64,000 nt of DNA, taken from the IMG/VR virus record IMGVR_UViG_3300031857_000055, positions 42,542-106,541 of that record; one strand, 5' to 3'. The notes below the pieces were generated by a model, which searched no databases, had not been told where the DNA came from, and saw nothing but the letters and a program-made list of their open reading frames with translations. How positions within the stretch are numbered: the first letter of the stretch is position 1; each line of letters begins with the position of its first letter. This document shows, in pieces, positions 1-64,000 of this stretch. The stretch comes from a virus. The position numbers and the translations under genes were made by a program.

Positions 1-1
1 G

Positions 2-949
2 AATTATGATGACATTGTAGATATCGCAGACCTAGACTGCATCTATCTAAGCTATGACGAACCTCAGAAAGAAGAATTCTGGATCAAGATTAAGAACATG
101 GTTCCGTGGGCTAAGCGAGTAGACGGAGTTAAGGGTAGTGATGCTGCACACAAGGCAGCAGGAGAAGCAAGTGAGACAGAACGTTTCATTCTCATTGACG
201 GCGACAACATGCCGGACGAAGACTTCTTCAATCTACAGTTAGACTTTACAGGATTAGATGAAAACTACAAGTTAGCGCAATATCGTTGGAGAGCGGTCAA
301 CGCAATCAACGGTCTGCGTTATGGCAACGGCGGTATGAGTTCTTGGACTAAGACTTATGTTGCCAACATGAAGACCCATGAGACAAGTGACGGAAGTGAT
401 ACAACAGCGGTTGATTTCTGCATGGATTCTTCAGATAATCTATACTGGGCAATGCACGATTGCTACTCTACAACGTATCCTAACTACACTCCCTTCCAAG
501 CGTGGAGAGCAGGATTCCGTGAAGGTGTCAAGATGGTGCTTGATCGGGGTGCAAAGCCCAGTATAGACGAATTTCGTGAACGAGTTGCTGGACGCAATCT
601 AAACAATCTTACTATTTGGCATAACGTTGGCGCAGATGTAGAGAATGGTCTTTGGGCTATCTATGGTGCAAGATTAGGCACGCATATGACCATGCTTACT
701 GATTGGAATTATCGTGATGTTGCAGACTTTGACAACTACCCTGCATTGTGGGACAAATATAAGCACAACAATCCAGTCCTTAGTGCTGGGTTTATCGGAG
801 AAGAACTTGAGAGTAAGTTAGGATTACCAATGTGTACTCTTGATGCTGAACAGTCTAAGTTCTTCAAGCGCCACTATAATTCAGACAAGTATAACATGGG
901 TCCTCTCGTTAAGGAGATGGACGTAATCCGCAGAATTGAAGGATGGTAA
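2..949 (+). CDS. GT-A-like glycosyltransferase domain protein; start lies at or just before the window edge
   Basis: Frame is open from nt 2 (NYDDIVDIADLDCIYLSYDEP...RVDGVKGSDAAHKAA...FILIDGD), upstream of the ORF-track start at 98; DxD motif; same architecture as the C-terminus of 27370..33360. Confidence 0.6.
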   Translation, partial: NYDDIVDIADLDCIYLSYDEPQKEEFWIKIKNMVPWAKRVDGVKGSDAAHKAAGEASETERFILIDGDNMPDEDFFNLQLDFTGLDENYKLAQYRWRAVNAINGLRYGNGGMSSWTKTYVANMKTHETSDGSDTTAVDFCMDSSDNLYWAMHDCYSTTYPNYTPFQAWRAGFREGVKMVLDRGAKPSIDEFRERVAGRNLNNLTIWHNVGADVENGLWAIYGARLGTHMTMLTDWNYRDVADFDNYPALWDKYKHNNPVLSAGFIGEELESKLGLPMCTLDAEQSKFFKRHYNSDKYNMGPLVKEMDVIRRIEGW

Positions 950-2346
950 TGTCAGAATCAGAAACAGACAGAATTAAAAGAATCCGCGACTTTATTGATG
1001 TGAACACTACGCCTACATTCTGTTTGGCTAAGTGGCAGCATGTCACAATGTATCTACAGTCGGGTGAGACACACTCTTGCTATCACCCAAAGCCGCACAA
1101 GATTCCATTAGCTGAGTTAAAAGATAACCCAAGTGCATTGCATAATACGATGCACAAGAAGCTTGAGCGTAAAGAAATGCTTGAGGGGAAGAAGCCAGAA
1201 GGCTGTCAATATTGCTGGAACATTGAAGAAATGGGCCCTGACTATATCAGCGACAGACATATTCGCAACGCAAGTATTTTTACAAAGGAACGCTATGAAC
1301 AAGCCAGTAAGGGAGCCTGGGACCAAAACATCAACCCAGAGTATTTGGAAATTAATTTTGGTAACGAGTGTAATTTTAAATGCGGCTATTGCCATCCGAA
1401 ATATAGTACAAGATTCTACAAAGAAATAGAAGACTTCGGTCCTGTTGAGAACGTAAAGAATCATCGCTGCGATGTTGACTGGATGAAGCTATTTCAACGT
1501 GAAGAAGAAAACCCGTATGTTGATGCTTTCTGGGAATGGTGGCCTGAGCTACGCAAGACACTAAACATCATGCGTGTTACCGGTGGCGAACCCACACTGC
1601 ACAAGTCAACATGGACACTGTTAGATAAGATTGATGAAGACCCAATGCCCTGGCTTGAGCTTAACATCAATAGCAATCTCGGCACTAAGAATATTCTTAT
1701 TGATCGCCTTGCCGTCAAAGTAAAGAAGCTGGTAGACGAAAAGAAAATTCGTGCATTCAAGCTGTTTACAAGCATGGACACATGGGGTGAACGTGCTGAG
1801 TATATTCGCACTGGTCTTGAATTAGAGCTATGGGAAAAGAATTTTCACACCTATGTTCAAAAGAGTGAAAGCCCCATCACATTCATGATCACGTTCAACA
1901 TCTTCTCAGTGACGAGCTTCAAGAGCTTGCTTGAGAAGTTCTTAGAGTGGCGCAGACAATATGGCTGGGATGAAGAACGCAAGCAGCATATCATTCGCTT
2001 TGACACGCCGTATCTACGTGAGCCTATTCAATACGATATGAACATTCTTCCTAAGGAACAGTTCATGCCCTACATGTACGAGTCATTGAAGTTTATGGAA
2101 GACAACTTAGATGACACTCGTGCAGACGCCTTCAGCACAATTGAATATGAAAAGTTCAAACGAGTTGTTGACTATATGGCAGAAACAGTGTATAGTGAAG
2201 ACAAGCTAATTGAAGGTCGCAGAGATTTCTATAATTGGTTTAATGAATTGGATGATCGTCGTGAGAATGATTTGTTGACTGTCTTCCCAGAAATGATGGA
2301 TTTTTATAAATTATGTCAACAAGTAAATTTGACGAACCCTCTCTGA
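949..2346 (+). CDS. Radical SAM enzyme with N-terminal Cys-rich (twitch/SPASM-like) domain
   Basis: CNFKCGYC, TGGEP, N-terminal FCLAKW..HSCYH..GCQYCW; TAATG coupling to the upstream gene. Confidence 0.88.
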   Translation: MSESETDRIKRIRDFIDVNTTPTFCLAKWQHVTMYLQSGETHSCYHPKPHKIPLAELKDNPSALHNTMHKKLERKEMLEGKKPEGCQYCWNIEEMGPDYISDRHIRNASIFTKERYEQASKGAWDQNINPEYLEINFGNECNFKCGYCHPKYSTRFYKEIEDFGPVENVKNHRCDVDWMKLFQREEENPYVDAFWEWWPELRKTLNIMRVTGGEPTLHKSTWTLLDKIDEDPMPWLELNINSNLGTKNILIDRLAVKVKKLVDEKKIRAFKLFTSMDTWGERAEYIRTGLELELWEKNFHTYVQKSESPITFMITFNIFSVTSFKSLLEKFLEWRRQYGWDEERKQHIIRFDTPYLREPIQYDMNILPKEQFMPYMYESLKFMEDNLDDTRADAFSTIEYEKFKRVVDYMAETVYSEDKLIEGRRDFYNWFNELDDRRENDLLTVFPEMMDFYKLCQQVNLTNPL

Positions 2347-2573
2347 GAAATAGAAAATGGGAGTGCATTGGTATGGATATGCCTAGCCAAAATGCCGTAT
2401 ATAATATCCGTGCGCAAGAAATCAGAGATTGGATTGAAGAACAACCGACAGTCATGTGGGCGCAGTATGGTATAGATGAGATTTACGAGGGTAAACCTAT
2501 ATCTGCAATGTTTGGGCAGAACTATGTCTTTACAGAAGAAATGGAGGCGTGGTTCACGTTAAGATGGGTATGA
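2313..2573 (+). CDS. Small phage protein of a family ending in F-x-L-(R/K)-W
   Basis: Overlaps both neighbours; C-terminus FTEEMEAWFTLRWV resembles ORFs at 39990, 40207 and 42885. Confidence 0.6.
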   Translation: MSTSKFDEPSLRNRKWECIGMDMPSQNAVYNIRAQEIRDWIEEQPTVMWAQYGIDEIYEGKPISAMFGQNYVFTEEMEAWFTLRWV

Positions 2574-3832
2574 ATTTAACAGATAAAGCAAAGAATAGCA
2601 AAACTTTTTGTGTGTATCCCTGGATACACATTCATACCAGTCCAATGGGAGCTATTGCACCATGCTGCATAGGGGCGTCGGTGTCAAACACCGATTTAGC
2701 CGACGAAGTAAAAGGAAAACGTCTTGATGATTTAGTAAATCATGACAGAATCAAGCAGTTACGGTTAGACATGCTTGCAGGAAAAAAATGTAGTGAATGT
2801 AAAATCTGTTATGAATTAGAAGATGCAGGGGTTGATAGTTTTAGAGTAACGGGCTTGAGAGAATATCCTGAGGTCGCTGAGGAATTAGTAACTGACACTA
2901 ATATAGATGGATCACTGTCTAATTTTGAAATGCGTTATTTTGATATGCGCTTTAGTAACATTTGTAACTTCAAGTGTAGAACTTGCGGTCAAGAATATAG
3001 CAGTCAGTGGGAACAAGAAAATCTACGAAACAACGTATCATATGCAAGGATGTTTTCTAAAGGTGCCGAAACTGAATTACTTGAAGATGTGTTAGAACAA
3101 GTACCCAACTTTGAAACTGCGTATTTTGCAGGCGGTGAACCTCTGATTACCGAAGAACATTATATTATCCTAGAAGAAATGATTCGTAAAGGTAAGACTG
3201 ATGTGGCATTGCGGTATAATACTAACATGAGCAATATTAAATTCAAGAACAAGGATTTAATGTCTCTTTGGAAAAACTTTAAACATGTTAATGTATCTGC
3301 GAGTATTGATCATTACGGTGAGAGAGCAGAATATATTAGGCATGGTACTAACTGGTCAGTTGTAGAAGAAAACTTAAAGATAGCTAAAGAATCAGCCGTG
3401 GTTAACTTATCCTTAAATACTGTTCTGAGCGTGTTTAACTTTTTTACCATTGACTCTTTTTACAAGTATATGCACCACGCTAACATCTATACTAAAAATA
3501 GTCCGGAATCAACATTATACTGCATGACCTCGCCTGATCACCTGGCATGTCATTGGTTGAATCCAGAACATAAACTTATAGGGAATGAGAGCTTAAGTAG
3601 AGCAATAAATTTTATGGAACAAGAAAATTTCCGAGAAGGTCACATCCGACATATCAAAGCAGCATTAAATTGGTCGTGCTCCAAAGACACTTCTGATAAC
3701 ATAGACGGGAGTGGTTATACTAACGCTATCAATTTCAGAAATTCTATTGAGGAACTAGACAAGATCAGGGGAGAATCATTTGAGAAGGTATTTCCTGAAT
3801 TGATTCCAATATTGGAATCTACATATGAATAA
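2570..3832 (+). CDS. Radical SAM enzyme with N-terminal twitch/SPASM-like domain
   Basis: CNFKCRTC, AGGEP, FCVYPW..PCC..CKICY; ATGA overlap start. Confidence 0.88.
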   Translation: MNLTDKAKNSKTFCVYPWIHIHTSPMGAIAPCCIGASVSNTDLADEVKGKRLDDLVNHDRIKQLRLDMLAGKKCSECKICYELEDAGVDSFRVTGLREYPEVAEELVTDTNIDGSLSNFEMRYFDMRFSNICNFKCRTCGQEYSSQWEQENLRNNVSYARMFSKGAETELLEDVLEQVPNFETAYFAGGEPLITEEHYIILEEMIRKGKTDVALRYNTNMSNIKFKNKDLMSLWKNFKHVNVSASIDHYGERAEYIRHGTNWSVVEENLKIAKESAVVNLSLNTVLSVFNFFTIDSFYKYMHHANIYTKNSPESTLYCMTSPDHLACHWLNPEHKLIGNESLSRAINFMEQENFREGHIRHIKAALNWSCSKDTSDNIDGSGYTNAINFRNSIEELDKIRGESFEKVFPELIPILESTYE

Positions 3833-5054
3833 AGACTTTCTCTTAAACGATAGCAAGACATTTTGCATGTTCCCGTGGGTGCATTTAAATGCGACGCCTA
3901 AGGGTGACGTATATCCTTGCTGTAGTAATGACTATACAGACCCAGTTGGTAACACTAAGAATAATTCATTAGAAGAAATCTTTAACAGTCCAAAGATGAA
4001 AGAATTACGCTTGGATATGTTAAACGAGCGTAAAAATAAGATTTGCGACTTCTGCTATAAGCACGAAGAAGCTGGCCCGTATAGTTTCCGTAACTATAGC
4101 AAAGAACACTTTGGCAAATACTTTGATGAAATTGTACCCACCACACAAGATGATGGTACTGTTGACGAATTCAAGATGAGATATTTTGATATCAGATTTA
4201 GTAACATTTGTAACTTTAAGTGCAGAACCTGTGGGTCAGAGTTTAGCTCTAAGTGGGGCGAAGAAATGCGCAAGAACTACGACCCTAATCATCCCGTGTT
4301 AATTCACGTTGATGATAATCGTGGCACAGTTCTTGATGAAGTGTTAGAGCATATTGAACATATTGATCTTGCATACTTTGCGGGCGGCGAACCACTCATC
4401 ACTGATGAGCATTATACTATGCTTGAGGCAATGATTCGTAAGGGCCGCACTGACATTACTCTACGCTATAACACAAATGCAAGCAATATCAAGTATAAAA
4501 AGCATGATGTACTTGATTTATGGAAGCATTTTAAAAAGATTGAACTAAGCTGTAGCATTGATCACTATGGCGAACGTGCTGAGTATATGCGTAAAGGAAC
4601 AGACTGGGGAGTTGTAGAAAGCAATTTACTTACATTCCGTGAATTGGATTATGTTATCTTTCAGATGAATACTGTTTTCAGTATCTACAACTACCTCACT
4701 ATCGGAGACTTTTATCAATATCTTAAGGATAAGAACATCGTGAGAACAGAAGATTGGTATCATTCGCTCTATCTTGCCGTACATCCTAATTATTATTGTG
4801 CTAAAAGTCTCCCTAAAGAATTAAAAACAGTAGCAGGTGAAAAAGCATTAGCCTGGGCTAACGCTAATATGGACGACAAGACTTGTGTACCAAGACTCGT
4901 GGTAGATGCAGTGAACTTTGCGAACGATACCGATCAGTGGGGCGAAGTCAGAGACAAGTTCTTGATGCATACTAAGTCAGTTGACAGAATTAGAGGCGAA
5001 AACTTCTGGGAAACCTTCCCCGAATTAAATAGATTACAGGATTTATATGAATGA
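3825..5054 (+). CDS. Radical SAM enzyme with N-terminal twitch/SPASM-like domain
   Basis: CNFKCRTC, AGGEP, FCMFPW..PCC..VGN..CDFCY; close paralog of 2570..3832. Confidence 0.9.
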   Translation: MNKDFLLNDSKTFCMFPWVHLNATPKGDVYPCCSNDYTDPVGNTKNNSLEEIFNSPKMKELRLDMLNERKNKICDFCYKHEEAGPYSFRNYSKEHFGKYFDEIVPTTQDDGTVDEFKMRYFDIRFSNICNFKCRTCGSEFSSKWGEEMRKNYDPNHPVLIHVDDNRGTVLDEVLEHIEHIDLAYFAGGEPLITDEHYTMLEAMIRKGRTDITLRYNTNASNIKYKKHDVLDLWKHFKKIELSCSIDHYGERAEYMRKGTDWGVVESNLLTFRELDYVIFQMNTVFSIYNYLTIGDFYQYLKDKNIVRTEDWYHSLYLAVHPNYYCAKSLPKELKTVAGEKALAWANANMDDKTCVPRLVVDAVNFANDTDQWGEVRDKFLMHTKSVDRIRGENFWETFPELNRLQDLYE

Positions 5055-5173
5055 ACGAAAAGAAGTACTGTCCCCCATTATCATTGACCACTCAGTGGGA
5101 ATTTTGGGCTTGGATTTATAATATGAAGCGAAATGACAGTGCAAGGTTCAAGAAGAAGAAACAGTATGATTGA
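5051..5173 (+). CDS. 40-aa Trp-rich peptide (not in ORF track)
   Basis: MNEKKYCPPLSLTTQWEFWAWIYNMKRNDSARFKKKKQYD; ATGA overlap with the upstream stop and its own stop overlaps the next ATG, filling the gap exactly. Confidence 0.6.
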   Translation: MNEKKYCPPLSLTTQWEFWAWIYNMKRNDSARFKKKKQYD

Positions 5174-6443
5174 CAAGAATAAAGTAGAAAAGTTAGTTAC
5201 AGAAGGTAAGCATTTTTGCGTGTTGCCTTGGGTGCATTTTCATGCATGGCCCGATAAGCGAGTAATGCCTTGCTGCGTTGCTGACAGTAACATGCCGGTA
5301 GCTCAAATTGAGGGCGATCAATCTATTATTGAAATGATGAACAGCGACCGCTACAAGGAAATTCGTGCGGCGATGCTTGATGACATTGAAGTTCCTGAGT
5401 GTAAGCGTTGCTTTGACCTTGAGCTTATGGGTACATGGACTATGCGCCAGAGTCATAATAAGCGCAGAGGTCAAGACTATGTAAACTACATTGCTGAGAA
5501 CACACAAGAAGACGGTGCGCTCTCAGAGTTTGAAATGAAGTACATGGACATTCGTTTCAGCAATCTATGTAACATGAAGTGCCGTAGTTGTGGCCCAGAC
5601 TGTTCAAGTCAGTGGGCGCAAGAGTTTGTTGACAAGCGTGGAAAACAAATGTGGGAAGAATACTTCCCTAATCGTAAAGTAGTCATCAACAATAACGATG
5701 ACCAAAAGTTTATGGTTAAGTTAAAGCCATATCTTGCAGACGTTTCAGAAGTATACTTTGCTGGCGGCGAAATTATTATTACGCCAGAGCATTATGAATG
5801 TCTTGATTATTGGGTTGAAAATGGTCAGGCAGATACTATTGAATTAAACTATACTACTAATTTCTCAACATTACATGGATATAAAGACAAGAACCTACTT
5901 GAATATTGGAAGAAGTTCAAGAATATTCAAGTGTGGGCGTCATTAGATGCACACGGTGATCTAGCCGAATGTATTCGTAAGGGCACTGATTGGGATAAGA
6001 TCGTTGCTAACATTAAGAAGTTGAAGGAAGAACTTCCTCACGTACAATTGAGCATTACGCCTACTATTAGTATTTGGAATATCTTTAAGTTCCCTGACTT
6101 CTTTGACTACATGGTTGAAAACAATTTGCTGGATCTAACGATTAGTCCAAGATTTAATCTTGCGACTAGCCCATGGTATGCTAATGTCATGATTCTTCCT
6201 AGACATGTAAAGAACAGATTAGTTGAGCTTTACCGTGTTTATCAGAACAAGTACGGCAAAGATAATATGGATATTTATAATGGCTTCAAGATGATTATCT
6301 ATAATCTAAGCGTAGGCGACGAAAACAAAGGAGGCATTCTGGAGTTCAAGCAGTTCAATGACGAGCTGGATCAGTTTAGAAATGAGAAGTTTGAAGACCT
6401 TGTTCCGGAGATTAAGGAAGTGTACGAGTGGGCCGCAAGTTAA
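5166..6443 (+). CDS. Radical SAM enzyme with N-terminal twitch/SPASM-like domain
   Basis: CNMKCRSC, AGGE, FCVLPW..PCC..CKRCF; start set at MIDKNK. Confidence 0.88.
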   Translation: MIDKNKVEKLVTEGKHFCVLPWVHFHAWPDKRVMPCCVADSNMPVAQIEGDQSIIEMMNSDRYKEIRAAMLDDIEVPECKRCFDLELMGTWTMRQSHNKRRGQDYVNYIAENTQEDGALSEFEMKYMDIRFSNLCNMKCRSCGPDCSSQWAQEFVDKRGKQMWEEYFPNRKVVINNNDDQKFMVKLKPYLADVSEVYFAGGEIIITPEHYECLDYWVENGQADTIELNYTTNFSTLHGYKDKNLLEYWKKFKNIQVWASLDAHGDLAECIRKGTDWDKIVANIKKLKEELPHVQLSITPTISIWNIFKFPDFFDYMVENNLLDLTISPRFNLATSPWYANVMILPRHVKNRLVELYRVYQNKYGKDNMDIYNGFKMIIYNLSVGDENKGGILEFKQFNDELDQFRNEKFEDLVPEIKEVYEWAAS

Positions 6444-7390
6444 TTGCAATTGAGGCACCTGAGCAATATCTTGCTATTACATGGCAGGTAAACAATTTCT
6501 GCAACTTCCGCTGTAGTTATTGTAACCCTGGCAACTGGGCAGGCGAAAATCCTAACAACGGTAACCTAGATATCTACATCAATAATCTCAAGGCGATCAT
6601 TGACAAGTATCTTGATATAGGATATAAAAACTTTAAGTTCTTTTTCAGCGGCGGAGAGCCTACAGCTTGGAAGAACTTTATTCCTATCTGTGAATTTCTA
6701 AATGATTACGTATCATGTACATTAGCAGTCAATACGAATCTAAGCAGACCATTAGCCTGGTGGGAAAAACATCACCATTTATTTGATGACGTTGTTGCAA
6801 GTTATCACGTAGAGTTCGCTAAGAAGGAACGCTACGAAGAAAACAATATCTTTCTATGCGACAAAGTAAACTACTTGTCAACTAAAATGTTATTACACGA
6901 TGAGAGATTTTGGGAAGTAGTTGAGTTCGGCAATCATCTAAAGACAGTGATGCCTAATTACTTTATTGAGTGGACTCCGCTGTTTGACGAAATGACTGTC
7001 AACGCTGGCCCCTGGAAATATGCTGATCCGTTGAAAGAACAGTTTGTACGTGAGAACACGATTGAAATCAAGCAGACACTACCTAAGCCCAATAAAAGAT
7101 GTGAGACAGTCAGCTACAGTAGATATGATGATGGTTTTGTCACACCGACAAATAGCAATCAAGTAATTGTAGATGGCGAGAACTTCTTTAGTGGCTGGAA
7201 ATGCAACGTGGGCGATAGTATCTTCATTAGCCCTAATGGTCAAGTAAGCTTAGCAAGCTGCGGGCAAGGCGGCGTAGTAGGCCATATTTTAGAAGACATA
7301 AGTAAAGTAGGGCCCAAGCAAATCACATGCTTCAAGCAGCATTGTCATTGTGGCACCGATATCATCATTCCCAAATTTAAGGTAGACTAA
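6428..7390 (+). CDS. Radical SAM enzyme with C-terminal Cys cluster
   Basis: CNFRCSYC, SGGEP, C-terminal WKC..ASC..C..HCHC. Confidence 0.85.
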   Translation: MGRKLIAIEAPEQYLAITWQVNNFCNFRCSYCNPGNWAGENPNNGNLDIYINNLKAIIDKYLDIGYKNFKFFFSGGEPTAWKNFIPICEFLNDYVSCTLAVNTNLSRPLAWWEKHHHLFDDVVASYHVEFAKKERYEENNIFLCDKVNYLSTKMLLHDERFWEVVEFGNHLKTVMPNYFIEWTPLFDEMTVNAGPWKYADPLKEQFVRENTIEIKQTLPKPNKRCETVSYSRYDDGFVTPTNSNQVIVDGENFFSGWKCNVGDSIFISPNGQVSLASCGQGGVVGHILEDISKVGPKQITCFKQHCHCGTDIIIPKFKVD

Positions 7391-8718
7391 TGGAAAAGAC
7401 TAAAGTAGTATATAGTTGGATTGGACCAAGAGGTCCCATATGGAATACTGAGTTACCTAATGTGTACTCTTTTGCATGTGTTACCTTCGAAGGCCAAACG
7501 AACAGCACTAAGTTTAACGCTGATGACACCTGGCTATCATTTTTTAGTCACGGCAAAGACATGTTTGAAATGTATCCTTCTCCTGCTATTGAAGAAAATG
7601 ATGACAGACATTTTATTATCCCCTTCTCACTTGTATGGAGAATCAACTTTGAAAGTTATTTCTTAGGTAGAACAGGACTTCTGGAGTTTGCTCACACGCC
7701 ATGGCACTTAATTAATCTGGTGCGTGAAAAGAATGGTTATATTTTGATTGACTACAGTGTAGAAGCATTCTTAGAGCATAGACACATCAATGCACTACAT
7801 GCTTATTTTGGACAAATACATAATATACCATTGCACAAGATCATTTATTTGACCGGCACGGTTAATGCTAAAGAAATTTATGATGAATATTGTTTAGTGA
7901 AGAACATTCCCGATACTCCCGAGAATCGTTTAACTATTGTACCATATGCAGCGTCACAGCATATATTCAGACCAAACCTCGAAGAACATCCCGAACCTGA
8001 ATATAATACAGAGATAGTTCCGGAAAAGTTATTCTTATCATGGAATCGTAGATATAGGCAGCATAGACTTGAGCTTGCACCAATTCTTGAGCTACACAAT
8101 GTAGTTGAGAGAAGTTATATTAGCTTCAGTAGATCACATATTGAAAATCCATCATTAGACTTCTTAAATGAAGCCAGCTCACTGTCGTTACATAATAGAT
8201 TCAATGATTTAGGAATAACTCGTGAAATCGTAGAACGATTTTATAATAGACTTCCATTAGTATTAGATGGAGAAGACGAAATTGTACAAATGTGTCAAGA
8301 CCATGATAACGTATCAAGACCTTATTATCAGAATAGTTTGATCAGCTTGATAACTGAAACGAACTTTTACAATGTTGAAGGAACATTAACTGAGAAAAGC
8401 TTTAAGCCCTTCAAAGAAAAGCATCCATTCATATTAGTAGGGGCATTTGGCTGCTTGAAAGCTATGAGAGATTTGGGCTTTAGAACATTCGGAGAATTTT
8501 GGGATGAGAGTTATGATACAATTCAAGATCCTACTCTGAGAATGAAAGCTATTGCTAAAATTATTGAGCAAATGAGTCATTGGTCTAACGAGCAAATATT
8601 AGAGTTTAGACGCAATGTTAAACCAATATTGGATCATAACTATCAAGTATTAAAAAATAGTAGCCGCAGACACATAGTTGAAAAAGTACATCATATTGTG
8701 CGAGGAAGCGATGCGTAA
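7390..8718 (+). CDS. Putative glycosyltransferase (GT-B-like, paralog 1 of 5)
   Basis: FLSWNRRYRQHR..SLITET..LTEKSFKP..HPF..GFRTF..DESYD; the TEK block recalls the GT10 donor-binding motif. Confidence 0.6.
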   Translation: MEKTKVVYSWIGPRGPIWNTELPNVYSFACVTFEGQTNSTKFNADDTWLSFFSHGKDMFEMYPSPAIEENDDRHFIIPFSLVWRINFESYFLGRTGLLEFAHTPWHLINLVREKNGYILIDYSVEAFLEHRHINALHAYFGQIHNIPLHKIIYLTGTVNAKEIYDEYCLVKNIPDTPENRLTIVPYAASQHIFRPNLEEHPEPEYNTEIVPEKLFLSWNRRYRQHRLELAPILELHNVVERSYISFSRSHIENPSLDFLNEASSLSLHNRFNDLGITREIVERFYNRLPLVLDGEDEIVQMCQDHDNVSRPYYQNSLISLITETNFYNVEGTLTEKSFKPFKEKHPFILVGAFGCLKAMRDLGFRTFGEFWDESYDTIQDPTLRMKAIAKIIEQMSHWSNEQILEFRRNVKPILDHNYQVLKNSSRRHIVEKVHHIVRGSDA

Positions 8719-9691
8719 GACAATATTAGTATGTGGGGCGGGTGGTTTTATTGGAAATTACTTAGTAGACAGTTTAAAAAGTCAAGGACATTATGTTGTT
8801 GGCACTGACTTAAAGAAGCCAATATATAATGAAACTTCAGCAGATGAATTCTATATTAAAGATTTGAGAGACAAGGATAATGTAGACTATCTATTGTACC
8901 TGCACAATTATGACGAAGTATATCAGTTAGCTGCTGACATGGGTGGTGCAGGATATATCTTTACTGGCGAACACGATGCCGATATCATGCACAACTCAGT
9001 TACTATCAATTTGAATGTATTACGAGCAATGATTAAATCAGGGTGCAAGAAAATATTCTATAGCTCAAGTGCATGTATGTATCCAGAGCATAATCAACTT
9101 GACCCCGATAATCCTATACTGAGCGAAGACAGTGCATACCCTGCTAATCCAGATAGCGAGTATGGTTGGGAGAAGCTATTCAGCGAACGACTATACATGA
9201 CTTATGCTAAGAACTATGGCATGGATGTTCGTATCGCACGTTTTCATAATGTGTTTGGACCCAATGGAAGCTGGAACAACGGCAAAGAAAAAGCGCCAGC
9301 CGCACTATGTAGAAAAGTGGCACTTGCTGATGACAACGGTGAAGTAGAGATTTGGGGTCCGGGTAATCAGACACGAAGCTTTCTATACATTGATGAGTGT
9401 ATAGAAGGCATCCATCGTATCATGAATAGTGATTACGATAAGCCCGTCAATCTCGGCAGTGAACGCATGATTAGCATCAATGACCTTGTGTTACTGATTG
9501 CCAGTTTAACTAATAAGAAAGTCACTATCAAGAACGTTGACGGGCCTCGCGGCGTCATGGGTAGAAAGAGTGACAACAGACTGATTCAAGAAGTCACTGG
9601 CTGGAAACCACACGAAGATTTAGAGACAGGTTTAATCAAGACATATCGCTGGATCAATGAACAGATCATGTTGGGTAGAATAGATCAATAA
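8711..9691 (+). CDS. NAD-dependent epimerase, GDP-mannose 3,5-epimerase-like
   Basis: GAGGFIG, LAADMGGAGYI, SSSACMYP, YGWEK, KEKAPAALCRK, QTRSFLYIDEC. Confidence 0.9.
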   Translation: MRKTILVCGAGGFIGNYLVDSLKSQGHYVVGTDLKKPIYNETSADEFYIKDLRDKDNVDYLLYLHNYDEVYQLAADMGGAGYIFTGEHDADIMHNSVTINLNVLRAMIKSGCKKIFYSSSACMYPEHNQLDPDNPILSEDSAYPANPDSEYGWEKLFSERLYMTYAKNYGMDVRIARFHNVFGPNGSWNNGKEKAPAALCRKVALADDNGEVEIWGPGNQTRSFLYIDECIEGIHRIMNSDYDKPVNLGSERMISINDLVLLIASLTNKKVTIKNVDGPRGVMGRKSDNRLIQEVTGWKPHEDLETGLIKTYRWINEQIMLGRIDQ

Positions 9692-10758
9692 TGTCTCAAT
9701 CTGTATACGTTGTTCATCATAGTCAACAATACAATAATTACCAATGGGAAAAAGAAATTGCAGAAATTAATTCTATAAACCCGGACGTAGTATTGTGTTT
9801 TTGTTTAGAAGAATTTGACGTTAAGTACCTCTTTAGAAATTTTTTTCCTAAAGTAAGTGAATGGGCAGTAGCAAACAATAAATTAGTAAAAGTATTGGTA
9901 TCTAACCCAGATAATATAGAATTGTTTCCTAACGTCATTACAGAAAGTACATTTGGATTTTATTATGCAATGATAGGAGTAGTTCACGCTGCTATTGCAA
10001 ATAAGCAAGAAGTCACTCCCGTGTTATGCGATAAAGTGTTTACTTGCTACAACAATAACCCTAAGTATGAACGAGCCTTGCTTATAGAGGAATTAGCAAA
10101 GCGACATTTAATGCAGCACGGTCTTGTTACTTTCTTATATCCTGAGGAGGTACAAAGAAGTTATGATTCAACGGAGTTTGCAGGGTGGCAATATCACGAT
10201 GGAACTAAGCTTGTAGATGAATATGACTTTGAATTAAATTCTCGCACTGAGTTTAGACCAGACGTATTACCTAAAAGTTACCTCAGGGGCTTTGTTGATT
10301 TAGTATCAGAAAGCAATGTCAGACCTAGTGAGTTCTTCACTACAGAAAAGACAGCTAAACCAATTGCTACGTTAAAGCCCTTTATATGTTTGGCTAATCC
10401 CGGCTATCATAAATTCTTAGTAGAAGAATATGGTTTAGAGCTATATGATGAATTATTTGACTATAGCTTTGATGAGGAAACCGATTTAACTAAGCGAATT
10501 TCTATGATCGCGGACAACATAGAAAAGGTAGTACGATGTTATGATGACGATTATAAACTTTCTATCTATGAAAAGCTGTTTCCCAAACTGTTGATAAACA
10601 GACAACGTTTTGTGGACTATGGTTCAAATAGAAACAAAATGATGATTCACACAATTGAACATGTTGTAACTAATAATTACACAGTATACGGAAGCGAGAC
10701 AGGCCTCAATGAGGTCAAAACTCTCATAGAAAACTATAAAAAGGAAAACTGGTTGTGA
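9691..10758 (+). CDS. Putative glycosyltransferase (GT-B-like, paralog 2)
   Basis: FTCYNN..ER..DLVSES..TTEKTAKP..KPF..FDYSFD. Confidence 0.55.
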   Translation: MSQSVYVVHHSQQYNNYQWEKEIAEINSINPDVVLCFCLEEFDVKYLFRNFFPKVSEWAVANNKLVKVLVSNPDNIELFPNVITESTFGFYYAMIGVVHAAIANKQEVTPVLCDKVFTCYNNNPKYERALLIEELAKRHLMQHGLVTFLYPEEVQRSYDSTEFAGWQYHDGTKLVDEYDFELNSRTEFRPDVLPKSYLRGFVDLVSESNVRPSEFFTTEKTAKPIATLKPFICLANPGYHKFLVEEYGLELYDELFDYSFDEETDLTKRISMIADNIEKVVRCYDDDYKLSIYEKLFPKLLINRQRFVDYGSNRNKMMIHTIEHVVTNNYTVYGSETGLNEVKTLIENYKKENWL

Positions 10759-11621
10759 ACAAGTATATAATTGGATTGGGCTGTAGTTGGACACAAGGCG
10801 AAGGCGGCTACCCTGAACATATTTGGGAACAGTATAATGGTCGCCCGCAAATCAGTTTGCGCGGGCATTGCGACTATCATATACGACACTATGAACATGA
10901 GAACAGTTGGGTAAATGTACTGTGTCGTGATCACTTTCCTGACTACACGCCCATGAATCTAGGCGTCAAAGGTATCGGCAATCGTGCTGCAATTGAGCAA
11001 TTATATTTCTGTGATAGAGTAGACTTTGATAATAGTGAAGTCATTATAGTATTAATGCTTAGCGGCTTTGAGAGACTGGACTTACCCGCTACATACTGCG
11101 ACGGCGATCAATTAGACGATGGATATAGTAACGGAGATTATCGTCACTATAAATGGAATACAGCTTGGCCCCACGATTCTGCAAATCTGTTTTGGAAAGC
11201 ATATGCTAAAGAACTATACTCAGAAAAATTCGTTGCTGTTGGACAGTTGTTAGCATTGTTACACCTGCAAGATTTCTGCAAAACACACAATTGTAAACTA
11301 ATAGTTGCTAATGCGTTTAATCAACGTAATCAGGGTATACTTGAATATCTGAAGGAAGAAACCAAATCACTATTTGACAAGTTTGACTGGAGTACTTACT
11401 TACACAATACTACAGACTATGTTGCATTCGTAGAGAAATTAGTTGAGTTAGATGGCATCATACCAAGGGATCAATGGCAAAGTTTTCATCAAGCATATTT
11501 TAACAGAACATGGCCAGCAAAATATCTTACAAATTGCGAAGGCGCACACCCTACTATTGACGGATACAAAGTAATTGCAGCCGAGCTTGCAAAGTTCATT
11601 AAATACAAGAACTATGCGTAA
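10755..11621 (+). CDS. SGNH/GDSL-like hydrolase or acyltransferase (paralog 1 of 4)
   Basis: GCSWTQG block I, NLGVKGIGN block II, C-terminal HP. Confidence 0.65.
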   Translation: MNKYIIGLGCSWTQGEGGYPEHIWEQYNGRPQISLRGHCDYHIRHYEHENSWVNVLCRDHFPDYTPMNLGVKGIGNRAAIEQLYFCDRVDFDNSEVIIVLMLSGFERLDLPATYCDGDQLDDGYSNGDYRHYKWNTAWPHDSANLFWKAYAKELYSEKFVAVGQLLALLHLQDFCKTHNCKLIVANAFNQRNQGILEYLKEETKSLFDKFDWSTYLHNTTDYVAFVEKLVELDGIIPRDQWQSFHQAYFNRTWPAKYLTNCEGAHPTIDGYKVIAAELAKFIKYKNYA

Positions 11622-13545
11622 GAGAAAAATAAGCTTTGTCAACCCCAATTTTAATCAGGGTCCCAAAGAATTTAATGCCTATTATTTACCATATACTTCC
11701 GCAGTATTGTGGGCGTACGCCAGTCAATTCGAACATATCAGTACTCATATTGAGTTGGGTGAGTTTATTTGGCATAGAGAACCTATTGAAGACGTAGTTG
11801 AAAGATTAAAAGACCACGACATTGTTGCTCTATCTACGTATATTTGGAATAGAAATTATAATCATGTATTAGGCCGCTCTCTTAAATTAGCTAATCCAGA
11901 TATGCTGATTATTAGCGGCGGCCCAGAACCTCCCATTACCAACCCCAACTTCTTTGAGCTATTCCCTTATATTGATATCTGTTCTATTCAAGAAGGTGAG
12001 AAATCGCTGAAGGCTATTTTAGAACATTATTTGGAAGGCAACACTGACTATACAGATATCAAAGGGTTGTTAATCAACGTCGATGGTAAAGCAGTCAACA
12101 CGGGTAATCCAGATCGCATTAGTGACCTTGATACTATCCCCAGCCCATATCTCGTTGGCATGTTTGACCACTTGTTTGAGAAGCATCCTGAAGTACGATG
12201 GAACGTTACATTAGAAACTAATCGCGGCTGTCCATATATGTGTACCTTCTGCGACTGGGGAAGCCTCACATATAGCAAAGTCAAGAAGTTTGATGAGACA
12301 CGAGTATACAAAGAGCTTGAGTGGATTGGACAGAAGGGCTGCGACTTTGTAAGTATCACTGATGCAAACTTCGGTATCTTCCCTGAGCGTGATATGGCTA
12401 TCGCCCGCAAACTTGTCGAAGTGCAGCAACAGTATAGCAATCCAAAAGCTTACACAATATCTTGGGCAAAGAATCAAAAGAAAGAAGTAGTTGACATTGT
12501 TAAGATGTTGATATATGAAGGCGGTAGCAAGATTGGTCTTAATCTCTCAGTACAGAGCATGGACGAGCATACATTAGAGGTAATCAAGCGTAAGAATCTT
12601 GACACTAATAAGATTGAAGAAGTCTTTGATATGTGTGAAGAAAACAATATTCCATTATACACTGAGTTGATTCTTGGCTTGCCCGGCGAAACAATGGAAA
12701 GTTGGAAAGAGAATTTCTATAGACTGTACAAGGCAGGCAACCACACTGGCATCACTATCTATCAGGCACAGTTGCTTGAGAACGCCGAAATGAACTTGAC
12801 CCAACGTGAAAAATATCAACTGAAGGGTCAGATTGTATATGACTATCTGGTAGGAACATATAACGAGCATGAAGTTCGTGAGGGTATTGAAGTTGTTACT
12901 TCAACCATTGATTTGCCTATTGACAAAATGAATGAGGCACAAGTATTCAGTTGGTTTCAAAATACATTTCACATTAATGGCATCACTAATTACATTAGTC
13001 GTGTGCTATATAAAAAGTATGGCATTGAGTATAGCCAGTTCTATACTGACTTGCTTGAATATATTAAGACGGATGAGTGGCTCAACAGTGAAATTGAACG
13101 TATCAGTGAGCATTATTTAAATTGGAATACTGAGGGCGCAATTGATCACGTTCCTATTCAGGGAATTGAAATTCATGGCTGGAACTTAGTGCATAGTACT
13201 ATCATTAACTTAGCTAACCTAGATATGCACGACCATGTATTCAATGTGCTTGAAGAATTCTTAAAGACTACATACGAATTCTTACCTGAATCATTACTAA
13301 ATGATTTAATGATGGTGCAAAGAAACTATCTAATCAAGTATAATGGCATACAATCATATCCTAGAATAGTAGAACTTAAGCACGATATCTTTGGTTACGT
13401 ACAGAATATGACTGAGTTAGACAGTGCTGCAACATATCACTTTGACTTCCCTGAAGACAAAACTATGTCACTAAGACAGTTCTGTGAGCAGATTTTCTTT
13501 GCAAGACGTAGAAACTTTGGAAAAGCATGGGTAACTAAATTATGA
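11614..13545 (+). CDS. Cobalamin-dependent (class B) radical SAM enzyme
   Basis: N-terminal B12-binding-like domain (STYIWN..GGP..EGE), ETNRGCPYMCTFCDWG, DANFG, LGLPGET. Confidence 0.9.
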   Translation: MRKRKISFVNPNFNQGPKEFNAYYLPYTSAVLWAYASQFEHISTHIELGEFIWHREPIEDVVERLKDHDIVALSTYIWNRNYNHVLGRSLKLANPDMLIISGGPEPPITNPNFFELFPYIDICSIQEGEKSLKAILEHYLEGNTDYTDIKGLLINVDGKAVNTGNPDRISDLDTIPSPYLVGMFDHLFEKHPEVRWNVTLETNRGCPYMCTFCDWGSLTYSKVKKFDETRVYKELEWIGQKGCDFVSITDANFGIFPERDMAIARKLVEVQQQYSNPKAYTISWAKNQKKEVVDIVKMLIYEGGSKIGLNLSVQSMDEHTLEVIKRKNLDTNKIEEVFDMCEENNIPLYTELILGLPGETMESWKENFYRLYKAGNHTGITIYQAQLLENAEMNLTQREKYQLKGQIVYDYLVGTYNEHEVREGIEVVTSTIDLPIDKMNEAQVFSWFQNTFHINGITNYISRVLYKKYGIEYSQFYTDLLEYIKTDEWLNSEIERISEHYLNWNTEGAIDHVPIQGIEIHGWNLVHSTIINLANLDMHDHVFNVLEEFLKTTYEFLPESLLNDLMMVQRNYLIKYNGIQSYPRIVELKHDIFGYVQNMTELDSAATYHFDFPEDKTMSLRQFCEQIFFARRRNFGKAWVTKL

Positions 13546-14642
13546 TTATAAATCAAGACAACATATTATATTACGGAAACAGCGGCCCCGAACTTAGACT
13601 ACAAAGTTCATTGTTTAATATCAGAGACTTCAGTGATACAGACTATTGGTATATTGATTTCTTTCACGGTGAAGCACTTAAGGATGTGCATCAACATCTT
13701 CCCGAAGATGTACTGAATCGAATTCGTTTGGGTAGCGTTACATTAATATTGAACAATAGTCACGAAGCATACCATGATGTTGTAGAATATATCTATTTGT
13801 ATTTGGTAGATGGTCTTAGTATTCCGGCTCAGCACATTACACTATTGAGTGAGAGTGCTATTATTAATGAAGAAGTCAAGACAATTGCTAATAAGTATAA
13901 TCTACCTGAAATAAAAACTGAGTGGCTTAGAATATTTGAACACAACATTCATGTTGCTACTACCAAAACATTGAACACACTACAAGAAAAAGAATACACT
14001 AAAAAGTTTCTGAATCTAAATCGCAGATGGAGACCGCACAGGCCATTGTTTGTGGCATTGCTCAAGATTAATGACCTATTAGATCAGGGTTATGTGAGTA
14101 TGGCTCCAGCAGATGACAATCAAGATTGGGAGAGAGCGTGGGACATGATTTCATATCTAGAGCCTGACTTGATCCCGCATAAAGATAATCTTGCTACTAT
14201 TCCTGATTTATATCTGGATACTCGTGAAATGCATATCAATCAAGTGGCGTTGACTGACAGCACCGATCAATATTATCTTGACTCATATTTCAGCATTGTA
14301 TCAGAGACAAACTTCTATAAAGAATATGGCCCAGGATTGTTTCTTAGCGAAAAGGTATTCAAGCCTGTCAGCAGAAGGCATCCTTTCTTAGTATTAGCTC
14401 GTCCACATACTATCAAGAAATTCAACGAGCTTGGCTATCGTAGCTTTAGCGAAATAATTGATGAGTCATACGATAATGAGTTTGATGACCGCAAACGAAT
14501 GATGATGGTTCTTGAAGAAACTAAACGTCTCTGCAACCTAACAGTTGATGAGTTGAAACATTTCTTAAAGGTGGCAAGAGAGATAACACTACACAACTAC
14601 CTACTACTCAGAAACAAAAGAAACTTTATTACAAAATTATGA
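13542..14642 (+). CDS. Putative glycosyltransferase (GT-B-like, paralog 3)
   Basis: FLNLNRRWRPHR..SIVSET..LSEKVFKP..HPF..DESYD. Confidence 0.6.
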   Translation: MIINQDNILYYGNSGPELRLQSSLFNIRDFSDTDYWYIDFFHGEALKDVHQHLPEDVLNRIRLGSVTLILNNSHEAYHDVVEYIYLYLVDGLSIPAQHITLLSESAIINEEVKTIANKYNLPEIKTEWLRIFEHNIHVATTKTLNTLQEKEYTKKFLNLNRRWRPHRPLFVALLKINDLLDQGYVSMAPADDNQDWERAWDMISYLEPDLIPHKDNLATIPDLYLDTREMHINQVALTDSTDQYYLDSYFSIVSETNFYKEYGPGLFLSEKVFKPVSRRHPFLVLARPHTIKKFNELGYRSFSEIIDESYDNEFDDRKRMMMVLEETKRLCNLTVDELKHFLKVAREITLHNYLLLRNKRNFITKL

Positions 14643-15418
14643 ACCTAGATTTAACAAAATACAAGAGGCTGTTTACATTTGGATGTAGCTTTACAAACTA
14701 CAGATTTCCTACCTGGGCGCATATACTTAGTAAGTCTATGCCTGACTGTGAGTTTCATAACTTAGGCAGAGGCAGCGGAGGCAACCTGTTCATTGCAAAT
14801 AGAATCACTGAGGCTAATAAGAAGTTCAAGTTCTGTGAGACTGATTTGGTTATAGTAATGTGGTCTACGTTATGCAGAGAAGATAGATTTGTAAACGACA
14901 ATTGGGTATTGGCTGGCAACATCTTTACGCAAGGGTATTACGATGACAAGTTTGTAAAGAAGTTTTGTGATCCAGTTGGTTATCTTATTAGAGATTTATC
15001 CTTGATTGAATTGTCTAAAACATATCTGAACAGTTTGCTATGTGACAACTATATGATGCTGAGCGTTCCATTCACTAATCAGATTGTGGAAGAAACAAAG
15101 ACTACAACTGATGTATTAGCAACATACCGGGATCTTATCAATAGTTTCCCTGCATCAATGTTTGAGCTTGAAATGAATAATTCGTGGACTAACGATGTGA
15201 TTTATAGAATGTCTGATGGTCAAGTTCAAGTAGATTATCATCCGACTCCAATGAACTACTATAACTATTTGACCAAGCTCGGCTTTGCTCTAAATGAGGA
15301 TAGTAAGTTATATGCATTGGAAAGCGACAAGACATATAGGACCGTAGAATCCATTGAGCAACTACAAGCATTATTCTATGAGGAGTATGACTTCTTCACT
15401 ACAAAAAACATGTGGTGA
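14639..15418 (+). CDS. SGNH-like protein (paralog 2)
   Basis: FGCSFT, NLGRGSGGN, DYHP. Confidence 0.65.
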   Translation: MNLDLTKYKRLFTFGCSFTNYRFPTWAHILSKSMPDCEFHNLGRGSGGNLFIANRITEANKKFKFCETDLVIVMWSTLCREDRFVNDNWVLAGNIFTQGYYDDKFVKKFCDPVGYLIRDLSLIELSKTYLNSLLCDNYMMLSVPFTNQIVEETKTTTDVLATYRDLINSFPASMFELEMNNSWTNDVIYRMSDGQVQVDYHPTPMNYYNYLTKLGFALNEDSKLYALESDKTYRTVESIEQLQALFYEEYDFFTTKNMW

Positions 15419-15429
15419 AATGTGTCCAA

Positions 15430-15435
15430 TAAATA
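15430..15435 (+). promoter_or_regulatory. T4-like late promoter TAAATA
   Basis: Intergenic TAAATA 6 nt before ATG 15442, no SD. Confidence 0.55.
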
Positions 15436-15441
15436 GTTGCA

Positions 15442-16239
15442 ATGTTAGATTTAAGCAAATATCGTCGTTTTTTCGCATTTGGCTGTAGCTTTACATCATA
15501 CAAGACACCGACCTGGGCTGATATCGTAGCTAAAGAAATGCCAAATGCAGAGTATTATAATTTTGGACAAGGCGGTGGCGGCAATCTATTCATCAACAAT
15601 CGTGTAGCTCAAGCTAATTTAAAATATAGTTTCAATGAACATGATTTGGTTATGATCATGTTTACTACCGTATGCAGAGAAGATCGCTTTCTTAATGGTA
15701 GGTGGGAGTCGCACGGAAATGTATTTAATCAATCTTTTTACAGTAAAGAATTCGTAAAGAACTATTGCGATCCGGTTGGCTATCTTGTTAGAGATGCTGC
15801 ACTAATTGAGATGACTACGGGTTATGTGACAAATTTGCCATGCACTACGAAATTTTTGTCAATGGTTGACCTATCACTGGAAGCTGGGTTATTAACTGAA
15901 ACTGCAAGCATAAACAGTGACCGTGCTGCTGTTACTAAGATAAAAAAAATATATCGTGATAAAATGAAATTTCCGGCAGTAATCAATAATGGAGAAGTCA
16001 GTTTCAAAGGCGTAGAACTTATTGATAAATTTGGTAAGTTATTTAAAGACGGTCATCCACTGGCTGACGATTATGCAGAGTTCTTACATAGCATTAACTT
16101 CCCTATCACTGAGCGGGGACTATCATATGTTGAAGAAGCGATGACTAAACTAAAAAATGCAAAAACCTGGGACGATGTTAGAGCATCATTTCCAGACATA
16201 AGGCAGCATCAAGAATATAGAAACAGAAGCGTAATTTAA
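15442..16239 (+). CDS. SGNH-like protein (paralog 3, tandem duplicate of 14639)
   Basis: FGCSFT, CREDRF, CDPVGYL.RD shared with the previous ORF; DGHP. Confidence 0.65.
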   Translation: MLDLSKYRRFFAFGCSFTSYKTPTWADIVAKEMPNAEYYNFGQGGGGNLFINNRVAQANLKYSFNEHDLVMIMFTTVCREDRFLNGRWESHGNVFNQSFYSKEFVKNYCDPVGYLVRDAALIEMTTGYVTNLPCTTKFLSMVDLSLEAGLLTETASINSDRAAVTKIKKIYRDKMKFPAVINNGEVSFKGVELIDKFGKLFKDGHPLADDYAEFLHSINFPITERGLSYVEEAMTKLKNAKTWDDVRASFPDIRQHQEYRNRSVI

Positions 16240-16251
16240 TAGGAAAAATAT

Positions 16252-17442
16252 ATGAACAAAGTAGCAATGATCGGCGTTGGCAAACTAGGACAAGATTGCG
16301 CCGAAGTTATGGCAACAAAGTATGATGTTGTGGGGTACGATATTGAGCCTAGAAACCCCGGCTTTCCAATGCGAGATACGATTAAAGAAGCAGTTGAAGA
16401 TAGAGACATTATCTTTATTGCTGCGCCTACTCCACATGACCCAATGTATGGGGGAGAAACTCCCACGAGTCATTTACCTAATAAAGATTTTGACTATACG
16501 ATTGTCTCAGAAATCTTGGATGAGGTTAACAAGTATACCAATCAGAATCAATTAGTAGTTTTGATTAGCACTGTGTTGCCTGGCACTGTACGTAATATCT
16601 TAAGACCTAAAATCACTAACGCACGATTTATCTATAACCCATATCTTATTGCTATGGGTACAATCAAGTACGATATGGTTAATCCTGAAATGATTATCAT
16701 TGGTACAGAAGATGGTACTGCCACAGAAGATGCATTAGAATTAGTTAATTTCTATGTGCCATTAATGCAGAACAATCCACGATATGAATTGGGCACCTGG
16801 GAAGAAGCAGAGTCAATTAAAATCTTCTACAACACCTTTATTAGCACGAAAGTTGCATTAGTCAATATGATTCAGGATGTTGCCGAACGCAGCGGTAATA
16901 TGTGTGTTGACGTTGTAACTGGAGCACTAGAACGTTCTACGCAGCGTATTTTGGGTCCGGCATATATGAAGGCTGGTATGGGAGACGGCGGCGCATGTCA
17001 CCCTCGTGACAATATCGCATTGAGATATCTTGCTGAGAAGCTTGACTTAGGGTATGATCTATTTGATAGTATCATGCGGGCACGAGAAGTGCAAGCAGAA
17101 AATATGGCTAAAGCATTGTTGAAGTATGGTAAGAACGTAACCATCATCGGCAAGGCATATAAGCCAGGAGTGCATTACACAAACGGTAGCTCAAGTATGC
17201 TGGTTGGATACTATGTTGAACAACATGGTGGAAACATCAACTACTATGATGAACACACTGGCGACTTAGATTTGGCCGAAGATTGGACTGAAGTCTATCT
17301 GATCGGTTACTGGGATGACTATGTAGAGGAATTAAAGTTCAGTGATGAGAACATTGCGACTGTAGTTGATCCCTGGCGCAGATGGACAACTGATAGATGT
17401 TCAGGTCACGTAGTACATTATGGTAACTCTAGGAAGCAATAA
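16252..17442 (+). CDS. UDP-glucose/GDP-mannose 6-dehydrogenase family
   Basis: GVGKLG, STVLPGT, AESIKIFYN, GDGGACHPRD, GKAYKPG. Confidence 0.88.
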   Translation: MNKVAMIGVGKLGQDCAEVMATKYDVVGYDIEPRNPGFPMRDTIKEAVEDRDIIFIAAPTPHDPMYGGETPTSHLPNKDFDYTIVSEILDEVNKYTNQNQLVVLISTVLPGTVRNILRPKITNARFIYNPYLIAMGTIKYDMVNPEMIIIGTEDGTATEDALELVNFYVPLMQNNPRYELGTWEEAESIKIFYNTFISTKVALVNMIQDVAERSGNMCVDVVTGALERSTQRILGPAYMKAGMGDGGACHPRDNIALRYLAEKLDLGYDLFDSIMRAREVQAENMAKALLKYGKNVTIIGKAYKPGVHYTNGSSSMLVGYYVEQHGGNINYYDEHTGDLDLAEDWTEVYLIGYWDDYVEELKFSDENIATVVDPWRRWTTDRCSGHVVHYGNSRKQ

Positions 17443-18599
17443 TGGATCTGTCAAAACATGATGCATATAGATATCCGGAATATGATGACTACATGAAATT
17501 GCTTTGGCAAAATTATTGGCCAAATAACATTCATCTATTTGATAAAGTAAGACACATCTATGCCGGTGCCCATGCATCTATGAGTTTCAAATGGAGACCA
17601 ATCGAATCTATTATTGAAGAAATAAAAGATTTCTATCAATCAGGCATAAGAATATTTTTCTTTGAATGCTTGACTGAGGGTGTTATCATTGATGGCATTG
17701 AAAAGATTGCTAAGGTAGCACTACACTTTTCAAACTTTCCCGATATCAAATTATTCTATTGGTCAGGAGATTACACAGCAGAAAAACATGTTAACAAGCA
17801 TTTAGGTAGTATAGGCATACCTAAAAAGTTCGCTGTAATCGGTACCAGTCACCTAGAACTAACGGGCAAAACATATCCGCCATATGATAAAGATTATGCC
17901 GTTGGACCTAGAGAAAAGAAGTTTCTATGCTTTAACAAAGTCCATCGCCAGCATAGAATTGACTTATTAGAGTACGTAGTTACTAACAATCTATTGGATG
18001 ATAGCTATTATTCATTTGATTGTAGCGAAGATAATTTAGAACTATTAGTTAACGATATCAACTATCCGGGCATTAGATCAATAAAAGATCGTATCCCACT
18101 AATATTGAACAAAACACCGGAACGTGATAATCCGGTCAATATCATTGAAGACGATCACAAATATTTTGAAAACACATATTTTAGTGTAGTAACCGAAACG
18201 TTATTCTATCGTGACCCCATAGCACCTAAGCAAAGATTAATGATGCATGTTCCCGGAACTTATCCCGGAAGATTCGTTACTGAGAAAACATTTAAGTGTA
18301 TTGTAATGAAGCACCCCTTTGTTGTTTTGGGTCCATATAAGATGTTAGAGTTCATGAAGTCAAGGGGTTATAAAACTTTCAGCCCTTTTATTGATGAGAG
18401 TTATGACGATATTGAGAACGATGACGAAAGATTACTTGCTGTCGGTAACGAAATTAAAAGACTATGTAATCTAAGCGAAGACGAATTGGTAAGATTCACC
18501 GAGTTTGCTAAACCTATCGTAGAACACAATGAGAATGTTGTTCGCAATGTTACCGATTTCACTACTATTAATAATTTAGGCGACTATATAACTGTGTAA
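17442..18599 (+). CDS. Putative glycosyltransferase (GT-B-like, paralog 4)
   Basis: FLCFNKVHRQHR..SVVTET..VTEKTFK..HPF..GYKTF..DESYD. Confidence 0.6.
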   Translation: MDLSKHDAYRYPEYDDYMKLLWQNYWPNNIHLFDKVRHIYAGAHASMSFKWRPIESIIEEIKDFYQSGIRIFFFECLTEGVIIDGIEKIAKVALHFSNFPDIKLFYWSGDYTAEKHVNKHLGSIGIPKKFAVIGTSHLELTGKTYPPYDKDYAVGPREKKFLCFNKVHRQHRIDLLEYVVTNNLLDDSYYSFDCSEDNLELLVNDINYPGIRSIKDRIPLILNKTPERDNPVNIIEDDHKYFENTYFSVVTETLFYRDPIAPKQRLMMHVPGTYPGRFVTEKTFKCIVMKHPFVVLGPYKMLEFMKSRGYKTFSPFIDESYDDIENDDERLLAVGNEIKRLCNLSEDELVRFTEFAKPIVEHNENVVRNVTDFTTINNLGDYITV

Positions 18600-18602
18600 A
18601 TA
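18597..18602 (+). promoter_or_regulatory. T4-like late promoter TAAATA
   Basis: Followed by GGGAG SD and TTG start at 18626. Confidence 0.5.
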
Positions 18603-18625
18603 CTACACGATATAGGGAGCAACAC

Positions 18626-20890
18626 TTGGATTTTAATCTAAAATCACTGGCTAAAAAAGAATTAAAGCCTAATGAAAGACCAACTGAGGACGTTGGTGAT
18701 CTTCGTCACCGCAGCATGATGGAAGCAATTGCTCCTTATGCTAAAGACGTTGTGGTCAATGCAAAGAATTTGACACCGGTCTACGTAGATTATAAGACCC
18801 GTGATACTAAGATGGTTCTTGTATTATGTCCGGAATGGAGCCCATACATGCCTCCGTTCAGTCTTGCAAGACTGAGTGGTGTTGCAAAGGCTTCTGGGTA
18901 TGAGACACATATCATGGATTTAAACGTTAAGGCTTATAACGCATACCGTGATGATTGGCAACCTAACAACAAGCTACCATTTAGATTGTGGGACCCATCA
19001 AGCTCATGGCACTGGCTAGGTGACACTTACATGAATGATATTCATCCTGTACTTGAGCCTATTCTAAGCGCAGCAGTAGATGAAATCATTGAAATGAATC
19101 CTCAAGTTGTTGGGTTCAGCGTGTATTATATCAGTGAGGAACCCACTAAGTGGATGGCTCAAGAAATTAAGAGACGCAATCCAAACATTCTCATTGCAGT
19201 TGGTGGCCCTAACGTACACAAGAGCTGGTTTGATATTCGTCCTTACTATGATTATATCATCGTAGGCGAAGGTGAGCAGAATCTACTCGTAATGCTTGAT
19301 GAAATTGAAGAAGGCAAGCGCCCTTTTCCTGGTCAGCCCAGAGTGCTGACACAGCCTGAGAATCAACGTATCAACATCAATGGTCTGCCTATGCCAGACT
19401 ATGAATCAATTGACTTCTCACTATACGAAGTGCCTAATGGCGTCAACAGTGAGATTAGCCGCGGCTGTACTGCTAAGTGTACGTTCTGTGAAGAAACACA
19501 CTTTTGGAAGTATCGTCAACGTCAAGCAGTTGACTTAATCACCGAAGTTGAATGGCTATACTATAACAAGGGCACCGACGTTATTTGGTTCATTGATAGT
19601 CTTATCAACGGCAACATCAACGAGCTTAGAGCGTTTGCACTTGCACTAAAAGAGAAGGGACTTAAGGTTCGCTTTACTGGATATGCCAGACACGACGGTA
19701 GAATGACATTAGAATATCTACAAGACTTAGCTGACGGTGGATGCATCATGTTCAATTTCGGATGTGAATCAGCATCGCAGAAAGTACTTGACGATATGCA
19801 CAAGGGCGTTACTATTGCAGAAATGGAGCAGAACTTCATTGACTGCAAGAAGGTAGGTATTTGGTGCGCTACTAACTGGATTGTTGCATTCCCCACAGAA
19901 GACTTCCAAGACTATAGCGACACCATGACGTTTATGTGGCGTATGCGTAACAACAATGTTAACAATATGGGATTGGGAGTAGGATATGGATTAGGCCCCG
20001 AAACAATCGTGGGGCAGAATCCACACGCATATAATATCAGCTTCCATAAGTATCAGGGACACTGGATCAGTAAAGACTTAGCAATGGGCGGACCTCATGT
20101 CATGACTCGTGTTAAGAATATTCATATTTGGCTGGACTTCTTTAAAAATTGTACAGATGTTCCGATTGGCTACCCTATTAGGCATAATCTAGAAAAAGAA
20201 CATTATAAGATTAAACTCAATAACCCAAATCTACAGAAAGAAATGGCATATGAAAAGTTTGACTATAACATCATTCCTCCCTTAGGAGATAACAATCCTT
20301 TTGCCAATCAGTTAGTCAATGAAATGTGGCCCTTCTTTAGAAATCTGTGGAGAGCTAGGGGAGGTTACGAAGCAGAAATTTACTTCAACCCTGAGATAGA
20401 CTTGAAAGAGTTCGGAACTCAGTATGGTCCAGGTCAGTACTGGGCAACGTTTAAGTTCAAGATTACTGATGAGGGTCAATGGAACGCTCACTTCAATATC
20501 AAGTTTGAACAGGTTGACAATCCTCTAGATGATCGTGAACGTCCACCCGAAGGTCGTAAGGGTCCTTTCTATGCGCAGGACTATTCACGATTGCAATCCA
20601 ATACAGTAAAGAGAGCCAGAAAGCTTGCTAAGCCTACTTGGAGTAATCAAGAAGGTAGATCAGGACAAGACTTTGCTGACTTGCTTGACGAAGAAGCATA
20701 TTTGAACGCTACCATTGACTTTAGCTTTCACTTAGATTGGCAGGGTTCAGGTGACTGGAGCGATCATGAAAAGTATCGTGTTGATGTAAGTAGCACATCA
20801 CGAGACATTATTCCAGAAAAGGAAAGTGACACCGGATCAGATATTGTGTCTAGTATTTCATTGGATAGTATAAGGCGTAAACCAAAATGA
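18626..20890 (+). CDS. Cobalamin-dependent (class B) radical SAM enzyme
   Basis: PPFSLARL, VGFSVY, VGGP, GEGE, SRGCTAKCTFC, FGCES..VL..MHKG. Confidence 0.9.
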   Translation: MDFNLKSLAKKELKPNERPTEDVGDLRHRSMMEAIAPYAKDVVVNAKNLTPVYVDYKTRDTKMVLVLCPEWSPYMPPFSLARLSGVAKASGYETHIMDLNVKAYNAYRDDWQPNNKLPFRLWDPSSSWHWLGDTYMNDIHPVLEPILSAAVDEIIEMNPQVVGFSVYYISEEPTKWMAQEIKRRNPNILIAVGGPNVHKSWFDIRPYYDYIIVGEGEQNLLVMLDEIEEGKRPFPGQPRVLTQPENQRININGLPMPDYESIDFSLYEVPNGVNSEISRGCTAKCTFCEETHFWKYRQRQAVDLITEVEWLYYNKGTDVIWFIDSLINGNINELRAFALALKEKGLKVRFTGYARHDGRMTLEYLQDLADGGCIMFNFGCESASQKVLDDMHKGVTIAEMEQNFIDCKKVGIWCATNWIVAFPTEDFQDYSDTMTFMWRMRNNNVNNMGLGVGYGLGPETIVGQNPHAYNISFHKYQGHWISKDLAMGGPHVMTRVKNIHIWLDFFKNCTDVPIGYPIRHNLEKEHYKIKLNNPNLQKEMAYEKFDYNIIPPLGDNNPFANQLVNEMWPFFRNLWRARGGYEAEIYFNPEIDLKEFGTQYGPGQYWATFKFKITDEGQWNAHFNIKFEQVDNPLDDRERPPEGRKGPFYAQDYSRLQSNTVKRARKLAKPTWSNQEGRSGQDFADLLDEEAYLNATIDFSFHLDWQGSGDWSDHEKYRVDVSSTSRDIIPEKESDTGSDIVSSISLDSIRRKPK

Positions 20891-21477
20891 ATGATATAGT
20901 TGATAAGTTTGAAAAGCTGATTGCTAATTTTTATGGTGCACCATATGCAGTAGCAACAGATTGCTGCACTCATGCCATTGAGTTGTGCTTGCGAATTGAA
21001 AAGCCGGAATATCCTATCAACTGCCCTACTAGAACTTACATAAGCGTACCCATGACATTCATGAAACTTGGAATGGAGTGGCAGTTTGACGATTATGATT
21101 GGGAAAATTACTATCACATAGGATGCACGAGCATCATTGATGCCGCAGTGTATTGGAAACCTCGCGGGTATGTTCCTGGCTCAAAAATGTGTCTCAGCTT
21201 TCAGCACAAGAAACATTTGAGTTTGGGTCGCGGGGGCATGATCTTATTAGACAACTATGATGATTATGTAACTCTCAAAAAAATGAGCTATGATGGAAGA
21301 ATCCCTAACACACCTTGGGCAGAACAAGACATTGATACTGTCGGCTATCACTATTACATGACTCCCGAAACCGCACAGACAGGCATCTATCGTTTTTGTG
21401 CAGCAGAAGTAAAAGAACCTCGTAAATGGTCATCACAAGATTATCCTGACCTATCAACAATGCAAGTTTTTAAATGA
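20887..21477 (+). CDS. Short DegT/DnrJ/StrS-type PLP aminotransferase
   Basis: AVATDCCTHAIEL, IIDAA, SFQHKKHL..GRGG (PLP lysine region), GYHYYM; only 196 aa. Confidence 0.75.
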   Translation: MNDIVDKFEKLIANFYGAPYAVATDCCTHAIELCLRIEKPEYPINCPTRTYISVPMTFMKLGMEWQFDDYDWENYYHIGCTSIIDAAVYWKPRGYVPGSKMCLSFQHKKHLSLGRGGMILLDNYDDYVTLKKMSYDGRIPNTPWAEQDIDTVGYHYYMTPETAQTGIYRFCAAEVKEPRKWSSQDYPDLSTMQVFK

Positions 21478-22328
21478 CATACTATCTACAACATAGTGAA
21501 TGGATGAGTTCGCTTAGTATTCCTGAGGGAATGAACTTAGACATGTTGAACAACTTATCTAATAGATTAGAAGCATTACTTAAGCCCGCGCTTTCCAAAC
21601 ATAGTAAAGACAATATTGTTATTGATTTGGGAGCAGGAACAGGTGTGTTAGGATTGTTCGCATTATCACAGGGAGCAACGTTTGTTTACTTTGTTGAACG
21701 TGATCCGCAGATGTTTCATATACTTTCTAACGTGCTGCCTAATAAACTACCAGCAGATAAATTCAAACTTATTAACAAAGACATTGAAGATTTAACTATT
21801 GATGACTTTGATTGTGGAACGCCCGATGTTGTTGTCAGTGAGTTCTATGGACCGAGACTATTTGACGAAGGATATGTAAACTATACAAAGCACCTACGCT
21901 CGTTCTTACCCGACTGTTATTTTATTCCAGAAACATTTGAAGTTGAATTCTATTTAGGAGACATTGATTACTCGCAGCCCATTTGGCCAAAAGACAATGA
22001 ACTGGTAGACCATTTCAAGTTTATGTATAAAGAGAAGGGCTTCGCCAGACATATGGAGTTTGCAGGCGGAAAGTATGTGGGTTCAGTTTTGTTTGACGCA
22101 AACAAGCAAACGTTTGACAATGCGGTAGAATTTGTATATGATAAAAACACTGAGCAATTATTAGTAGGTAGAGCAATCGTTAAGCACGGAGAACTAAATC
22201 AGTATTATACTACCTTAGGCTGGCTGATGACGGCTGACGATTGCGATAAAAAGTTTAGAATCTACTACGATATTCCTAGCTACTTTAATCCAAGAAAGAT
22301 TGATATTACCAATGCTGAGCAAGAATGA
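21474..22328 (+). CDS. SAM-dependent methyltransferase, PRMT-like
   Basis: VIDLGAGTGVLGLFA..GA..VYFVE plus DVVVSEFYGPRLFDEG (double-E-loop-like). Confidence 0.72.
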   Translation: MTYYLQHSEWMSSLSIPEGMNLDMLNNLSNRLEALLKPALSKHSKDNIVIDLGAGTGVLGLFALSQGATFVYFVERDPQMFHILSNVLPNKLPADKFKLINKDIEDLTIDDFDCGTPDVVVSEFYGPRLFDEGYVNYTKHLRSFLPDCYFIPETFEVEFYLGDIDYSQPIWPKDNELVDHFKFMYKEKGFARHMEFAGGKYVGSVLFDANKQTFDNAVEFVYDKNTEQLLVGRAIVKHGELNQYYTTLGWLMTADDCDKKFRIYYDIPSYFNPRKIDITNAEQE

Positions 22329-23286
22329 ATGGGACCCTCTTAAAAGTGTGATTGTTGGCATTGCAGATGACGCCAAGATTCCTCCCACTAACATTGGACT
22401 ACGCACTGTCAATTACGCCGATCTAACATTCAGTGAATATATGGGTGTCAAACACGGTAGATATCCTGACCAGGTGATTGAAGAAGCGAACGAAGACTTA
22501 GAACGACTCTGTGAATTCTTGCGTGAAGAAGAAATTCAAGTGGTGCGTCCGAGTAGCAACGACCCTGAATACTATAACTATTGTCCAAGAGATACAGTAT
22601 TAGTTCACGATGACTTGATTCTTGCGACTCCAATGGCATTGTCATCTCGCAGAGATGAATGGCGCGCAAGTAAACAATATTTTGATTTTTCTAAGTTAGT
22701 AGTTGCGCCAACGCCTGAACATTCAGACACTTATAACAGCAGATGTTTAGGCGACCCTGATATATTAGCATTGCGTGAATATGAACCTATCTTTGATGCT
22801 GCTAATGTTCTACGAGCTAATGATGACCTGTTCTATTTGGTCAGCAATACTGGCAACAAGAAGGGTGCAGAATACCTACAAGAGCTTGTCGGTCCCGACA
22901 AACGAGTTCACACCATTGAAAACGTCTATAGCTATATTCATTTAGACAGCACTATTGCATTTTTGCGTGAAGGTCTAATGTTACTGAATCCATCACGTAT
23001 TAAATCAGTTGAACAATTGCCGGAAGTACTGCGTAATTGGGATATCATTTGGGCTCCAGAGCCAGTTGATATTGGTCACTACCCTGGCTACTGCAACGCA
23101 AGCAAGTGGGTAAACGTGAACCTACTCAGTGTCAGCCCTAAACTTGTAGTATTAGAAGAACACCAGCATAATCTTAGACTTGAACTTGAGAAACATGGCA
23201 TAGATTGTGCGATGCTACCTATGCGACATGCAAGAACACTGGGCGGATGCTTCCACTGTGTAACTTTGGATTTAGTACGGGGCTGA
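22312..23286 (+). CDS. Amidinotransferase (StrB1/AGAT-like)
   Basis: NEWDPLKSVIVG, YCPRD, FDAAN, HLDST, LGGCFHCVT (Asp-His-Cys triad). Confidence 0.9.
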   Translation: MLSKNEWDPLKSVIVGIADDAKIPPTNIGLRTVNYADLTFSEYMGVKHGRYPDQVIEEANEDLERLCEFLREEEIQVVRPSSNDPEYYNYCPRDTVLVHDDLILATPMALSSRRDEWRASKQYFDFSKLVVAPTPEHSDTYNSRCLGDPDILALREYEPIFDAANVLRANDDLFYLVSNTGNKKGAEYLQELVGPDKRVHTIENVYSYIHLDSTIAFLREGLMLLNPSRIKSVEQLPEVLRNWDIIWAPEPVDIGHYPGYCNASKWVNVNLLSVSPKLVVLEEHQHNLRLELEKHGIDCAMLPMRHARTLGGCFHCVTLDLVRG

Positions 23287-23296
23287 TAGTTCTCGT

Positions 23297-23302
23297 TAAA
23301 TA
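23297..23302 (+). promoter_or_regulatory. T4-like late promoter TAAATA
   Basis: 5 nt before ATG 23308. Confidence 0.55.
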
Positions 23303-23307
23303 CTATT

Positions 23308-25014
23308 ATGAATTCAAGAACCGAAATAGGTCATGTTTCTAGATTTTGGAATGACGATTTCAAATCATTGCCATATGTAAAGCAGCCCATCACTGATGAG
23401 GAAATAGCTAAATGGACTGAAATGGGATATGACTATGTAAAAAGCTTTAGTGGCTCTATGTATGACAATCGCAATCCTATGCCTGACTGGGTTGCGACAA
23501 TGGAAAATCTGCTCGGAATGTATGATCAAACTTATACAATCTATAGAATGAATACATTGGAAATCATGCCGGTTCATAGTGATCACTTTAACACTTATTG
23601 TAGACTAAACAATACCACTAGCGACAAAGTTCAACGTGTGATATTAATGCTTGAAGATTGGAAACCCGGGCATTACTTTGAAATGGACGGCATAGGATAT
23701 GTCAATTGGAAAGCTGGCGATTGGTTCAAATGGACAGGTGATGTTCCGCATGCAGCCAGTAACATAGGCACTGAGCCTAGATATACACTACAGATAACCG
23801 GGAAGCCAGTTGCAGAAGGGCAACTGAATAAGTTATTCTATCACAACATTCCGGGCCTGCAAGATAATTGTACCCAACCATTCATTATAAACGATGTGTT
23901 GCCTAAGGTAAAAGAGCAACACGTAATGGTCTACATGAACAATAGATTTATTCATGAATTGACTGATGTTGAACATGATGATGAAGCCAGAAGCATATTG
24001 AATAACGAGGGACTACACATTTATCTGTATGAACCTCTTTCAAGTTATGATAGAAATTGTCCTGACCATACTATGGGATTCTATTCAGAGTTCAACACTA
24101 TTGAACCTGAAAATTTGGGCGCAGAAGAATTAGATAGTATCAGTCAGTATGCTATTCGCAATAGTCTTACTAATGTCACTGTGCATACCTGCGATTATGA
24201 TGTTAAAGAATGGTATCCACACTACAGTAATCTCAATTTAATATGTGATGACCTGTTTCTAAAGACACAACGTAAGATTAGAAATCTTGATGAGGCATTT
24301 AGAAATCAATTCAACCAGAAATTCGTATGCTTGAATTGGCGCTTCACTAATCACAGACAACTGGTATCTACATTCTTAGCAAATGATAACGGATACTTGA
24401 GCTGGTATCACAAGTCAGACTTTGAAAATCTATCAACGAATCTTTTCTTTAAGCTTGAAGATTGGAAAACTTCACATCCTGAGCATTATGCAAAGCTAGA
24501 GCAGGGTTGCGACATTGTGCTACAGCGTTCTCCATTTGTAGTAGACATTACAGCTAATCATTCTAATGAGAACATGGGATGCTACGATATGTGGCCTGAT
24601 GCAAATGATTATACACCTGGCGAGACTCCGGCGTTACGTAATATATTAGGGAATAGCCTCTCTAATGTGTACATTAATTCGTTTGTTGACATTATTAATG
24701 AAACAAGATTTGCACAACCTACTGCTAACTTTAGTGAAAAAGTTTTTCAGGCCATGCAGTACAAGAAGCCCTTCATTGTAGTAGCTCCTCCCAAAACATT
24801 AGAATATATTAGAAGCTTAGGTTTCAAGACCTTCAGCAATTTTTGGGATGAAAGCTACGATGATGAATTAGAACATAGTGAAAGACTAGCAAAAATCTTT
24901 GACCTAATAGACATAATTAATGCAACACCACTGGACAAGTTACGTTCACTGTATGAGGATATGCAGTCTACAGTAGAACATAATTTCAAAACTTATAAAG
25001 AGTTTATCCAATGA
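23308..25014 (+). CDS. Fusion of a 2OG/Fe(II) oxygenase-like domain and a GT-B-like domain (paralog 5)
   Basis: N-terminal PVHSD..WKAGD..PHAASN..RYTLQITG; C-terminal LNWR..HR..INET..FSEKVF..KPF..GFKTF..DESYD. Confidence 0.65.
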   Translation: MNSRTEIGHVSRFWNDDFKSLPYVKQPITDEEIAKWTEMGYDYVKSFSGSMYDNRNPMPDWVATMENLLGMYDQTYTIYRMNTLEIMPVHSDHFNTYCRLNNTTSDKVQRVILMLEDWKPGHYFEMDGIGYVNWKAGDWFKWTGDVPHAASNIGTEPRYTLQITGKPVAEGQLNKLFYHNIPGLQDNCTQPFIINDVLPKVKEQHVMVYMNNRFIHELTDVEHDDEARSILNNEGLHIYLYEPLSSYDRNCPDHTMGFYSEFNTIEPENLGAEELDSISQYAIRNSLTNVTVHTCDYDVKEWYPHYSNLNLICDDLFLKTQRKIRNLDEAFRNQFNQKFVCLNWRFTNHRQLVSTFLANDNGYLSWYHKSDFENLSTNLFFKLEDWKTSHPEHYAKLEQGCDIVLQRSPFVVDITANHSNENMGCYDMWPDANDYTPGETPALRNILGNSLSNVYINSFVDIINETRFAQPTANFSEKVFQAMQYKKPFIVVAPPKTLEYIRSLGFKTFSNFWDESYDDELEHSERLAKIFDLIDIINATPLDKLRSLYEDMQSTVEHNFKTYKEFIQ

Positions 25015-25760
25015 CAAAAGAAAGAATAGCATTAATAGCGGGCTGTAGTCACAGCGCCGGTTCAGAAATAGACGGAAGTCAGGATAGCAAATACAGCAGA
25101 GATAGTGCGTTTGGATCAATTCTAGCTAATAAACTTGGTTATCGCCCTATCAATATTGCTATTAATGGGTCAACTAATTCAGGAATCGCCAGAAGTATCT
25201 TGATGTGGTTTGATGAGAACTATAATCCTGAAACAATGGATGTATACGTAATCGTAGGATGGACAGAAAGTTCTAGAATAGAGGTTCCCGCTACCCACAG
25301 ACCAAGTGATTTTCACTCAGGAAATCCCAGCATTGAATGGTATGACTCATCTGCTAATAGCTATCTTAGAATCAACTATGGCTGGGAAGGAAGCGGAAGT
25401 TATGAGAAGGAAATCATACCCAAGTATCATAAGTTTATGGCTGAAAATGAAATTTATCTAGAATATCAAACAGCCAGCACTGTCCTAATGATTCAGTATT
25501 TTCTAAAATCTAAAAACATACCATATGTTATGTGTAGTACAATGCATATGTTTAGGCCACAAGAACATTTTACAAGCTATCTGGTAAACTTGATTGACGA
25601 AACGAGATACTATAATTTGAAGACTGATCAAGATAGTGCGTTTTATTGGAAATATAAAAATCTAGGCTACGAAAATAGCAAAGCTGTGTATTGGCATCAT
25701 AGTGAAGAACCTCACAGGCTATACGCAGAGGAACTATATAAGTTCATAGGAGAACAATAA
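25011..25760 (+). CDS. SGNH-like protein (paralog 4)
   Basis: AGCSHSAG, NIAINGSTN, GWT...R, C-terminal H. Confidence 0.6.
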   Translation: MTKERIALIAGCSHSAGSEIDGSQDSKYSRDSAFGSILANKLGYRPINIAINGSTNSGIARSILMWFDENYNPETMDVYVIVGWTESSRIEVPATHRPSDFHSGNPSIEWYDSSANSYLRINYGWEGSGSYEKEIIPKYHKFMAENEIYLEYQTASTVLMIQYFLKSKNIPYVMCSTMHMFRPQEHFTSYLVNLIDETRYYNLKTDQDSAFYWKYKNLGYENSKAVYWHHSEEPHRLYAEELYKFIGEQ

Positions 25761-25861
25761 TGAGATGGATTAGAAATATTATTAACAAGATCAAACGAGA
25801 AATTCAGTATCGTAAGAGAATCAAGGAACTCAAGAAAAGAGATCCTTTCATTTACAAGTGA
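25760..25861 (+). CDS. 33-aa basic peptide ending DPFIYK (not in ORF track)
   Basis: MRWIRNIINKIKREIQYRKRIKELKKRDPFIYK; AGGAG SD, TAATG coupling, directly upstream of the carbamoyltransferase. Confidence 0.65.
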   Translation: MRWIRNIINKIKREIQYRKRIKELKKRDPFIYK

Positions 25862-25867
25862 GATAAA

Positions 25868-27361
25868 ATGAACTACGTAGGTATTAGTTGCGGCTTCCAT
25901 GATGCCGGCTTAAGCGTCATTGATGATAATGGCAATATACTTTTTGCTGGGCATAGTGAGCGTTACAGCATGAAGAAACACGACAGCGAATTGTGTTTAG
26001 GCATTGTTGAAGATGCTAAACGCTATATCAACGATGACTTTGAAGTACACTATTATGAGCGTCCGTATGTCAAGGCTGTTAGGCAGTTTATTGCTAAGCA
26101 AAAGCTTGGCCCTTTCAATGTCAACGAGATTATTGGCAATCAGAACCTACGCGGATTAGATAGTTTTAGGCACATTCGTCAGGGTAAAGTAAAGACTCAC
26201 AATCATCATCTATGTCACGCCGCTGCAGGGTTCCAAACAAGTCCGTATGAAGATGCTACCGTAGTTGTCATTGACGCTATTGGGGAATTAGATACTATTA
26301 GCATTTGGGATGCAACGTATGATAAGAACGGTAAAGCAAAATACAAGAAGATTTGGGGCCGTAAGTATCCTGACTCTATCGGACTATTCTACTCTGCGAT
26401 GACAGCACGAGTAGGCTTGCGCCCGCTAGATGAAGAATACATTCTAATGGGCATGGCTGCATATGGTAAGCCTGTATATGATATCTCAATGCAACAACTG
26501 TTCATCAACTTTAAAGAGATTGTTTTAAAAGACAACCTGCACATCGGAGTTGATGAGAAGTTTCTAAAGGATGCAGACGAAATGGATATTGCTGCATCTG
26601 CACAGGTTGTTGTTGAACAGCTAATAGAAACAGTAATGAAGAAGGCTAAGAAGTTAGGTAGAAGTGACAATCTCGTATATGGGGGCGGCGTTGCTCTCAA
26701 CTGTCTTGCCAACAGATTGATTGGCAAGTACTATCAGAACATTTGGATTATGCCTAACCCGGGCGATGCAGGCAACAGCTTAGGTGCAGCAGCGTTAGGC
26801 TATGGTAAGAAGGTCAACTGGACTGATGCTTTCTTAGGATTTGACATTGAAGGTGATTATCCGGTTGACAATATCATCAAAGAATTATATAGTAACAAGA
26901 TGGTAGGTGTCGCTAGTGGCAGGGCAGAATTTGGCCCTCGTGCATTAGGTAACCGAAGTCTACTTGCAGACCCTCGCGGGCCTGATATTAAGGATAAAGT
27001 AAATGACATTAAACGAAGACAGAAGTTCAGACCGTTTGCGCCTATCATTTTGGAGGAGCTGGTTACTGATTACTTTGATATGCCTAGTGGCTGGAGTGAC
27101 AGTCGGTATATGCAAGTCATCGCTACTTGTAGGCTACCTGACTTATTTCCTGCTATCGTTCATCATGACGGGACTTCTCGTGTTCAAACTGTCCCGAATG
27201 ACGGATCAGGAATTAGAAAACTACTAGAAGCTTGGTATAAAGAAACCGGCTGCCCAATGCTATTGAATACGTCATTGAACATTCGCGGAGAACCTATGGT
27301 TAATGATAGAAACGATGCGGACAGGTTTGAAAAACTCTATGGGGTAACTGTCTGTAGCTAA
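25868..27361 (+). CDS. O-carbamoyltransferase (NodU/CmcH/TobZ family)
   Basis: FHDAG, HHLCHAA, GGVALNC, GRAEFGPRALGNRS, RPFAP, DGTSRVQTV, LLNTSLN. Confidence 0.93.
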   Translation: MNYVGISCGFHDAGLSVIDDNGNILFAGHSERYSMKKHDSELCLGIVEDAKRYINDDFEVHYYERPYVKAVRQFIAKQKLGPFNVNEIIGNQNLRGLDSFRHIRQGKVKTHNHHLCHAAAGFQTSPYEDATVVVIDAIGELDTISIWDATYDKNGKAKYKKIWGRKYPDSIGLFYSAMTARVGLRPLDEEYILMGMAAYGKPVYDISMQQLFINFKEIVLKDNLHIGVDEKFLKDADEMDIAASAQVVVEQLIETVMKKAKKLGRSDNLVYGGGVALNCLANRLIGKYYQNIWIMPNPGDAGNSLGAAALGYGKKVNWTDAFLGFDIEGDYPVDNIIKELYSNKMVGVASGRAEFGPRALGNRSLLADPRGPDIKDKVNDIKRRQKFRPFAPIILEELVTDYFDMPSGWSDSRYMQVIATCRLPDLFPAIVHHDGTSRVQTVPNDGSGIRKLLEAWYKETGCPMLLNTSLNIRGEPMVNDRNDADRFEKLYGVTVCS

Positions 27362-27364
27362 GTA
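27359..27364 (+). promoter_or_regulatory. Late promoter variant TAAGTA
   Basis: 5 nt before ATG 27370, same spacing as the TAAATA sites. Confidence 0.45.
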
Positions 27365-27369
27365 TACAT

Positions 27370-30300
27370 ATGCTTAGAGACGTTTTTTATTATGGCAAGA
27401 AGCCCAATGTCCACCCAAGAGAACAATTCGCAGAAAATCTAGCTGATGCTAGACTAAAGGCCACTACTCGTGACTTTTGGATCATCAACGAGTTCTGCGA
27501 CTACAGAAATTTTGATTGGGACTTTGATTTTGAATTCCTCCCGGACGAAGACGTTTGGGCAGAAGATCACAATAACGTGTGGCCCAGTCAACATCAAAAA
27601 GATAGCGGCACCTGGTTGTGTTCTAAAGAACATAGTGACCTAATCATCTATCGCGGTGACGTAGACCCAGTCATTCGTAAAAACGAAAAGACCGATCATT
27701 GGGTTGAACTTGATTTAATTAATCACAATAAGTTTGACTTTAGTTGGCACCCTGACCCAACTGACCCTCCCTATATCTATAAGTGGCCCTGCAAGTTCTT
27801 CCCTGCTGAGTTCAAGCATGTGTTAGAATATCGTGTGCCAGGAGCAACGCAAGAAAAATACATGAACACAATTGCAGAGTTGGTTCCTGAGTATGATCGT
27901 TGGGAAGAACATCAAGCAATTGACAAAGATAGATTTGATATGTCGTGGAGACCGAATCCACTTGACCCGCCATTCACATATGTTTGGGGCAACAAATATA
28001 TTGACGGGACACTTAGGCCCACGCTGGAGTATCATACACCAGGAGCAACTGATAAGAAGTATATGTCAGAACTTGTTCCAGTACTGCCCGAAACTGATAG
28101 ATGGAGCATAGTCGAAGATATTGATAAAACATCGTTTGACTTTAGCTGGAGACCTGATCCTAGAGAACCTGCATTCATTTACGTATTTGGTAACGAACAA
28201 TATGATGGCACTATCATGCCTACTGTTGAGTATCACTGTCCCGATGCAAATGAAATTAAGTACGTCACTGATATCAAAGCCAAGCTATCAAGTAAGAGAG
28301 AATTATTTGAACATCTTGAAGACAGCTATGGTTTAGATTATACTTGGAGACCCGACCCTACAAGTCCTCCCTATATCTATGCGTGGGGGAATCAGTGGAA
28401 TGCTCCAGAAGATAAAATCTCAGTGCAGTATGTTGTAGATGGTGCAACAGAATACAAGTATATGACTGACAGGGCTGTTCGCAGACCATGCATGGATAAC
28501 TGGATAGTCCCCAAAGATGTTGATACAACTGGATTTGATTTCAGTTGGGAACCTAGCCCTGCTGCACCACCGTATATTTACGAGTTCGCAACACAATGGC
28601 AAAAGACGGGCGGCCCTCAGTATGTAGTGCCCGGCGCTACTGAGAAACAGTATGTTGACTTCCAAAAGGTCAGAAAACTACCTTCAGTAGATAATTGGAA
28701 TGTGCCTGATAACATTGATAGCACTACGTTCGACTTCAGTTGGCACCCAGACGATACAAGTCCCCCTTACATTTATGTGTTTGCTACCCAATGGGCATTC
28801 AGCGGCGGCCCTGTATACAAGGTAGAAGGCGCTACAGAAATCAAATACGTAGACGAACAAGTAGCGACTGCTAAGCCAGATAGAACCAATTGGGTCTATG
28901 ATGAAAAACTAATTGATATAGCAGAGTTTGATTTTAGTTGGCATCCATATGTAGAAGACCAGCCCTATATCTATCAGTTTGGAACTCAATGGCAAAAGAC
29001 GGGCGGACCTAAGTACATTACCTCGGGTGCAGATAGCTCCAGCCCAGTTAAGTACATTGACACCCGTATCATCAAGTCTACCCGTTTACCGACCCCAGAT
29101 AACAAGTGTTGGAATAATCTATATCCTATAAAAGATTTTGATTATAGTTGGCACCCCGACGACACCGAAGAACCATATATCTACGTGTTTGGAAATACTC
29201 AGTACCCTGCCGAAGAGTGTGCTACTATTGAATATAGAATGGAAGGTGCTACTCAGGTAAAGTATGTTCGTGATATAGTTGCGACATTAGATATAGATAT
29301 GACTAATTGGGTCATACCAAAAAATGTAGACTGTGCGGGCTTTGACTTTAGCTGGATACCTAATCCTAACGACCCTTTATATATCTATGAGTTTGGAACT
29401 CAGCATCAAAAGACGGGAGGACCTCGTTACGTAGTATCAAATGCTACTGAAATCAAATATATTGATTCACAAAAGGTAATCATACTACCCAACAAAAGTG
29501 ATTGGTTCATACCTGATAATGTTGATGTTGCTGAGTTTGATTTTAGCTGGCACCCTGATGATACTGACCCTCCCTATATCTATCAATTCGGCACTCAGTG
29601 GGCGCTGTCGGGCGGCCCTCGTTATGTAGTTGACGGTGCAACAGAAATCAAATATATGGATAATCTAGTTGCTAAGGCACTGCCTGATAGAACTAATTGG
29701 GTCTATGATGAAAACTTAATTGATGTAGCAGAGTTTGATTTTAGTTGGCATCCTTACGCAGAAGATGATCCCTATATCTATCAGATTGGTACTCAGTGGC
29801 AGAAAACAGGTGGCCCTAAATATATTACACCGGGGGCAGATTTATCTAGCCCTGTGAAATATATTGACACACGTATTATCAAAGCTAGACGCTTAGAAAA
29901 TCCTGAGAATACATGCTGGGTAAGAAATTATCCTATCAAGCATTTTGATTATAGTTGGCATCCGGATGAGACAGAAGAACCTTATATCTATGTTTTCGGC
30001 AACAAGCAATTTTTAGCTGAGGAATGTGCCACCGTCGAATATAGAATACCGGGAGCAACGACTGTAAAGTACATACCCGATATCATTGCAACATTAGATG
30101 TTAACATGGATAAATGGGTTGTCCCTGATAACATAGACACGACTGATTTTGACTTTAGTTGGATTCCTAATCCAAGTGAGCCACCATATATCTACGAGTT
30201 CGGCACTCAGTGGCAAAAGACAGGCGGACCTAAATATGTTATGCCGGGAGCTTGGCGCGGAACAAAATACGTTGATGATCAAACAGCAAAGAGACTTCCG

Positions 30301-33300
30301 GACCATCAGTACTGGACTGTTCCTGACTATATTGACAAGGAAAGCTTTGATTTTAGTTGGCACCCCGATGCTACAGAAGAACCATATATCTATGTATTCG
30401 CTACACAGTGGGCATTTAGTGGCGGGCCAGTATATACGGTTCCGGAAGCTACTGAAATTAAATATGTAGAAGAACAGCTTGCTACAGCACTTCCTAATAA
30501 GGCTAATTGGGAATACGATGCAGATGCAATTGATATTGACAGCTTTGATTTTAGCTGGCACCCATATGTAGAAGATCAGCCCTACATCTATCAGTTTGGT
30601 ACTCAGTGGTGGGAAACAGGTGGCCCTAGATACATTGCCCCCGGTGCCGATGCTGACAGCCCTATCAAATATATTGATACTAGAATTATCAAGGCTACAA
30701 CAAAGTCCAGACTAGACAATTGGGAAATACCCGATACCGTTGATGTTTCTAAATTTGATTTATCTTGGGTACCGCATCCGGAAGACCCGCCCTATATCTA
30801 TGTGTTTGGTAACCAATGGTTCCCTGCTGAAAAGATGCCCACTGTAAAGTATCATGTCGAGGGCGCAACTGAATTAAAGTATGTGTCAACCATTAGTGCT
30901 ACACTAAAGCCAGACATGACAAACTGGAGAATTCCTAAGAATCTTGTCATTAAAGATTTTGACTTTAGTTGGGTACCTGACCCTTACGATCCTCCGTACA
31001 ATTATATATTCGGAAATCAGTGGTACGGAGCTCAAGAAATGACAACGGTGACATACGCTGCTCCGGGGGCTAAAGAAGATAAATTTGTAACTGATATAGT
31101 TGCAACTTTAGGAAAGAACTTAACTAACTGGGAAATTCCTGCAGGAGTCGATGTTCGTAGGTTTGATTTTAGCTGGATACCGCATCCAGCTGCACCCCCT
31201 TATATCTATCAGTTTGGTACATTACAAGATCCTACCGACGGTCCTATATATAATACTCCTAATAATAATGGAGAAACAGTCCGCGTTCCTAGATTAGAGA
31301 CTGATGAAGAATTAAATCCGACAGGAGAGGCCCCATCTGAAATTCAAATCAATAGATATTACCTTACTACTACGATAGAAGACCTTGCTAAGCAACACCC
31401 TGATGAATTGTTCTGGGCATTGAATCCAGACATTGATTATACTAATTTTGATTTCGATTGGAGACCTAGTATTGAACAAGCAGAATACGTTCATGCGTTC
31501 GGTTCTGCTGCCAGTGAAAAGACACAGACATATTTCGTTAACGGTCCACAATGGGTCAAGGGAAATCGTGCTATCAACTGGGTACAAAACGTAGAACTAA
31601 CTGAAAAGGCATTGGCGGAGATGTTCGTTAAGCCTGATATGTTCTTTGTTGATAGAAGCAACCCTGAATCTGCTGCTAGATTTGAAGCACTAAGGGCGAA
31701 ATATGGTACAAGAATTCAGAAGACTCGCTATCTGAATAGCTGGGTTGACACTATCAATCGTTGTGCTAATCGTGCAACGAGTAGTTTGATTTGGGTATTG
31801 AATAGCGAACTTGACTATAGCGATTTTAACTTTGATTACTATCCTAACCCTTGGCAGATGAAGATGGTTCATGTGTTTGGTACTCAGTGGTCACATTGGG
31901 GAACTACATTCATGGTCAACCGTGAGACATTTGCGGAAGACACCAAATATATCAAGATCATTGAACACTTGAGTAATCTAAACTTTGTGAAAGACATTAG
32001 AGCTAAAGCTACAAAATGCAGTCACGATATCATTGTAATTGATCACGGTAATAAAGAAACATCCGATGTTGTATCCATCTTACAGCAGAAGGCGCCGGAC
32101 AGAACAGTTGTTACTACCAAATACAATGGCAGCTATTTGGACACACTAAGAGAAGTTATCAAGCGCCAGCCTGAAAAGAAAGAACATTTCATTTGGGTAT
32201 GCTCAAGTGTTTGCGATTACACTAACTTTGATTTCACATATATCATTGATCCATTTTCAAGAGACAATCTACATGTTTTTCCTAGCGGTAAGCAGAAGTT
32301 CGGAGACACGTTCTTCATTGATGTTAATAATGCAAGAGAAGTAATCAGTGAACTTGACAAGCTTGAAAACTTTACTAAGGTAAATTATAATGGTGCTGTG
32401 AAGGCAGAACGCCTAAAAGAACCAATCATCGTCATTAGTGATGACACTCATACGAGTTCAATTGACAAAATTACTGACTTCCCTTATGCGACATTAATTA
32501 CAAGTGATAACGTTGACATTGGTAAGGTTGACATAGAGCCAATGAATCTATGGTCAGCCGAAACTAAGAATATCTACGTGACAAGCACAGGTTCTACTAG
32601 AATTGTTGCTCCTAAAGAAATCAAGGATCACGTTAAGAAAGAGCTATACGAATATCCATATATCAAACGTGCTCCTAAGCTGGCATTGTCAAATCCATTA
32701 GACATTGTGTTCTTGAGTAACGGAGAAACTGGAGCAGAAGAACATTATGAGCATTTGCTGAATATCACTAAGAATCTCCCTAACAGAGTAGTGAGAGTGG
32801 ATGGCGTGAATGGTCGTGCAGCAGCATATCACGCAGCAGCAGAAGCAAGCAACACTCCTTGGATGTTCACTGTGTTTGCTAAGCTGAAGGTCAGTCCTAA
32901 GTTTGACTTTAACTGGCAACCAGATAGAATGCAGAGTCCAAAGCATTATATCTTCCATGCAAAGAATCCTGTTAATGGATTGGTATATGGTCACCAAGCA
33001 ATGATTGCGTACAATAAGAAGCTAACTCTAGCCAATGACGGTAAAGGACTAGACTTTACATTAGATGATGAGCATGAAGTTGTTCCGTTGATTTCAGGTA
33101 CTGCTCAATACAACACTGATGAGTTCTCAACATGGAGAACAGCATTCAGAGAGGTCATCAAGCTTAGAGCAGATGATAGCGAAGTGTCTAAGGAAAGACT
33201 TGATGCATGGTTGAATAAGGCAGAGGGTGACTTTGCTCAATACAGCATCAAGGGTGCGTTGGATGCAGACGAGTATTACGATGAAGTAGACGGCGACTTT

Positions 33301-33360
33301 GACCAGTTGAAGTTGAGCTATGAGTGGGCTTGGCTCAGAGAAAAATTTGACCAAATCTGA
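27370..33360 (+). CDS. 1996-aa repeat protein with degenerate GT-A-like modules
   Basis: 18 close copies of FD(F/Y)SWxP..PYIY; C-terminal domain DIVFLSNGE..RVDGVNGRAAAYHAAA..NGLVYG..WRTAFRE similar to ORF 2..949. Confidence 0.8.
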   Translation: MLRDVFYYGKKPNVHPREQFAENLADARLKATTRDFWIINEFCDYRNFDWDFDFEFLPDEDVWAEDHNNVWPSQHQKDSGTWLCSKEHSDLIIYRGDVDPVIRKNEKTDHWVELDLINHNKFDFSWHPDPTDPPYIYKWPCKFFPAEFKHVLEYRVPGATQEKYMNTIAELVPEYDRWEEHQAIDKDRFDMSWRPNPLDPPFTYVWGNKYIDGTLRPTLEYHTPGATDKKYMSELVPVLPETDRWSIVEDIDKTSFDFSWRPDPREPAFIYVFGNEQYDGTIMPTVEYHCPDANEIKYVTDIKAKLSSKRELFEHLEDSYGLDYTWRPDPTSPPYIYAWGNQWNAPEDKISVQYVVDGATEYKYMTDRAVRRPCMDNWIVPKDVDTTGFDFSWEPSPAAPPYIYEFATQWQKTGGPQYVVPGATEKQYVDFQKVRKLPSVDNWNVPDNIDSTTFDFSWHPDDTSPPYIYVFATQWAFSGGPVYKVEGATEIKYVDEQVATAKPDRTNWVYDEKLIDIAEFDFSWHPYVEDQPYIYQFGTQWQKTGGPKYITSGADSSSPVKYIDTRIIKSTRLPTPDNKCWNNLYPIKDFDYSWHPDDTEEPYIYVFGNTQYPAEECATIEYRMEGATQVKYVRDIVATLDIDMTNWVIPKNVDCAGFDFSWIPNPNDPLYIYEFGTQHQKTGGPRYVVSNATEIKYIDSQKVIILPNKSDWFIPDNVDVAEFDFSWHPDDTDPPYIYQFGTQWALSGGPRYVVDGATEIKYMDNLVAKALPDRTNWVYDENLIDVAEFDFSWHPYAEDDPYIYQIGTQWQKTGGPKYITPGADLSSPVKYIDTRIIKARRLENPENTCWVRNYPIKHFDYSWHPDETEEPYIYVFGNKQFLAEECATVEYRIPGATTVKYIPDIIATLDVNMDKWVVPDNIDTTDFDFSWIPNPSEPPYIYEFGTQWQKTGGPKYVMPGAWRGTKYVDDQTAKRLPDHQYWTVPDYIDKESFDFSWHPDATEEPYIYVFATQWAFSGGPVYTVPEATEIKYVEEQLATALPNKANWEYDADAIDIDSFDFSWHPYVEDQPYIYQFGTQWWETGGPRYIAPGADADSPIKYIDTRIIKATTKSRLDNWEIPDTVDVSKFDLSWVPHPEDPPYIYVFGNQWFPAEKMPTVKYHVEGATELKYVSTISATLKPDMTNWRIPKNLVIKDFDFSWVPDPYDPPYNYIFGNQWYGAQEMTTVTYAAPGAKEDKFVTDIVATLGKNLTNWEIPAGVDVRRFDFSWIPHPAAPPYIYQFGTLQDPTDGPIYNTPNNNGETVRVPRLETDEELNPTGEAPSEIQINRYYLTTTIEDLAKQHPDELFWALNPDIDYTNFDFDWRPSIEQAEYVHAFGSAASEKTQTYFVNGPQWVKGNRAINWVQNVELTEKALAEMFVKPDMFFVDRSNPESAARFEALRAKYGTRIQKTRYLNSWVDTINRCANRATSSLIWVLNSELDYSDFNFDYYPNPWQMKMVHVFGTQWSHWGTTFMVNRETFAEDTKYIKIIEHLSNLNFVKDIRAKATKCSHDIIVIDHGNKETSDVVSILQQKAPDRTVVTTKYNGSYLDTLREVIKRQPEKKEHFIWVCSSVCDYTNFDFTYIIDPFSRDNLHVFPSGKQKFGDTFFIDVNNAREVISELDKLENFTKVNYNGAVKAERLKEPIIVISDDTHTSSIDKITDFPYATLITSDNVDIGKVDIEPMNLWSAETKNIYVTSTGSTRIVAPKEIKDHVKKELYEYPYIKRAPKLALSNPLDIVFLSNGETGAEEHYEHLLNITKNLPNRVVRVDGVNGRAAAYHAAAEASNTPWMFTVFAKLKVSPKFDFNWQPDRMQSPKHYIFHAKNPVNGLVYGHQAMIAYNKKLTLANDGKGLDFTLDDEHEVVPLISGTAQYNTDEFSTWRTAFREVIKLRADDSEVSKERLDAWLNKAEGDFAQYSIKGALDADEYYDEVDGDFDQLKLSYEWAWLREKFDQI
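27700..31260 (+). repeat. Intragenic tandem repeats of about 65-70 aa, with a 4-unit higher-order period of about 807-810 bp
   Basis: Matching Trp codons in NWVYDE/NWVYDE/NWEYDA at 28891, 29698 and 30508; near-identical DNA around the first two. Confidence 0.88.
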
Positions 33361-33370
33361 CATAAACCGG

Positions 33371-33399
33371 TTGACAACGATAAAAAAGATAAGTATAGT
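33371..33399 (+). promoter_or_regulatory. Sigma70-type promoter
   Basis: TTGACA-17-TATAGT. Confidence 0.7.
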
Positions 33400-33409
33400 A
33401 GAGGGTAAT

Positions 33410-33547
33410 ATGAAAGAAAATATTTTATACAATCAAAAATTTCTAGCCACAGCCGTGCTAGTAACTCCCTTAATTCCGGTGATAGCGTATGCCACATACA
33501 GGCTGGCACTTGAAGTTTGGTGTATCGCATACGGTTTAATCTACTAA
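33410..33547 (+). CDS. Small hydrophobic protein
   Basis: GAGGG SD after the promoter; hydrophobic 45 aa. Confidence 0.5.
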   Translation: MKENILYNQKFLATAVLVTPLIPVIAYATYRLALEVWCIAYGLIY

Positions 33548-33565
33548 CAGCCAAAGGAGGCTACT

Positions 33566-33928
33566 ATGAAGAAGATTGTTTCGCTTATTACAATGACTGC
33601 AATGCTTGCAGTTTCTACTCCTGCTTATGCAGATCATAGGCAACGTGATTATCGCTGGGGTAATGACAGAAATGTACACAGCCCTTATCATAGACAGCAT
33701 CATCGTCGTGATCGTGGTGTAAGCACTGAAGGTGCAATTATCATCGGCCTTGGAGCATTGCTTGTAGGTAAGGCTATTGCTGATAGTAATAACCGTCGTC
33801 GCAATCGTGAAGTAATCGTAGTAGAACGTCATCAGCCGCAACCTCGCCAAATTTGCGAAGACATAGTTCAGCGTGACTATTACGGCAACCCATATGTTGC
33901 TGGTCGTAACTGCTGGTATGAACAGTGA
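33566..33928 (+). CDS. Secreted protein with signal peptide and glycine-zipper-like segment
   Basis: AAGGAGG SD; MKK..PAYA|D; His/Arg-rich stretch; GAIIIGLGALLVG; two Cys. Confidence 0.75.
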   Translation: MKKIVSLITMTAMLAVSTPAYADHRQRDYRWGNDRNVHSPYHRQHHRRDRGVSTEGAIIIGLGALLVGKAIADSNNRRRNREVIVVERHQPQPRQICEDIVQRDYYGNPYVAGRNCWYEQ

Positions 33929-34089
33929 TTGATTGGTCCGGTATGCGTCCTGTTCGTGAGCCAACAAGGAAAGAGCGAGGACGCTATCAGCGTTGGGTAA
34001 AGTACCTCAAGGACTCAAAACTCACCGAACAGCAAATTCATGAACGAGCAGCTAGGTTAACTGAATTGGGTCGTGACCCTGATCTATAA
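33925..34089 (+). CDS. Hypothetical 54-aa protein (not in ORF track)
   Basis: GTGA overlap; open frame IDWSGMRPVREPTRKERGRYQRWVKYLK... Confidence 0.5.
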   Translation: MIDWSGMRPVREPTRKERGRYQRWVKYLKDSKLTEQQIHERAARLTELGRDPDL

Positions 34090-34091
34090 TT

Positions 34092-34259
34092 ATGGTAGTT
34101 TGTAATTGTAGAAACATCAGGGAATCGCAATTCACCTGCAGGGAAGAACTAGCTGCCCGCATTTTACAAGACGATTATTGTTGTGGTACATGCTTAGACG
34201 AGTTTTTACCAAACGACAATAAAAAGATTGACACAGATCACCAAATAGTATATAAATAG
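34092..34259 (+). CDS. bfd: BFD-like [2Fe-2S] ferredoxin (not in ORF track)
   Basis: MVVCNCRNIRE...CCGTCL: N-terminal CxC plus CGxC in 55 aa. Confidence 0.68.
   Translation: MVVCNCRNIRESQFTCREELAARILQDDYCCGTCLDEFLPNDNKKIDTDHQIVYK
34228..34258 (+). promoter_or_regulatory. tmRNA promoter, sigma70-type overlapping a late TATAAATA
   Basis: TTGACA 34228, 17 nt, TATAAATA 34251-34258. Confidence 0.7.
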
Positions 34260-34261
34260 TT

Positions 34262-34503
34262 TATCAGTTGTTTGATGCAATCTGATGTTTGTGCAGGACC
34301 CGGGGGCGGTACCCGGCGCCTCCACCATAAACTTATGGGGGCGAAATAGGATCGACTGCAAGGCAGAGGTGAGAGTAGACTGATTGGTTGGCCGCATATA
34401 AGCCAAAAACTGTAAATGTCGCAGCTAATGACAACAATGTGGATCTTGCCCTAGCGGCATGATTTTACGGGGTCCGGGGAGGACCTAGCAACAGAACCTC
34501 CCC
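34262..34503 (+). ncRNA. ssrA: Circularly permuted (two-piece) tmRNA, alphaproteobacterial type
   Basis: T-arm and acceptor GACCCGGGGGCGGTACCCGGCGCCTCCACCA ending 34327 precede the 5' piece GGGGGCGAAATAGGATCGAC at 34337; G3.U70; tag (A)ANDNNVDLALAA-stop at 34421-34462; terminal GGGGAGG..GCAACAGAA..CCTCCCC. Ends approximate. Confidence 0.95.
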
Positions 34504-34521
34504 ATCACTCTCCGTACTTGA

Positions 34522-34527
34522 TAAATA
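34522..34527 (+). promoter_or_regulatory. T4-like late promoter TAAATA
   Basis: 4 nt before ATG 34532. Confidence 0.55.
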
Positions 34528-34531
34528 CAGT

Positions 34532-36610
34532 ATGGACATTAATGAATTAGAATCCTTTAAACTTAGTGACGCTGTAACATTCCACAAGGAATTGAACCCT
34601 AAGTTGTGGGAAGGTAATAAGCTTGACCCGGCAGTACGTGATCAGCTATTGGTGATTGCCGAAGACTTTGTAGAATATCTAGGCATTAGTAATCTTAAAG
34701 TTAGAGACGTTACTATCTCAGGTAGTAACGCTGCCTATTCATATACTCCTCACAGTGACTTAGACTTGCACATATTGGTAGACTTCAATGAACTACCAAA
34801 CAACGAAGTGTACCAAGAACTATTCACAGCAAAGAAAACATTATACAACGATGCCCACGACATTACAGTTCGTGATGTTCCTGTAGAATTATATGTACAG
34901 GACACTAACCAACCCCATTTTAGCTTAGGTGAATACAGCGTTGTCTATGACAAATGGATTCGTATTCCTAAAAAGCGTAAAGCAAACTTTGACGAAGCTG
35001 CAACCAAAGCAAAGTATGAGAAGCTTGGTGACCTCGTTGAGTTGGCATTGAAGTCACGAGATCCAAAAAGAGTCAACGATACCCTCGCACTAATCAAGCG
35101 TTATCGCAAGAGCGGACTAGAGAAAGCTGGCGAGTTTGGCCCTGAGAATCTGGCATTCAAAGCAATCAGAAAGCAGGGACTGATTCAAGACCTACACGAC
35201 CTCAAAGCACAATTACACGCTGAAAAGTTAAGCATTGACGAATATGCTAACGAAGATTATGATCCAAACGGTCCGCCCCCTGGACCTGAATTTAAGCCTA
35301 CGATGCCAGCCGGTACAGTCAGAGTAGACGTTAGTGACGTATACGATTGGTACAAGCTAGGACAGCATATCAGCAATATGAAAGGCTTAGGCAAGCACGA
35401 CTTTGGTAAAGGACCTCCCAGCACCATTCTATCATTCGGTGATGAAGATACCGAACACAAATATATTCAAGACTTAGAAAAGACTGGTCTAACCACAACT
35501 GACATTGACCCAGTCGATCCTAATCAACCTAAGGGTATGAAGCGTCAAAAGACTGACCCTACATTTAATGTCAACGAGACAGACGATAGGAAAGCCGCAG
35601 TACTCAAGATTCAGAAACACTTGAATAAGAAGTATGGCGCTAACCTTGACCTTGATGGTAAGCTAGGTCCGTTGACTCTCAAATCAATCAACAAGTTTAT
35701 GCCTAGAGCAAAGACTGGATTAGCTGATGAGCCTAATAAGACAACAGCCGTGCAGGGTAAGAAGCTAAAAGAAGCTGATAAGACATTAGGCATTACATTC
35801 ACCCAAGAGCCGTATGAAGGTTGGAATGGCATGGGTGCAATGATCACTGCCTACGCCGACGGTGATCAGGTTGGTCAAGTTATTTTTGAGCCTACCGATA
35901 GCGATAAAAATAAATGGTATGCAACTGAGGTTGAAGTAGAAGATGAATTTCAGCGTAGAGGCATAGCGACTACTATGTATGATATGGCTAAGAAAATTGC
36001 TCAAAAAGCAAACGCAGTCATTGTGCCGAGTCATGCTCAAACCTCTGATGCAAAAGGGTTATGGAAAGACAAGAAAATTTGGGAAGCATCAGGATACATT
36101 CCTAGCGAGAAAGAAAAGAACGATCCTCGCTTTAAGACTGCATTGACCGTTGATGTAAAGCCAGATAGCATTAAGAAGAATGCCAAAGCGTTTAACTGGA
36201 AAACATCACGAGCCGGCATTCCGCCACAAGCCAGAGCAGATGGTAAACTTGCGGAAGACCTAATGCGAGAGTTTAAAAGTTTTTTGCTTGAAGATAAGCA
36301 GCCCAAAGTAGGGTATCATGTCACTGCTACAAAAAACTTACCAGTCATACGTAAGAACGGAATCAACGCAGATAGACGGGGCAATAGCTATGTTTGGGAT
36401 ACACTTGAAATGGCTGAATGGTTCACCGACTTTCAGAATGATGAGGGTCAAGATAGAACGATATTAAAAATAGATATGACAGGCATTGATGCCCGCCCTG
36501 ACCCGGAAGCCGAAGACATGAGTGAATGGTCAAGTAGATTTGAGCCCGGCACGAACGGCGGTGCTTGGATAGTATCAGGTTCTATTCCACCGGACAAAAT
36601 CATAGGTTGA
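34532..36610 (+). CDS. Multidomain protein: Pol-beta nucleotidyltransferase, unknown module, peptidoglycan-binding-like, GNAT, ART/Tpt1-like
   Basis: SGSNA..SDLDLH..VELY; VLKIQKHL..LDLDGKLGPLT; VEDEFQRRGIATTMY; GYHVT..IRKNGI..ILKID..IPP. Confidence 0.72.
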   Translation: MDINELESFKLSDAVTFHKELNPKLWEGNKLDPAVRDQLLVIAEDFVEYLGISNLKVRDVTISGSNAAYSYTPHSDLDLHILVDFNELPNNEVYQELFTAKKTLYNDAHDITVRDVPVELYVQDTNQPHFSLGEYSVVYDKWIRIPKKRKANFDEAATKAKYEKLGDLVELALKSRDPKRVNDTLALIKRYRKSGLEKAGEFGPENLAFKAIRKQGLIQDLHDLKAQLHAEKLSIDEYANEDYDPNGPPPGPEFKPTMPAGTVRVDVSDVYDWYKLGQHISNMKGLGKHDFGKGPPSTILSFGDEDTEHKYIQDLEKTGLTTTDIDPVDPNQPKGMKRQKTDPTFNVNETDDRKAAVLKIQKHLNKKYGANLDLDGKLGPLTLKSINKFMPRAKTGLADEPNKTTAVQGKKLKEADKTLGITFTQEPYEGWNGMGAMITAYADGDQVGQVIFEPTDSDKNKWYATEVEVEDEFQRRGIATTMYDMAKKIAQKANAVIVPSHAQTSDAKGLWKDKKIWEASGYIPSEKEKNDPRFKTALTVDVKPDSIKKNAKAFNWKTSRAGIPPQARADGKLAEDLMREFKSFLLEDKQPKVGYHVTATKNLPVIRKNGINADRRGNSYVWDTLEMAEWFTDFQNDEGQDRTILKIDMTGIDARPDPEAEDMSEWSSRFEPGTNGGAWIVSGSIPPDKIIG

Positions 36611-36635
36611 CAATGACCCAAAACTATTGTAGTGT
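36607..36635 (+). promoter_or_regulatory. Sigma70-type promoter
   Basis: TTGACA-17-TAGTGT, ATG 6 nt later. Confidence 0.55.
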
Positions 36636-36641
36636 GAGATT

Positions 36642-36902
36642 ATGGCAAAGACATTCAACACCGCAATAGAAGCTAGGGAAATTATCATAGACCTACGCAA
36701 GCAGTTGAATAGACTGCCATACAATCCTGACCTCAGGAAACTCTGCAACAACATCGGTGAAATGAATTCCCAGCTCAGCCGGCTTGAGGTTGAAGTTAGG
36801 CAGACCCGCAAGACTTACAAGTTTGACGCACATAAGGAAGAAATGGTCAAGGCTATCAAGCATCTTGAACAGCTTATCCTTATGGCAAAACTGATGGCAT
36901 AA
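36642..36902 (+). CDS. Hypothetical helical protein
   Basis: ORF directly after the promoter. Confidence 0.65.
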   Translation: MAKTFNTAIEAREIIIDLRKQLNRLPYNPDLRKLCNNIGEMNSQLSRLEVEVRQTRKTYKFDAHKEEMVKAIKHLEQLILMAKLMA

Positions 36903-36930
36903 AAAAATATCCACTACGGCGAAAAAGTGG

Positions 36931-36959
36931 TTGACTTACCCCTCACAATCACGTATAAC
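36931..36959 (+). promoter_or_regulatory. Sigma70-type promoter
   Basis: TTGACT-17-TATAAC with A-rich upstream region. Confidence 0.7.
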
Positions 36960-37020
36960 AAGACTATAGAGAGCAACGAAGCAAACACTCTCTATTTGTT
37001 CAAACTAAGGAGCTTAAATT

Positions 37021-38121
37021 ATGTCTCAAATGTCCGATAATCTCACTATCACTTCTATTCAGGCCCGTAAGGCTATTCTCGCTGCGTTCAAGGCAAAGCG
37101 TCCTGTCTTCCTCTGGGGCCCTCCGGGTATTGGTAAGTCTGAATGCGTTCAGGAAATCACTGATGAACTCGGTGGCTACATGGTCGATCTTCGCATGGCG
37201 CAGATGGAACCGACTGACATTCGCGGTATCCCTTACTTCAACAAGGAAATCGGCAAGATGGATTGGGCCGAGCCCGTCGATCTTCCCAGCGAAGAACTCG
37301 CTGCACAGTATCCGATTGTCGTTCTTTTCCTTGACGAAATGAACTCTGCCCCGCCCGCTGTTCAGGCTGCTGGTTATCAGCTTATTCTGAACCGTCGTGT
37401 TGGTAAGTATAAGCTGCCTGATAACGTTGTTATCGTTGCTGCTGGTAACCGCGATAGCGACAAGGGTGTTACGTATCGTATGCCGATGCCGCTTGCTAAC
37501 CGTTTCGTTCACCTTGAAATGCGCCCTGACTTCAACTCTTGGCAGCAGTGGGCTGTTAACAAGGGCGTTCACAAGGACGTTGTTGGTTATCTCTCGTTCG
37601 CTAAGCAGGACATGTATGACTTTGATGCTAAGGCTTCGTCTCGTGCCTTCGCTACCCCGCGTTCGTGGGTGTTCGTGAGCGACCTGCTCACTGACGAGGA
37701 CAACGTTGATAACGATACGCTGTTCAACCTCGTTGCTGGTGCTGTCGGTGACGGTCTCGCTACTAAGTTCATGGCACATCGTCGTGTTGCTGGTCAGATG
37801 CCGAACCCTGCTGACATTCTTGATGGTAAGGTCAAGGACCTTAAGGTCAAGGAAATCTCCGCGATGTATTCGCTTACGATTTCTATGTGCTACGAACTCA
37901 AGGAAGCACTTGACAACAAGCGTGTTGACACTAAGCAGTTCCACGTGATGGCCGATAACTTCTTTGAATACATCATGAAGAACTTCGAAACTGAACTGGT
38001 TGTGATGGGTGCTAAGATTGCGCTTAAGACGTACCGTCTGCCGATTGAGCCCTCGCAGCTTTCTAACTTTGACGAGTTCCACAAGAAGTACGGTAAGTAC
38101 ATCGTGGAAGCTGGCAACTAA
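37021..38121 (+). CDS. MoxR-like AAA+ ATPase
   Basis: GPPGIGKS, LFLDE, AAGNR, LANRF, ATPRSW; TAAGGAG SD. Confidence 0.9.
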   Translation: MSQMSDNLTITSIQARKAILAAFKAKRPVFLWGPPGIGKSECVQEITDELGGYMVDLRMAQMEPTDIRGIPYFNKEIGKMDWAEPVDLPSEELAAQYPIVVLFLDEMNSAPPAVQAAGYQLILNRRVGKYKLPDNVVIVAAGNRDSDKGVTYRMPMPLANRFVHLEMRPDFNSWQQWAVNKGVHKDVVGYLSFAKQDMYDFDAKASSRAFATPRSWVFVSDLLTDEDNVDNDTLFNLVAGAVGDGLATKFMAHRRVAGQMPNPADILDGKVKDLKVKEISAMYSLTISMCYELKEALDNKRVDTKQFHVMADNFFEYIMKNFETELVVMGAKIALKTYRLPIEPSQLSNFDEFHKKYGKYIVEAGN

Positions 38122-38134
38122 GCCAGCAAGCTCC

Positions 38135-38168
38135 GGGGGAGGGTTCGAGACAGCCCTCCCCCATTTTT
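38135..38168 (+). terminator. Intrinsic terminator
   Basis: GGGGGAGGG..CCCTCCCCC followed by ATTTTT. Confidence 0.7.
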
Positions 38169-38181
38169 CGTAGGTATTAAT

Positions 38182-38382
38182 ATGAGCATAGCCACTTGCG
38201 CGGTTTGCGGTGTCCAAGTAGAAAGAACACTTCATCAATTCCCTACTCGCAAGTATCCGCACAATGCTCCCTACCTTGCTGCTCTATATCACCGAGATCC
38301 GTTTTGGGGTAAAGGTGACTTTGAAGAATATTGCAGCGCCAAATGCGCTACAGAAGCGTTCTTAAAAAGCAAACAAACTTGA
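38182..38382 (+). CDS. Small Cys4 zinc-finger-like protein
   Basis: CAVC..YCSAKC. Confidence 0.55.
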   Translation: MSIATCAVCGVQVERTLHQFPTRKYPHNAPYLAALYHRDPFWGKGDFEEYCSAKCATEAFLKSKQT

Positions 38383-38391
38383 AGTTTTTGG

Positions 38392-38420
38392 TTGACAATA
38401 CCCTTAAGGTTTGTTATATT
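38392..38420 (+). promoter_or_regulatory. Sigma70-type promoter
   Basis: TTGACA-17-TATATT. Confidence 0.7.
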
Positions 38421-38445
38421 GACTATATCAACTAAGGAGATTTCT

Positions 38446-39750
38446 ATGAGTGACGTTATTCCCGGTACTGCGACTAAGCCTAAGAAGGGCAAGCGCACCC
38501 GTAGCAAGAAGTTTGAAAATCTGATTGGTCCGACCGATCCTAAGATTGATCACGAAGCCCGTGAGCGTCTCATTACCGCTCGTATTGGTCTCCTGCTCCG
38601 TCAAAGCTTTTTCGGTAACCTCGCTACCCGTCTACAGCTTGTAAATGCTGACGATTGGTGCTCCACTGCTGCTACTGACGGTCTGCGTTTCTATTACAAC
38701 AGCCGTTTCATTAAGATGCTTCGCACTAAGGAAGTTGAATTCCTTGTCGGTCATGAAGTTCTGCACGTTGTTTACGATCACCTTGGTCGTCGTGACAGCC
38801 GCGACCCTGAGATTTGGAACATCGCTAACGACTATGCAGTTAATGCTGACCTCAAGCGTCACAAGGTCGGTGAAATGATCACCACTGTTCCTGCTCTCTA
38901 TGAGCAGAAGTATGATGGTCTTGCATCCGAAGTCATTTATGACGACCTCATGAAGAACGTCAAGTATATTGATATTGACGAACTCCTTGACAAGATGCTT
39001 GACGATCACCTTGAAGATGAAGGTCAGGGCGAGGGCGACGGCGAAGATAATGGTCAGCAGGGTAATGGTAAGCGTCCGCGGATGAGTCCTGAGGAGCGTG
39101 AACAGGCCCGTCAAGAAATGAAGCAGGCTATTCTCAACGCTGCACAAACTGCCGAAGCTGGTACTATTCCGATGGGCGTTGAACGTCTTATCAAGCAGCT
39201 TACTGATCCTGTCATGCCTTGGCGTGAACTGATCCAGACTAATCTGACCTCTGCTATCAAGTCTGATTACACTTGGATGCGTCCTTCTCGTCGTTCTTGG
39301 CACATGGATGCTGTTATGCCCGGTATGAACCCCGGTGAAGAAATTGACGTTGATATCTACATTGATATGTCGGGTTCTATCAGCAACAAGCAGGGTATGC
39401 AGTTCCTTAGCGAAGTCGCTGGCATGATGGAAGCGTTTGATGGTTACTCGCTCCGCGTCACTTGCTTTGATACTCGCTGCTACAACACGCAGGAGTATAC
39501 GAGCGAGAACATGGAGAACATTGAGGAGTATCAGCTTCACGGTGGCGGTGGCACCGACTTTGATAGCATCTTTGATGACCTCAAGGAAGCTGGTCGTGTC
39601 CCCAATCGCTTGATTGTCTTCACTGACGGTTATCCGTGCGGTAGCTGGGGCGATGCTGATTACTGTGATACGACTTGGATCATTCACGGTGACCCCAATC
39701 CGAACCCGCCCTTCGGTACGTATGCTATCTATGACGACCACAAAAAATAA
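38446..39750 (+). CDS. Metallopeptidase-like/VWA protein, MoxR partner
   Basis: TAATDG, HEVLH, WNIAND, DMSGS MIDAS, GGGGTDF, VFTDGY; TAAGGAG SD before 38446. Confidence 0.88.
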   Translation: MSDVIPGTATKPKKGKRTRSKKFENLIGPTDPKIDHEARERLITARIGLLLRQSFFGNLATRLQLVNADDWCSTAATDGLRFYYNSRFIKMLRTKEVEFLVGHEVLHVVYDHLGRRDSRDPEIWNIANDYAVNADLKRHKVGEMITTVPALYEQKYDGLASEVIYDDLMKNVKYIDIDELLDKMLDDHLEDEGQGEGDGEDNGQQGNGKRPRMSPEEREQARQEMKQAILNAAQTAEAGTIPMGVERLIKQLTDPVMPWRELIQTNLTSAIKSDYTWMRPSRRSWHMDAVMPGMNPGEEIDVDIYIDMSGSISNKQGMQFLSEVAGMMEAFDGYSLRVTCFDTRCYNTQEYTSENMENIEEYQLHGGGGTDFDSIFDDLKEAGRVPNRLIVFTDGYPCGSWGDADYCDTTWIIHGDPNPNPPFGTYAIYDDHKK

Positions 39751-40003
39751 TCCGATAGCAATCGTTGGAGCTATGATATACGAGTCTCCGGACGGTGGAA
39801 AGACGATCTACGCAAGAGAGCGTGGGTCGTCTAACCGCGTTTTAGTCCGCAAAGATGATACCGTAGAGGAAACTAAACAGCTTCTTGCTAGGCGAGATCG
39901 GCTTACTAAAATCTGTGAACTGGCTAAAACAGTTCCTGCGTTAAACGACCAGTTAGAGAAGCTTGAAGAAATATATTTGTTGGTGAAAAATGAAAACGAT
40001 TGA
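39731..40003 (+). CDS. Hypothetical phage protein (IYESPDGGKTIY motif)
   Basis: Gap-filling ORF; start uncertain. Confidence 0.6.
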   Translation: MTTTKNNPIAIVGAMIYESPDGGKTIYARERGSSNRVLVRKDDTVEETKQLLARRDRLTKICELAKTVPALNDQLEKLEEIYLLVKNEND

Positions 40004-40226
40004 CGATATCAACTTACACACATGGTTTGTAGACCGTGAGTTAGATTTCACGCCTCCGCATTTTATTAAGTCAGGAACTGTCTTGACCGACGAATCTAAG
40101 GTTTGGATTCTAGAAAAGCTGACTGGAAGATTTGCAATCTCCGGACATGAGGGCTTTTTTGGTTCTCTATCACCAGCGTTTGAAGATCCAAAGGAAGCGT
40201 TGTTTTATGAACTTAAGTGGGGTTAA
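39990..40226 (+). CDS. Small protein, F-x-L-(R/K)-W family
   Basis: C-terminus FEDPKEALFYELKWG. Confidence 0.65.
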   Translation: MKTIDDINLHTWFVDRELDFTPPHFIKSGTVLTDESKVWILEKLTGRFAISGHEGFFGSLSPAFEDPKEALFYELKWG

Positions 40227-40527
40227 GGCTGATTTAGTTATGATAGATGAACTAGGGTTTGCACACCCTGCACCTAGGCGCATAGCCACATCTGTTCGTG
40301 ACACTACACTCTTTATTGATAAAACTCCTTACTACTATGCCAATCCAATAATGTATTCATTTACAGAGTTGGAGGAAATGGCTCAATGGTGTTGGGATAC
40401 CTTTGGACCTTCTGGATACTACCAAGAAACTATGCAAGTAGTTTGGAACTATCGTTCAGATCCGGACTATATCTTCTGGTTTGCAGAAGAAAAACACTTA
40501 ACGATGTTCATACTACGCTGGTCGTAA
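40207..40527 (+). CDS. Small protein, F-x-L-(R/K)-W family
   Basis: WCWDTFG..FAEEKHLTMFILRWS; start uncertain. Confidence 0.6.
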   Translation: MNLSGVKADLVMIDELGFAHPAPRRIATSVRDTTLFIDKTPYYYANPIMYSFTELEEMAQWCWDTFGPSGYYQETMQVVWNYRSDPDYIFWFAEEKHLTMFILRWS

Positions 40528-40587
40528 AATATTTTAGCCAGCTGTTTCCTCATTAAATACAAGAGCGAATTTACAAGGAGAACGCAA

Positions 40588-41286
40588 ATGGCTTTTTTAA
40601 GACACGTAGGGAAGCACGGTGATCGCAAGGTAGCGGTCGTATTTCGTGAAGTACCTGGCGAGCCACATATGTGTTTAGTAGTATATACAGAACTATTGAA
40701 CAGAACTGTTCATGACCCGCTAGTAAAATGTATTGAAAGCGAAATTGGTCAGAACAGCAAGAATTTAGCGGATGCATTGAACCGCAGCTACACCACAGAT
40801 GGTCTTATCATCTTACAGAAACTTCATGCCGAAGGTCAGCTTAAGAAGGTTCAGACTGAACTTATCGTAATGACACCAACACCCGGAACACAGATTAAGC
40901 TTAGTGAACTAAACACTATTCTTGATGAAATGGAAAGAGGTGAAGCAGCAGTGCAGAAGCTTGCTGATATGGATAAGCAGCTTGGTATGCAGGACCCAAT
41001 TCAGGTTGCTAAGCGTATGCGCGGTGACATGTTGAATGAGGGAACTGTTCCACCAGTTGCACCTTTAACAGCATCAGGCGACGCATTGGGTGACAATGCT
41101 ATTGCTAACAATCTTCGTCAACAGGCAATGAGAATGTCAGCAGAAGCAAAGGGACTACTCGCAGAAGCAGATAGGCTATTGCAGGAAGCAAATGCAATGG
41201 ATCCAGTAGCAGCTACATTGCAGAATGCACCGGTAGCAGCAGCAAAAAAGTCTAGAGGACGACCAAAGAAGGTCCTTACTGCATAA
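40588..41286 (+). CDS. Hypothetical late protein with C-terminal AT-hook-like motif
   Basis: TAAATA at 40554, AGGAG SD, C-terminal KKSRGRPKK. Confidence 0.7.
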   Translation: MAFLRHVGKHGDRKVAVVFREVPGEPHMCLVVYTELLNRTVHDPLVKCIESEIGQNSKNLADALNRSYTTDGLIILQKLHAEGQLKKVQTELIVMTPTPGTQIKLSELNTILDEMERGEAAVQKLADMDKQLGMQDPIQVAKRMRGDMLNEGTVPPVAPLTASGDALGDNAIANNLRQQAMRMSAEAKGLLAEADRLLQEANAMDPVAATLQNAPVAAAKKSRGRPKKVLTA

Positions 41287-41297
41287 GGTGTTAGTTA

Positions 41298-41594
41298 ATG
41301 TCCCCCGAATTTATTGAAAAGTGGGAAAAATTACTTGAAGATGTTGACAAACAGCAAATTCCAGTTGAGTTTATTAAAAAAATTGTATTGAAGCTTGTAG
41401 GAAGAAAACAACATACTATTAATATACAACGACTACTGGAGCAAGGACTTTACCCTGACGAAATTGAAGATGCAATCAGTACTAAACTTATTGAGTTAGA
41501 TGAGTTGGTTACAGGAATTGAGTTCATCTTAAATGTAGAAAGTATTGCGGAAACAGTCCAACCCGAAACTGACAGATTATTGAATGGACTATGA
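41298..41594 (+). CDS. Hypothetical protein
   Basis: TAAGGTG SD; coupled to DHFR. Confidence 0.65.
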   Translation: MSPEFIEKWEKLLEDVDKQQIPVEFIKKIVLKLVGRKQHTINIQRLLEQGLYPDEIEDAISTKLIELDELVTGIEFILNVESIAETVQPETDRLLNGL

Positions 41595-42061
41595 AATTAA
41601 TATTAGCATGTGACCCAAATGGGGGAATCGGCTATCAAAACAGATTGCCCTGGAGTAACATTCAGGGCGATTTGCCAAGATTCAAGCGTTTGACAGAGGG
41701 ACAGACAGTCATTATGGGACGCAACACTTGGGATAGCTTACCAAAGAAACCGTTACCGAAACGGTACAACTTCGTAGTAACGAGCCAAGAACTTGATATG
41801 CCTGAACATTCACAGTGCATAACATACGATGAATTTACAAGCCCGGAATCTTCTCTTAGGTTTAGTAGTACCTGGTTGATAGGCGGCGCACAATTAGTCA
41901 ATGCATGTTGGCCTCATATCACTGAATTACATCTAACAAACGTATACGACCATTACACTTGCGATACTCACATAGACCTGCTATATGTAGAAGCTAACTT
42001 TACAAGGGTTTGGAGCGAAGTGTTCCCTGATCATAGATATGAAATTTGGAAAAGAAAATGA
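41591..42061 (+). CDS. folA: Dihydrofolate reductase
   Basis: IGYQNRLPW, DLPRFK, VIMGRNTWDSLP..PLPKR, IGGAQ. Confidence 0.95.
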   Translation: MKLILACDPNGGIGYQNRLPWSNIQGDLPRFKRLTEGQTVIMGRNTWDSLPKKPLPKRYNFVVTSQELDMPEHSQCITYDEFTSPESSLRFSSTWLIGGAQLVNACWPHITELHLTNVYDHYTCDTHIDLLYVEANFTRVWSEVFPDHRYEIWKRK

Positions 42062-42888
42062 AACAGTACCACGATTTGCTTGAAGATATACTAAATAACG
42101 GTGAAGTCAAGGATGATAGGACCGGCGTTGGTACTATCAGCGTCTTTGGCCGTCAACTTAGATTTAATCTATCAGAGGGTTTCCCCGCTGTTACTACAAA
42201 GAAATTAGCGTGGAAATCAGTAGTAAGCGAATTATTGTGGTTTATAGAAGGGACAGGAGATGAGAGAAGACTTGCGGAAATTTTACACGGATCCAGAGAT
42301 ACTGAACGTAGTACAATATGGACAGGAAACGCTCAAGCAGCTTATTGGATCCCAAAAGCGAGATACGACGGGGATTTGGGCAGAGTATACGGCGTACAGT
42401 GGAGAGACTGGCGAGGAGTTGACCAACTCTCAAATCTAATTGAGGGTATCAAGACTGATCCTAACGGTCGTAGACATATCATCACTGCATGGAACGTAGA
42501 CGAATTGGATCAGATGGCATTGCCTCCCTGCCACGTTCTCGCACAGTTTTATGTAAGCAATGGTAAGCTAAGCTGCCATATGTATCAGCGTAGTGTTGAT
42601 GTATTCCTTGGCCTCCCCTTCAACATCGCCAGCTATGCATTGCTTACACATATGATTGCACAAGTATGTGACCTAAAGGTAGGCGAACTTATCATTTCAA
42701 CTGGCGATACGCATATCTATAGCAATCATATTGAACAGGTTAAAGAGCAGCTTTCACGAGAAGAATACCCATTACCTATGCTTTTCCTCAATCCTGAGAT
42801 AAAAAACATTGACAAATTCGCAATGGATGATATACTGTTATTTGACTATCAGAGTCACGGAACCATTAAGGCTGATATGGCAGTATGA
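42058..42888 (+). CDS. thyA: Thymidylate synthase
   Basis: DRTGVGT, ELLWF, YGVQWR, MALPPCH, YQRSVD..LGLPFNIASY. Confidence 0.97.
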   Translation: MKQYHDLLEDILNNGEVKDDRTGVGTISVFGRQLRFNLSEGFPAVTTKKLAWKSVVSELLWFIEGTGDERRLAEILHGSRDTERSTIWTGNAQAAYWIPKARYDGDLGRVYGVQWRDWRGVDQLSNLIEGIKTDPNGRRHIITAWNVDELDQMALPPCHVLAQFYVSNGKLSCHMYQRSVDVFLGLPFNIASYALLTHMIAQVCDLKVGELIISTGDTHIYSNHIEQVKEQLSREEYPLPMLFLNPEIKNIDKFAMDDILLFDYQSHGTIKADMAV

Positions 42889-43124
42889 AAACAATCGTTG
42901 CTCACTTCTTCACTGTCGGAGACGTTGAAGATCCTGATATCTATGCTGCCGAACCCCTTTGGGAATGGCAGAATAGCGAAGCAGGCAAGTGGGCAATGGA
43001 AAACTGTGCCGAGACTCCCAGTTGGCACCGTGTAATGGACCCGGCTAAATTTGGCTACACTTACCAAATAAAAATTGATTTGACCCCTGAACAATATACC
43101 TACTGGAAGTTGAAATTCGAATGA
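42885..43124 (+). CDS. Small protein, related to the F-x-L-(R/K)-W family
   Basis: GDVEDPDIYAAEP; C-terminus YWKLKFE; ATGA coupling. Confidence 0.65.
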   Translation: MKTIVAHFFTVGDVEDPDIYAAEPLWEWQNSEAGKWAMENCAETPSWHRVMDPAKFGYTYQIKIDLTPEQYTYWKLKFE

Positions 43125-43411
43125 AAACCCGTGAAGAAATCATCAATAACATGTGCATGACCTTTCGTCATGACTATGGTCTTGAAATCAGCGAAGATGA
43201 TAGAATGTACACCCTTATGTCAGGCATGACTAAGCAGGAACGTGAAGCATTATATCGTGATATGGCACAAATCTTTGATAATGATATTGCTCCTCTATTA
43301 GAAGAATATCGTAAGGTCAACGAAGGCGAAGCTATCACTATTCCAAAGAGTGCCGAACACGCAAAAGCTATGATGGGCGTTGCACAATGGTACTTGGATA
43401 ATCAAGGATGA
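43121..43411 (+). CDS. Hypothetical protein
   Basis: ATGA-coupled on both sides. Confidence 0.65.
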   Translation: MKTREEIINNMCMTFRHDYGLEISEDDRMYTLMSGMTKQEREALYRDMAQIFDNDIAPLLEEYRKVNEGEAITIPKSAEHAKAMMGVAQWYLDNQG

Positions 43412-44373
43412 GAATCCTAGTCACAGGCGGCATGGGCTTCATCGGGCACAATATTGTTGCTCAATTAGAAGACATGGGATATGACGATATCACGCTTGTT
43501 GACAATTTTACTACATATGGAATCATCCCCGAAGATGAATTAAACGCATTGATGCAAGAGCGTCAATCAAAAATCTCATCTGTCAACTATATTTACGATA
43601 TCGCATTGCCTGAGGTAGAAACTGCGTTTAGAGTAAATAAACCTGACCTCGTAATTCATCTTGCCAGTTTCCCTAGACAAAAGGTAGTCAATAGCAATCC
43701 TACATTAGCAGCAGACACTATGATGAAGGGCTTGCTCAACCTGTGCGAGTTGAGTTGCAAGTATCAAGTCAAGCGTTTTGTATATGTCAGCAGCAGCATG
43801 GTCTATGGCGACTTCAAAGACGGAACTGATGAATATGCATTCTGTAAGCCGCAGGGTCAGTATGCTATTATGAAACTTGCAGGAGAGCACCTCGTTAGAG
43901 ACTACGGTCATCGCGGATGCTTTGACTACACAATCGTTCGACCCAGTGCTGTATATGGTCCTTGTGACGTTGAGGATAGGGTAATCTCTAAGTTCTTTAT
44001 GGCTGCAATGAAGGACGAAGTGCTTAAGGTTAATGGGGAACACGAGCGATTAGACTTCACATACGTAGCAGATACCGCCTCAGGCATCGTAGGAGCGTCC
44101 CTCAGTAAGGACACGGCATTCAGAACATATAATATTACTCGTGGCGAATCCAGAACCTTACTTGAAGCAGCACAGCTTATCACAAAGATTGTAGGCAAAG
44201 GCAAGATTGAAGTGACACATAAGAGCGAAGACTACCCGAGTCGCGGCACATTAAGTATCAACGCAGCCCGCAGAGACTTTGGATATAATCCCACTGTCAA
44301 CATTGAAGAAGGATTTGTCAGGTACTATGAATACTTGGTTAATTCCCCATTTTGGTCTAGCAAGACAGTATAG
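43408..44373 (+). CDS. NAD-dependent NDP-sugar epimerase/dehydratase
   Basis: TGGMGFIG, SSSMVYG, YAIMK, RPSAVYGP, DFTYVAD. Confidence 0.9.
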   Translation: MRILVTGGMGFIGHNIVAQLEDMGYDDITLVDNFTTYGIIPEDELNALMQERQSKISSVNYIYDIALPEVETAFRVNKPDLVIHLASFPRQKVVNSNPTLAADTMMKGLLNLCELSCKYQVKRFVYVSSSMVYGDFKDGTDEYAFCKPQGQYAIMKLAGEHLVRDYGHRGCFDYTIVRPSAVYGPCDVEDRVISKFFMAAMKDEVLKVNGEHERLDFTYVADTASGIVGASLSKDTAFRTYNITRGESRTLLEAAQLITKIVGKGKIEVTHKSEDYPSRGTLSINAARRDFGYNPTVNIEEGFVRYYEYLVNSPFWSSKTV

Positions 44374-45403
44374 AGACCTTCAAGAGGAGCTGTTAGAAGC
44401 AACTCACCTAGCCCTAAAAGAAGGGGTGCTAATCAATGGACCATTCACCGCTTCATTTGAATCTTGGCTTTGCAATTATACTGGTTGTCAATTTGCTACC
44501 GTCACCCATAGCGGTACTCATGCGTTAGAGCTTATTGCAAGTTATCACTATGATCTATGCTTTCTTGCAGGGGATGAAGAAGCTCCTCGCATTCGTATTC
44601 CTAACTTAACTTTCCCTGCAACACTAAACGCATTCTATAGCACAGGATGGGAAGTTGAACTGGTTGATACAGATAGTAATGGGTTGTTGAAGTTTGGCGA
44701 CGATTATGAACGTGACTTTAATACCTATACTTGTTTTGTAGGACTATACGGAGCTTCAATTAATAGGGCATTCTATAGTAATGTTATTGTTGATGGAGCC
44801 CAGCATTGGTTGACAGTTGACAAGCATCAAATAGGTGATGGTATGGCCATCAGTTTTGACCCTACTAAGAACTTACCTAGTAGCGGCAACGGTGGCGCAA
44901 TCGTAACAAACGACCAATCATTGTATGATTGGGCAAACGTCATGAAGAATAACAGCAAGCCTGATCACTTCTATCCTGGCACTAATACTAAGATGAGTGA
45001 GTTAGAATGCGCCCATCTACTAGTCAGATCCAAATATATTGACAGATGGCAATATCGCAGAGAACAGATACGAAACTATTATCTGGATAGATTTGAAGAT
45101 ATGCCGTTTAGGTGTCTCAGCGAATCTTTTGAAAGACACGCTGATCAAAAGTTTGTTATCTATACCCAAGACCGCAATGAGCTACACCAATATTTGACTG
45201 ACCGTAAAATTGAGTCTAGAATTCATTATCCTTATGCGTTGAGTGAATTACCAATCGCTAAGGATATCATTAAGAAGCCAGACTTTGTGAGTACAAGCGT
45301 AGCATTAGCTAAGGGTGTATTAAGTCTACCCATCTATCCTGAACTTTCTGATAGTGAAATAGAAGCCGTAGCGGACACAGTTTGCAAGTTCTTTGATAAA
45401 TAA
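44327..45403 (+). CDS. DegT/DnrJ/EryC1/StrS aminotransferase
   Basis: SGTHAL, VDGAQ, SFDPTKNL..GNGGA, IHYP, LSLPIYP. Confidence 0.9.
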   Translation: MNTWLIPHFGLARQYRDLQEELLEATHLALKEGVLINGPFTASFESWLCNYTGCQFATVTHSGTHALELIASYHYDLCFLAGDEEAPRIRIPNLTFPATLNAFYSTGWEVELVDTDSNGLLKFGDDYERDFNTYTCFVGLYGASINRAFYSNVIVDGAQHWLTVDKHQIGDGMAISFDPTKNLPSSGNGGAIVTNDQSLYDWANVMKNNSKPDHFYPGTNTKMSELECAHLLVRSKYIDRWQYRREQIRNYYLDRFEDMPFRCLSESFERHADQKFVIYTQDRNELHQYLTDRKIESRIHYPYALSELPIAKDIIKKPDFVSTSVALAKGVLSLPIYPELSDSEIEAVADTVCKFFDK

Positions 45404-45410
45404 TATTGTT

Positions 45411-45878
45411 ATGTCAATATTCTGGATTCTTACTTTTGTACCGAACTTTGTATTTAACCTAGCACTCATTGTTGGGGTGCTTGGGTTAATAGTTGCTGCC
45501 GTCGCAGGAAGAGTCCCATTCATAGCTCAATATAAGCTGCCTATTCAACTTATTGCATTTGCTCTTACTATCGTAGCCGTCTTCTTTCAGGGCGCACTAG
45601 CATATAAGCACAGTGTTGCAGCAGAAGTGGCTGAACTTAAACTAAAATTGAAGAATGCAGAAGTCAAGTCACTACAGACTAATACTGAAATTGTAGAAAA
45701 GATTGTCACTGATACACAAGTCATTCGTGAGAAGGGTCAGACAATCACTGAATATGTTGACAGAGAAGTTGTCAAGTACAATGAAGTATGCAAGCTTCCG
45801 ACAGAAGTAATCAACGCACACAATATGGCAGCAACACTTAAGCTGGATGAAGGTGCTACTGAGGAACAACCAAAGTGA
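45411..45878 (+). CDS. Inner-membrane spanin (Rz-like)
   Basis: N-terminal TM helices, coiled coil, C-terminal Cys; overlaps a lipoprotein gene; TAAATA at 45397. Confidence 0.65.
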   Translation: MSIFWILTFVPNFVFNLALIVGVLGLIVAAVAGRVPFIAQYKLPIQLIAFALTIVAVFFQGALAYKHSVAAEVAELKLKLKNAEVKSLQTNTEIVEKIVTDTQVIREKGQTITEYVDREVVKYNEVCKLPTEVINAHNMAATLKLDEGATEEQPK

Positions 45879-46147
45879 AGAAGCTACTAATTCTTCCCCT
45901 TTTCGTTTTGTCTGGGTGTGCAGTTCACGTTGAGCCAGTAACAGCAACGTTTCCGGAAGCTCCTGCTACGCTATTACAGAAATGTGAAGCCCTCAAAGAA
46001 GTCGCTGCGGACGCTTCACTAACAGATTTCACTAAAATAGTAGTAGAAAACTACATTCTATATCACGAATGCAGCCGCAAAGTTGAGGGTTGGCACGAGT
46101 GGTATACTAAGCAAAAGAAAATCTTCGAAGACGCTACCAAAAAGTAA
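45875..46147 (+). CDS. Outer-membrane spanin lipoprotein (Rz1-like)
   Basis: Lipobox LSGC, Pro-rich segment, two further Cys. Confidence 0.7.
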   Translation: MKKLLILPLFVLSGCAVHVEPVTATFPEAPATLLQKCEALKEVAADASLTDFTKIVVENYILYHECSRKVEGWHEWYTKQKKIFEDATKK

Positions 46148-46193
46148 TCTTGAGTCTAGTATGATAAATACTAGATAACAACGGAAGATTACT

Positions 46194-46730
46194 ATGGCTA
46201 CCCAAGAAATTATTAACATTGGTACACTACCTAACGATGGCGAAGGCGATCCGTTAAGAGTAGCATTTGCTAAAATTAATAATAACTTCTCCAATCTTTT
46301 CCCTACTGCTATCAATACGAGTAGCTCGTATTCAGTAGGAGATACCCCCGGTCAACTTATATTTGAAACTGACGCTAATACCTTCACAATGGCGCAACTA
46401 TATGTCTATGCCGCTGACCCATCAGGCGATAGTAGTCAGAGTATGCAACTAAACGCACAAATTAATCAAGAATTAGATGATGCTAAATTTAGTGCTGTTG
46501 GGTTGTCTGTGTTCGGAAACGCACTATCTTCATATAGTATGCGGGTGTTAGGTGGAAACGTACAACTTCTTGCCAATCCATTACAAGATACTACGATTTT
46601 TCACTTTATTGGTTCATCTATTATTTGGATCGGCTCAACTCTTCCTGGAATTCCTATCGAACTAGACGGGTATGTTGCCAATTCAGTTATGGCAACTGAA
46701 ATTAACCAGGGTGTGACAACAGAGCAATAA
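46194..46730 (+). CDS. Virion structural protein with T4 gp9/gp10-like N-terminus
   Basis: INIGTLPNDGEGDPLRVAFAKINNNF; TAAATA at 46165. Confidence 0.7.
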   Translation: MATQEIINIGTLPNDGEGDPLRVAFAKINNNFSNLFPTAINTSSSYSVGDTPGQLIFETDANTFTMAQLYVYAADPSGDSSQSMQLNAQINQELDDAKFSAVGLSVFGNALSSYSMRVLGGNVQLLANPLQDTTIFHFIGSSIIWIGSTLPGIPIELDGYVANSVMATEINQGVTTEQ

Positions 46731-46732
46731 TA

Positions 46733-47122
46733 ATGAGAGCATACGAATTCATCACGGAATCTGCAACAGACGGTTTGAGTATGGTTGCACATAGCTTGCC
46801 AGCTACCTATATAATTCCTGATTTAAAAAATAATGATTTCTACGAGCTTTATAGATTTGGTTTAGCAATTGCAGATACTAGAGGTAATGGTGGAAACGAT
46901 GATGTTCAAAACGGTTTTAAACATGAGTTTAAGGCAGAAAGCACCTGGGGAGAGCATCAAGTAGTGGTTTCTTGGGATCCAAACATTGAGCAAGTGATTG
47001 ATCAATCGTTGAGTAAAGTTAATAAAAGAGGAAAAAAGCTAGTAAGTACTAAAACTAGTGACGAGATTCCTAATACCGGAACCCAATCCACTCTTAAACC
47101 CTTTAAGGGATACAAGCGATGA
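46733..47122 (+). CDS. Putative internal head protein (paralog 1)
   Basis: Starts MRAYEFITE, ends LKPFKGYKR. Confidence 0.6.
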   Translation: MRAYEFITESATDGLSMVAHSLPATYIIPDLKNNDFYELYRFGLAIADTRGNGGNDDVQNGFKHEFKAESTWGEHQVVVSWDPNIEQVIDQSLSKVNKRGKKLVSTKTSDEIPNTGTQSTLKPFKGYKR

Positions 47123-47493
47123 GAGCATGGGAATTTATAACTGAAGGGAAGAAAGTTCCTGACTCTCCGGAACATCACGATGGCCCCATGACCGGGTTAC
47201 ATAGATTTGCCGACAGCACATATGACCGTTACTATCTATTAAATCGTGTAATGATGGCCGCTGCCTCAACTGACGGGAAAACAATGCCTGATGTGGATAG
47301 TGATAGTTGGGCGTCTCGTTTCAACATAGCACATCCTTACACAAAAGAAGAAGCAGATAAGTTAAAATTAGCATATAAAGCAGCAGGCGTCAAAAAGTTT
47401 GATGACATAACAAAAGGTGATTTGTCTAGCACAGAACCAACTGGCCATAACGATACCAGTCCAATCAAGCCATTCAAAGGGTACAAGCGATGA
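47119..47493 (+). CDS. Putative internal head protein (paralog 2)
   Basis: Starts MRAWEFITE, ends IKPFKGYKR. Confidence 0.6.
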   Translation: MRAWEFITEGKKVPDSPEHHDGPMTGLHRFADSTYDRYYLLNRVMMAAASTDGKTMPDVDSDSWASRFNIAHPYTKEEADKLKLAYKAAGVKKFDDITKGDLSSTEPTGHNDTSPIKPFKGYKR

Positions 47494-47870
47494 GAGCGCA
47501 CGAGTTTATTAATGAAGGCAAAAAGGGTTCAGTACCTAATAGACACAACGCTGCCCAGCCTGGTGCCTATAAGTTTTCGGATAATGGCACAGACAGAACC
47601 TATCACTTAAACCAAATTATGAAAGCAGTAGCTATGGCAGATGGATCATCTACTAAAGCATTGAAGATGGATGATGAAAGCTTTGCAGGAAAAAATAACC
47701 TTGCATATCCATATAGTGATGTAGAACATACTATGATGCAGCAGGCATTCAACACAGTATCTCCCACACAAGCTAAACATATGATTAAGGGTAGAGGCAG
47801 TGACGAGCTTGACTTCATAAACAAGACTAGTCCTGTAGCAAAACGTCCAAAAGATCACAGAAAAAAATAA
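47490..47870 (+). CDS. Putative internal head protein (paralog 3)
   Basis: Starts MRAHEFINE; DRxY.LN..M.A.A..DG core shared with paralog 2. Confidence 0.6.
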   Translation: MRAHEFINEGKKGSVPNRHNAAQPGAYKFSDNGTDRTYHLNQIMKAVAMADGSSTKALKMDDESFAGKNNLAYPYSDVEHTMMQQAFNTVSPTQAKHMIKGRGSDELDFINKTSPVAKRPKDHRKK

Positions 47871-47900
47871 TTACGCTACTTTCACCTGATAAGTAATTTT

Positions 47901-48605
47901 ATGAACAACTTAATTGATATCAACCAAACACTCGACCTTATTAAGCTTAAGTTTTACAACGAATGGCTTTACACCGCTCACATCTATGATGAGGGCGACA
48001 GTCAATTTCATAAGGAGCTGACTACTCAAGTAGTAAAAACTTATGTTGACCCACTTGAACTACCTAAGGATGCACACATTCTTGACTTAGGATGTGGCCC
48101 TGGATATTTCTTAGACGAAATGAAAGAACGTGAATACACTAATGTTCACGGTGTCACTTTGAGTCCTGGCGATATCGCTATCTGTGAAAGCAAGGGACAT
48201 GCTATTAAGAAGTATGATTTGAGCTTCTTGCCACAGAAGGATGGTTACTATGATGAGTCAGTAGATTTCATCTTCTTGCGCCATGCATTAGAGCATAGCC
48301 CATATCCTATCTTCTCATTGATGGAATACAATCGTGTATTGAAGCAGGGTTCAAAGATTTACATTGAAGTTCCTGCTCCTGACTGCGATAGAAAGCACGA
48401 GTTTAACTTGAATCACTATAGTATTATGGGAGCAAATCAATTGGCTGCATTACTACAGCGTACTGGATTTGATATTGATAACTTCAATAATCTTGAGTTT
48501 GATTTGAACGTTCCTAATCCTGAAGATCCAGAAAAAAGCAAAAAGATGAAAGAAACTTACTACTGTATTGTCGCTACTAAAGCAAGACCCTTAGATATCA
48601 AATAA
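47901..48605 (+). CDS. Class I SAM-dependent methyltransferase
   Basis: ILDLGCGPG, HALEHS, RVLKQG..YIEVP; TAAGTA 5 nt upstream. Confidence 0.88.
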   Translation: MNNLIDINQTLDLIKLKFYNEWLYTAHIYDEGDSQFHKELTTQVVKTYVDPLELPKDAHILDLGCGPGYFLDEMKEREYTNVHGVTLSPGDIAICESKGHAIKKYDLSFLPQKDGYYDESVDFIFLRHALEHSPYPIFSLMEYNRVLKQGSKIYIEVPAPDCDRKHEFNLNHYSIMGANQLAALLQRTGFDIDNFNNLEFDLNVPNPEDPEKSKKMKETYYCIVATKARPLDIK

Positions 48606-48611
48606 GTAAGA

Positions 48612-48646
48612 TAAATACTCTCATAGAAATGTGAGAGTATTTTTTT
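48612..48646 (+). promoter_or_regulatory. Late promoter TAAATA embedded in a hairpin with U-tract, directly before ATG
   Basis: AAATACTCTCAT-AGAAAT-GTGAGAGTATTT then T-run and ATG 48647. Confidence 0.6.
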
Positions 48647-50506
48647 ATGGCTGAGCCTGATCCAAGTAATGTTGCTCCGTGGTATCTACGGAATATCAAC
48701 CAAGCGTTAGAACTTAATGAAGCTACTGGACAGGTATTTGTTCGTACCGGTTTTGAAGGTAACATTATCATTAGTGGTAATGTTACTATTCCAGGCAATG
48801 TTGATGCACACGTTTCGCAAATTGGAACAAGCGGGGAACTAACAGTTCCTTGGATGCCTGTCAGTATTGATGGCAATAGTAATGTTACTATATCAGGTGG
48901 CAATGTCAATGCTGCGGTTACCGGTACAGTAGCAGTTAGCGGCATTACAGGTAACATTGCGGGTATCACCGGCAATGTCACTGTAGTAGATGGTGGCGGA
49001 AGTATTACTGTAGATGGTAATGTAGGTGTTACAGGAAATGTTAATATTGGCACAATGCCAAATGTTAATGCTACTATTACAGGAGGTAATGTCTCTGTAT
49101 CAGGTAATGTTGGCGTTACGAGTTTAGGAAATGTCGTACTCACAGGAAACACACTTCCAGTAAGCGGTAATGTGAATGCCAATGTCAGTGGTAGCAATGT
49201 CATTGTGTCAGGTAATGTTGGTGTTTCAAGTTTAGGAAATATAAGTCTTGCAGGAAACGCATTACCTGTTACGGGTAATCTTACTGCGACTATTGATAAT
49301 AATGCCAGCGTAATTATTTCTGGATTCAGCGGCGCAACAAGCGATGCATTTGGTAGACTGCGTGTAAGCGAACCATTCACATTATTTGATACTAATTCAC
49401 GATACTATGATCACCAGCAATTCAGTAGTGCTATCAATGGTACTGGAAATGTGACATATGTTGAAGCAGAAAGTTCTTTCCGTCTCAGCGTAGGTTCATC
49501 TGTCGGAGACTCTGTGATAAGAGAAACTATGAAAGTATTCCCTTATCAGCCAGGCAAGAGCCAACTTTCATTGCTTACATTCTGTATGAACACTCCAAAG
49601 ACAAATCTACGCCAGCGTGTAGGATTGTTTGGTGCTAATGACGGCGTATTCTTTGAGAATGATGGTACATATAACTATATGGTTATTCGCTCAGGCTCTA
49701 CTGGTGTAGAAGAACGAGTAAGACAAGATGCTTGGAATGGCGACAGACTAACTGGATTGGGCGGCGCGTCTAACCCATCAGGAATCACGCTATATCCAGA
49801 TCGTACACAGATTTATTATGCCGATGTTGAGTGGTTAGGTGTAGGTAGCGTTCGTGTAGGCTTTATCATCAACGGTGTTTATATATTATGTCACACATTT
49901 AATCACGCTAACCAACCTGGTAATACGAAAGTCTATATGACTACTGCTACATTGCCTATACGCTATGAAATCACTAATGCAGGTGCTACTACCGGTAACA
50001 GTGTAATGACACAGATTTGTAGTACAGTTATCAGTGAAGGTGGATATAATAGTTTTGGAACTACACAGACCGCAGGTACCGGAACTACACAAAAAAGATT
50101 GACCAATGCCAATACTTATTATCCTGTTGTCAGTATTAGATTAGCGCCAAGTAGATTAGACAGTATAGTATTACCTAGACAGATTGATGTGTTAAGCCCT
50201 AGTGTAAACTATTATCGCTGGGTATTATTACAAAATGCAACTCTAACCGGTGCCACGTGGACAGGCACAAGTCCAACTGGTACGGTTCAATATGATTTAG
50301 GTGCTACTGCTATTAGCGGCGGTATAGAAATACAAAGTGGTTATGCAGCAAGTAGAGAACTTACACAACTTAGTTCGGTAGATTTCTTCCAGTACCAACT
50401 AGGAAGAACATTAGCAGGTGTTAGTGATGTTGTCACCTTAGCAATTGCTGCAACAGCAAACAACGCCGATGTATTAGCTGAAATAGGTTGGCAAGAATTA
50501 ACCTAA
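48647..50506 (+). CDS. Probable virion structural or fibre protein with GNV repeats
   Basis: Many V(S/T)GNV repeats, then a beta-rich domain starting DAFGRLRVSEP. Confidence 0.65.
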   Translation: MAEPDPSNVAPWYLRNINQALELNEATGQVFVRTGFEGNIIISGNVTIPGNVDAHVSQIGTSGELTVPWMPVSIDGNSNVTISGGNVNAAVTGTVAVSGITGNIAGITGNVTVVDGGGSITVDGNVGVTGNVNIGTMPNVNATITGGNVSVSGNVGVTSLGNVVLTGNTLPVSGNVNANVSGSNVIVSGNVGVSSLGNISLAGNALPVTGNLTATIDNNASVIISGFSGATSDAFGRLRVSEPFTLFDTNSRYYDHQQFSSAINGTGNVTYVEAESSFRLSVGSSVGDSVIRETMKVFPYQPGKSQLSLLTFCMNTPKTNLRQRVGLFGANDGVFFENDGTYNYMVIRSGSTGVEERVRQDAWNGDRLTGLGGASNPSGITLYPDRTQIYYADVEWLGVGSVRVGFIINGVYILCHTFNHANQPGNTKVYMTTATLPIRYEITNAGATTGNSVMTQICSTVISEGGYNSFGTTQTAGTGTTQKRLTNANTYYPVVSIRLAPSRLDSIVLPRQIDVLSPSVNYYRWVLLQNATLTGATWTGTSPTGTVQYDLGATAISGGIEIQSGYAASRELTQLSSVDFFQYQLGRTLAGVSDVVTLAIAATANNADVLAEIGWQELT

Positions 50507-50520
50507 CACTTCTAAACTAC

Positions 50521-50526
50521 TAAATA
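50521..50526 (+). promoter_or_regulatory. T4-like late promoter TAAATA
   Basis: 5 nt before the terminase ATG. Confidence 0.6.
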
Positions 50527-50531
50527 TTCAT

Positions 50532-52079
50532 ATGGCAAATACACCAACCTTAATCAAGGATCCCTACAAGAAAACTGTATTCAAGAACCAAAAGGAACTT
50601 GATGAGTTTATGAAATGCTGTGACCCTGAGACAGGTTATCTATACTTCATGGATAACTTCTTTATGATTCAGCATCCTACTAAAGGGTCAATGAATTATC
50701 ACCCTTGGGAATATCAAGAAAGACTGATTGATACATACCATCGCTATCGTTTCTCTATCTCACTCATGCCAAGACAGTCAGGTAAGTCTACTTCTGCTGC
50801 TGGGTATTTGCTTTGGTACGCTATGTTTGTACCTGATTCTACTATTCTAATCGCAGCACACAAGTATACCGGCGCACAAGAAATTATGCAGCGTATACGA
50901 TATGCGTATGAAAACTGCCCAGACCACATCAAGGCTGGCGTAACTACATACAACAAAGGTTCGCTTGATTTTGAGAACGGTTCTCGTATCGTTTCTGCTA
51001 CTACGACTGAAAACACAGGTCGTGGTATGTCTATCACGCTATTATATCTTGACGAATTTGCCTTCGTTCGTCCCTCAATCGCACAAGAATTTTGGACTGC
51101 TATTACTCCTACTCTATCAACTGGTGGTAAGGCAATCATTACATCAACACCAAACTCAGATGAAGACCAATTTGCTCTTATTTGGAAGGGTGCAAACAAG
51201 ACTGAGGATGAGTTCGGCAACACAACTGAGTTAGGCATCAACGGCTTTAGAGCATACAGAGCATACTGGCACGAACAGCCCGGCAGAGATGAGAAATGGG
51301 CTGCTGAGATGAAGGCTCAGCTAGGCGAAGATCGTTTCAATCGTGAAATCGGTTGCGAATTCATTATCGCAGACGAAACACTTATCAATCCAAACACATT
51401 GATTATGCTTGAAGGCATTGAACCTATTAATAGATTAGGTCAAGTCAGATGGTACAAGCAACCCGAAAAGGGTAGACTATACGTAGTTGCTCTTGACCCT
51501 TCATTGGGTACAGGTGGTGACCCCGCTGCTATTCAAGTATTTGAAGCAAGCACTACTACACAGATAGGTGAGTGGAAACACAATAAGACTGACATTCCTA
51601 GTCAGATTAAACTACTTGCTGAGATTTGTAAGTATATCTCAGAAATAACAAAAGAGCCAAACAGTATCTACTACAGTATCGAAAACAATGGCGTAGGTGA
51701 AGCCGCTGTTGTTTCGCTCAATGAGTATGGTGAGTCAAATATTCCAGGCATCTTCATATCTGAGAAGGGCAAAGGGCGTAGAGGATTCAACACTTCTAAC
51801 AAGCCTAAATTAGCTGCTTGTGCTAAGTTCAAAACACTTCTGGAATCAAAGAAGATGACCATACATAGTCGCTCTCTCATTAGTGAGTTAAAGGCGTTTG
51901 TAGCCAGCGGCGGAAGCTATGCGGCTAAGATAGGGGACACTGATGACTTAGTAATGTCATCATTGCTTGCCGTTCGTATGATGACGCAGTTGGCAGACTA
52001 TCACGGCGACTTAGAGAGCCAAATCAGAGACCACGATGAAATAATTCAACCACTGCCATTCTTTGCCGTCTTAGGCTAA
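50532..52079 (+). CDS. terL: Terminase large subunit (T4 gp17-like)
   Basis: YQ motif, PRQSGKS, LYLDEFAF, ITSTPN, ALDPS.G.GGD, IENN, DDLVM. Confidence 0.96.
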   Translation: MANTPTLIKDPYKKTVFKNQKELDEFMKCCDPETGYLYFMDNFFMIQHPTKGSMNYHPWEYQERLIDTYHRYRFSISLMPRQSGKSTSAAGYLLWYAMFVPDSTILIAAHKYTGAQEIMQRIRYAYENCPDHIKAGVTTYNKGSLDFENGSRIVSATTTENTGRGMSITLLYLDEFAFVRPSIAQEFWTAITPTLSTGGKAIITSTPNSDEDQFALIWKGANKTEDEFGNTTELGINGFRAYRAYWHEQPGRDEKWAAEMKAQLGEDRFNREIGCEFIIADETLINPNTLIMLEGIEPINRLGQVRWYKQPEKGRLYVVALDPSLGTGGDPAAIQVFEASTTTQIGEWKHNKTDIPSQIKLLAEICKYISEITKEPNSIYYSIENNGVGEAAVVSLNEYGESNIPGIFISEKGKGRRGFNTSNKPKLAACAKFKTLLESKKMTIHSRSLISELKAFVASGGSYAAKIGDTDDLVMSSLLAVRMMTQLADYHGDLESQIRDHDEIIQPLPFFAVLG

Positions 52080-52097
52080 TTTGGCATAAATATACAT

Positions 52098-53789
52098 ATG
52101 GCCACTGACAACGAATCATTCAACCGCGACTTATATGACCTTCTTAAAGTTAGAGGGTATCAGCCTGTTCCACTAGACAGTAAGAATCAACGTGTTCCTG
52201 CAAGCCAGGCTGCGGACGTTATTCAGTTTACCTTTACTAAAGACGGTGAAGAATACGGTAAGGCTTGGGTGAGTATTGATGATGCTGCAAATATTATCGT
52301 CTATTACGATGAAGAACAGCAAGAAAGTCCAAGCAATGCTACACCTGGTGTAGAATACAATGATACTTGGACTGGGTTCTTAAAGCATTTAAAGAATTGG
52401 GCACAACGTAGACAATTAAGTTTTGAATTGTCAAACAAAGATCGCCTTGGCGACGATATGAGACAACGGGATTATTACAAGATGAAAGAACGAGTATCAG
52501 AAGGTTACTACCCAATGGGTAAGAAAGCGTCATATAATGATGCAGTTCCTAATGTAAAGATTGTTTTACAACACAACCGCGCACTTGAAGAAGGTGAACA
52601 GCGTTATCGTAACGTTGCTAAAATCTATCTTGAAAACGTTGATGGCGAAAGATTCCTTGCTCCAACTACCCGTCCTGGTATCGCTCGTGTATATGCTCGT
52701 CACATCGCAGAAGGTGGCGTACCCAATGATGACAGATGGAATCACATTAAATCAATCTGTGAAGATTATAATAAGATGGCTGGTTTCGTTCGTGCTACAC
52801 GCAACGGACAGTTCAACGAATCAGCAACTCAGATGGTTCAAGAAGGTGTAAACCACTATAACAATCTTCGTGAAACATTACACAAACTGACAGGTCATCG
52901 TGGATATCAAGCTTACTTTGAATCTTGGACTCCTTCACTTATGGAAGACGAGGGCGATGACAGCATTAACGAATTGTTCGTACAAGAAACCATGGATCCT
53001 CGCATTGAATCAGCAATGCCAATCCTATCAAGACTTAAAAAGCCAGTAACTGAAATGGAAGAAATTGATACTCTAGCAGAATGGGCAGACAGCGTTATCA
53101 ATGAGAAGCTGGAGCTTGACGAGGGCGATGTTGTCCCGTTCAAGAAGAAGCAAGATGATGATTTAGATGACGATGATGACGATAGCTGGATGCCATCAGA
53201 AGAAGACTTTGAGCAGGAAGAAAAACACCGCAATCGCAAACGCACCCCTGCAAATGATGTGAACGAAATGGATAAGAGTCCAGAAGCTAACCCATATAGT
53301 GGTCAAGGGCATCGCAAGGGTGATGACAATGCAAGTAGAGGTCCGGACAAGACTGCCAAGATGCTTGCTGCTAAAAAGGCTATGAAGGCTGCTAGAAAGA
53401 CTCTTGACAAAGCATTCAAGGGCGATGTTGAAGAAAACTTTATCGGAATGGCACCTCAAGCAGTAGCAGAAGAAGAAGTTGAGGAAAGCGGATTACAAGC
53501 ATATCTCGGTAAAAAGAAATATGGCGAAAAGGGCATGAAGGCACTTCAACAAGCAGGCCGCGATGGCGCAAGCAAAGAGAAGATGGCATCAATCCGTGCT
53601 AAACACGATAAACTTGATGAAGTACAAGTTGAAGAAGATTTAGACGCAAACCAAAAGCGTGCAGGTCAACTTGGTCCTACTGAAAAAGTAAAGAACAACA
53701 ATATCGGCAAGCTGGTTGGCGCCAATGAATCAACAGAGATTGATCCAGAATTAGCTCGTATCATGGAAATGGCACGCTTTAAAAGATAA
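52098..53789 (+). CDS. Late acidic protein, possibly head core or scaffold-like
   Basis: TAAATA at 52087; numerous hydrophobic-x-E sites; low-complexity acidic C-terminal half. Confidence 0.55.
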   Translation: MATDNESFNRDLYDLLKVRGYQPVPLDSKNQRVPASQAADVIQFTFTKDGEEYGKAWVSIDDAANIIVYYDEEQQESPSNATPGVEYNDTWTGFLKHLKNWAQRRQLSFELSNKDRLGDDMRQRDYYKMKERVSEGYYPMGKKASYNDAVPNVKIVLQHNRALEEGEQRYRNVAKIYLENVDGERFLAPTTRPGIARVYARHIAEGGVPNDDRWNHIKSICEDYNKMAGFVRATRNGQFNESATQMVQEGVNHYNNLRETLHKLTGHRGYQAYFESWTPSLMEDEGDDSINELFVQETMDPRIESAMPILSRLKKPVTEMEEIDTLAEWADSVINEKLELDEGDVVPFKKKQDDDLDDDDDDSWMPSEEDFEQEEKHRNRKRTPANDVNEMDKSPEANPYSGQGHRKGDDNASRGPDKTAKMLAAKKAMKAARKTLDKAFKGDVEENFIGMAPQAVAEEEVEESGLQAYLGKKKYGEKGMKALQQAGRDGASKEKMASIRAKHDKLDEVQVEEDLDANQKRAGQLGPTEKVKNNNIGKLVGANESTEIDPELARIMEMARFKR

Positions 53790-53805
53790 CAACGGGGAAA
53801 GTACT

Positions 53806-54282
53806 ATGAGAAGACCAATGATGCCAAATAGAAATAATAGACCAAATTTATCAGCTCCTAGGGCAGCAGCAGCAACCGCAGCCATCAAGAATCTGATTCC
53901 TACAATTAAAAATATACCTCCTGTCACAGCAAATGACCGCGCTAAAATGGAGGTGGCCAAGGTAGCACTTGCAGCAGAAATACAGAAAACACAAGTAGCA
54001 GCAGCAAAAACTGCCCGTGACGGAACTGCTGCAACCCCTGTTCAACAGCTTGCAGCACAACAAACTAAGATCGGTTCGTCGGTTCCTGGCATTGCTAAAT
54101 TTCTTCCACCTGAAGCTCAACCAGCTAATGTAACATTTGCAGCAGCTATAGGGTCAATGCAAGATACTATTGCTCAACTAGACGTATTAATTGCTAATCC
54201 AGTCACTGGCGGCGTGATGAGCGACCCTGCTTTCATAGGAAGTGGCCAGCTTTCAATAAATAACAACATCAGTAGCGTTTAA
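53806..54282 (+). CDS. Ala-rich hypothetical protein
   Basis: GGGGA SD; fills the gap. Confidence 0.5.
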   Translation: MRRPMMPNRNNRPNLSAPRAAAATAAIKNLIPTIKNIPPVTANDRAKMEVAKVALAAEIQKTQVAAAKTARDGTAATPVQQLAAQQTKIGSSVPGIAKFLPPEAQPANVTFAAAIGSMQDTIAQLDVLIANPVTGGVMSDPAFIGSGQLSINNNISSV

Positions 54283-54289
54283 TACTATT

Positions 54290-54330
54290 TTGGGTGCATA
54301 ATGTAATATAATAATATATTATGCACCCAA
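54290..54330. repeat. Perfect 13-bp inverted repeat with AT-rich loop
   Basis: TTGGGTGCATAAT-15-ATTATGCACCCAA. Confidence 0.85.
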
Positions 54331-54451
54331 TTATATTGTAAATACATTACACATGAGTTATAACATAACTTGTGTGTAGTTGTCTCCGAACAACGAAACA
54401 TAAAAACACATTTAGGCACAACTTAGGCACATTTAAAAAGGAGAAAACAAA

Positions 54452-55450
54452 ATGGCAAGTCTAGCAGAAATCCGGGCTCGTTTGGCAGCCCAAGAAAACA
54501 AGAATCAGAACTCTGGCGCTCGTACTCAGTCTGATAACGCAATTTATCCCCATTGGAATATTTCAGAAGGCGCAACTGCAACAGTGCGTTTCCTTCCTGA
54601 CGCTGACAATACTAACGACTTTTTCTGGGTCGAACGGCAGATCATTAAGCTTCCTTTCAATGGCATCAAGGGTCAGCCCGATGCTAAGCAGGTAATCGTT
54701 CAGGTTCCTTGCGTAGAAATGTATGGCGAAAACTGCCCCGTTCTCGCAGAAGTTCGTCCTTGGTACAAGGATGACAGTCTTAAGGACCTCGCTAACAAGT
54801 ATTGGAAGAAGCGTTCTTATCTTTATCAGGGCTTCGTTCGTGCAAACCCTCTCGGTGACGATCAGACCCCATCTAACCCCATCCGTCGCTTTGTAATCAG
54901 TCCGCAGATTCAGACTGTAATCAAGGCATCGTTGATGGATCCTGAGTTGGAAGAATTGCCAACTGACTTCGCTCGTGGTCTTGACTTCAATATCAAGAAG
55001 ACTTCAAAGGGTGGTTATGCTGACTACTCAACTTCTAACTGGGCCCGTAAGGAATCCCCGTTGACGGAAGCTGAATTGGCAGCTATCGAAGCGCATGGTC
55101 TTTTCAATCTTAAGGACTTCTTGCCCAAGAAGCCAAGCGAAGCAGAACTTCGTGTTATCAAGGAAATGTTCGAAGCATCCGTTGATGGTCGTGCATATGA
55201 TCCTGATAAGTGGGGCGCTTACTATCGTCCGTATGGACTTGAGGCCCCGGCTGGAGCAGCTCCGGCAGAAACAACGGTGACTGCTGAAACCAGCACAACC
55301 CAGAATGCTCCAGTCTCTAACAATGATGTTCCTTGGGACGAAGATGCAGCGCCGGCAGCAAATGATCCGGTAGTTGTTCCTAAGTCGGACACATCAAGCG
55401 ACAAGGCTCAGGACATTCTTGCAATGATCCGCGCCCGTCAATCCAAGTAA
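54452..55450 (+). CDS. ssDNA-binding protein (T4 gp32-like)
   Basis: VRFLPD, C..CPV, YWKKRSY, GLDFNIKK..GYADYSTS, acidic tail; precedes uvsX. Confidence 0.88.
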   Translation: MASLAEIRARLAAQENKNQNSGARTQSDNAIYPHWNISEGATATVRFLPDADNTNDFFWVERQIIKLPFNGIKGQPDAKQVIVQVPCVEMYGENCPVLAEVRPWYKDDSLKDLANKYWKKRSYLYQGFVRANPLGDDQTPSNPIRRFVISPQIQTVIKASLMDPELEELPTDFARGLDFNIKKTSKGGYADYSTSNWARKESPLTEAELAAIEAHGLFNLKDFLPKKPSEAELRVIKEMFEASVDGRAYDPDKWGAYYRPYGLEAPAGAAPAETTVTAETSTTQNAPVSNNDVPWDEDAAPAANDPVVVPKSDTSSDKAQDILAMIRARQSK

Positions 55451-55459
55451 TACTTGGCA

Positions 55460-55485
55460 GGGGAGACCTAGTGTCTCCCCATTTT
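55460..55485 (+). terminator. Intrinsic terminator
   Basis: GGGGAGAC..GTCTCCCC ATTTT. Confidence 0.7.
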
Positions 55486-55499
55486 GACAGGAGGTTTAT

Positions 55500-55730
55500 A
55501 TGACATTACCAGATGAAAGATATAGAGCCTTGAAGCAAAGTAGAAAGCTTTTAGAAGAACTTTGCGATCCTGGCAAAACACCTAGAGTACCTAGTATTAT
55601 TCGTGATCGTGCAAGAACGATTCTACGTCATTATCCTATGGATATGCACTTAGATGGTTTAGCAGAAAATAGTCCCGAACTACTTGAAAAAACCTCACCA
55701 GGTGATAAGTTAAAACAAATTGTAAGATAA
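55500..55730 (+). CDS. Small hypothetical protein (MTLPDER..LRHYP motif)
   Basis: AGGAGG SD. Confidence 0.7.
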   Translation: MTLPDERYRALKQSRKLLEELCDPGKTPRVPSIIRDRARTILRHYPMDMHLDGLAENSPELLEKTSPGDKLKQIVR

Positions 55731-55741
55731 CAGGAGAAAAC

Positions 55742-56809
55742 ATGGCAAAGCCATTTGATATTAGTAAGTTCCGCAAGGACATTACTAAGGCTATTGACGG
55801 CCTTAGTATCGGATTTAATGACCCTACTGATTGGGTCAGCACAGGTAATTATGCACTCAATTATAGAATTAGTGGAGATTTTAATAAGGGCATTCCTCTT
55901 GGTAAAGTTACTGTCTTTGCTGGAGAGTCCGGCTCGGGTAAGAGCTACATCTGTTCGGGCAACCTTGTTCGTCATGCCCAAGAGCAGGGTATCTACGTTG
56001 TATTGATTGACAGCGAAAACGCACTTGATGAAGCTTGGCTTCACGCTCTTGGCGTAGACACTGCTGAGGATAAGCTCCTCAAGTTGAACATGGCAATGAT
56101 TGATGACGTTGCGAAAACTATCAGTGAATTCATGAAGGGCTACAAAACCTTGAATGAAGAAGACAAACCTAAGGTGCTGTTCGTCATTGACTCGCTCGGC
56201 ATGTTGCTCACTCCTACTGATGTTAATCAGTTTGAAGCAGGTGATATGAAGGGTGACATGGGTCGTAAGCCTAAGGCACTTACTGCACTTGTTCGTAACT
56301 GCGTTAATATGTTTGGTTCGAACAACGTAGGTCTTGTAGCAACTAACCACACTTATGCATCGCAGGATATGTTTGACCCTGACGATAAGATTTCAGGTGG
56401 TCAGGGCTTCATCTATGCTTCGTCAATCGTTGTAGCTATGCGTAAGCTTAAGCTTAAGGAAGACGAATCAGGCAACAAGGTCAGTGACGTTCGCGGCATT
56501 CGCAGTGCTTGTAAGGTCATGAAGACTCGTTACGCAAAGCCGTTCGAATCTGTTCAGATTAAGATTCCATATGAAACTGGTATGAACCCTTACTCAGGTA
56601 TGCTTGATATGGCAGAATCAATGGGTATGGTATCTAAGGAAGGCAACAGCCTTGTCTATACTAAGCTTGATGGTTCTATCATTAAGAAGTTCCGTAAGGC
56701 TTGGGAAGCAAATGACGATGGTTGTTTGGACACAATCATGGCTGAGTTTGAAGCAAAGTCTGCAAGCAAGAACGCTTCCTTGATAGAAGAAGAGGAAGGT
56801 GCAGAATGA
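55742..56809 (+). CDS. uvsX: RecA/UvsX recombinase
   Basis: AGESGSGKS, IDSE, VIDSLG, TNHTY, ISGG. Confidence 0.95.
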   Translation: MAKPFDISKFRKDITKAIDGLSIGFNDPTDWVSTGNYALNYRISGDFNKGIPLGKVTVFAGESGSGKSYICSGNLVRHAQEQGIYVVLIDSENALDEAWLHALGVDTAEDKLLKLNMAMIDDVAKTISEFMKGYKTLNEEDKPKVLFVIDSLGMLLTPTDVNQFEAGDMKGDMGRKPKALTALVRNCVNMFGSNNVGLVATNHTYASQDMFDPDDKISGGQGFIYASSIVVAMRKLKLKEDESGNKVSDVRGIRSACKVMKTRYAKPFESVQIKIPYETGMNPYSGMLDMAESMGMVSKEGNSLVYTKLDGSIIKKFRKAWEANDDGCLDTIMAEFEAKSASKNASLIEEEEGAE

Positions 56810-57087
56810 GCATTGGATTAATCGGTGAAGTTTGGAAGCTTCTAAGGTCAAGTATCGAGGCTGGCGACGTTGATGGCGCTGCTGAAACACTGGTTAATTA
56901 TCTCGTAGAAGAAGATTATTCAGCACACGAAATCAAGAACACTTTCCGAGGTGACAAGGATATCAAGGATGCCCTTGATTTTTACTTAGAAACTCCAGAA
57001 GATGGTTTGATACACGAGTACGAAGATGATCTTGACGAAGAAGATTATTACGACTATTACGATGATGAAGAAGACGACCAGTACTAA
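56806..57087 (+). CDS. Hypothetical protein with acidic tail
   Basis: Coupled between uvsX and uvsY. Confidence 0.65.
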   Translation: MSIGLIGEVWKLLRSSIEAGDVDGAAETLVNYLVEEDYSAHEIKNTFRGDKDIKDALDFYLETPEDGLIHEYEDDLDEEDYYDYYDDEEDDQY

Positions 57088-57545
57088 TGACTTGGTATGG
57101 CAAAATCACTCAGGATTTGAGTCACATTCCTGACTTCATTACTCATTACGAGAATGAATTGATTTCCGCAAAGAATGACGTTAAGGTGTACGGCAATGTT
57201 GAAAAGAACATTGCCGCACTACCCGGTGTCACGGAGTATCGCTTTAATCAACTACAAGAGATTGAAGCGGTACTCAATTTCCTCAATATTCAATTGAGAA
57301 AACTCAAAAGAAAATATTTCAAGAAGTACCTAGAAAACTATAACAGACAACTTACTCCTCGTGATGCTGAAAAGTATGCAGAGGGTGAAGATGATGTTAT
57401 TGATTTTGAAGTACTAATCAACGAAGTTGCTCTACTACGTAACAAATGGTTGGGTATACTTAAAGGAATTGACGCAAAGCAATGGCAGCTTGGTCATATT
57501 GTGCGTCTAAGAACAGCCGGCATGGAAGACGTTACTATTGGGTAA
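57087..57545 (+). CDS. uvsY: Recombination mediator, UvsY-like
   Basis: Helical 152 aa, DAEKY..GE, K.WQLG.IV.LR.AG, next to uvsX. Confidence 0.7.
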   Translation: MTWYGKITQDLSHIPDFITHYENELISAKNDVKVYGNVEKNIAALPGVTEYRFNQLQEIEAVLNFLNIQLRKLKRKYFKKYLENYNRQLTPRDAEKYAEGEDDVIDFEVLINEVALLRNKWLGILKGIDAKQWQLGHIVRLRTAGMEDVTIG

Positions 57546-57602
57546 CCTGTCTATTGCTATTTTTTAACAATTCGTATAGTGTGAAATAGTAAGGAGAACA
57601 CT

Positions 57603-58319
57603 ATGAGAAATATGACAGCAATTGCGTGGGAAGATTTAGTTGATAATTCGGAACCCAAAGATATCGAAGTATGTTATAATTTTACGACAGACCCTTTGCT
57701 AATCAGTTGCACTCTTTATCGTTTGATAAAGGAGTCACGAGAAAGCGATTCCATATCATATCTTAATTGGTCTCTAAACGAACACGCTAATCAGATTGTA
57801 AATAAAATTACCGATCAGGATCGTGTATTTGCGGAATCAGTCAAGTCATATTACATGTCTAAGCTGCTTATGGCTAAGTTGCGCGGCGATGACTTCACTA
57901 AGTTTAAAACTGATTTGATGCAGTATCTACACAATTCTCCTAATACTCTCACTTCACGTTTTGTTGGTATGGTCTACAAGCTGCCTTACTTCTACGAATA
58001 TGATATGCAGTTGATTGAAATATTTGGCGGAGAACATAAAGACCTCGGTCCTGCTAGACAGCGTGATAGAGAAGACATTACGTTGACCTTTATCGCTAAA
58101 GCTGATAATGGGCAGAAGCGTTCTCGTCATTATGAATACTGGTTCAAGGATGACTCCGACACTCGCATTCTACTTGAAGTAGAAAAGCATAACCCTGTCA
58201 GAAATCTTTGGGAACATAGTATTCAGTCTGGCAAGTTGAATGTCAGTACTTTTCTTGAAAAGAAGCGCAGAGACAATCTAGAATTTTACGTTGCTAAGGC
58301 GTGGACAATCAATATCTGA
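57603..58319 (+). CDS. Hypothetical protein
   Basis: TAAGGAG SD. Confidence 0.7.
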   Translation: MRNMTAIAWEDLVDNSEPKDIEVCYNFTTDPLLISCTLYRLIKESRESDSISYLNWSLNEHANQIVNKITDQDRVFAESVKSYYMSKLLMAKLRGDDFTKFKTDLMQYLHNSPNTLTSRFVGMVYKLPYFYEYDMQLIEIFGGEHKDLGPARQRDREDITLTFIAKADNGQKRSRHYEYWFKDDSDTRILLEVEKHNPVRNLWEHSIQSGKLNVSTFLEKKRRDNLEFYVAKAWTINI

Positions 58320-58337
58320 AAATTGAGAGGAACTATA

Positions 58338-58520
58338 ATGAAGGGCGATAAACTAAAACTGCATATCGCAGAACTAAAGCATAAGCATCATCATTTAGAA
58401 TTGGAAATTAATCAGCTTGTTTACATTCACGCTGATGATTTAAAAATCCAAGAGTTAAAAAAGCGTAAACTTAAATTAAAGGAAGAGATACTTAATTATG
58501 AACAGCAATTGGGACAGTGA
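58338..58520 (+). CDS. DUF465/YdcH-like small coiled-coil protein
   Basis: H..L..EI...IQELKKRKLKLKEEI; GAGG SD. Confidence 0.7.
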   Translation: MKGDKLKLHIAELKHKHHHLELEINQLVYIHADDLKIQELKKRKLKLKEEILNYEQQLGQ

Positions 58521-58773
58521 ACAATTTAAATTGTTCGTTTCTAAGTTTTTAACAGCGTTAGGCGAAACAGCAAACAGATGGTCAGGCGGAATCTTTCTAC
58601 TGGTTAAGACCATTCTTGCTCTATTCAGTCTGATTGCAACAGTAGCGGTCGTCATTGTTTCCGCACAATGGTTCATCGCATCGTTTGGCATTGTAGTTTC
58701 AGTTTTGGTATTGGTAGTATCGTCGTTTGCACTAACTGCGATTTCATCAATTTCCAAAGATAAACCACAATAA
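58498..58773 (+). CDS. Small membrane protein
   Basis: Two hydrophobic segments; AGGA SD. Confidence 0.55.
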   Translation: MNSNWDSEQFKLFVSKFLTALGETANRWSGGIFLLVKTILALFSLIATVAVVIVSAQWFIASFGIVVSVLVLVVSSFALTAISSISKDKPQ

Positions 58774-58777
58774 ACGG

Positions 58778-58806
58778 TTGACATAGCTCCTACGATTTGC
58801 TATTGT
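58778..58806 (+). promoter_or_regulatory. Sigma70-type promoter
   Basis: TTGACA-17-TATTGT. Confidence 0.7.
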
Positions 58807-58833
58807 TAATTATAGACAGAGAAAGGAGCATGT

Positions 58834-59280
58834 ATGAAAAAAGGTGAACTACTCGGCAAAGTCCTAGTTCTCGCTACGAATGCTCACGCAGGTCAGTTTG
58901 ACAGGGGCGGTAACCCCTACATTCTGCATCCGCTTAAGGTCATGCATTATCTCAAGACCGACGATGAAGAACTACAGTGTATGGCGCTGCTTCACGATGT
59001 TGTTGAAGATACCAAAACTACTTGGAAAGACCTTGAAGCAATCGGTTGCACTGAACGTGTGATCAATGGTGTTAAGGCGCTTACTAAGCAGCCCGGTCAG
59101 ACCTACGATGAATACAAGGAAGTAGTCTTTGCCAACGAGGACGCAATGCGTGTTAAGCTTTGTGATCTTCGTCACAATACAGATATCCGTCGTCTCAAAG
59201 GCGTCACACAGAAGGACATTGAACGTATGGCAAAGTACAATCAGTTCTTTCTTGAAATTCAGGCTCGCTTGAACGGATAA
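58834..59280 (+). CDS. HD-domain hydrolase, small alarmone hydrolase (SpoT/Mesh1-like)
   Basis: AHAGQ..G.PYILHP, LLHDVVEDT, VKLCD..HN. Confidence 0.85.
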   Translation: MKKGELLGKVLVLATNAHAGQFDRGGNPYILHPLKVMHYLKTDDEELQCMALLHDVVEDTKTTWKDLEAIGCTERVINGVKALTKQPGQTYDEYKEVVFANEDAMRVKLCDLRHNTDIRRLKGVTQKDIERMAKYNQFFLEIQARLNG

Positions 59281-59286
59281 AAAATT

Positions 59287-59336
59287 GCACCCGAGGTCAT
59301 TTTTTGGTTGACTTCGGGTGCCCATTTTGCTATAAC
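59287..59336 (+). promoter_or_regulatory. Sigma70-type promoter whose -35 box lies in a hairpin arm
   Basis: TTGACT 59308-17-TATAAC 59331; GCACCCGAGGTCA..TGACTTCGGGTGC. Confidence 0.65.
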
Positions 59337-59367
59337 TAATATATAACGTCAACACAGAGGAATTCAT

Positions 59368-60372
59368 ATGTCTCGCATTCTCATTAAGAACGGTGAATAT
59401 CGCAACAACCCGGTCATCGACAGCCAGTTTACTCTTGTCAAGGGTTTTCAGACTGGTAAGAAGGGTACTTTCGTGACTGTCAAGAATGACGGTGCGTTTC
59501 CTGTAAACATTGACGAAGTTCGCATCAAGATTGCTGATACAAGTGATGTTGAATTTCTTGATGGTGATGCTACTCCGACTGATACGGTTACTGAAACTGA
59601 TGAAGAAGCGATGGATCGTATTGCTTCTCGTTTTCAGATCCTTGACGAAATGAGCGCCGCTTGTATCAACAGCGACATTCGTGCGATGATTGTTTCGGGT
59701 CCTCCGGGCGTTGGTAAGTCGTTTGGTGTTGAACAGCAGCTTGAGAAGGCTTCGATGTTTGACAAGATTGCAGGCAAGAAGCTTCGTTACGAAGTTGTCA
59801 AGGGTGCTATGACTGCACTAGGTCTGTATGCCCAGCTGTATCGCTACAGCGACAAGAAGAACGTCCTCGTGTTTGACGATTGCGATAGCGTGTTCGGTGA
59901 CGAACTTGCTCTGAACATTCTCAAGGCTGCTCTCGACAGTGGTAAGCGTCGGCGCATTTGCTGGAACTCGGACTCACGCCTTCTGCGTGACGAGGGTATT
60001 CCTAACTCGTTCAACTTCAATGGTTCTGCTATTTTTATCACGAACCTCAAGTTTGAAAACGTTCGCAGCAAGAAGTTGCAGGATCACCTTGAAGCCCTTG
60101 AAAGTCGTTGTCACTTCATTGACTTGACGATTGACACCCAGCGTGACAAGATGCTTCGCATTCGTCAGGTTGACCGTGATGCCGAAGGTGGCTTGTTCGC
60201 TGACTACAATTTTCAGAATGGTGAAGGTGCCGAAGTGCTTGACTTTATGCAGACCAATCAGAAGAAGCTGCGTGAAATGTCAATTCGTATGGCTCTCAAG
60301 CTTGCCGATCTTATCAAGATTTCCCCGCGCAACTGGAAGGCACTTGCTGAAAGCACTTGCATGAAGCGGTGA
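59368..60372 (+). CDS. AAA+ ATPase
   Basis: GPPGVGKS, VLVFDDCD, IFITN, LESR. Confidence 0.85.
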   Translation: MSRILIKNGEYRNNPVIDSQFTLVKGFQTGKKGTFVTVKNDGAFPVNIDEVRIKIADTSDVEFLDGDATPTDTVTETDEEAMDRIASRFQILDEMSAACINSDIRAMIVSGPPGVGKSFGVEQQLEKASMFDKIAGKKLRYEVVKGAMTALGLYAQLYRYSDKKNVLVFDDCDSVFGDELALNILKAALDSGKRRRICWNSDSRLLRDEGIPNSFNFNGSAIFITNLKFENVRSKKLQDHLEALESRCHFIDLTIDTQRDKMLRIRQVDRDAEGGLFADYNFQNGEGAEVLDFMQTNQKKLREMSIRMALKLADLIKISPRNWKALAESTCMKR

Positions 60373-60500
60373 TAAAGAAACTAACTCGCATCCCGCTTGA
60401 TACTAACAACCGCATGCTTCGTATTGGATTTGGGAAGCATGACGGTCGTTGGTTCGCTAGAGTTGATCTATGGTTCTTTGGTGTAAGGATTTCACAATGA
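60369..60500 (+). CDS. 43-aa hypothetical protein (not in ORF track)
   Basis: GTGA and ATGA overlaps at both ends. Confidence 0.5.
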   Translation: MIKKLTRIPLDTNNRMLRIGFGKHDGRWFARVDLWFFGVRISQ

Positions 60501-60697
60501 AAAGCGTTAAGATTTTGCTCATAGTTTATGCAATCATTGGGTTGGGGCTGGGCGCTACTATGTCATACTTTATCCCAGCCATGAATATTTTTGGCGTACT
60601 TTATTACGCATTGTTTTGGCCAATGTTTATTCTGCAAGGTACATTTGGTATTCCCATTAATTGGCCAATTCCAGAATGGGCTTTCAGTTTTTCATAA
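60497..60697 (+). CDS. Small membrane protein
   Basis: TAAGGA SD; hydrophobic. Confidence 0.6.
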   Translation: MKSVKILLIVYAIIGLGLGATMSYFIPAMNIFGVLYYALFWPMFILQGTFGIPINWPIPEWAFSFS

Positions 60698-60720
60698 TAA
60701 CAGTTTCTTTCAACAAACTT

Positions 60721-60748
60721 GACAGGGGCTTCGGTCCCTGTCTTTTTT
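60721..60748 (+). terminator. Intrinsic terminator with cUUCGg tetraloop
   Basis: GACAGGGGC-TTCG-GTCCCTGTC-TTTTTT. Confidence 0.9.
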
Positions 60749-60791
60749 CCAGAATACTTGTAAAAATATACAACGGTGATATAGTAAGAAT

Positions 60792-61790
60792 ATGAACAAC
60801 AAGGAACAACTACTTTATTTCTTCCTTAATGGTAAGGTAAGCTTGAGTCAGTATGACTACAAGTTCATGGCCAACCTGCAAACTATGATCCAAAACAAGA
60901 ACAGGGTCACTAGTAATCAGGCTACCTTGTTTGATAATCTTATCAGCAAGTATAAGAAGCAGCTTACTAAGAACGGATTTGACAAAGACATTTTGAAGTC
61001 TTTGCCTTGGAAGACAGAGATAGTTGAGAGTACGCCGGAATACACTGGAGCAATGGTTTCGTTGTATGGCGATGATCTTGTAATCAAGGTGCCCTTCAAC
61101 AAGCCGTTTATCAGTGCATTTAGGCAAGTTAAGAACAACCACTATGAATGGGATAAGGATAGCAAGGTTTATCGTGCCCCGTTCAATACAGTCGCATTGA
61201 AGATTGCAAATACTGAACTAGGGAAGTATTTCCCCACAGTTAGGTTTGATGATAATCTTAACACGTTGTTCGGTGACATTTCAGTTTATGATGCAGAGGT
61301 ATACAACCCTACTCTACATGTAATCAATGGTAGACCGATCATCATTGCTATCAATAGCGTGTTGGGGGAACTAATCCAAAACATGGAGTTGAAGATTGAT
61401 GGCATCACATTGCATAAGTTGACTATGATGGGTATCGACATTGACCCTTCAGTGTACCAATCTGACCCTAGATTGGAGTTTGCAAGCAAGCGTGTCTACG
61501 AAATGGAAATGGATCAAGTAGAGACTGCAATCTCTTGGATGAAGAATCTTGGTTGCCAGAATGTCATTGTTGGCAGAGGACTTAGAACACACATAAGTCA
61601 GGATGCTCTATATGAACTTATTGCCAAATACGGTATGCAGCCGCTTGGTCCAATGAGTTTTGGTAAGCTTCCTGATGGAGTCAATATGCTTATTCAGCAT
61701 ACATCTAACATAGATGTTCGTAGTGCCTTTACAGGTCAAATAAGTAAAACAGTCGTGCTTAAAGATAGCCGACCGATTGAGGTCAAATGA
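60792..61790 (+). CDS. Hypothetical protein coupled to uvsW
   Basis: 332-aa ORF with ATGA overlap. Confidence 0.7.
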   Translation: MNNKEQLLYFFLNGKVSLSQYDYKFMANLQTMIQNKNRVTSNQATLFDNLISKYKKQLTKNGFDKDILKSLPWKTEIVESTPEYTGAMVSLYGDDLVIKVPFNKPFISAFRQVKNNHYEWDKDSKVYRAPFNTVALKIANTELGKYFPTVRFDDNLNTLFGDISVYDAEVYNPTLHVINGRPIIIAINSVLGELIQNMELKIDGITLHKLTMMGIDIDPSVYQSDPRLEFASKRVYEMEMDQVETAISWMKNLGCQNVIVGRGLRTHISQDALYELIAKYGMQPLGPMSFGKLPDGVNMLIQHTSNIDVRSAFTGQISKTVVLKDSRPIEVK

Positions 61791-63244
61791 ACGAAGCAAA
61801 AATCATAATTAAGGATGAAGTCAATGTAAAGATTGAGGGTCTTGAACTATCAGACCGTCGTGCATTGATGAAGAAGTTTGAGTACGAGAAGCCGGGGGCA
61901 AGATATTTGCCTTCGGTTCGTTTGGGTCGTTGGAATGGCAAGATTAGCTATTTCAGTCTTGCCGGTAGCACCTACCTCAATCTACTAGAAGATATCATTA
62001 CATATCTATATGATAATAATTATGACATTGAACTGATTGACCATAGGCAGCAGCACGGTAAGTTAGAGTTTGATTTGATTCGTGAAGATAGCTTTGCTGA
62101 CACTGTATGGCCAGTAGGACATGAGCGTGAGGGTCAGCCCATCGTGCTACGAGACTATCAGGTAGAGATTGTAAACAACTTCTTAGTTAACCCTCAAAGC
62201 TTACAGGAAGTCGCTACAGGGGCGGGTAAGACACTTATGACTGCTGCTCTATCTAAGAGCGTAGAACAGTATGGCCGCAGTCTTGTAATCGTTCCTAACA
62301 AGAGCCTAGTCGTACAGACAGAAGCAGACTTTATCAATTTAGGACTTGATGTAGGGGTTTACTTCGGTGACCGTAAAGACTATGGCAAGACGCATACAAT
62401 CTGCACTTGGCAGTCATTGAACAATTTGTTTAAGAACACAGCCGATGCAGGCGAAGAAAGCCTAGACGAATTCTTCTTTGATGATATTGCCTGCGTTATT
62501 GTTGACGAAGTTCATATGGCTAAGGCTGATGTTCTTAAGACGATGCTCACTGGCGTGTTCAGCAACATTCCGATTCGTTGGGGACTAACAGGGACGATTC
62601 CCAAAGCTGAAATGGACCGCGTATCATTGCTCGTTTCGCTTGGTCCAGTTATCGGCAAGTTATCTGCAAGTGAACTACAAGACCGCGGCGTTCTTGCACA
62701 GTGTCACGTTAACATCGTCCAGCTTAAGGACAACGTAGAGTTCACTAACTATCAATCAGAGTTGAAGCATCTATTAGAAGATGAAAAGCGTCTTGATAGA
62801 ATCGCAGAGCTTATTGAAAAGGTCAATGAGACTGGCAACACTCTTGTTTTAGTTGATAGAGTCAATGCAGGCAAAGAGATTGTCAGCCGATTAGGCGGTA
62901 ACGCAGTGTTCGTTAACGGCGGCACTGGATTAACAGAAAGAAAGGCAGAGTATGATGAAGTCGCTACGAGCGATGATAAAATCATTGTGGCAACATACGG
63001 AGTCGCAGCAGTGGGCATTAATATTCCTCGCATCTTTAATTTGGTTCTTATTGAACCAGGTAAATCTTTCGTGAGAGTCATTCAAAGTATTGGTCGAGGC
63101 ATTCGTAAAGCAGAAGACAAGGACTTCGTACAGATTTGGGATATCACGAGTTCCTGCAAGTTTGCTAAGAGGCACTTGACTCAACGTAAAGCCTTCTACA
63201 AAGAAGCAAACTATCCCTTCACTTTGGAGAAATTAGATTATTAA
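61787..63244 (+). CDS. uvsW: SF2 DNA helicase, UvsW-like
   Basis: LRDYQ, ATGAGKT, VDEVH, GLTGT, QSIGRGIR. Confidence 0.92.
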   Translation: MNEAKIIIKDEVNVKIEGLELSDRRALMKKFEYEKPGARYLPSVRLGRWNGKISYFSLAGSTYLNLLEDIITYLYDNNYDIELIDHRQQHGKLEFDLIREDSFADTVWPVGHEREGQPIVLRDYQVEIVNNFLVNPQSLQEVATGAGKTLMTAALSKSVEQYGRSLVIVPNKSLVVQTEADFINLGLDVGVYFGDRKDYGKTHTICTWQSLNNLFKNTADAGEESLDEFFFDDIACVIVDEVHMAKADVLKTMLTGVFSNIPIRWGLTGTIPKAEMDRVSLLVSLGPVIGKLSASELQDRGVLAQCHVNIVQLKDNVEFTNYQSELKHLLEDEKRLDRIAELIEKVNETGNTLVLVDRVNAGKEIVSRLGGNAVFVNGGTGLTERKAEYDEVATSDDKIIVATYGVAAVGINIPRIFNLVLIEPGKSFVRVIQSIGRGIRKAEDKDFVQIWDITSSCKFAKRHLTQRKAFYKEANYPFTLEKLDY

Positions 63245-63248
63245 TATG

Positions 63249-63277
63249 TTGACAATCATAACTAACCGTGATAGTAT
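63249..63277 (+). promoter_or_regulatory. Sigma70-type promoter
   Basis: TTGACA-17-TAGTAT, ATG 6 nt later. Confidence 0.6.
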
Positions 63278-63283
63278 TATATC

Positions 63284-63784
63284 ATGCGAATTCTGACATT
63301 AGATAACGAGTTCTATAACCTAGAAACTCTCCCCGACGAAATTGATGATTTGCGCTTTGCTATCCTAGATAATAGTGTTCCAGCAAACGTAGACTATCAC
63401 TATATTCCATTGATCTTTTTGGAATCATTCAACAGCCCTGCACTTGTATTGAAAATAGCAGACAGGGTTATCAAGATGCCGATTGACTGGCAAGTATTGA
63501 TTGGTGAAAAAGAACACGGTGACCTAGAAGCATTGCCGTTGAGTAGCTTGAACGATAGGGGATTCAATGTATTTGAATTCAATCCACTAAGTTCATTCAG
63601 TCCATCGTTTTTGCCAATTGAGATTGTAGATATCTATCCGGAAGTTACTTGGTATGCCCCAAGATTAAAGAACGGTCAGTTTTTATGTGTACCTATTGAT
63701 GATGGAGAAAAGCCTAGATGCATATACTTTGTTAAAGAAGTCAGTAGAAATTGTGAAGTTATAGATTATTCTTTGGTTTATTAA
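63284..63784 (+). CDS. Hypothetical protein
   Basis: 166-aa ORF after the promoter. Confidence 0.7.
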   Translation: MRILTLDNEFYNLETLPDEIDDLRFAILDNSVPANVDYHYIPLIFLESFNSPALVLKIADRVIKMPIDWQVLIGEKEHGDLEALPLSSLNDRGFNVFEFNPLSSFSPSFLPIEIVDIYPEVTWYAPRLKNGQFLCVPIDDGEKPRCIYFVKEVSRNCEVIDYSLVY

Positions 63785-63794
63785 GGAGCATACA

Positions 63795-63932
63795 ATGACT
63801 AATATTCTTGAATCATACAAAAAGAGCGTTAAGAAGAAGGCTGAAGGCGATGTTATGGGTGTGATTCGCACTCTATTCCCTGACATTGAAGTTGAAACTT
63901 TCATTAAGAAGAAGACTAAGAAGAAGTCATAA
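63795..63932 (+). CDS. 45-aa Lys-rich protein (not in ORF track)
   Basis: TAAGGAG SD; MTNILESYKK..KKKTKKKS. Confidence 0.6.
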   Translation: MTNILESYKKSVKKKAEGDVMGVIRTLFPDIEVETFIKKKTKKKS

Positions 63933-64000
63933 TGTCCGGTAGTGGTAGCATATCGTTAGGGCAGGCAAAGTATAATAGAACAATGGCTGGCATTCCTCCT

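Follow-up and report, generated by a model that had tools for sequence, protein, structure and literature searches.

The DNA of T-even phages carries glucosylated hydroxymethylcytosine. Phages also attach complex groups to bases by means of radical SAM (rSAM) and PLP enzymes (PMC8989533, PMC5889632). In pelagimyophages, glycosyltransferase (GT)-rich regions with rSAM cassettes adjoin the tail fibres, and the GTs of the hypervariable region have been proposed to alter the host envelope against superinfection (PMC7029224). A cyanophage with the trio of an aminotransferase, an amidinotransferase and an rSAM enzyme is said to carry 'antibiotic synthesis genes' (PMC12801897). The cultured Ralstonia phage RsoM2USA carries a miniature version of the gene island described here, in the same order (fibre genes, GT-A, N-terminal-twitch or N_Twi rSAM), with a carbamoyltransferase homologue 44.5% identical to the product of our 25868-27361; its ORF361, the counterpart of the giant ORF upstream of our island, was identified as a virion protein by mass spectrometry (PMC8504454). 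Both the shared order and the virion location of ORF361 favor a glycan placed on the virion.

The window analyzed is a 64,000-nt stretch (positions 42,542 to 106,541 of IMG/VR record IMGVR_UViG_3300031857_000055) from an uncultured T4-like jumbo phage of roughly 360 kb. The island, at 2-33360 on the + strand, as are all features below, comprises 25 co-directional ORFs of at least 80 aa and a 33-aa micro-ORF. An earlier note on this DNA had counted about 27 co-directional, mostly overlapping genes; neighboring ORFs do abut or overlap, with a widest gap of 107 nt. The cluster does run off the left edge, as claimed, but the edge cuts off just 2 nt of the first gene, to the left of which are three small conserved unknown genes and, beyond these, tail fibers. 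Directly upstream are the baseplate hub, the wedge, a 6548-aa ORF and fiber-like genes with IMC chaperone ends, a setting that also supports a virion glycan. The T4-like core genes already recognized in this genome (gp32-like SSB, UvsX, large terminase, helicase) follow downstream. The island lies at the end of the baseplate and tail-fiber module.

The island occurs on more than 190 IMG/VR contigs, and its architecture is that of an unchanging core, made up of GT-A, the rSAM array and the B12-rSAM, combined with tailoring cassettes that are swapped in and out. The core was invariant in 93 of 93 loci spanning it, with the rSAM genes at 943 and 5133 kept in all 93 loci across 943..6443, in favor of the virion reading. 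In the interval from the short rSAM to the B12-rSAM, each cassette occurs in just 0-40% of the 60 loci that span it, and the gap there varies from 2 to 9403 nt. Co-conservation in relatives, a check proposed earlier, extends to the core alone; the amino, guanidino and methyl steps are optional cassettes.

Pfam recognized no GT in the island. AlphaFold2 (AF2) models and fold searches, proposed earlier as a check, did find GT folds, and by these models the GT-A fold of the first gene and the GT-B fold of a five-member paralogue family are real. The first, core gene (2..949; P0002) has 103 related loci and gave a model with pLDDT 92.1 and pTM 0.91, in which residues 5-170 adopt a GT-A fold by Foldseek and VIA (PBCV-1 A64R, E 5e-4; B4GALNT1, Z 9.4). 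Its DxD residues, D67 and D69, do not vary in close relatives and are conserved to at least 90% over 64 sequences. For the modeled GT-B family member (13542..14642; pLDDT 92.9, pTM 0.90), each of the 43 Foldseek hits with E≤1e-3 and each of the top 50 VIA hits was a GT-B enzyme. Among the top structural neighbors of the island GT models are the protein O-glycosyltransferases SdgB, GtfA and POGLUT and the capsid-glycosylating PBCV-1 A64R, consistent with a virion glycan.

The best VIA matches of 13542-14642 were T4 BGT (Z 11.0, rmsd 5.6, 273 residues) and the T4 alpha-glucosyltransferase (Z 10.1). This ranking counts against a virion glycan and, together with the rSAM and PLP base chemistry known in phages (PMC8989533, PMC5889632), would suit sugar hypermodification of the phage DNA. 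Many other GT-B enzymes that do not act on DNA nevertheless lie within 1 Z unit of the T4 enzymes. The sole thymidylate-synthase-family gene, which adjoins DHFR, scores as a true ThyA (367 bits, above the equivalog cut-off of 327), exactly one gene of this family was found in each of four complete or near-complete relatives, and Tet_JBP matched in 0 of 5 records. DNA modification would also leave the fiber-module position unaccounted for, and we consider it highly improbable. Decoration is favored over DNA-precursor synthesis because of the fiber-adjacent position, the soluble proteins, the single true ThyA and the absence of TET/JBP from four complete relatives.

Support for the five GT-B-like proteins of the earlier note differs among the paralogues: beyond the modeled member, hhalign placed 7390..8718, in a variable cassette with the epimerase, in the family (probability 100, E 2e-47), as it did the C-half of 23308..25014 (99.8%, E 4e-28). 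Two variable paralogues are assigned by alignment and motifs, 9691..10758 by a TES...TEK..KP...PF motif and its fit within the family alignment (A10), and 17442..18599 by family invariants in the same alignment at 24-26% identity. The 23308-25014 protein had been described as a 2OG-oxygenase fusion. Its GT-B half stands; its N-domain (about 1-170) is cupin/2OG-oxygenase-like at the level of a lead, without profile or fold confirmation, from an HxD...H pattern and an Atlas structure match (TM 0.82-0.88) to viral proteins of 170 aa, among them a cluster in which Asp_Arg_Hydrox makes up 21%. Such a fusion resembles those of a hydroxylase with a glycosyltransferase whose targets are structural proteins, which would again suit a virion glycan.

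All seven rSAM enzymes announced previously were recovered by NF033640 or Pfam Radical_SAM and B12-binding matches: four N_Twi paralogues, one short enzyme and two that are B12-dependent. The paralogues (943-2346, 2549-3832, 3825-5054 and 5133-6443) reach 311-379 bits on NF033640, whose cut-off is 170, and share an invariant CX3CX2C and four N-terminal Cys. The short rSAM (6428..7390; 320 aa; Radical_SAM, 29.8 bits) is a core gene with 121 related loci. Both B12-binding enzymes match Pfam B12-binding and Radical_SAM. The first (11575..13545), in a variable cassette, is of the KedN5-like C-methyltransferase type (NF033712, 246 bits, under the cut-off of 700). The second (18626..20890; 754 aa) is a core gene with relatives on 191 IMG/VR stretches, at 61-94% identity across the 80 loci kept, and its best NCBIfam match is a RiPP C-methyltransferase model at a sub-cut-off 104 bits.

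The N-domain of the N_Twi family matches the BtrN twitch domain (E 5.6e-6), and the top score of the twitch/SPASM rSAM core of its profile is to the RiPP maturase TvgB (E 5.5e-11). Since TvgB scores best, peptide substrates for these enzymes are conceivable, and this match speaks against the virion reading. The rSAM core might accordingly carry out RiPP-like modification of the micropeptide or of the FDFSWxP repeat protein, with the sugar enzymes then glycosylating the product. Besides TvgB and the RiPP C-methyltransferase match, the likeness of the P0002 model to the peptide S-glycosyltransferase SunS (Z 8.1), the protein hydroxylase family behind the Atlas lead and the invariant C-terminal KRDPFIYK of the 33-aa micro-ORF (25760..25861; C-terminus KELKKRDPFIYK) agree with a peptide or protein substrate. 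The micro-ORF, whose last 12 residues are near-invariant behind a variable N-terminus, nevertheless follows the carbamoyltransferase rather than the rSAM core: all 47 of the relatives having the carbamoyltransferase carry it, and it is missing from 33 core-keeping loci with 25011-25760 but without that enzyme. Pfam matched no RRE/PqqD domain in the island ORFs, and an 86-aa ORF among the rSAM genes (2313-2573) is not conserved, recurring in one related locus only. In the bacterial loci examined, N_Twi rSAM genes adjoin GT2, GDSL-like, DUF6071, ACP/KS and WelO5-like genes, with no RiPP-type partner among the annotated neighbors; both observations suit the virion reading, and we regard a RiPP-like system as unlikely.

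The sugar-editing enzymes were largely as first described. Pfam matched the SDR-type NAD-dependent sugar epimerase/dehydratase (8678..9691; Epimerase, E 2e-44; best NCBIfam match GDP-L-fucose synthase-like, under its cut-off), the nucleotide-sugar dehydrogenase (16252..17442; UDPG_MGDP_dh N-terminal and central domains; TIGR03026, 151 bits, under the cut-off of 189.8) and the NodU/TobZ-family carbamoyltransferase (25868..27361; Carbam_trans_C, E 1.9e-47; Carbam_trans_N, E 8.6e-34). In a profile search of PDB, the amidinotransferase (22300..23286) matches StrB1, the inosamine-phosphate amidinotransferase 1BWD, at E 6.8e-85 and AGAT at 1e-47, and it retains FDAAN, HxDS and GGCFHC motifs. The methyltransferase (21474..22328), a rare cassette with 7 related loci, is a class-I SAM enzyme that hits Methyltransf_25 and Cons_hypoth95, of which Cons_hypoth95 alone passes its Pfam cut-off (E 6.5e-7; 29.6 bits against 24). 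The aminotransferase (20887..21477) is a minimal, 196-aa DegT/StrS-type form (Pfam DegT, E 1.7e-12), conserved at this length in 45 relatives with invariant DAA and SFxxKK motifs that keep the SF..K lysine, and is graded as a motif-level lead.

These enzymes underlie the aminoglycoside parallel drawn earlier. The likeness extends to the tailoring steps (StrB1-, DegT/StrS- and TobZ/NodU-type enzymes) and is limited to them, because Pfam scans of all 25 ORFs matched no cyclitol-forming enzyme (2-deoxy-scyllo-inosose synthase, inositol-phosphate synthase); an exporter is likewise missing. A free, soluble, aminoglycoside-like pseudo-oligosaccharide with guanidino, carbamoyl and C-methyl groups, acting on the host or on competitors, could draw on the same enzymes, on the B12-rSAM methylase types and on the BtrN-like twitch domain; the solubility of all island proteins, the ACP/KS and WelO5-like natural-product genes beside bacterial N_Twi genes and the cyanophage trio (PMC12801897) are in keeping with it. 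Such a product would be hard to reconcile with the lack of a cyclitol-forming enzyme, of a membrane protein fit for export and of any recognized resistance gene in the island, or with amino and guanidino genes that are optional and outside the core. It fits poorly with the seven GT-like domains and with a repeat protein of 1996 aa, leaves the fixed place behind the fiber genes unaccounted for, and has in our view an outside chance.

No 19-residue window in any of the 25 proteins reached a hydropathy of 1.6, which leaves no candidate for a Wzx, Wzy, WecA or exporter, and every island protein is soluble. This bears on the idea that the island feeds unusual NDP-sugars into host LPS or capsule pathways during infection, or modifies them, and so blocks superinfection, an idea that draws on the published pelagimyophage interpretation (PMC7029224), the NDP-sugar enzymes of the island and a cassette variability like that of O-antigen loci. 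Against it, the island has no TM segment and no membrane-embedded initiating transferase, flippase, polymerase, ligase or transporter, and the related phages in culture that share its type of terminase, RsoM2USA and PA5oct, are jumbo phages with a lytic life cycle; RsoM2USA has a latent period of mere hours, for which a 33-kb investment seems large. We judge a change to the host envelope quite unlikely; since the island lacks any membrane protein, the phage is unlikely to decorate the host surface with machinery of its own. As preferred earlier, decoration, probably of the virion, is favored over DNA precursors, on evidence other than the late expression first invoked. Four TAAATA/TAAGTA sites had suggested late promoters; such sites occur at chance frequency (TAAATAC, 14 observed against 15.5 expected in the 106-kb record), and the fuller motif GATAAATA(C), which precedes structural genes, has zero occurrences within 1-33360, a point against the virion reading.

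Taken together, the GT folds, the NDP-sugar enzymes, the co-occurrence of StrB1-, DegT- and TobZ-type enzymes and the recurrence in more than 190 contigs support the earlier prediction that the phage builds a heavily modified glycan. We tentatively favor, at somewhat less than an even chance, a modular, wholly cytoplasmic glycan-building and tailoring system that decorates a phage structural protein. Host NDP-sugars would enter through the epimerase/dehydratase and the NDP-sugar dehydrogenase, the minimal DegT enzyme would aminate a keto-sugar, and the StrB1-type enzyme would convert the amine to a guanidino group, followed in a few relatives by methylation. The GT-A protein may work with as many as five GT-B paralogues to build an oligosaccharide onto an acceptor that is soluble, and the N_Twi array, the short rSAM and the B12-rSAMs could perform C-H chemistry on the sugars, such as oxidation, epimerization or C-methylation. 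SGNH-like proteins may put on or take off O-acyl groups, and the carbamoyltransferase, together with the micropeptide, may supply carbamoyl groups. The likeliest acceptor would be a structural protein, either the upstream-encoded fibers or the 1996-aa repeat protein. Two further observations count against the virion reading: no special acceptor repeats were seen in the fiber proteins, and the island yielded no nucleotidyltransferase that could activate sugars. If the glycan sits on a virion protein, cassette swapping would diversify the virion surface much as O-antigen loci vary the surfaces of bacteria.

The four proteins called SGNH-like earlier do carry the motifs, and none has a Pfam or PDB match, so the putative assignment stays at motif level without profile or fold confirmation. 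One (10755..11621) has invariant GLGCSWTQGEGG, GIGN and HPTxxGY motifs and aligns by hhalign (90.6%) with a family of two paralogous SGNH-like/DUF6071-like proteins (14639-15418 and 15442-16239; FGCSFT, GxGN and DYHP motifs). This family matches a DUF6071 protein of a Haliscomenobacter MAG (hhalign 97.7%, E 2e-12), whose gene is flanked by two N_Twi rSAM genes. The fourth (25011..25760; invariant GCSHxAGSE) is near-core, with 68 related loci and a weak link to the others.

Both GT-A-like proteins of the earlier note were upheld, P0002 by its model with DxD and the 1996-aa repeat protein (27370..33360) by a C-terminus homologous to P0002 (BLASTP, E 3e-8). The GT-A-like domain of the latter is without the DxD, having FTVFAK where P0002 has ILIDGD. 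Ahead of it are 18 regular FDFSWxP repeats of 65-70 aa each and several further, diverged units, and relatives of the protein are about 1430 to 2390 aa long.

The source of the window is a 106,541-bp IMG/VR virus record with a CheckV completeness of 29%. Its large terminase shares ~50% identity with its counterparts in three jumbo phages, Phosso, PA5oct and Atu_ph07. T4-type core genes (gp32-like SSB, UvsX, terminase, helicase and virion proteins), of a kind that the earlier note had recognized in the genome, lie 3' of the island, and near-complete relatives measure 333–364 kb, two of them with terminal repeats. From this terminase kinship, the T4-type core and the sizes of the relatives, we infer that the record is a fragment of a ~360-kb T4-like jumbo phage. 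Megablast comparison of the island and 24 kb downstream with 50,697 phage records returned no relative except over a short thymidylate synthase stretch. The island (window 2–33360) comprises 25 ORFs with a minimum length of 80 aa. They run on the + strand in the direction of the fibre genes and abut or overlap, with a largest gap of 107 nt. Upstream in the record, genes for a baseplate hub and a baseplate wedge (857 bits to phrog_10646) are followed by a single ORF of 6548 aa (genome 14892–34538, locus L170), whose counterpart in the Ralstonia jumbo phage RsoM2USA (ORF361, 2541 aa) is a virion protein confirmed by mass spectrometry (PMC8504454). Fibre-like proteins with a common N-domain and an intramolecular-chaperone C-terminus come next, and then three small conserved genes of no known function (genome 40671–42550, L171 6133–8012), which separate the fibre genes from the GT-A gene that opens the island. 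From this gene order, the island extends past the window's left end by just 2 nt of the GT-A gene. The three small genes are kept with the island in the clade, two of them also in RsoM2USA, and two are mutual paralogues; up to ~1.9 kb of this upstream sequence could also be part of the island.

Searches with Pfam and NCBIfam identified all seven of the radical SAM (rSAM) enzymes that had been proposed for the island: four NF033640 (N_Twi) paralogues, one short rSAM (6428–7390) and two B12-binding rSAMs, one of which is the 754-aa core enzyme (18626–20890). The same libraries back an SDR epimerase/dehydratase (8678–9691), an NDP-sugar dehydrogenase (16252–17442), a class-I methyltransferase (21474–22328) and a NodU/TobZ-type carbamoyltransferase (25868–27361), and leave 12 ORFs with no match; for these orphan ORFs, profiles were made from orthologue alignments of related loci. 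The gene inventory of the earlier note was largely confirmed, its SGNH-like and 2OG-like parts at the level of motifs or a lead only.

Both glycosyltransferase families were resolved by structure prediction only. The AlphaFold2 model of ORF 13542–14642 (pLDDT 92.9, pTM 0.90) has predicted GT-B topology with two Rossmann-like domains: its 43 Foldseek matches at E<=1e-3 and its top 50 VIA matches (Z 11.0–7.7) are all GT-B. By hhalign, ORF 7390–8718 (E 2e-47) and the C-terminal half of 23308–25014 (E 4e-28) belong with this family, ORFs 9691–10758 and 17442–18599 align with its invariants, and the motif pattern NRRxRxHR ... SETNF..(S/T)EKxFKP..HPF is common to all five. None of this was visible to Pfam. 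No ORF matched Glycos_transf_1 or Glyco_transf_10 at E<=0.01, which sets the five apart from the described GT-B sequence family; no part of the record matched PF00534 or PF00852 at E<=1, the PF00852 control likewise matching nothing anywhere; and a Pfam domain was present in 0 of the 120 listed homologues of the GT-B family (454 matches in all). The GT-A gene (window 2–949), whose family spans 1507 representative clusters, was modelled with similar confidence (pLDDT 92.1, pTM 0.91). Its model is predicted to adopt a GT-A fold across residues 5–170 and to carry the DxD metal/nucleotide-sugar motif (D67xD69), which is conserved; the best Foldseek match is the capsid-glycosylating A64R of PBCV-1 (E 5e-4), and VIA matches reach Z 9.4–7.9 at an rmsd of 3.1–3.8 over ~143 residues. 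A Glycos_transf_2 search of the record gave nothing at E<=1, and PDB-sequence profile searches gave nothing significant for either the GT-A gene or a GT-B paralogue. For these two modelled proteins, the GT-like assignments of the earlier note hold up at the level of predicted folds. A relative of the GT-A protein closes the island: the 1996-aa protein (27370–33360) contains 18 regular FDFSWxP repeats of 65–70 residues each and a C-terminal domain homologous to the GT-A protein (E 3e-8), in which FTVFAK replaces the DxD strand. TRF detected no DNA-level tandem repeat in its gene.

The proposal that the phage builds a heavily modified glycan is partly supported by these data, the GT folds and NDP-sugar enzymes speaking for it and the parallel with aminoglycosides extending to tailoring only. 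In the reading that we rank first, and hold tentatively, a putative glycan on a phage structural protein would be assembled in the cytoplasm and edited by radical chemistry. When S/T-rich acceptor repeats were sought in the fibre proteins, only ordinary fibre composition was seen. T4 glucosyltransferases head the VIA list for the GT-B model, as they would if the island sugar-hypermodified phage DNA, but many other GT-B enzymes are tied with them within 1 Z unit. The sole gene of the thymidylate synthase family, which adjoins DHFR, scores as a true ThyA, with 367 bits where the equivalog cut-off is 327, and each of four relatives that are 92–100% complete has one gene of this family. Tet_JBP occurs in 0 of 5 records, the control for that family being weak, and the T-even type of hydroxymethyl-pyrimidine route (dCMP/dUMP hydroxymethylase, TET/JBP) was not found in the five records. 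We therefore consider DNA modification highly improbable, in line with the earlier preference against DNA precursor synthesis.

A change to the host envelope or its surface polysaccharide would be another use for glycosyltransferases. Across the 25 island and 9 upstream proteins, no 19-residue hydropathy window reached 1.6 and no transmembrane segment was found. Since there is no hydrophobic segment, the island holds no flippase, polymerase, initiating transferase or exporter, and the membrane components of a Wzx/Wzy- or ABC-dependent surface polysaccharide locus are absent from these 34 proteins, which makes this explanation quite unlikely.

Radical editing, the second element of the glycan reading, would fall to the rSAM enzymes. 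The four genes of the array scored 311.4 (943–2346), 358.5 (2549–3832), 378.7 (3825–5054) and 362.0 bits (5133–6443) against NF033640, well over the cut-off of 170, and the short rSAM, at 33.8 bits, is not a member. An alignment of 11 N_Twi sequences has C14, C33, C74 and C77 invariant, followed by the equally invariant CX3CX2C cysteines C129, C133 and C136, and the Pfam SPASM match lies N-terminal to the Radical_SAM match. The N-domain resembles the C-terminal twitch domain of BtrN (E 5.6e-6); the proteins thus have a twitch-type auxiliary Fe-S domain first and the radical SAM core after it. A literature search found no biochemical or experimental study of NF033640, so membership by itself carries no function. 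In the phage, the N_Twi genes stand in tandem as a conserved array linked to the GT-A gene. N_Twi genes also occur in bacterial MAGs and isolates, including Bacteriovoracaceae, Flavobacteriales, Haliscomenobacter and Paenibacillus (loci L182, L195, L216, L227, L230). Some bacterial 'MAG' contigs, at 78% identity, resemble mis-binned phage fragments.

For the rSAM core, the best match of the N_Twi profile is 8VPO (E 5.5e-11), the RiPP maturase TvgB (PMC10878394), a resemblance expected if the enzymes modified a peptide or protein in a RiPP-like manner. Several observations speak against such a role, which we consider unlikely. No RRE/PqqD family was found by Pfam, the Pfam-assigned neighbours of bacterial N_Twi genes (~7 loci) include GT2, ACP/ketosynthase, GDSL-like, DUF6071 and WelO5-like proteins, and the one conserved micropeptide tracks the carbamoyltransferase, not the rSAM core. 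This 33-aa micro-ORF (25760–25861, + strand) ends in KELKKRDPFIYK, with a near-invariant C-terminal KRDPFIYK. A peptide of this type, with a near-invariant C-terminus and a variable N-terminus, accompanies the carbamoyltransferase in 47/47 relatives that have the enzyme, and is missing where the preceding SGNH-like gene occurs without the carbamoyltransferase (33 loci); in distant relatives the KRDPFIYK motif closes a longer acidic ORF. Such strict co-inheritance points to the micropeptide being a partner of the carbamoyltransferase. An 86-aa ORF (2313–2573) was considered as a precursor peptide and rejected, because it recurs in one related locus only.

The remaining tailoring enzymes bear on a further possibility, that the island makes a free aminoglycoside-like metabolite. 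The parallels at this level are real. The profile of ORF 22300–23286 matches the StrB1 inosamine-phosphate amidinotransferase (1BWD) at E 6.8e-85 over residues 4–320, and the GGCFHC, HxDS and FDAAN catalytic motifs of StrB1/AGAT-type enzymes are invariant, in agreement with the StrB1-like assignment first made; an ADI Pfam search of the record gave nothing at E<=1. The aminotransferase (20887–21477) is a conserved 196-aa minimal DegT form with a PLP-lysine motif, and the DegT/StrS family, the TobZ/NodU carbamoyltransferase, the BtrN-like twitch domain and the B12-rSAM methylase types all have counterparts in aminoglycoside tailoring. The island differs from those pathways in the N-terminal rather than C-terminal position of its twitch domain, in its seven GT-like domains and in the optional nature of its amino and guanidino steps. 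Furthermore, no cyclitol-forming enzyme (2-deoxy-scyllo-inosose or inositol-phosphate synthase) was found among the 25 ORFs at E<=0.01 in a general Pfam scan, in which the ORFs with no match are the GT, SGNH-like and repeat families or unassigned. Neither an exporter-type membrane protein nor a resistance gene was recognized, and Pfam scans returned no transporter, phosphotransferase or rRNA methylase family of the kind used in aminoglycoside export and self-resistance. The aminoglycoside parallel of the earlier note therefore stands for the tailoring steps and, in these scans, does not extend to the scaffold, export or resistance, and a free metabolite is in our view an unlikely product.

Four SGNH-like ORFs (10755–11621, 14639–15418, 15442–16239 and 25011–25760) have invariant motifs resembling blocks I (G-x-S), III (G-x-N) and V (D-x-x-H). 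They have no Pfam match, Lipase_GDSL_2 was likewise without a match in the record at E<=1, and PDB profile searches with three of the families gave nothing significant, the only GDSL match being sub-threshold (E 0.79). Two of the families are mutually related (90.6%), and one has a bacterial relative in a DUF6071 protein flanked by two N_Twi rSAM genes (97.7%, E 2e-12). The N-domain of 23308–25014 has an HxD...H pattern, and an Atlas structural lead connects it with viral proteins, some of them annotated as Asp/Arg hydroxylases. We treat its 2OG-like nature as a lead and not a demonstration; a PDB profile search with this domain gave nothing significant.

Relatives of the 754-aa B12-rSAM were found in 191 IMG/VR stretches, from which 80 loci, 61–94% identical, were kept, and relatives of one N_Twi rSAM in 126 stretches. 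Over 159 loci a conserved order emerged: fibre genes, GT-A gene, N_Twi array, short rSAM, a variable stretch, B12-rSAM, a second variable stretch, SGNH-like gene, carbamoyltransferase and repeat protein. Among the 93 loci that span the array, two N_Twi genes are present in 93/93 and a third in 88/93. In contrast, each tailoring gene between the short rSAM and the B12-rSAM occurs in 0–40% of 60 loci, the gap ranging from 2 to 9403 nt; the 10-kb flank limit of the locus sample biases it towards short island versions. The conserved array and patchy tailoring genes show that the island consists of a fixed core and swappable cassettes, and the amino, guanidino and methyl genes fall among the cassettes. 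Synteny across relatives, proposed earlier as a check, accordingly favors the core and shows the amino, guanidino and methyl genes to be optional. A more elaborate version of the glycan reading, which we offer as possible but doubtful, is that the N_Twi array, B12-rSAM and GT-A protein would embody a new enzymatic logic, in which sugars already on a structural protein would be edited by radical chemistry (oxidation, epimerisation, C-methylation) and the cassettes would add guanidino, carbamoyl and acyl groups. The outcome would be a programmable, serotype-like glycan coat on the fibres of jumbo phages, affecting adsorption or evasion, and the carbamoyl step would depend on the KRDPFIYK micropeptide as its partner or carrier.

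Virus-encoded soluble glycosyltransferases and sugar-modifying enzymes decorate structural proteins in the cytoplasm in virion glycosylation systems such as PBCV-1 A64R and the mimivirus fibril glycan clusters. To our knowledge, none of the PBCV-1, mimivirus and mycobacteriophage systems includes radical SAM arrays, amidinotransferases or SGNH-like paralogues. The island, a candidate system of this kind, resembles them in its soluble predicted glycosyltransferases and sugar-modifying enzymes, and A64R ranks first among the Foldseek matches of its GT-A model. Glycosylation of mycobacteriophage capsids and tails was described by Freeman et al. 2023 (cited in PMC12801897). A cyanomyovirus with a trio of aminotransferase, inosamine amidinotransferase and rSAM genes, termed 'antibiotic synthesis genes', has also been described (PMC12801897).

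A closer comparison is the hypervariable region beside the tail fibres of pelagimyophages and cyanomyophages, which contains glycosyltransferases, LPS-type sugar genes including UDP-glucose dehydrogenase, and rSAM cassettes that come and go among close relatives, all described by annotation alone (Zaragoza-Solas et al. 2020, PMC7029224). Like that region, the island lies beside T4-like fibre genes, combines GT and rSAM content and varies by cassette (159 loci). Unlike it, the island belongs to a ~360-kb jumbo phage of the PA5oct/Atu_ph07/RsoM2USA terminase group rather than to phages of ~150–250 kb, has a fixed core (GT-A, five rSAM genes and the B12-rSAM), carries GTs invisible to Pfam, and includes StrB1-type amidinotransferase and carbamoyltransferase-micropeptide modules. 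Literature searches turned up no experimental work on a fibre-adjacent region of this type, and nothing joining jumbo phage, radical SAM and glycosyltransferase, or twitch, nucleotide sugar and epimerase.

RsoM2USA contains a mini-version of the island (RsoM2USA_348–358; PMC8504454), which there too comes after fibre genes and the giant ORF for a structural protein. The order is epimerase, fibre N-domain protein, homologues of two of the small upstream genes, a homologue of the GT-A protein at 40% identity, an N_Twi rSAM at 35% and a second GT-A-like gene, all annotated hypothetical; a carbamoyltransferase (44.5%) adjoins another N_Twi rSAM elsewhere in the genome. The B12-rSAM, a GT-B family member and the micropeptide are absent from the loci examined.

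The argument for late expression of the island from TAAATA/TAAGTA sites was not borne out. TAAATAC occurs four times in the island, and its record-wide frequency, 14 observed against 15.5 expected, is at chance level; two of the four sites do lie just 5' of gene starts (18597 and 23297), so late expression may yet apply. The motif GATAAATA(C), which stands before the structural genes of the phage, has zero occurrences within 1–33360. The window has two copies of the T4 late promoter TATAAATA where 5 would be expected, the sole + strand copy being at 34251, and sigma-70 and terminator scans did no better than the shuffled level. Immediately past the island lies a permuted tmRNA called by ARAGORN (34235–34553, + strand) with the tag peptide VAANDNNVDLALAA, and the motif GATAAATAC occurs at 34520, shortly ahead of the next ORF. 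Further downstream on the + strand are a 692-aa GNAT-domain protein (34532–36610), a MoxR-type AAA ATPase (37021–38121), a DUF2201 metallopeptidase/VWA-like protein (38392–39750) and, after DHFR and ThyA and outside the island, a second small sugar locus (43408–45403). The latter encodes an SDR whose best match is dTDP-glucose 4,6-dehydratase and a full-length, PseC/WecE-like DegT-type aminotransferase, both below cut-off.

The island is present on at least 190 IMG/VR contigs. If its product is a virion glycan, a large, widespread environmental clade of jumbo phages spends about one-tenth of its genome on a diversifiable sugar coat of unstudied chemistry. T4-like jumbo phages would then join mycobacteriophages and the giant viruses of eukaryotes as encoders of their own glycosylation, and several orphan families would gain functions. 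The components with putative roles include the NF033640 rSAM enzymes, the GT-A and GT-B families unrecognized by sequence databases, a phage amidinotransferase of the StrB1 type, by which a sugar would receive a guanidino group, and a carbamoyltransferase always paired with a micropeptide. The cultured RsoM2USA offers a direct experimental entry point. The cultured 255-kb Vibrio phage K566 (L008, OZ196521.1, 161.5–179 kb), which has five N_Twi-like rSAM genes amid hypotheticals, could be a second experimental system.
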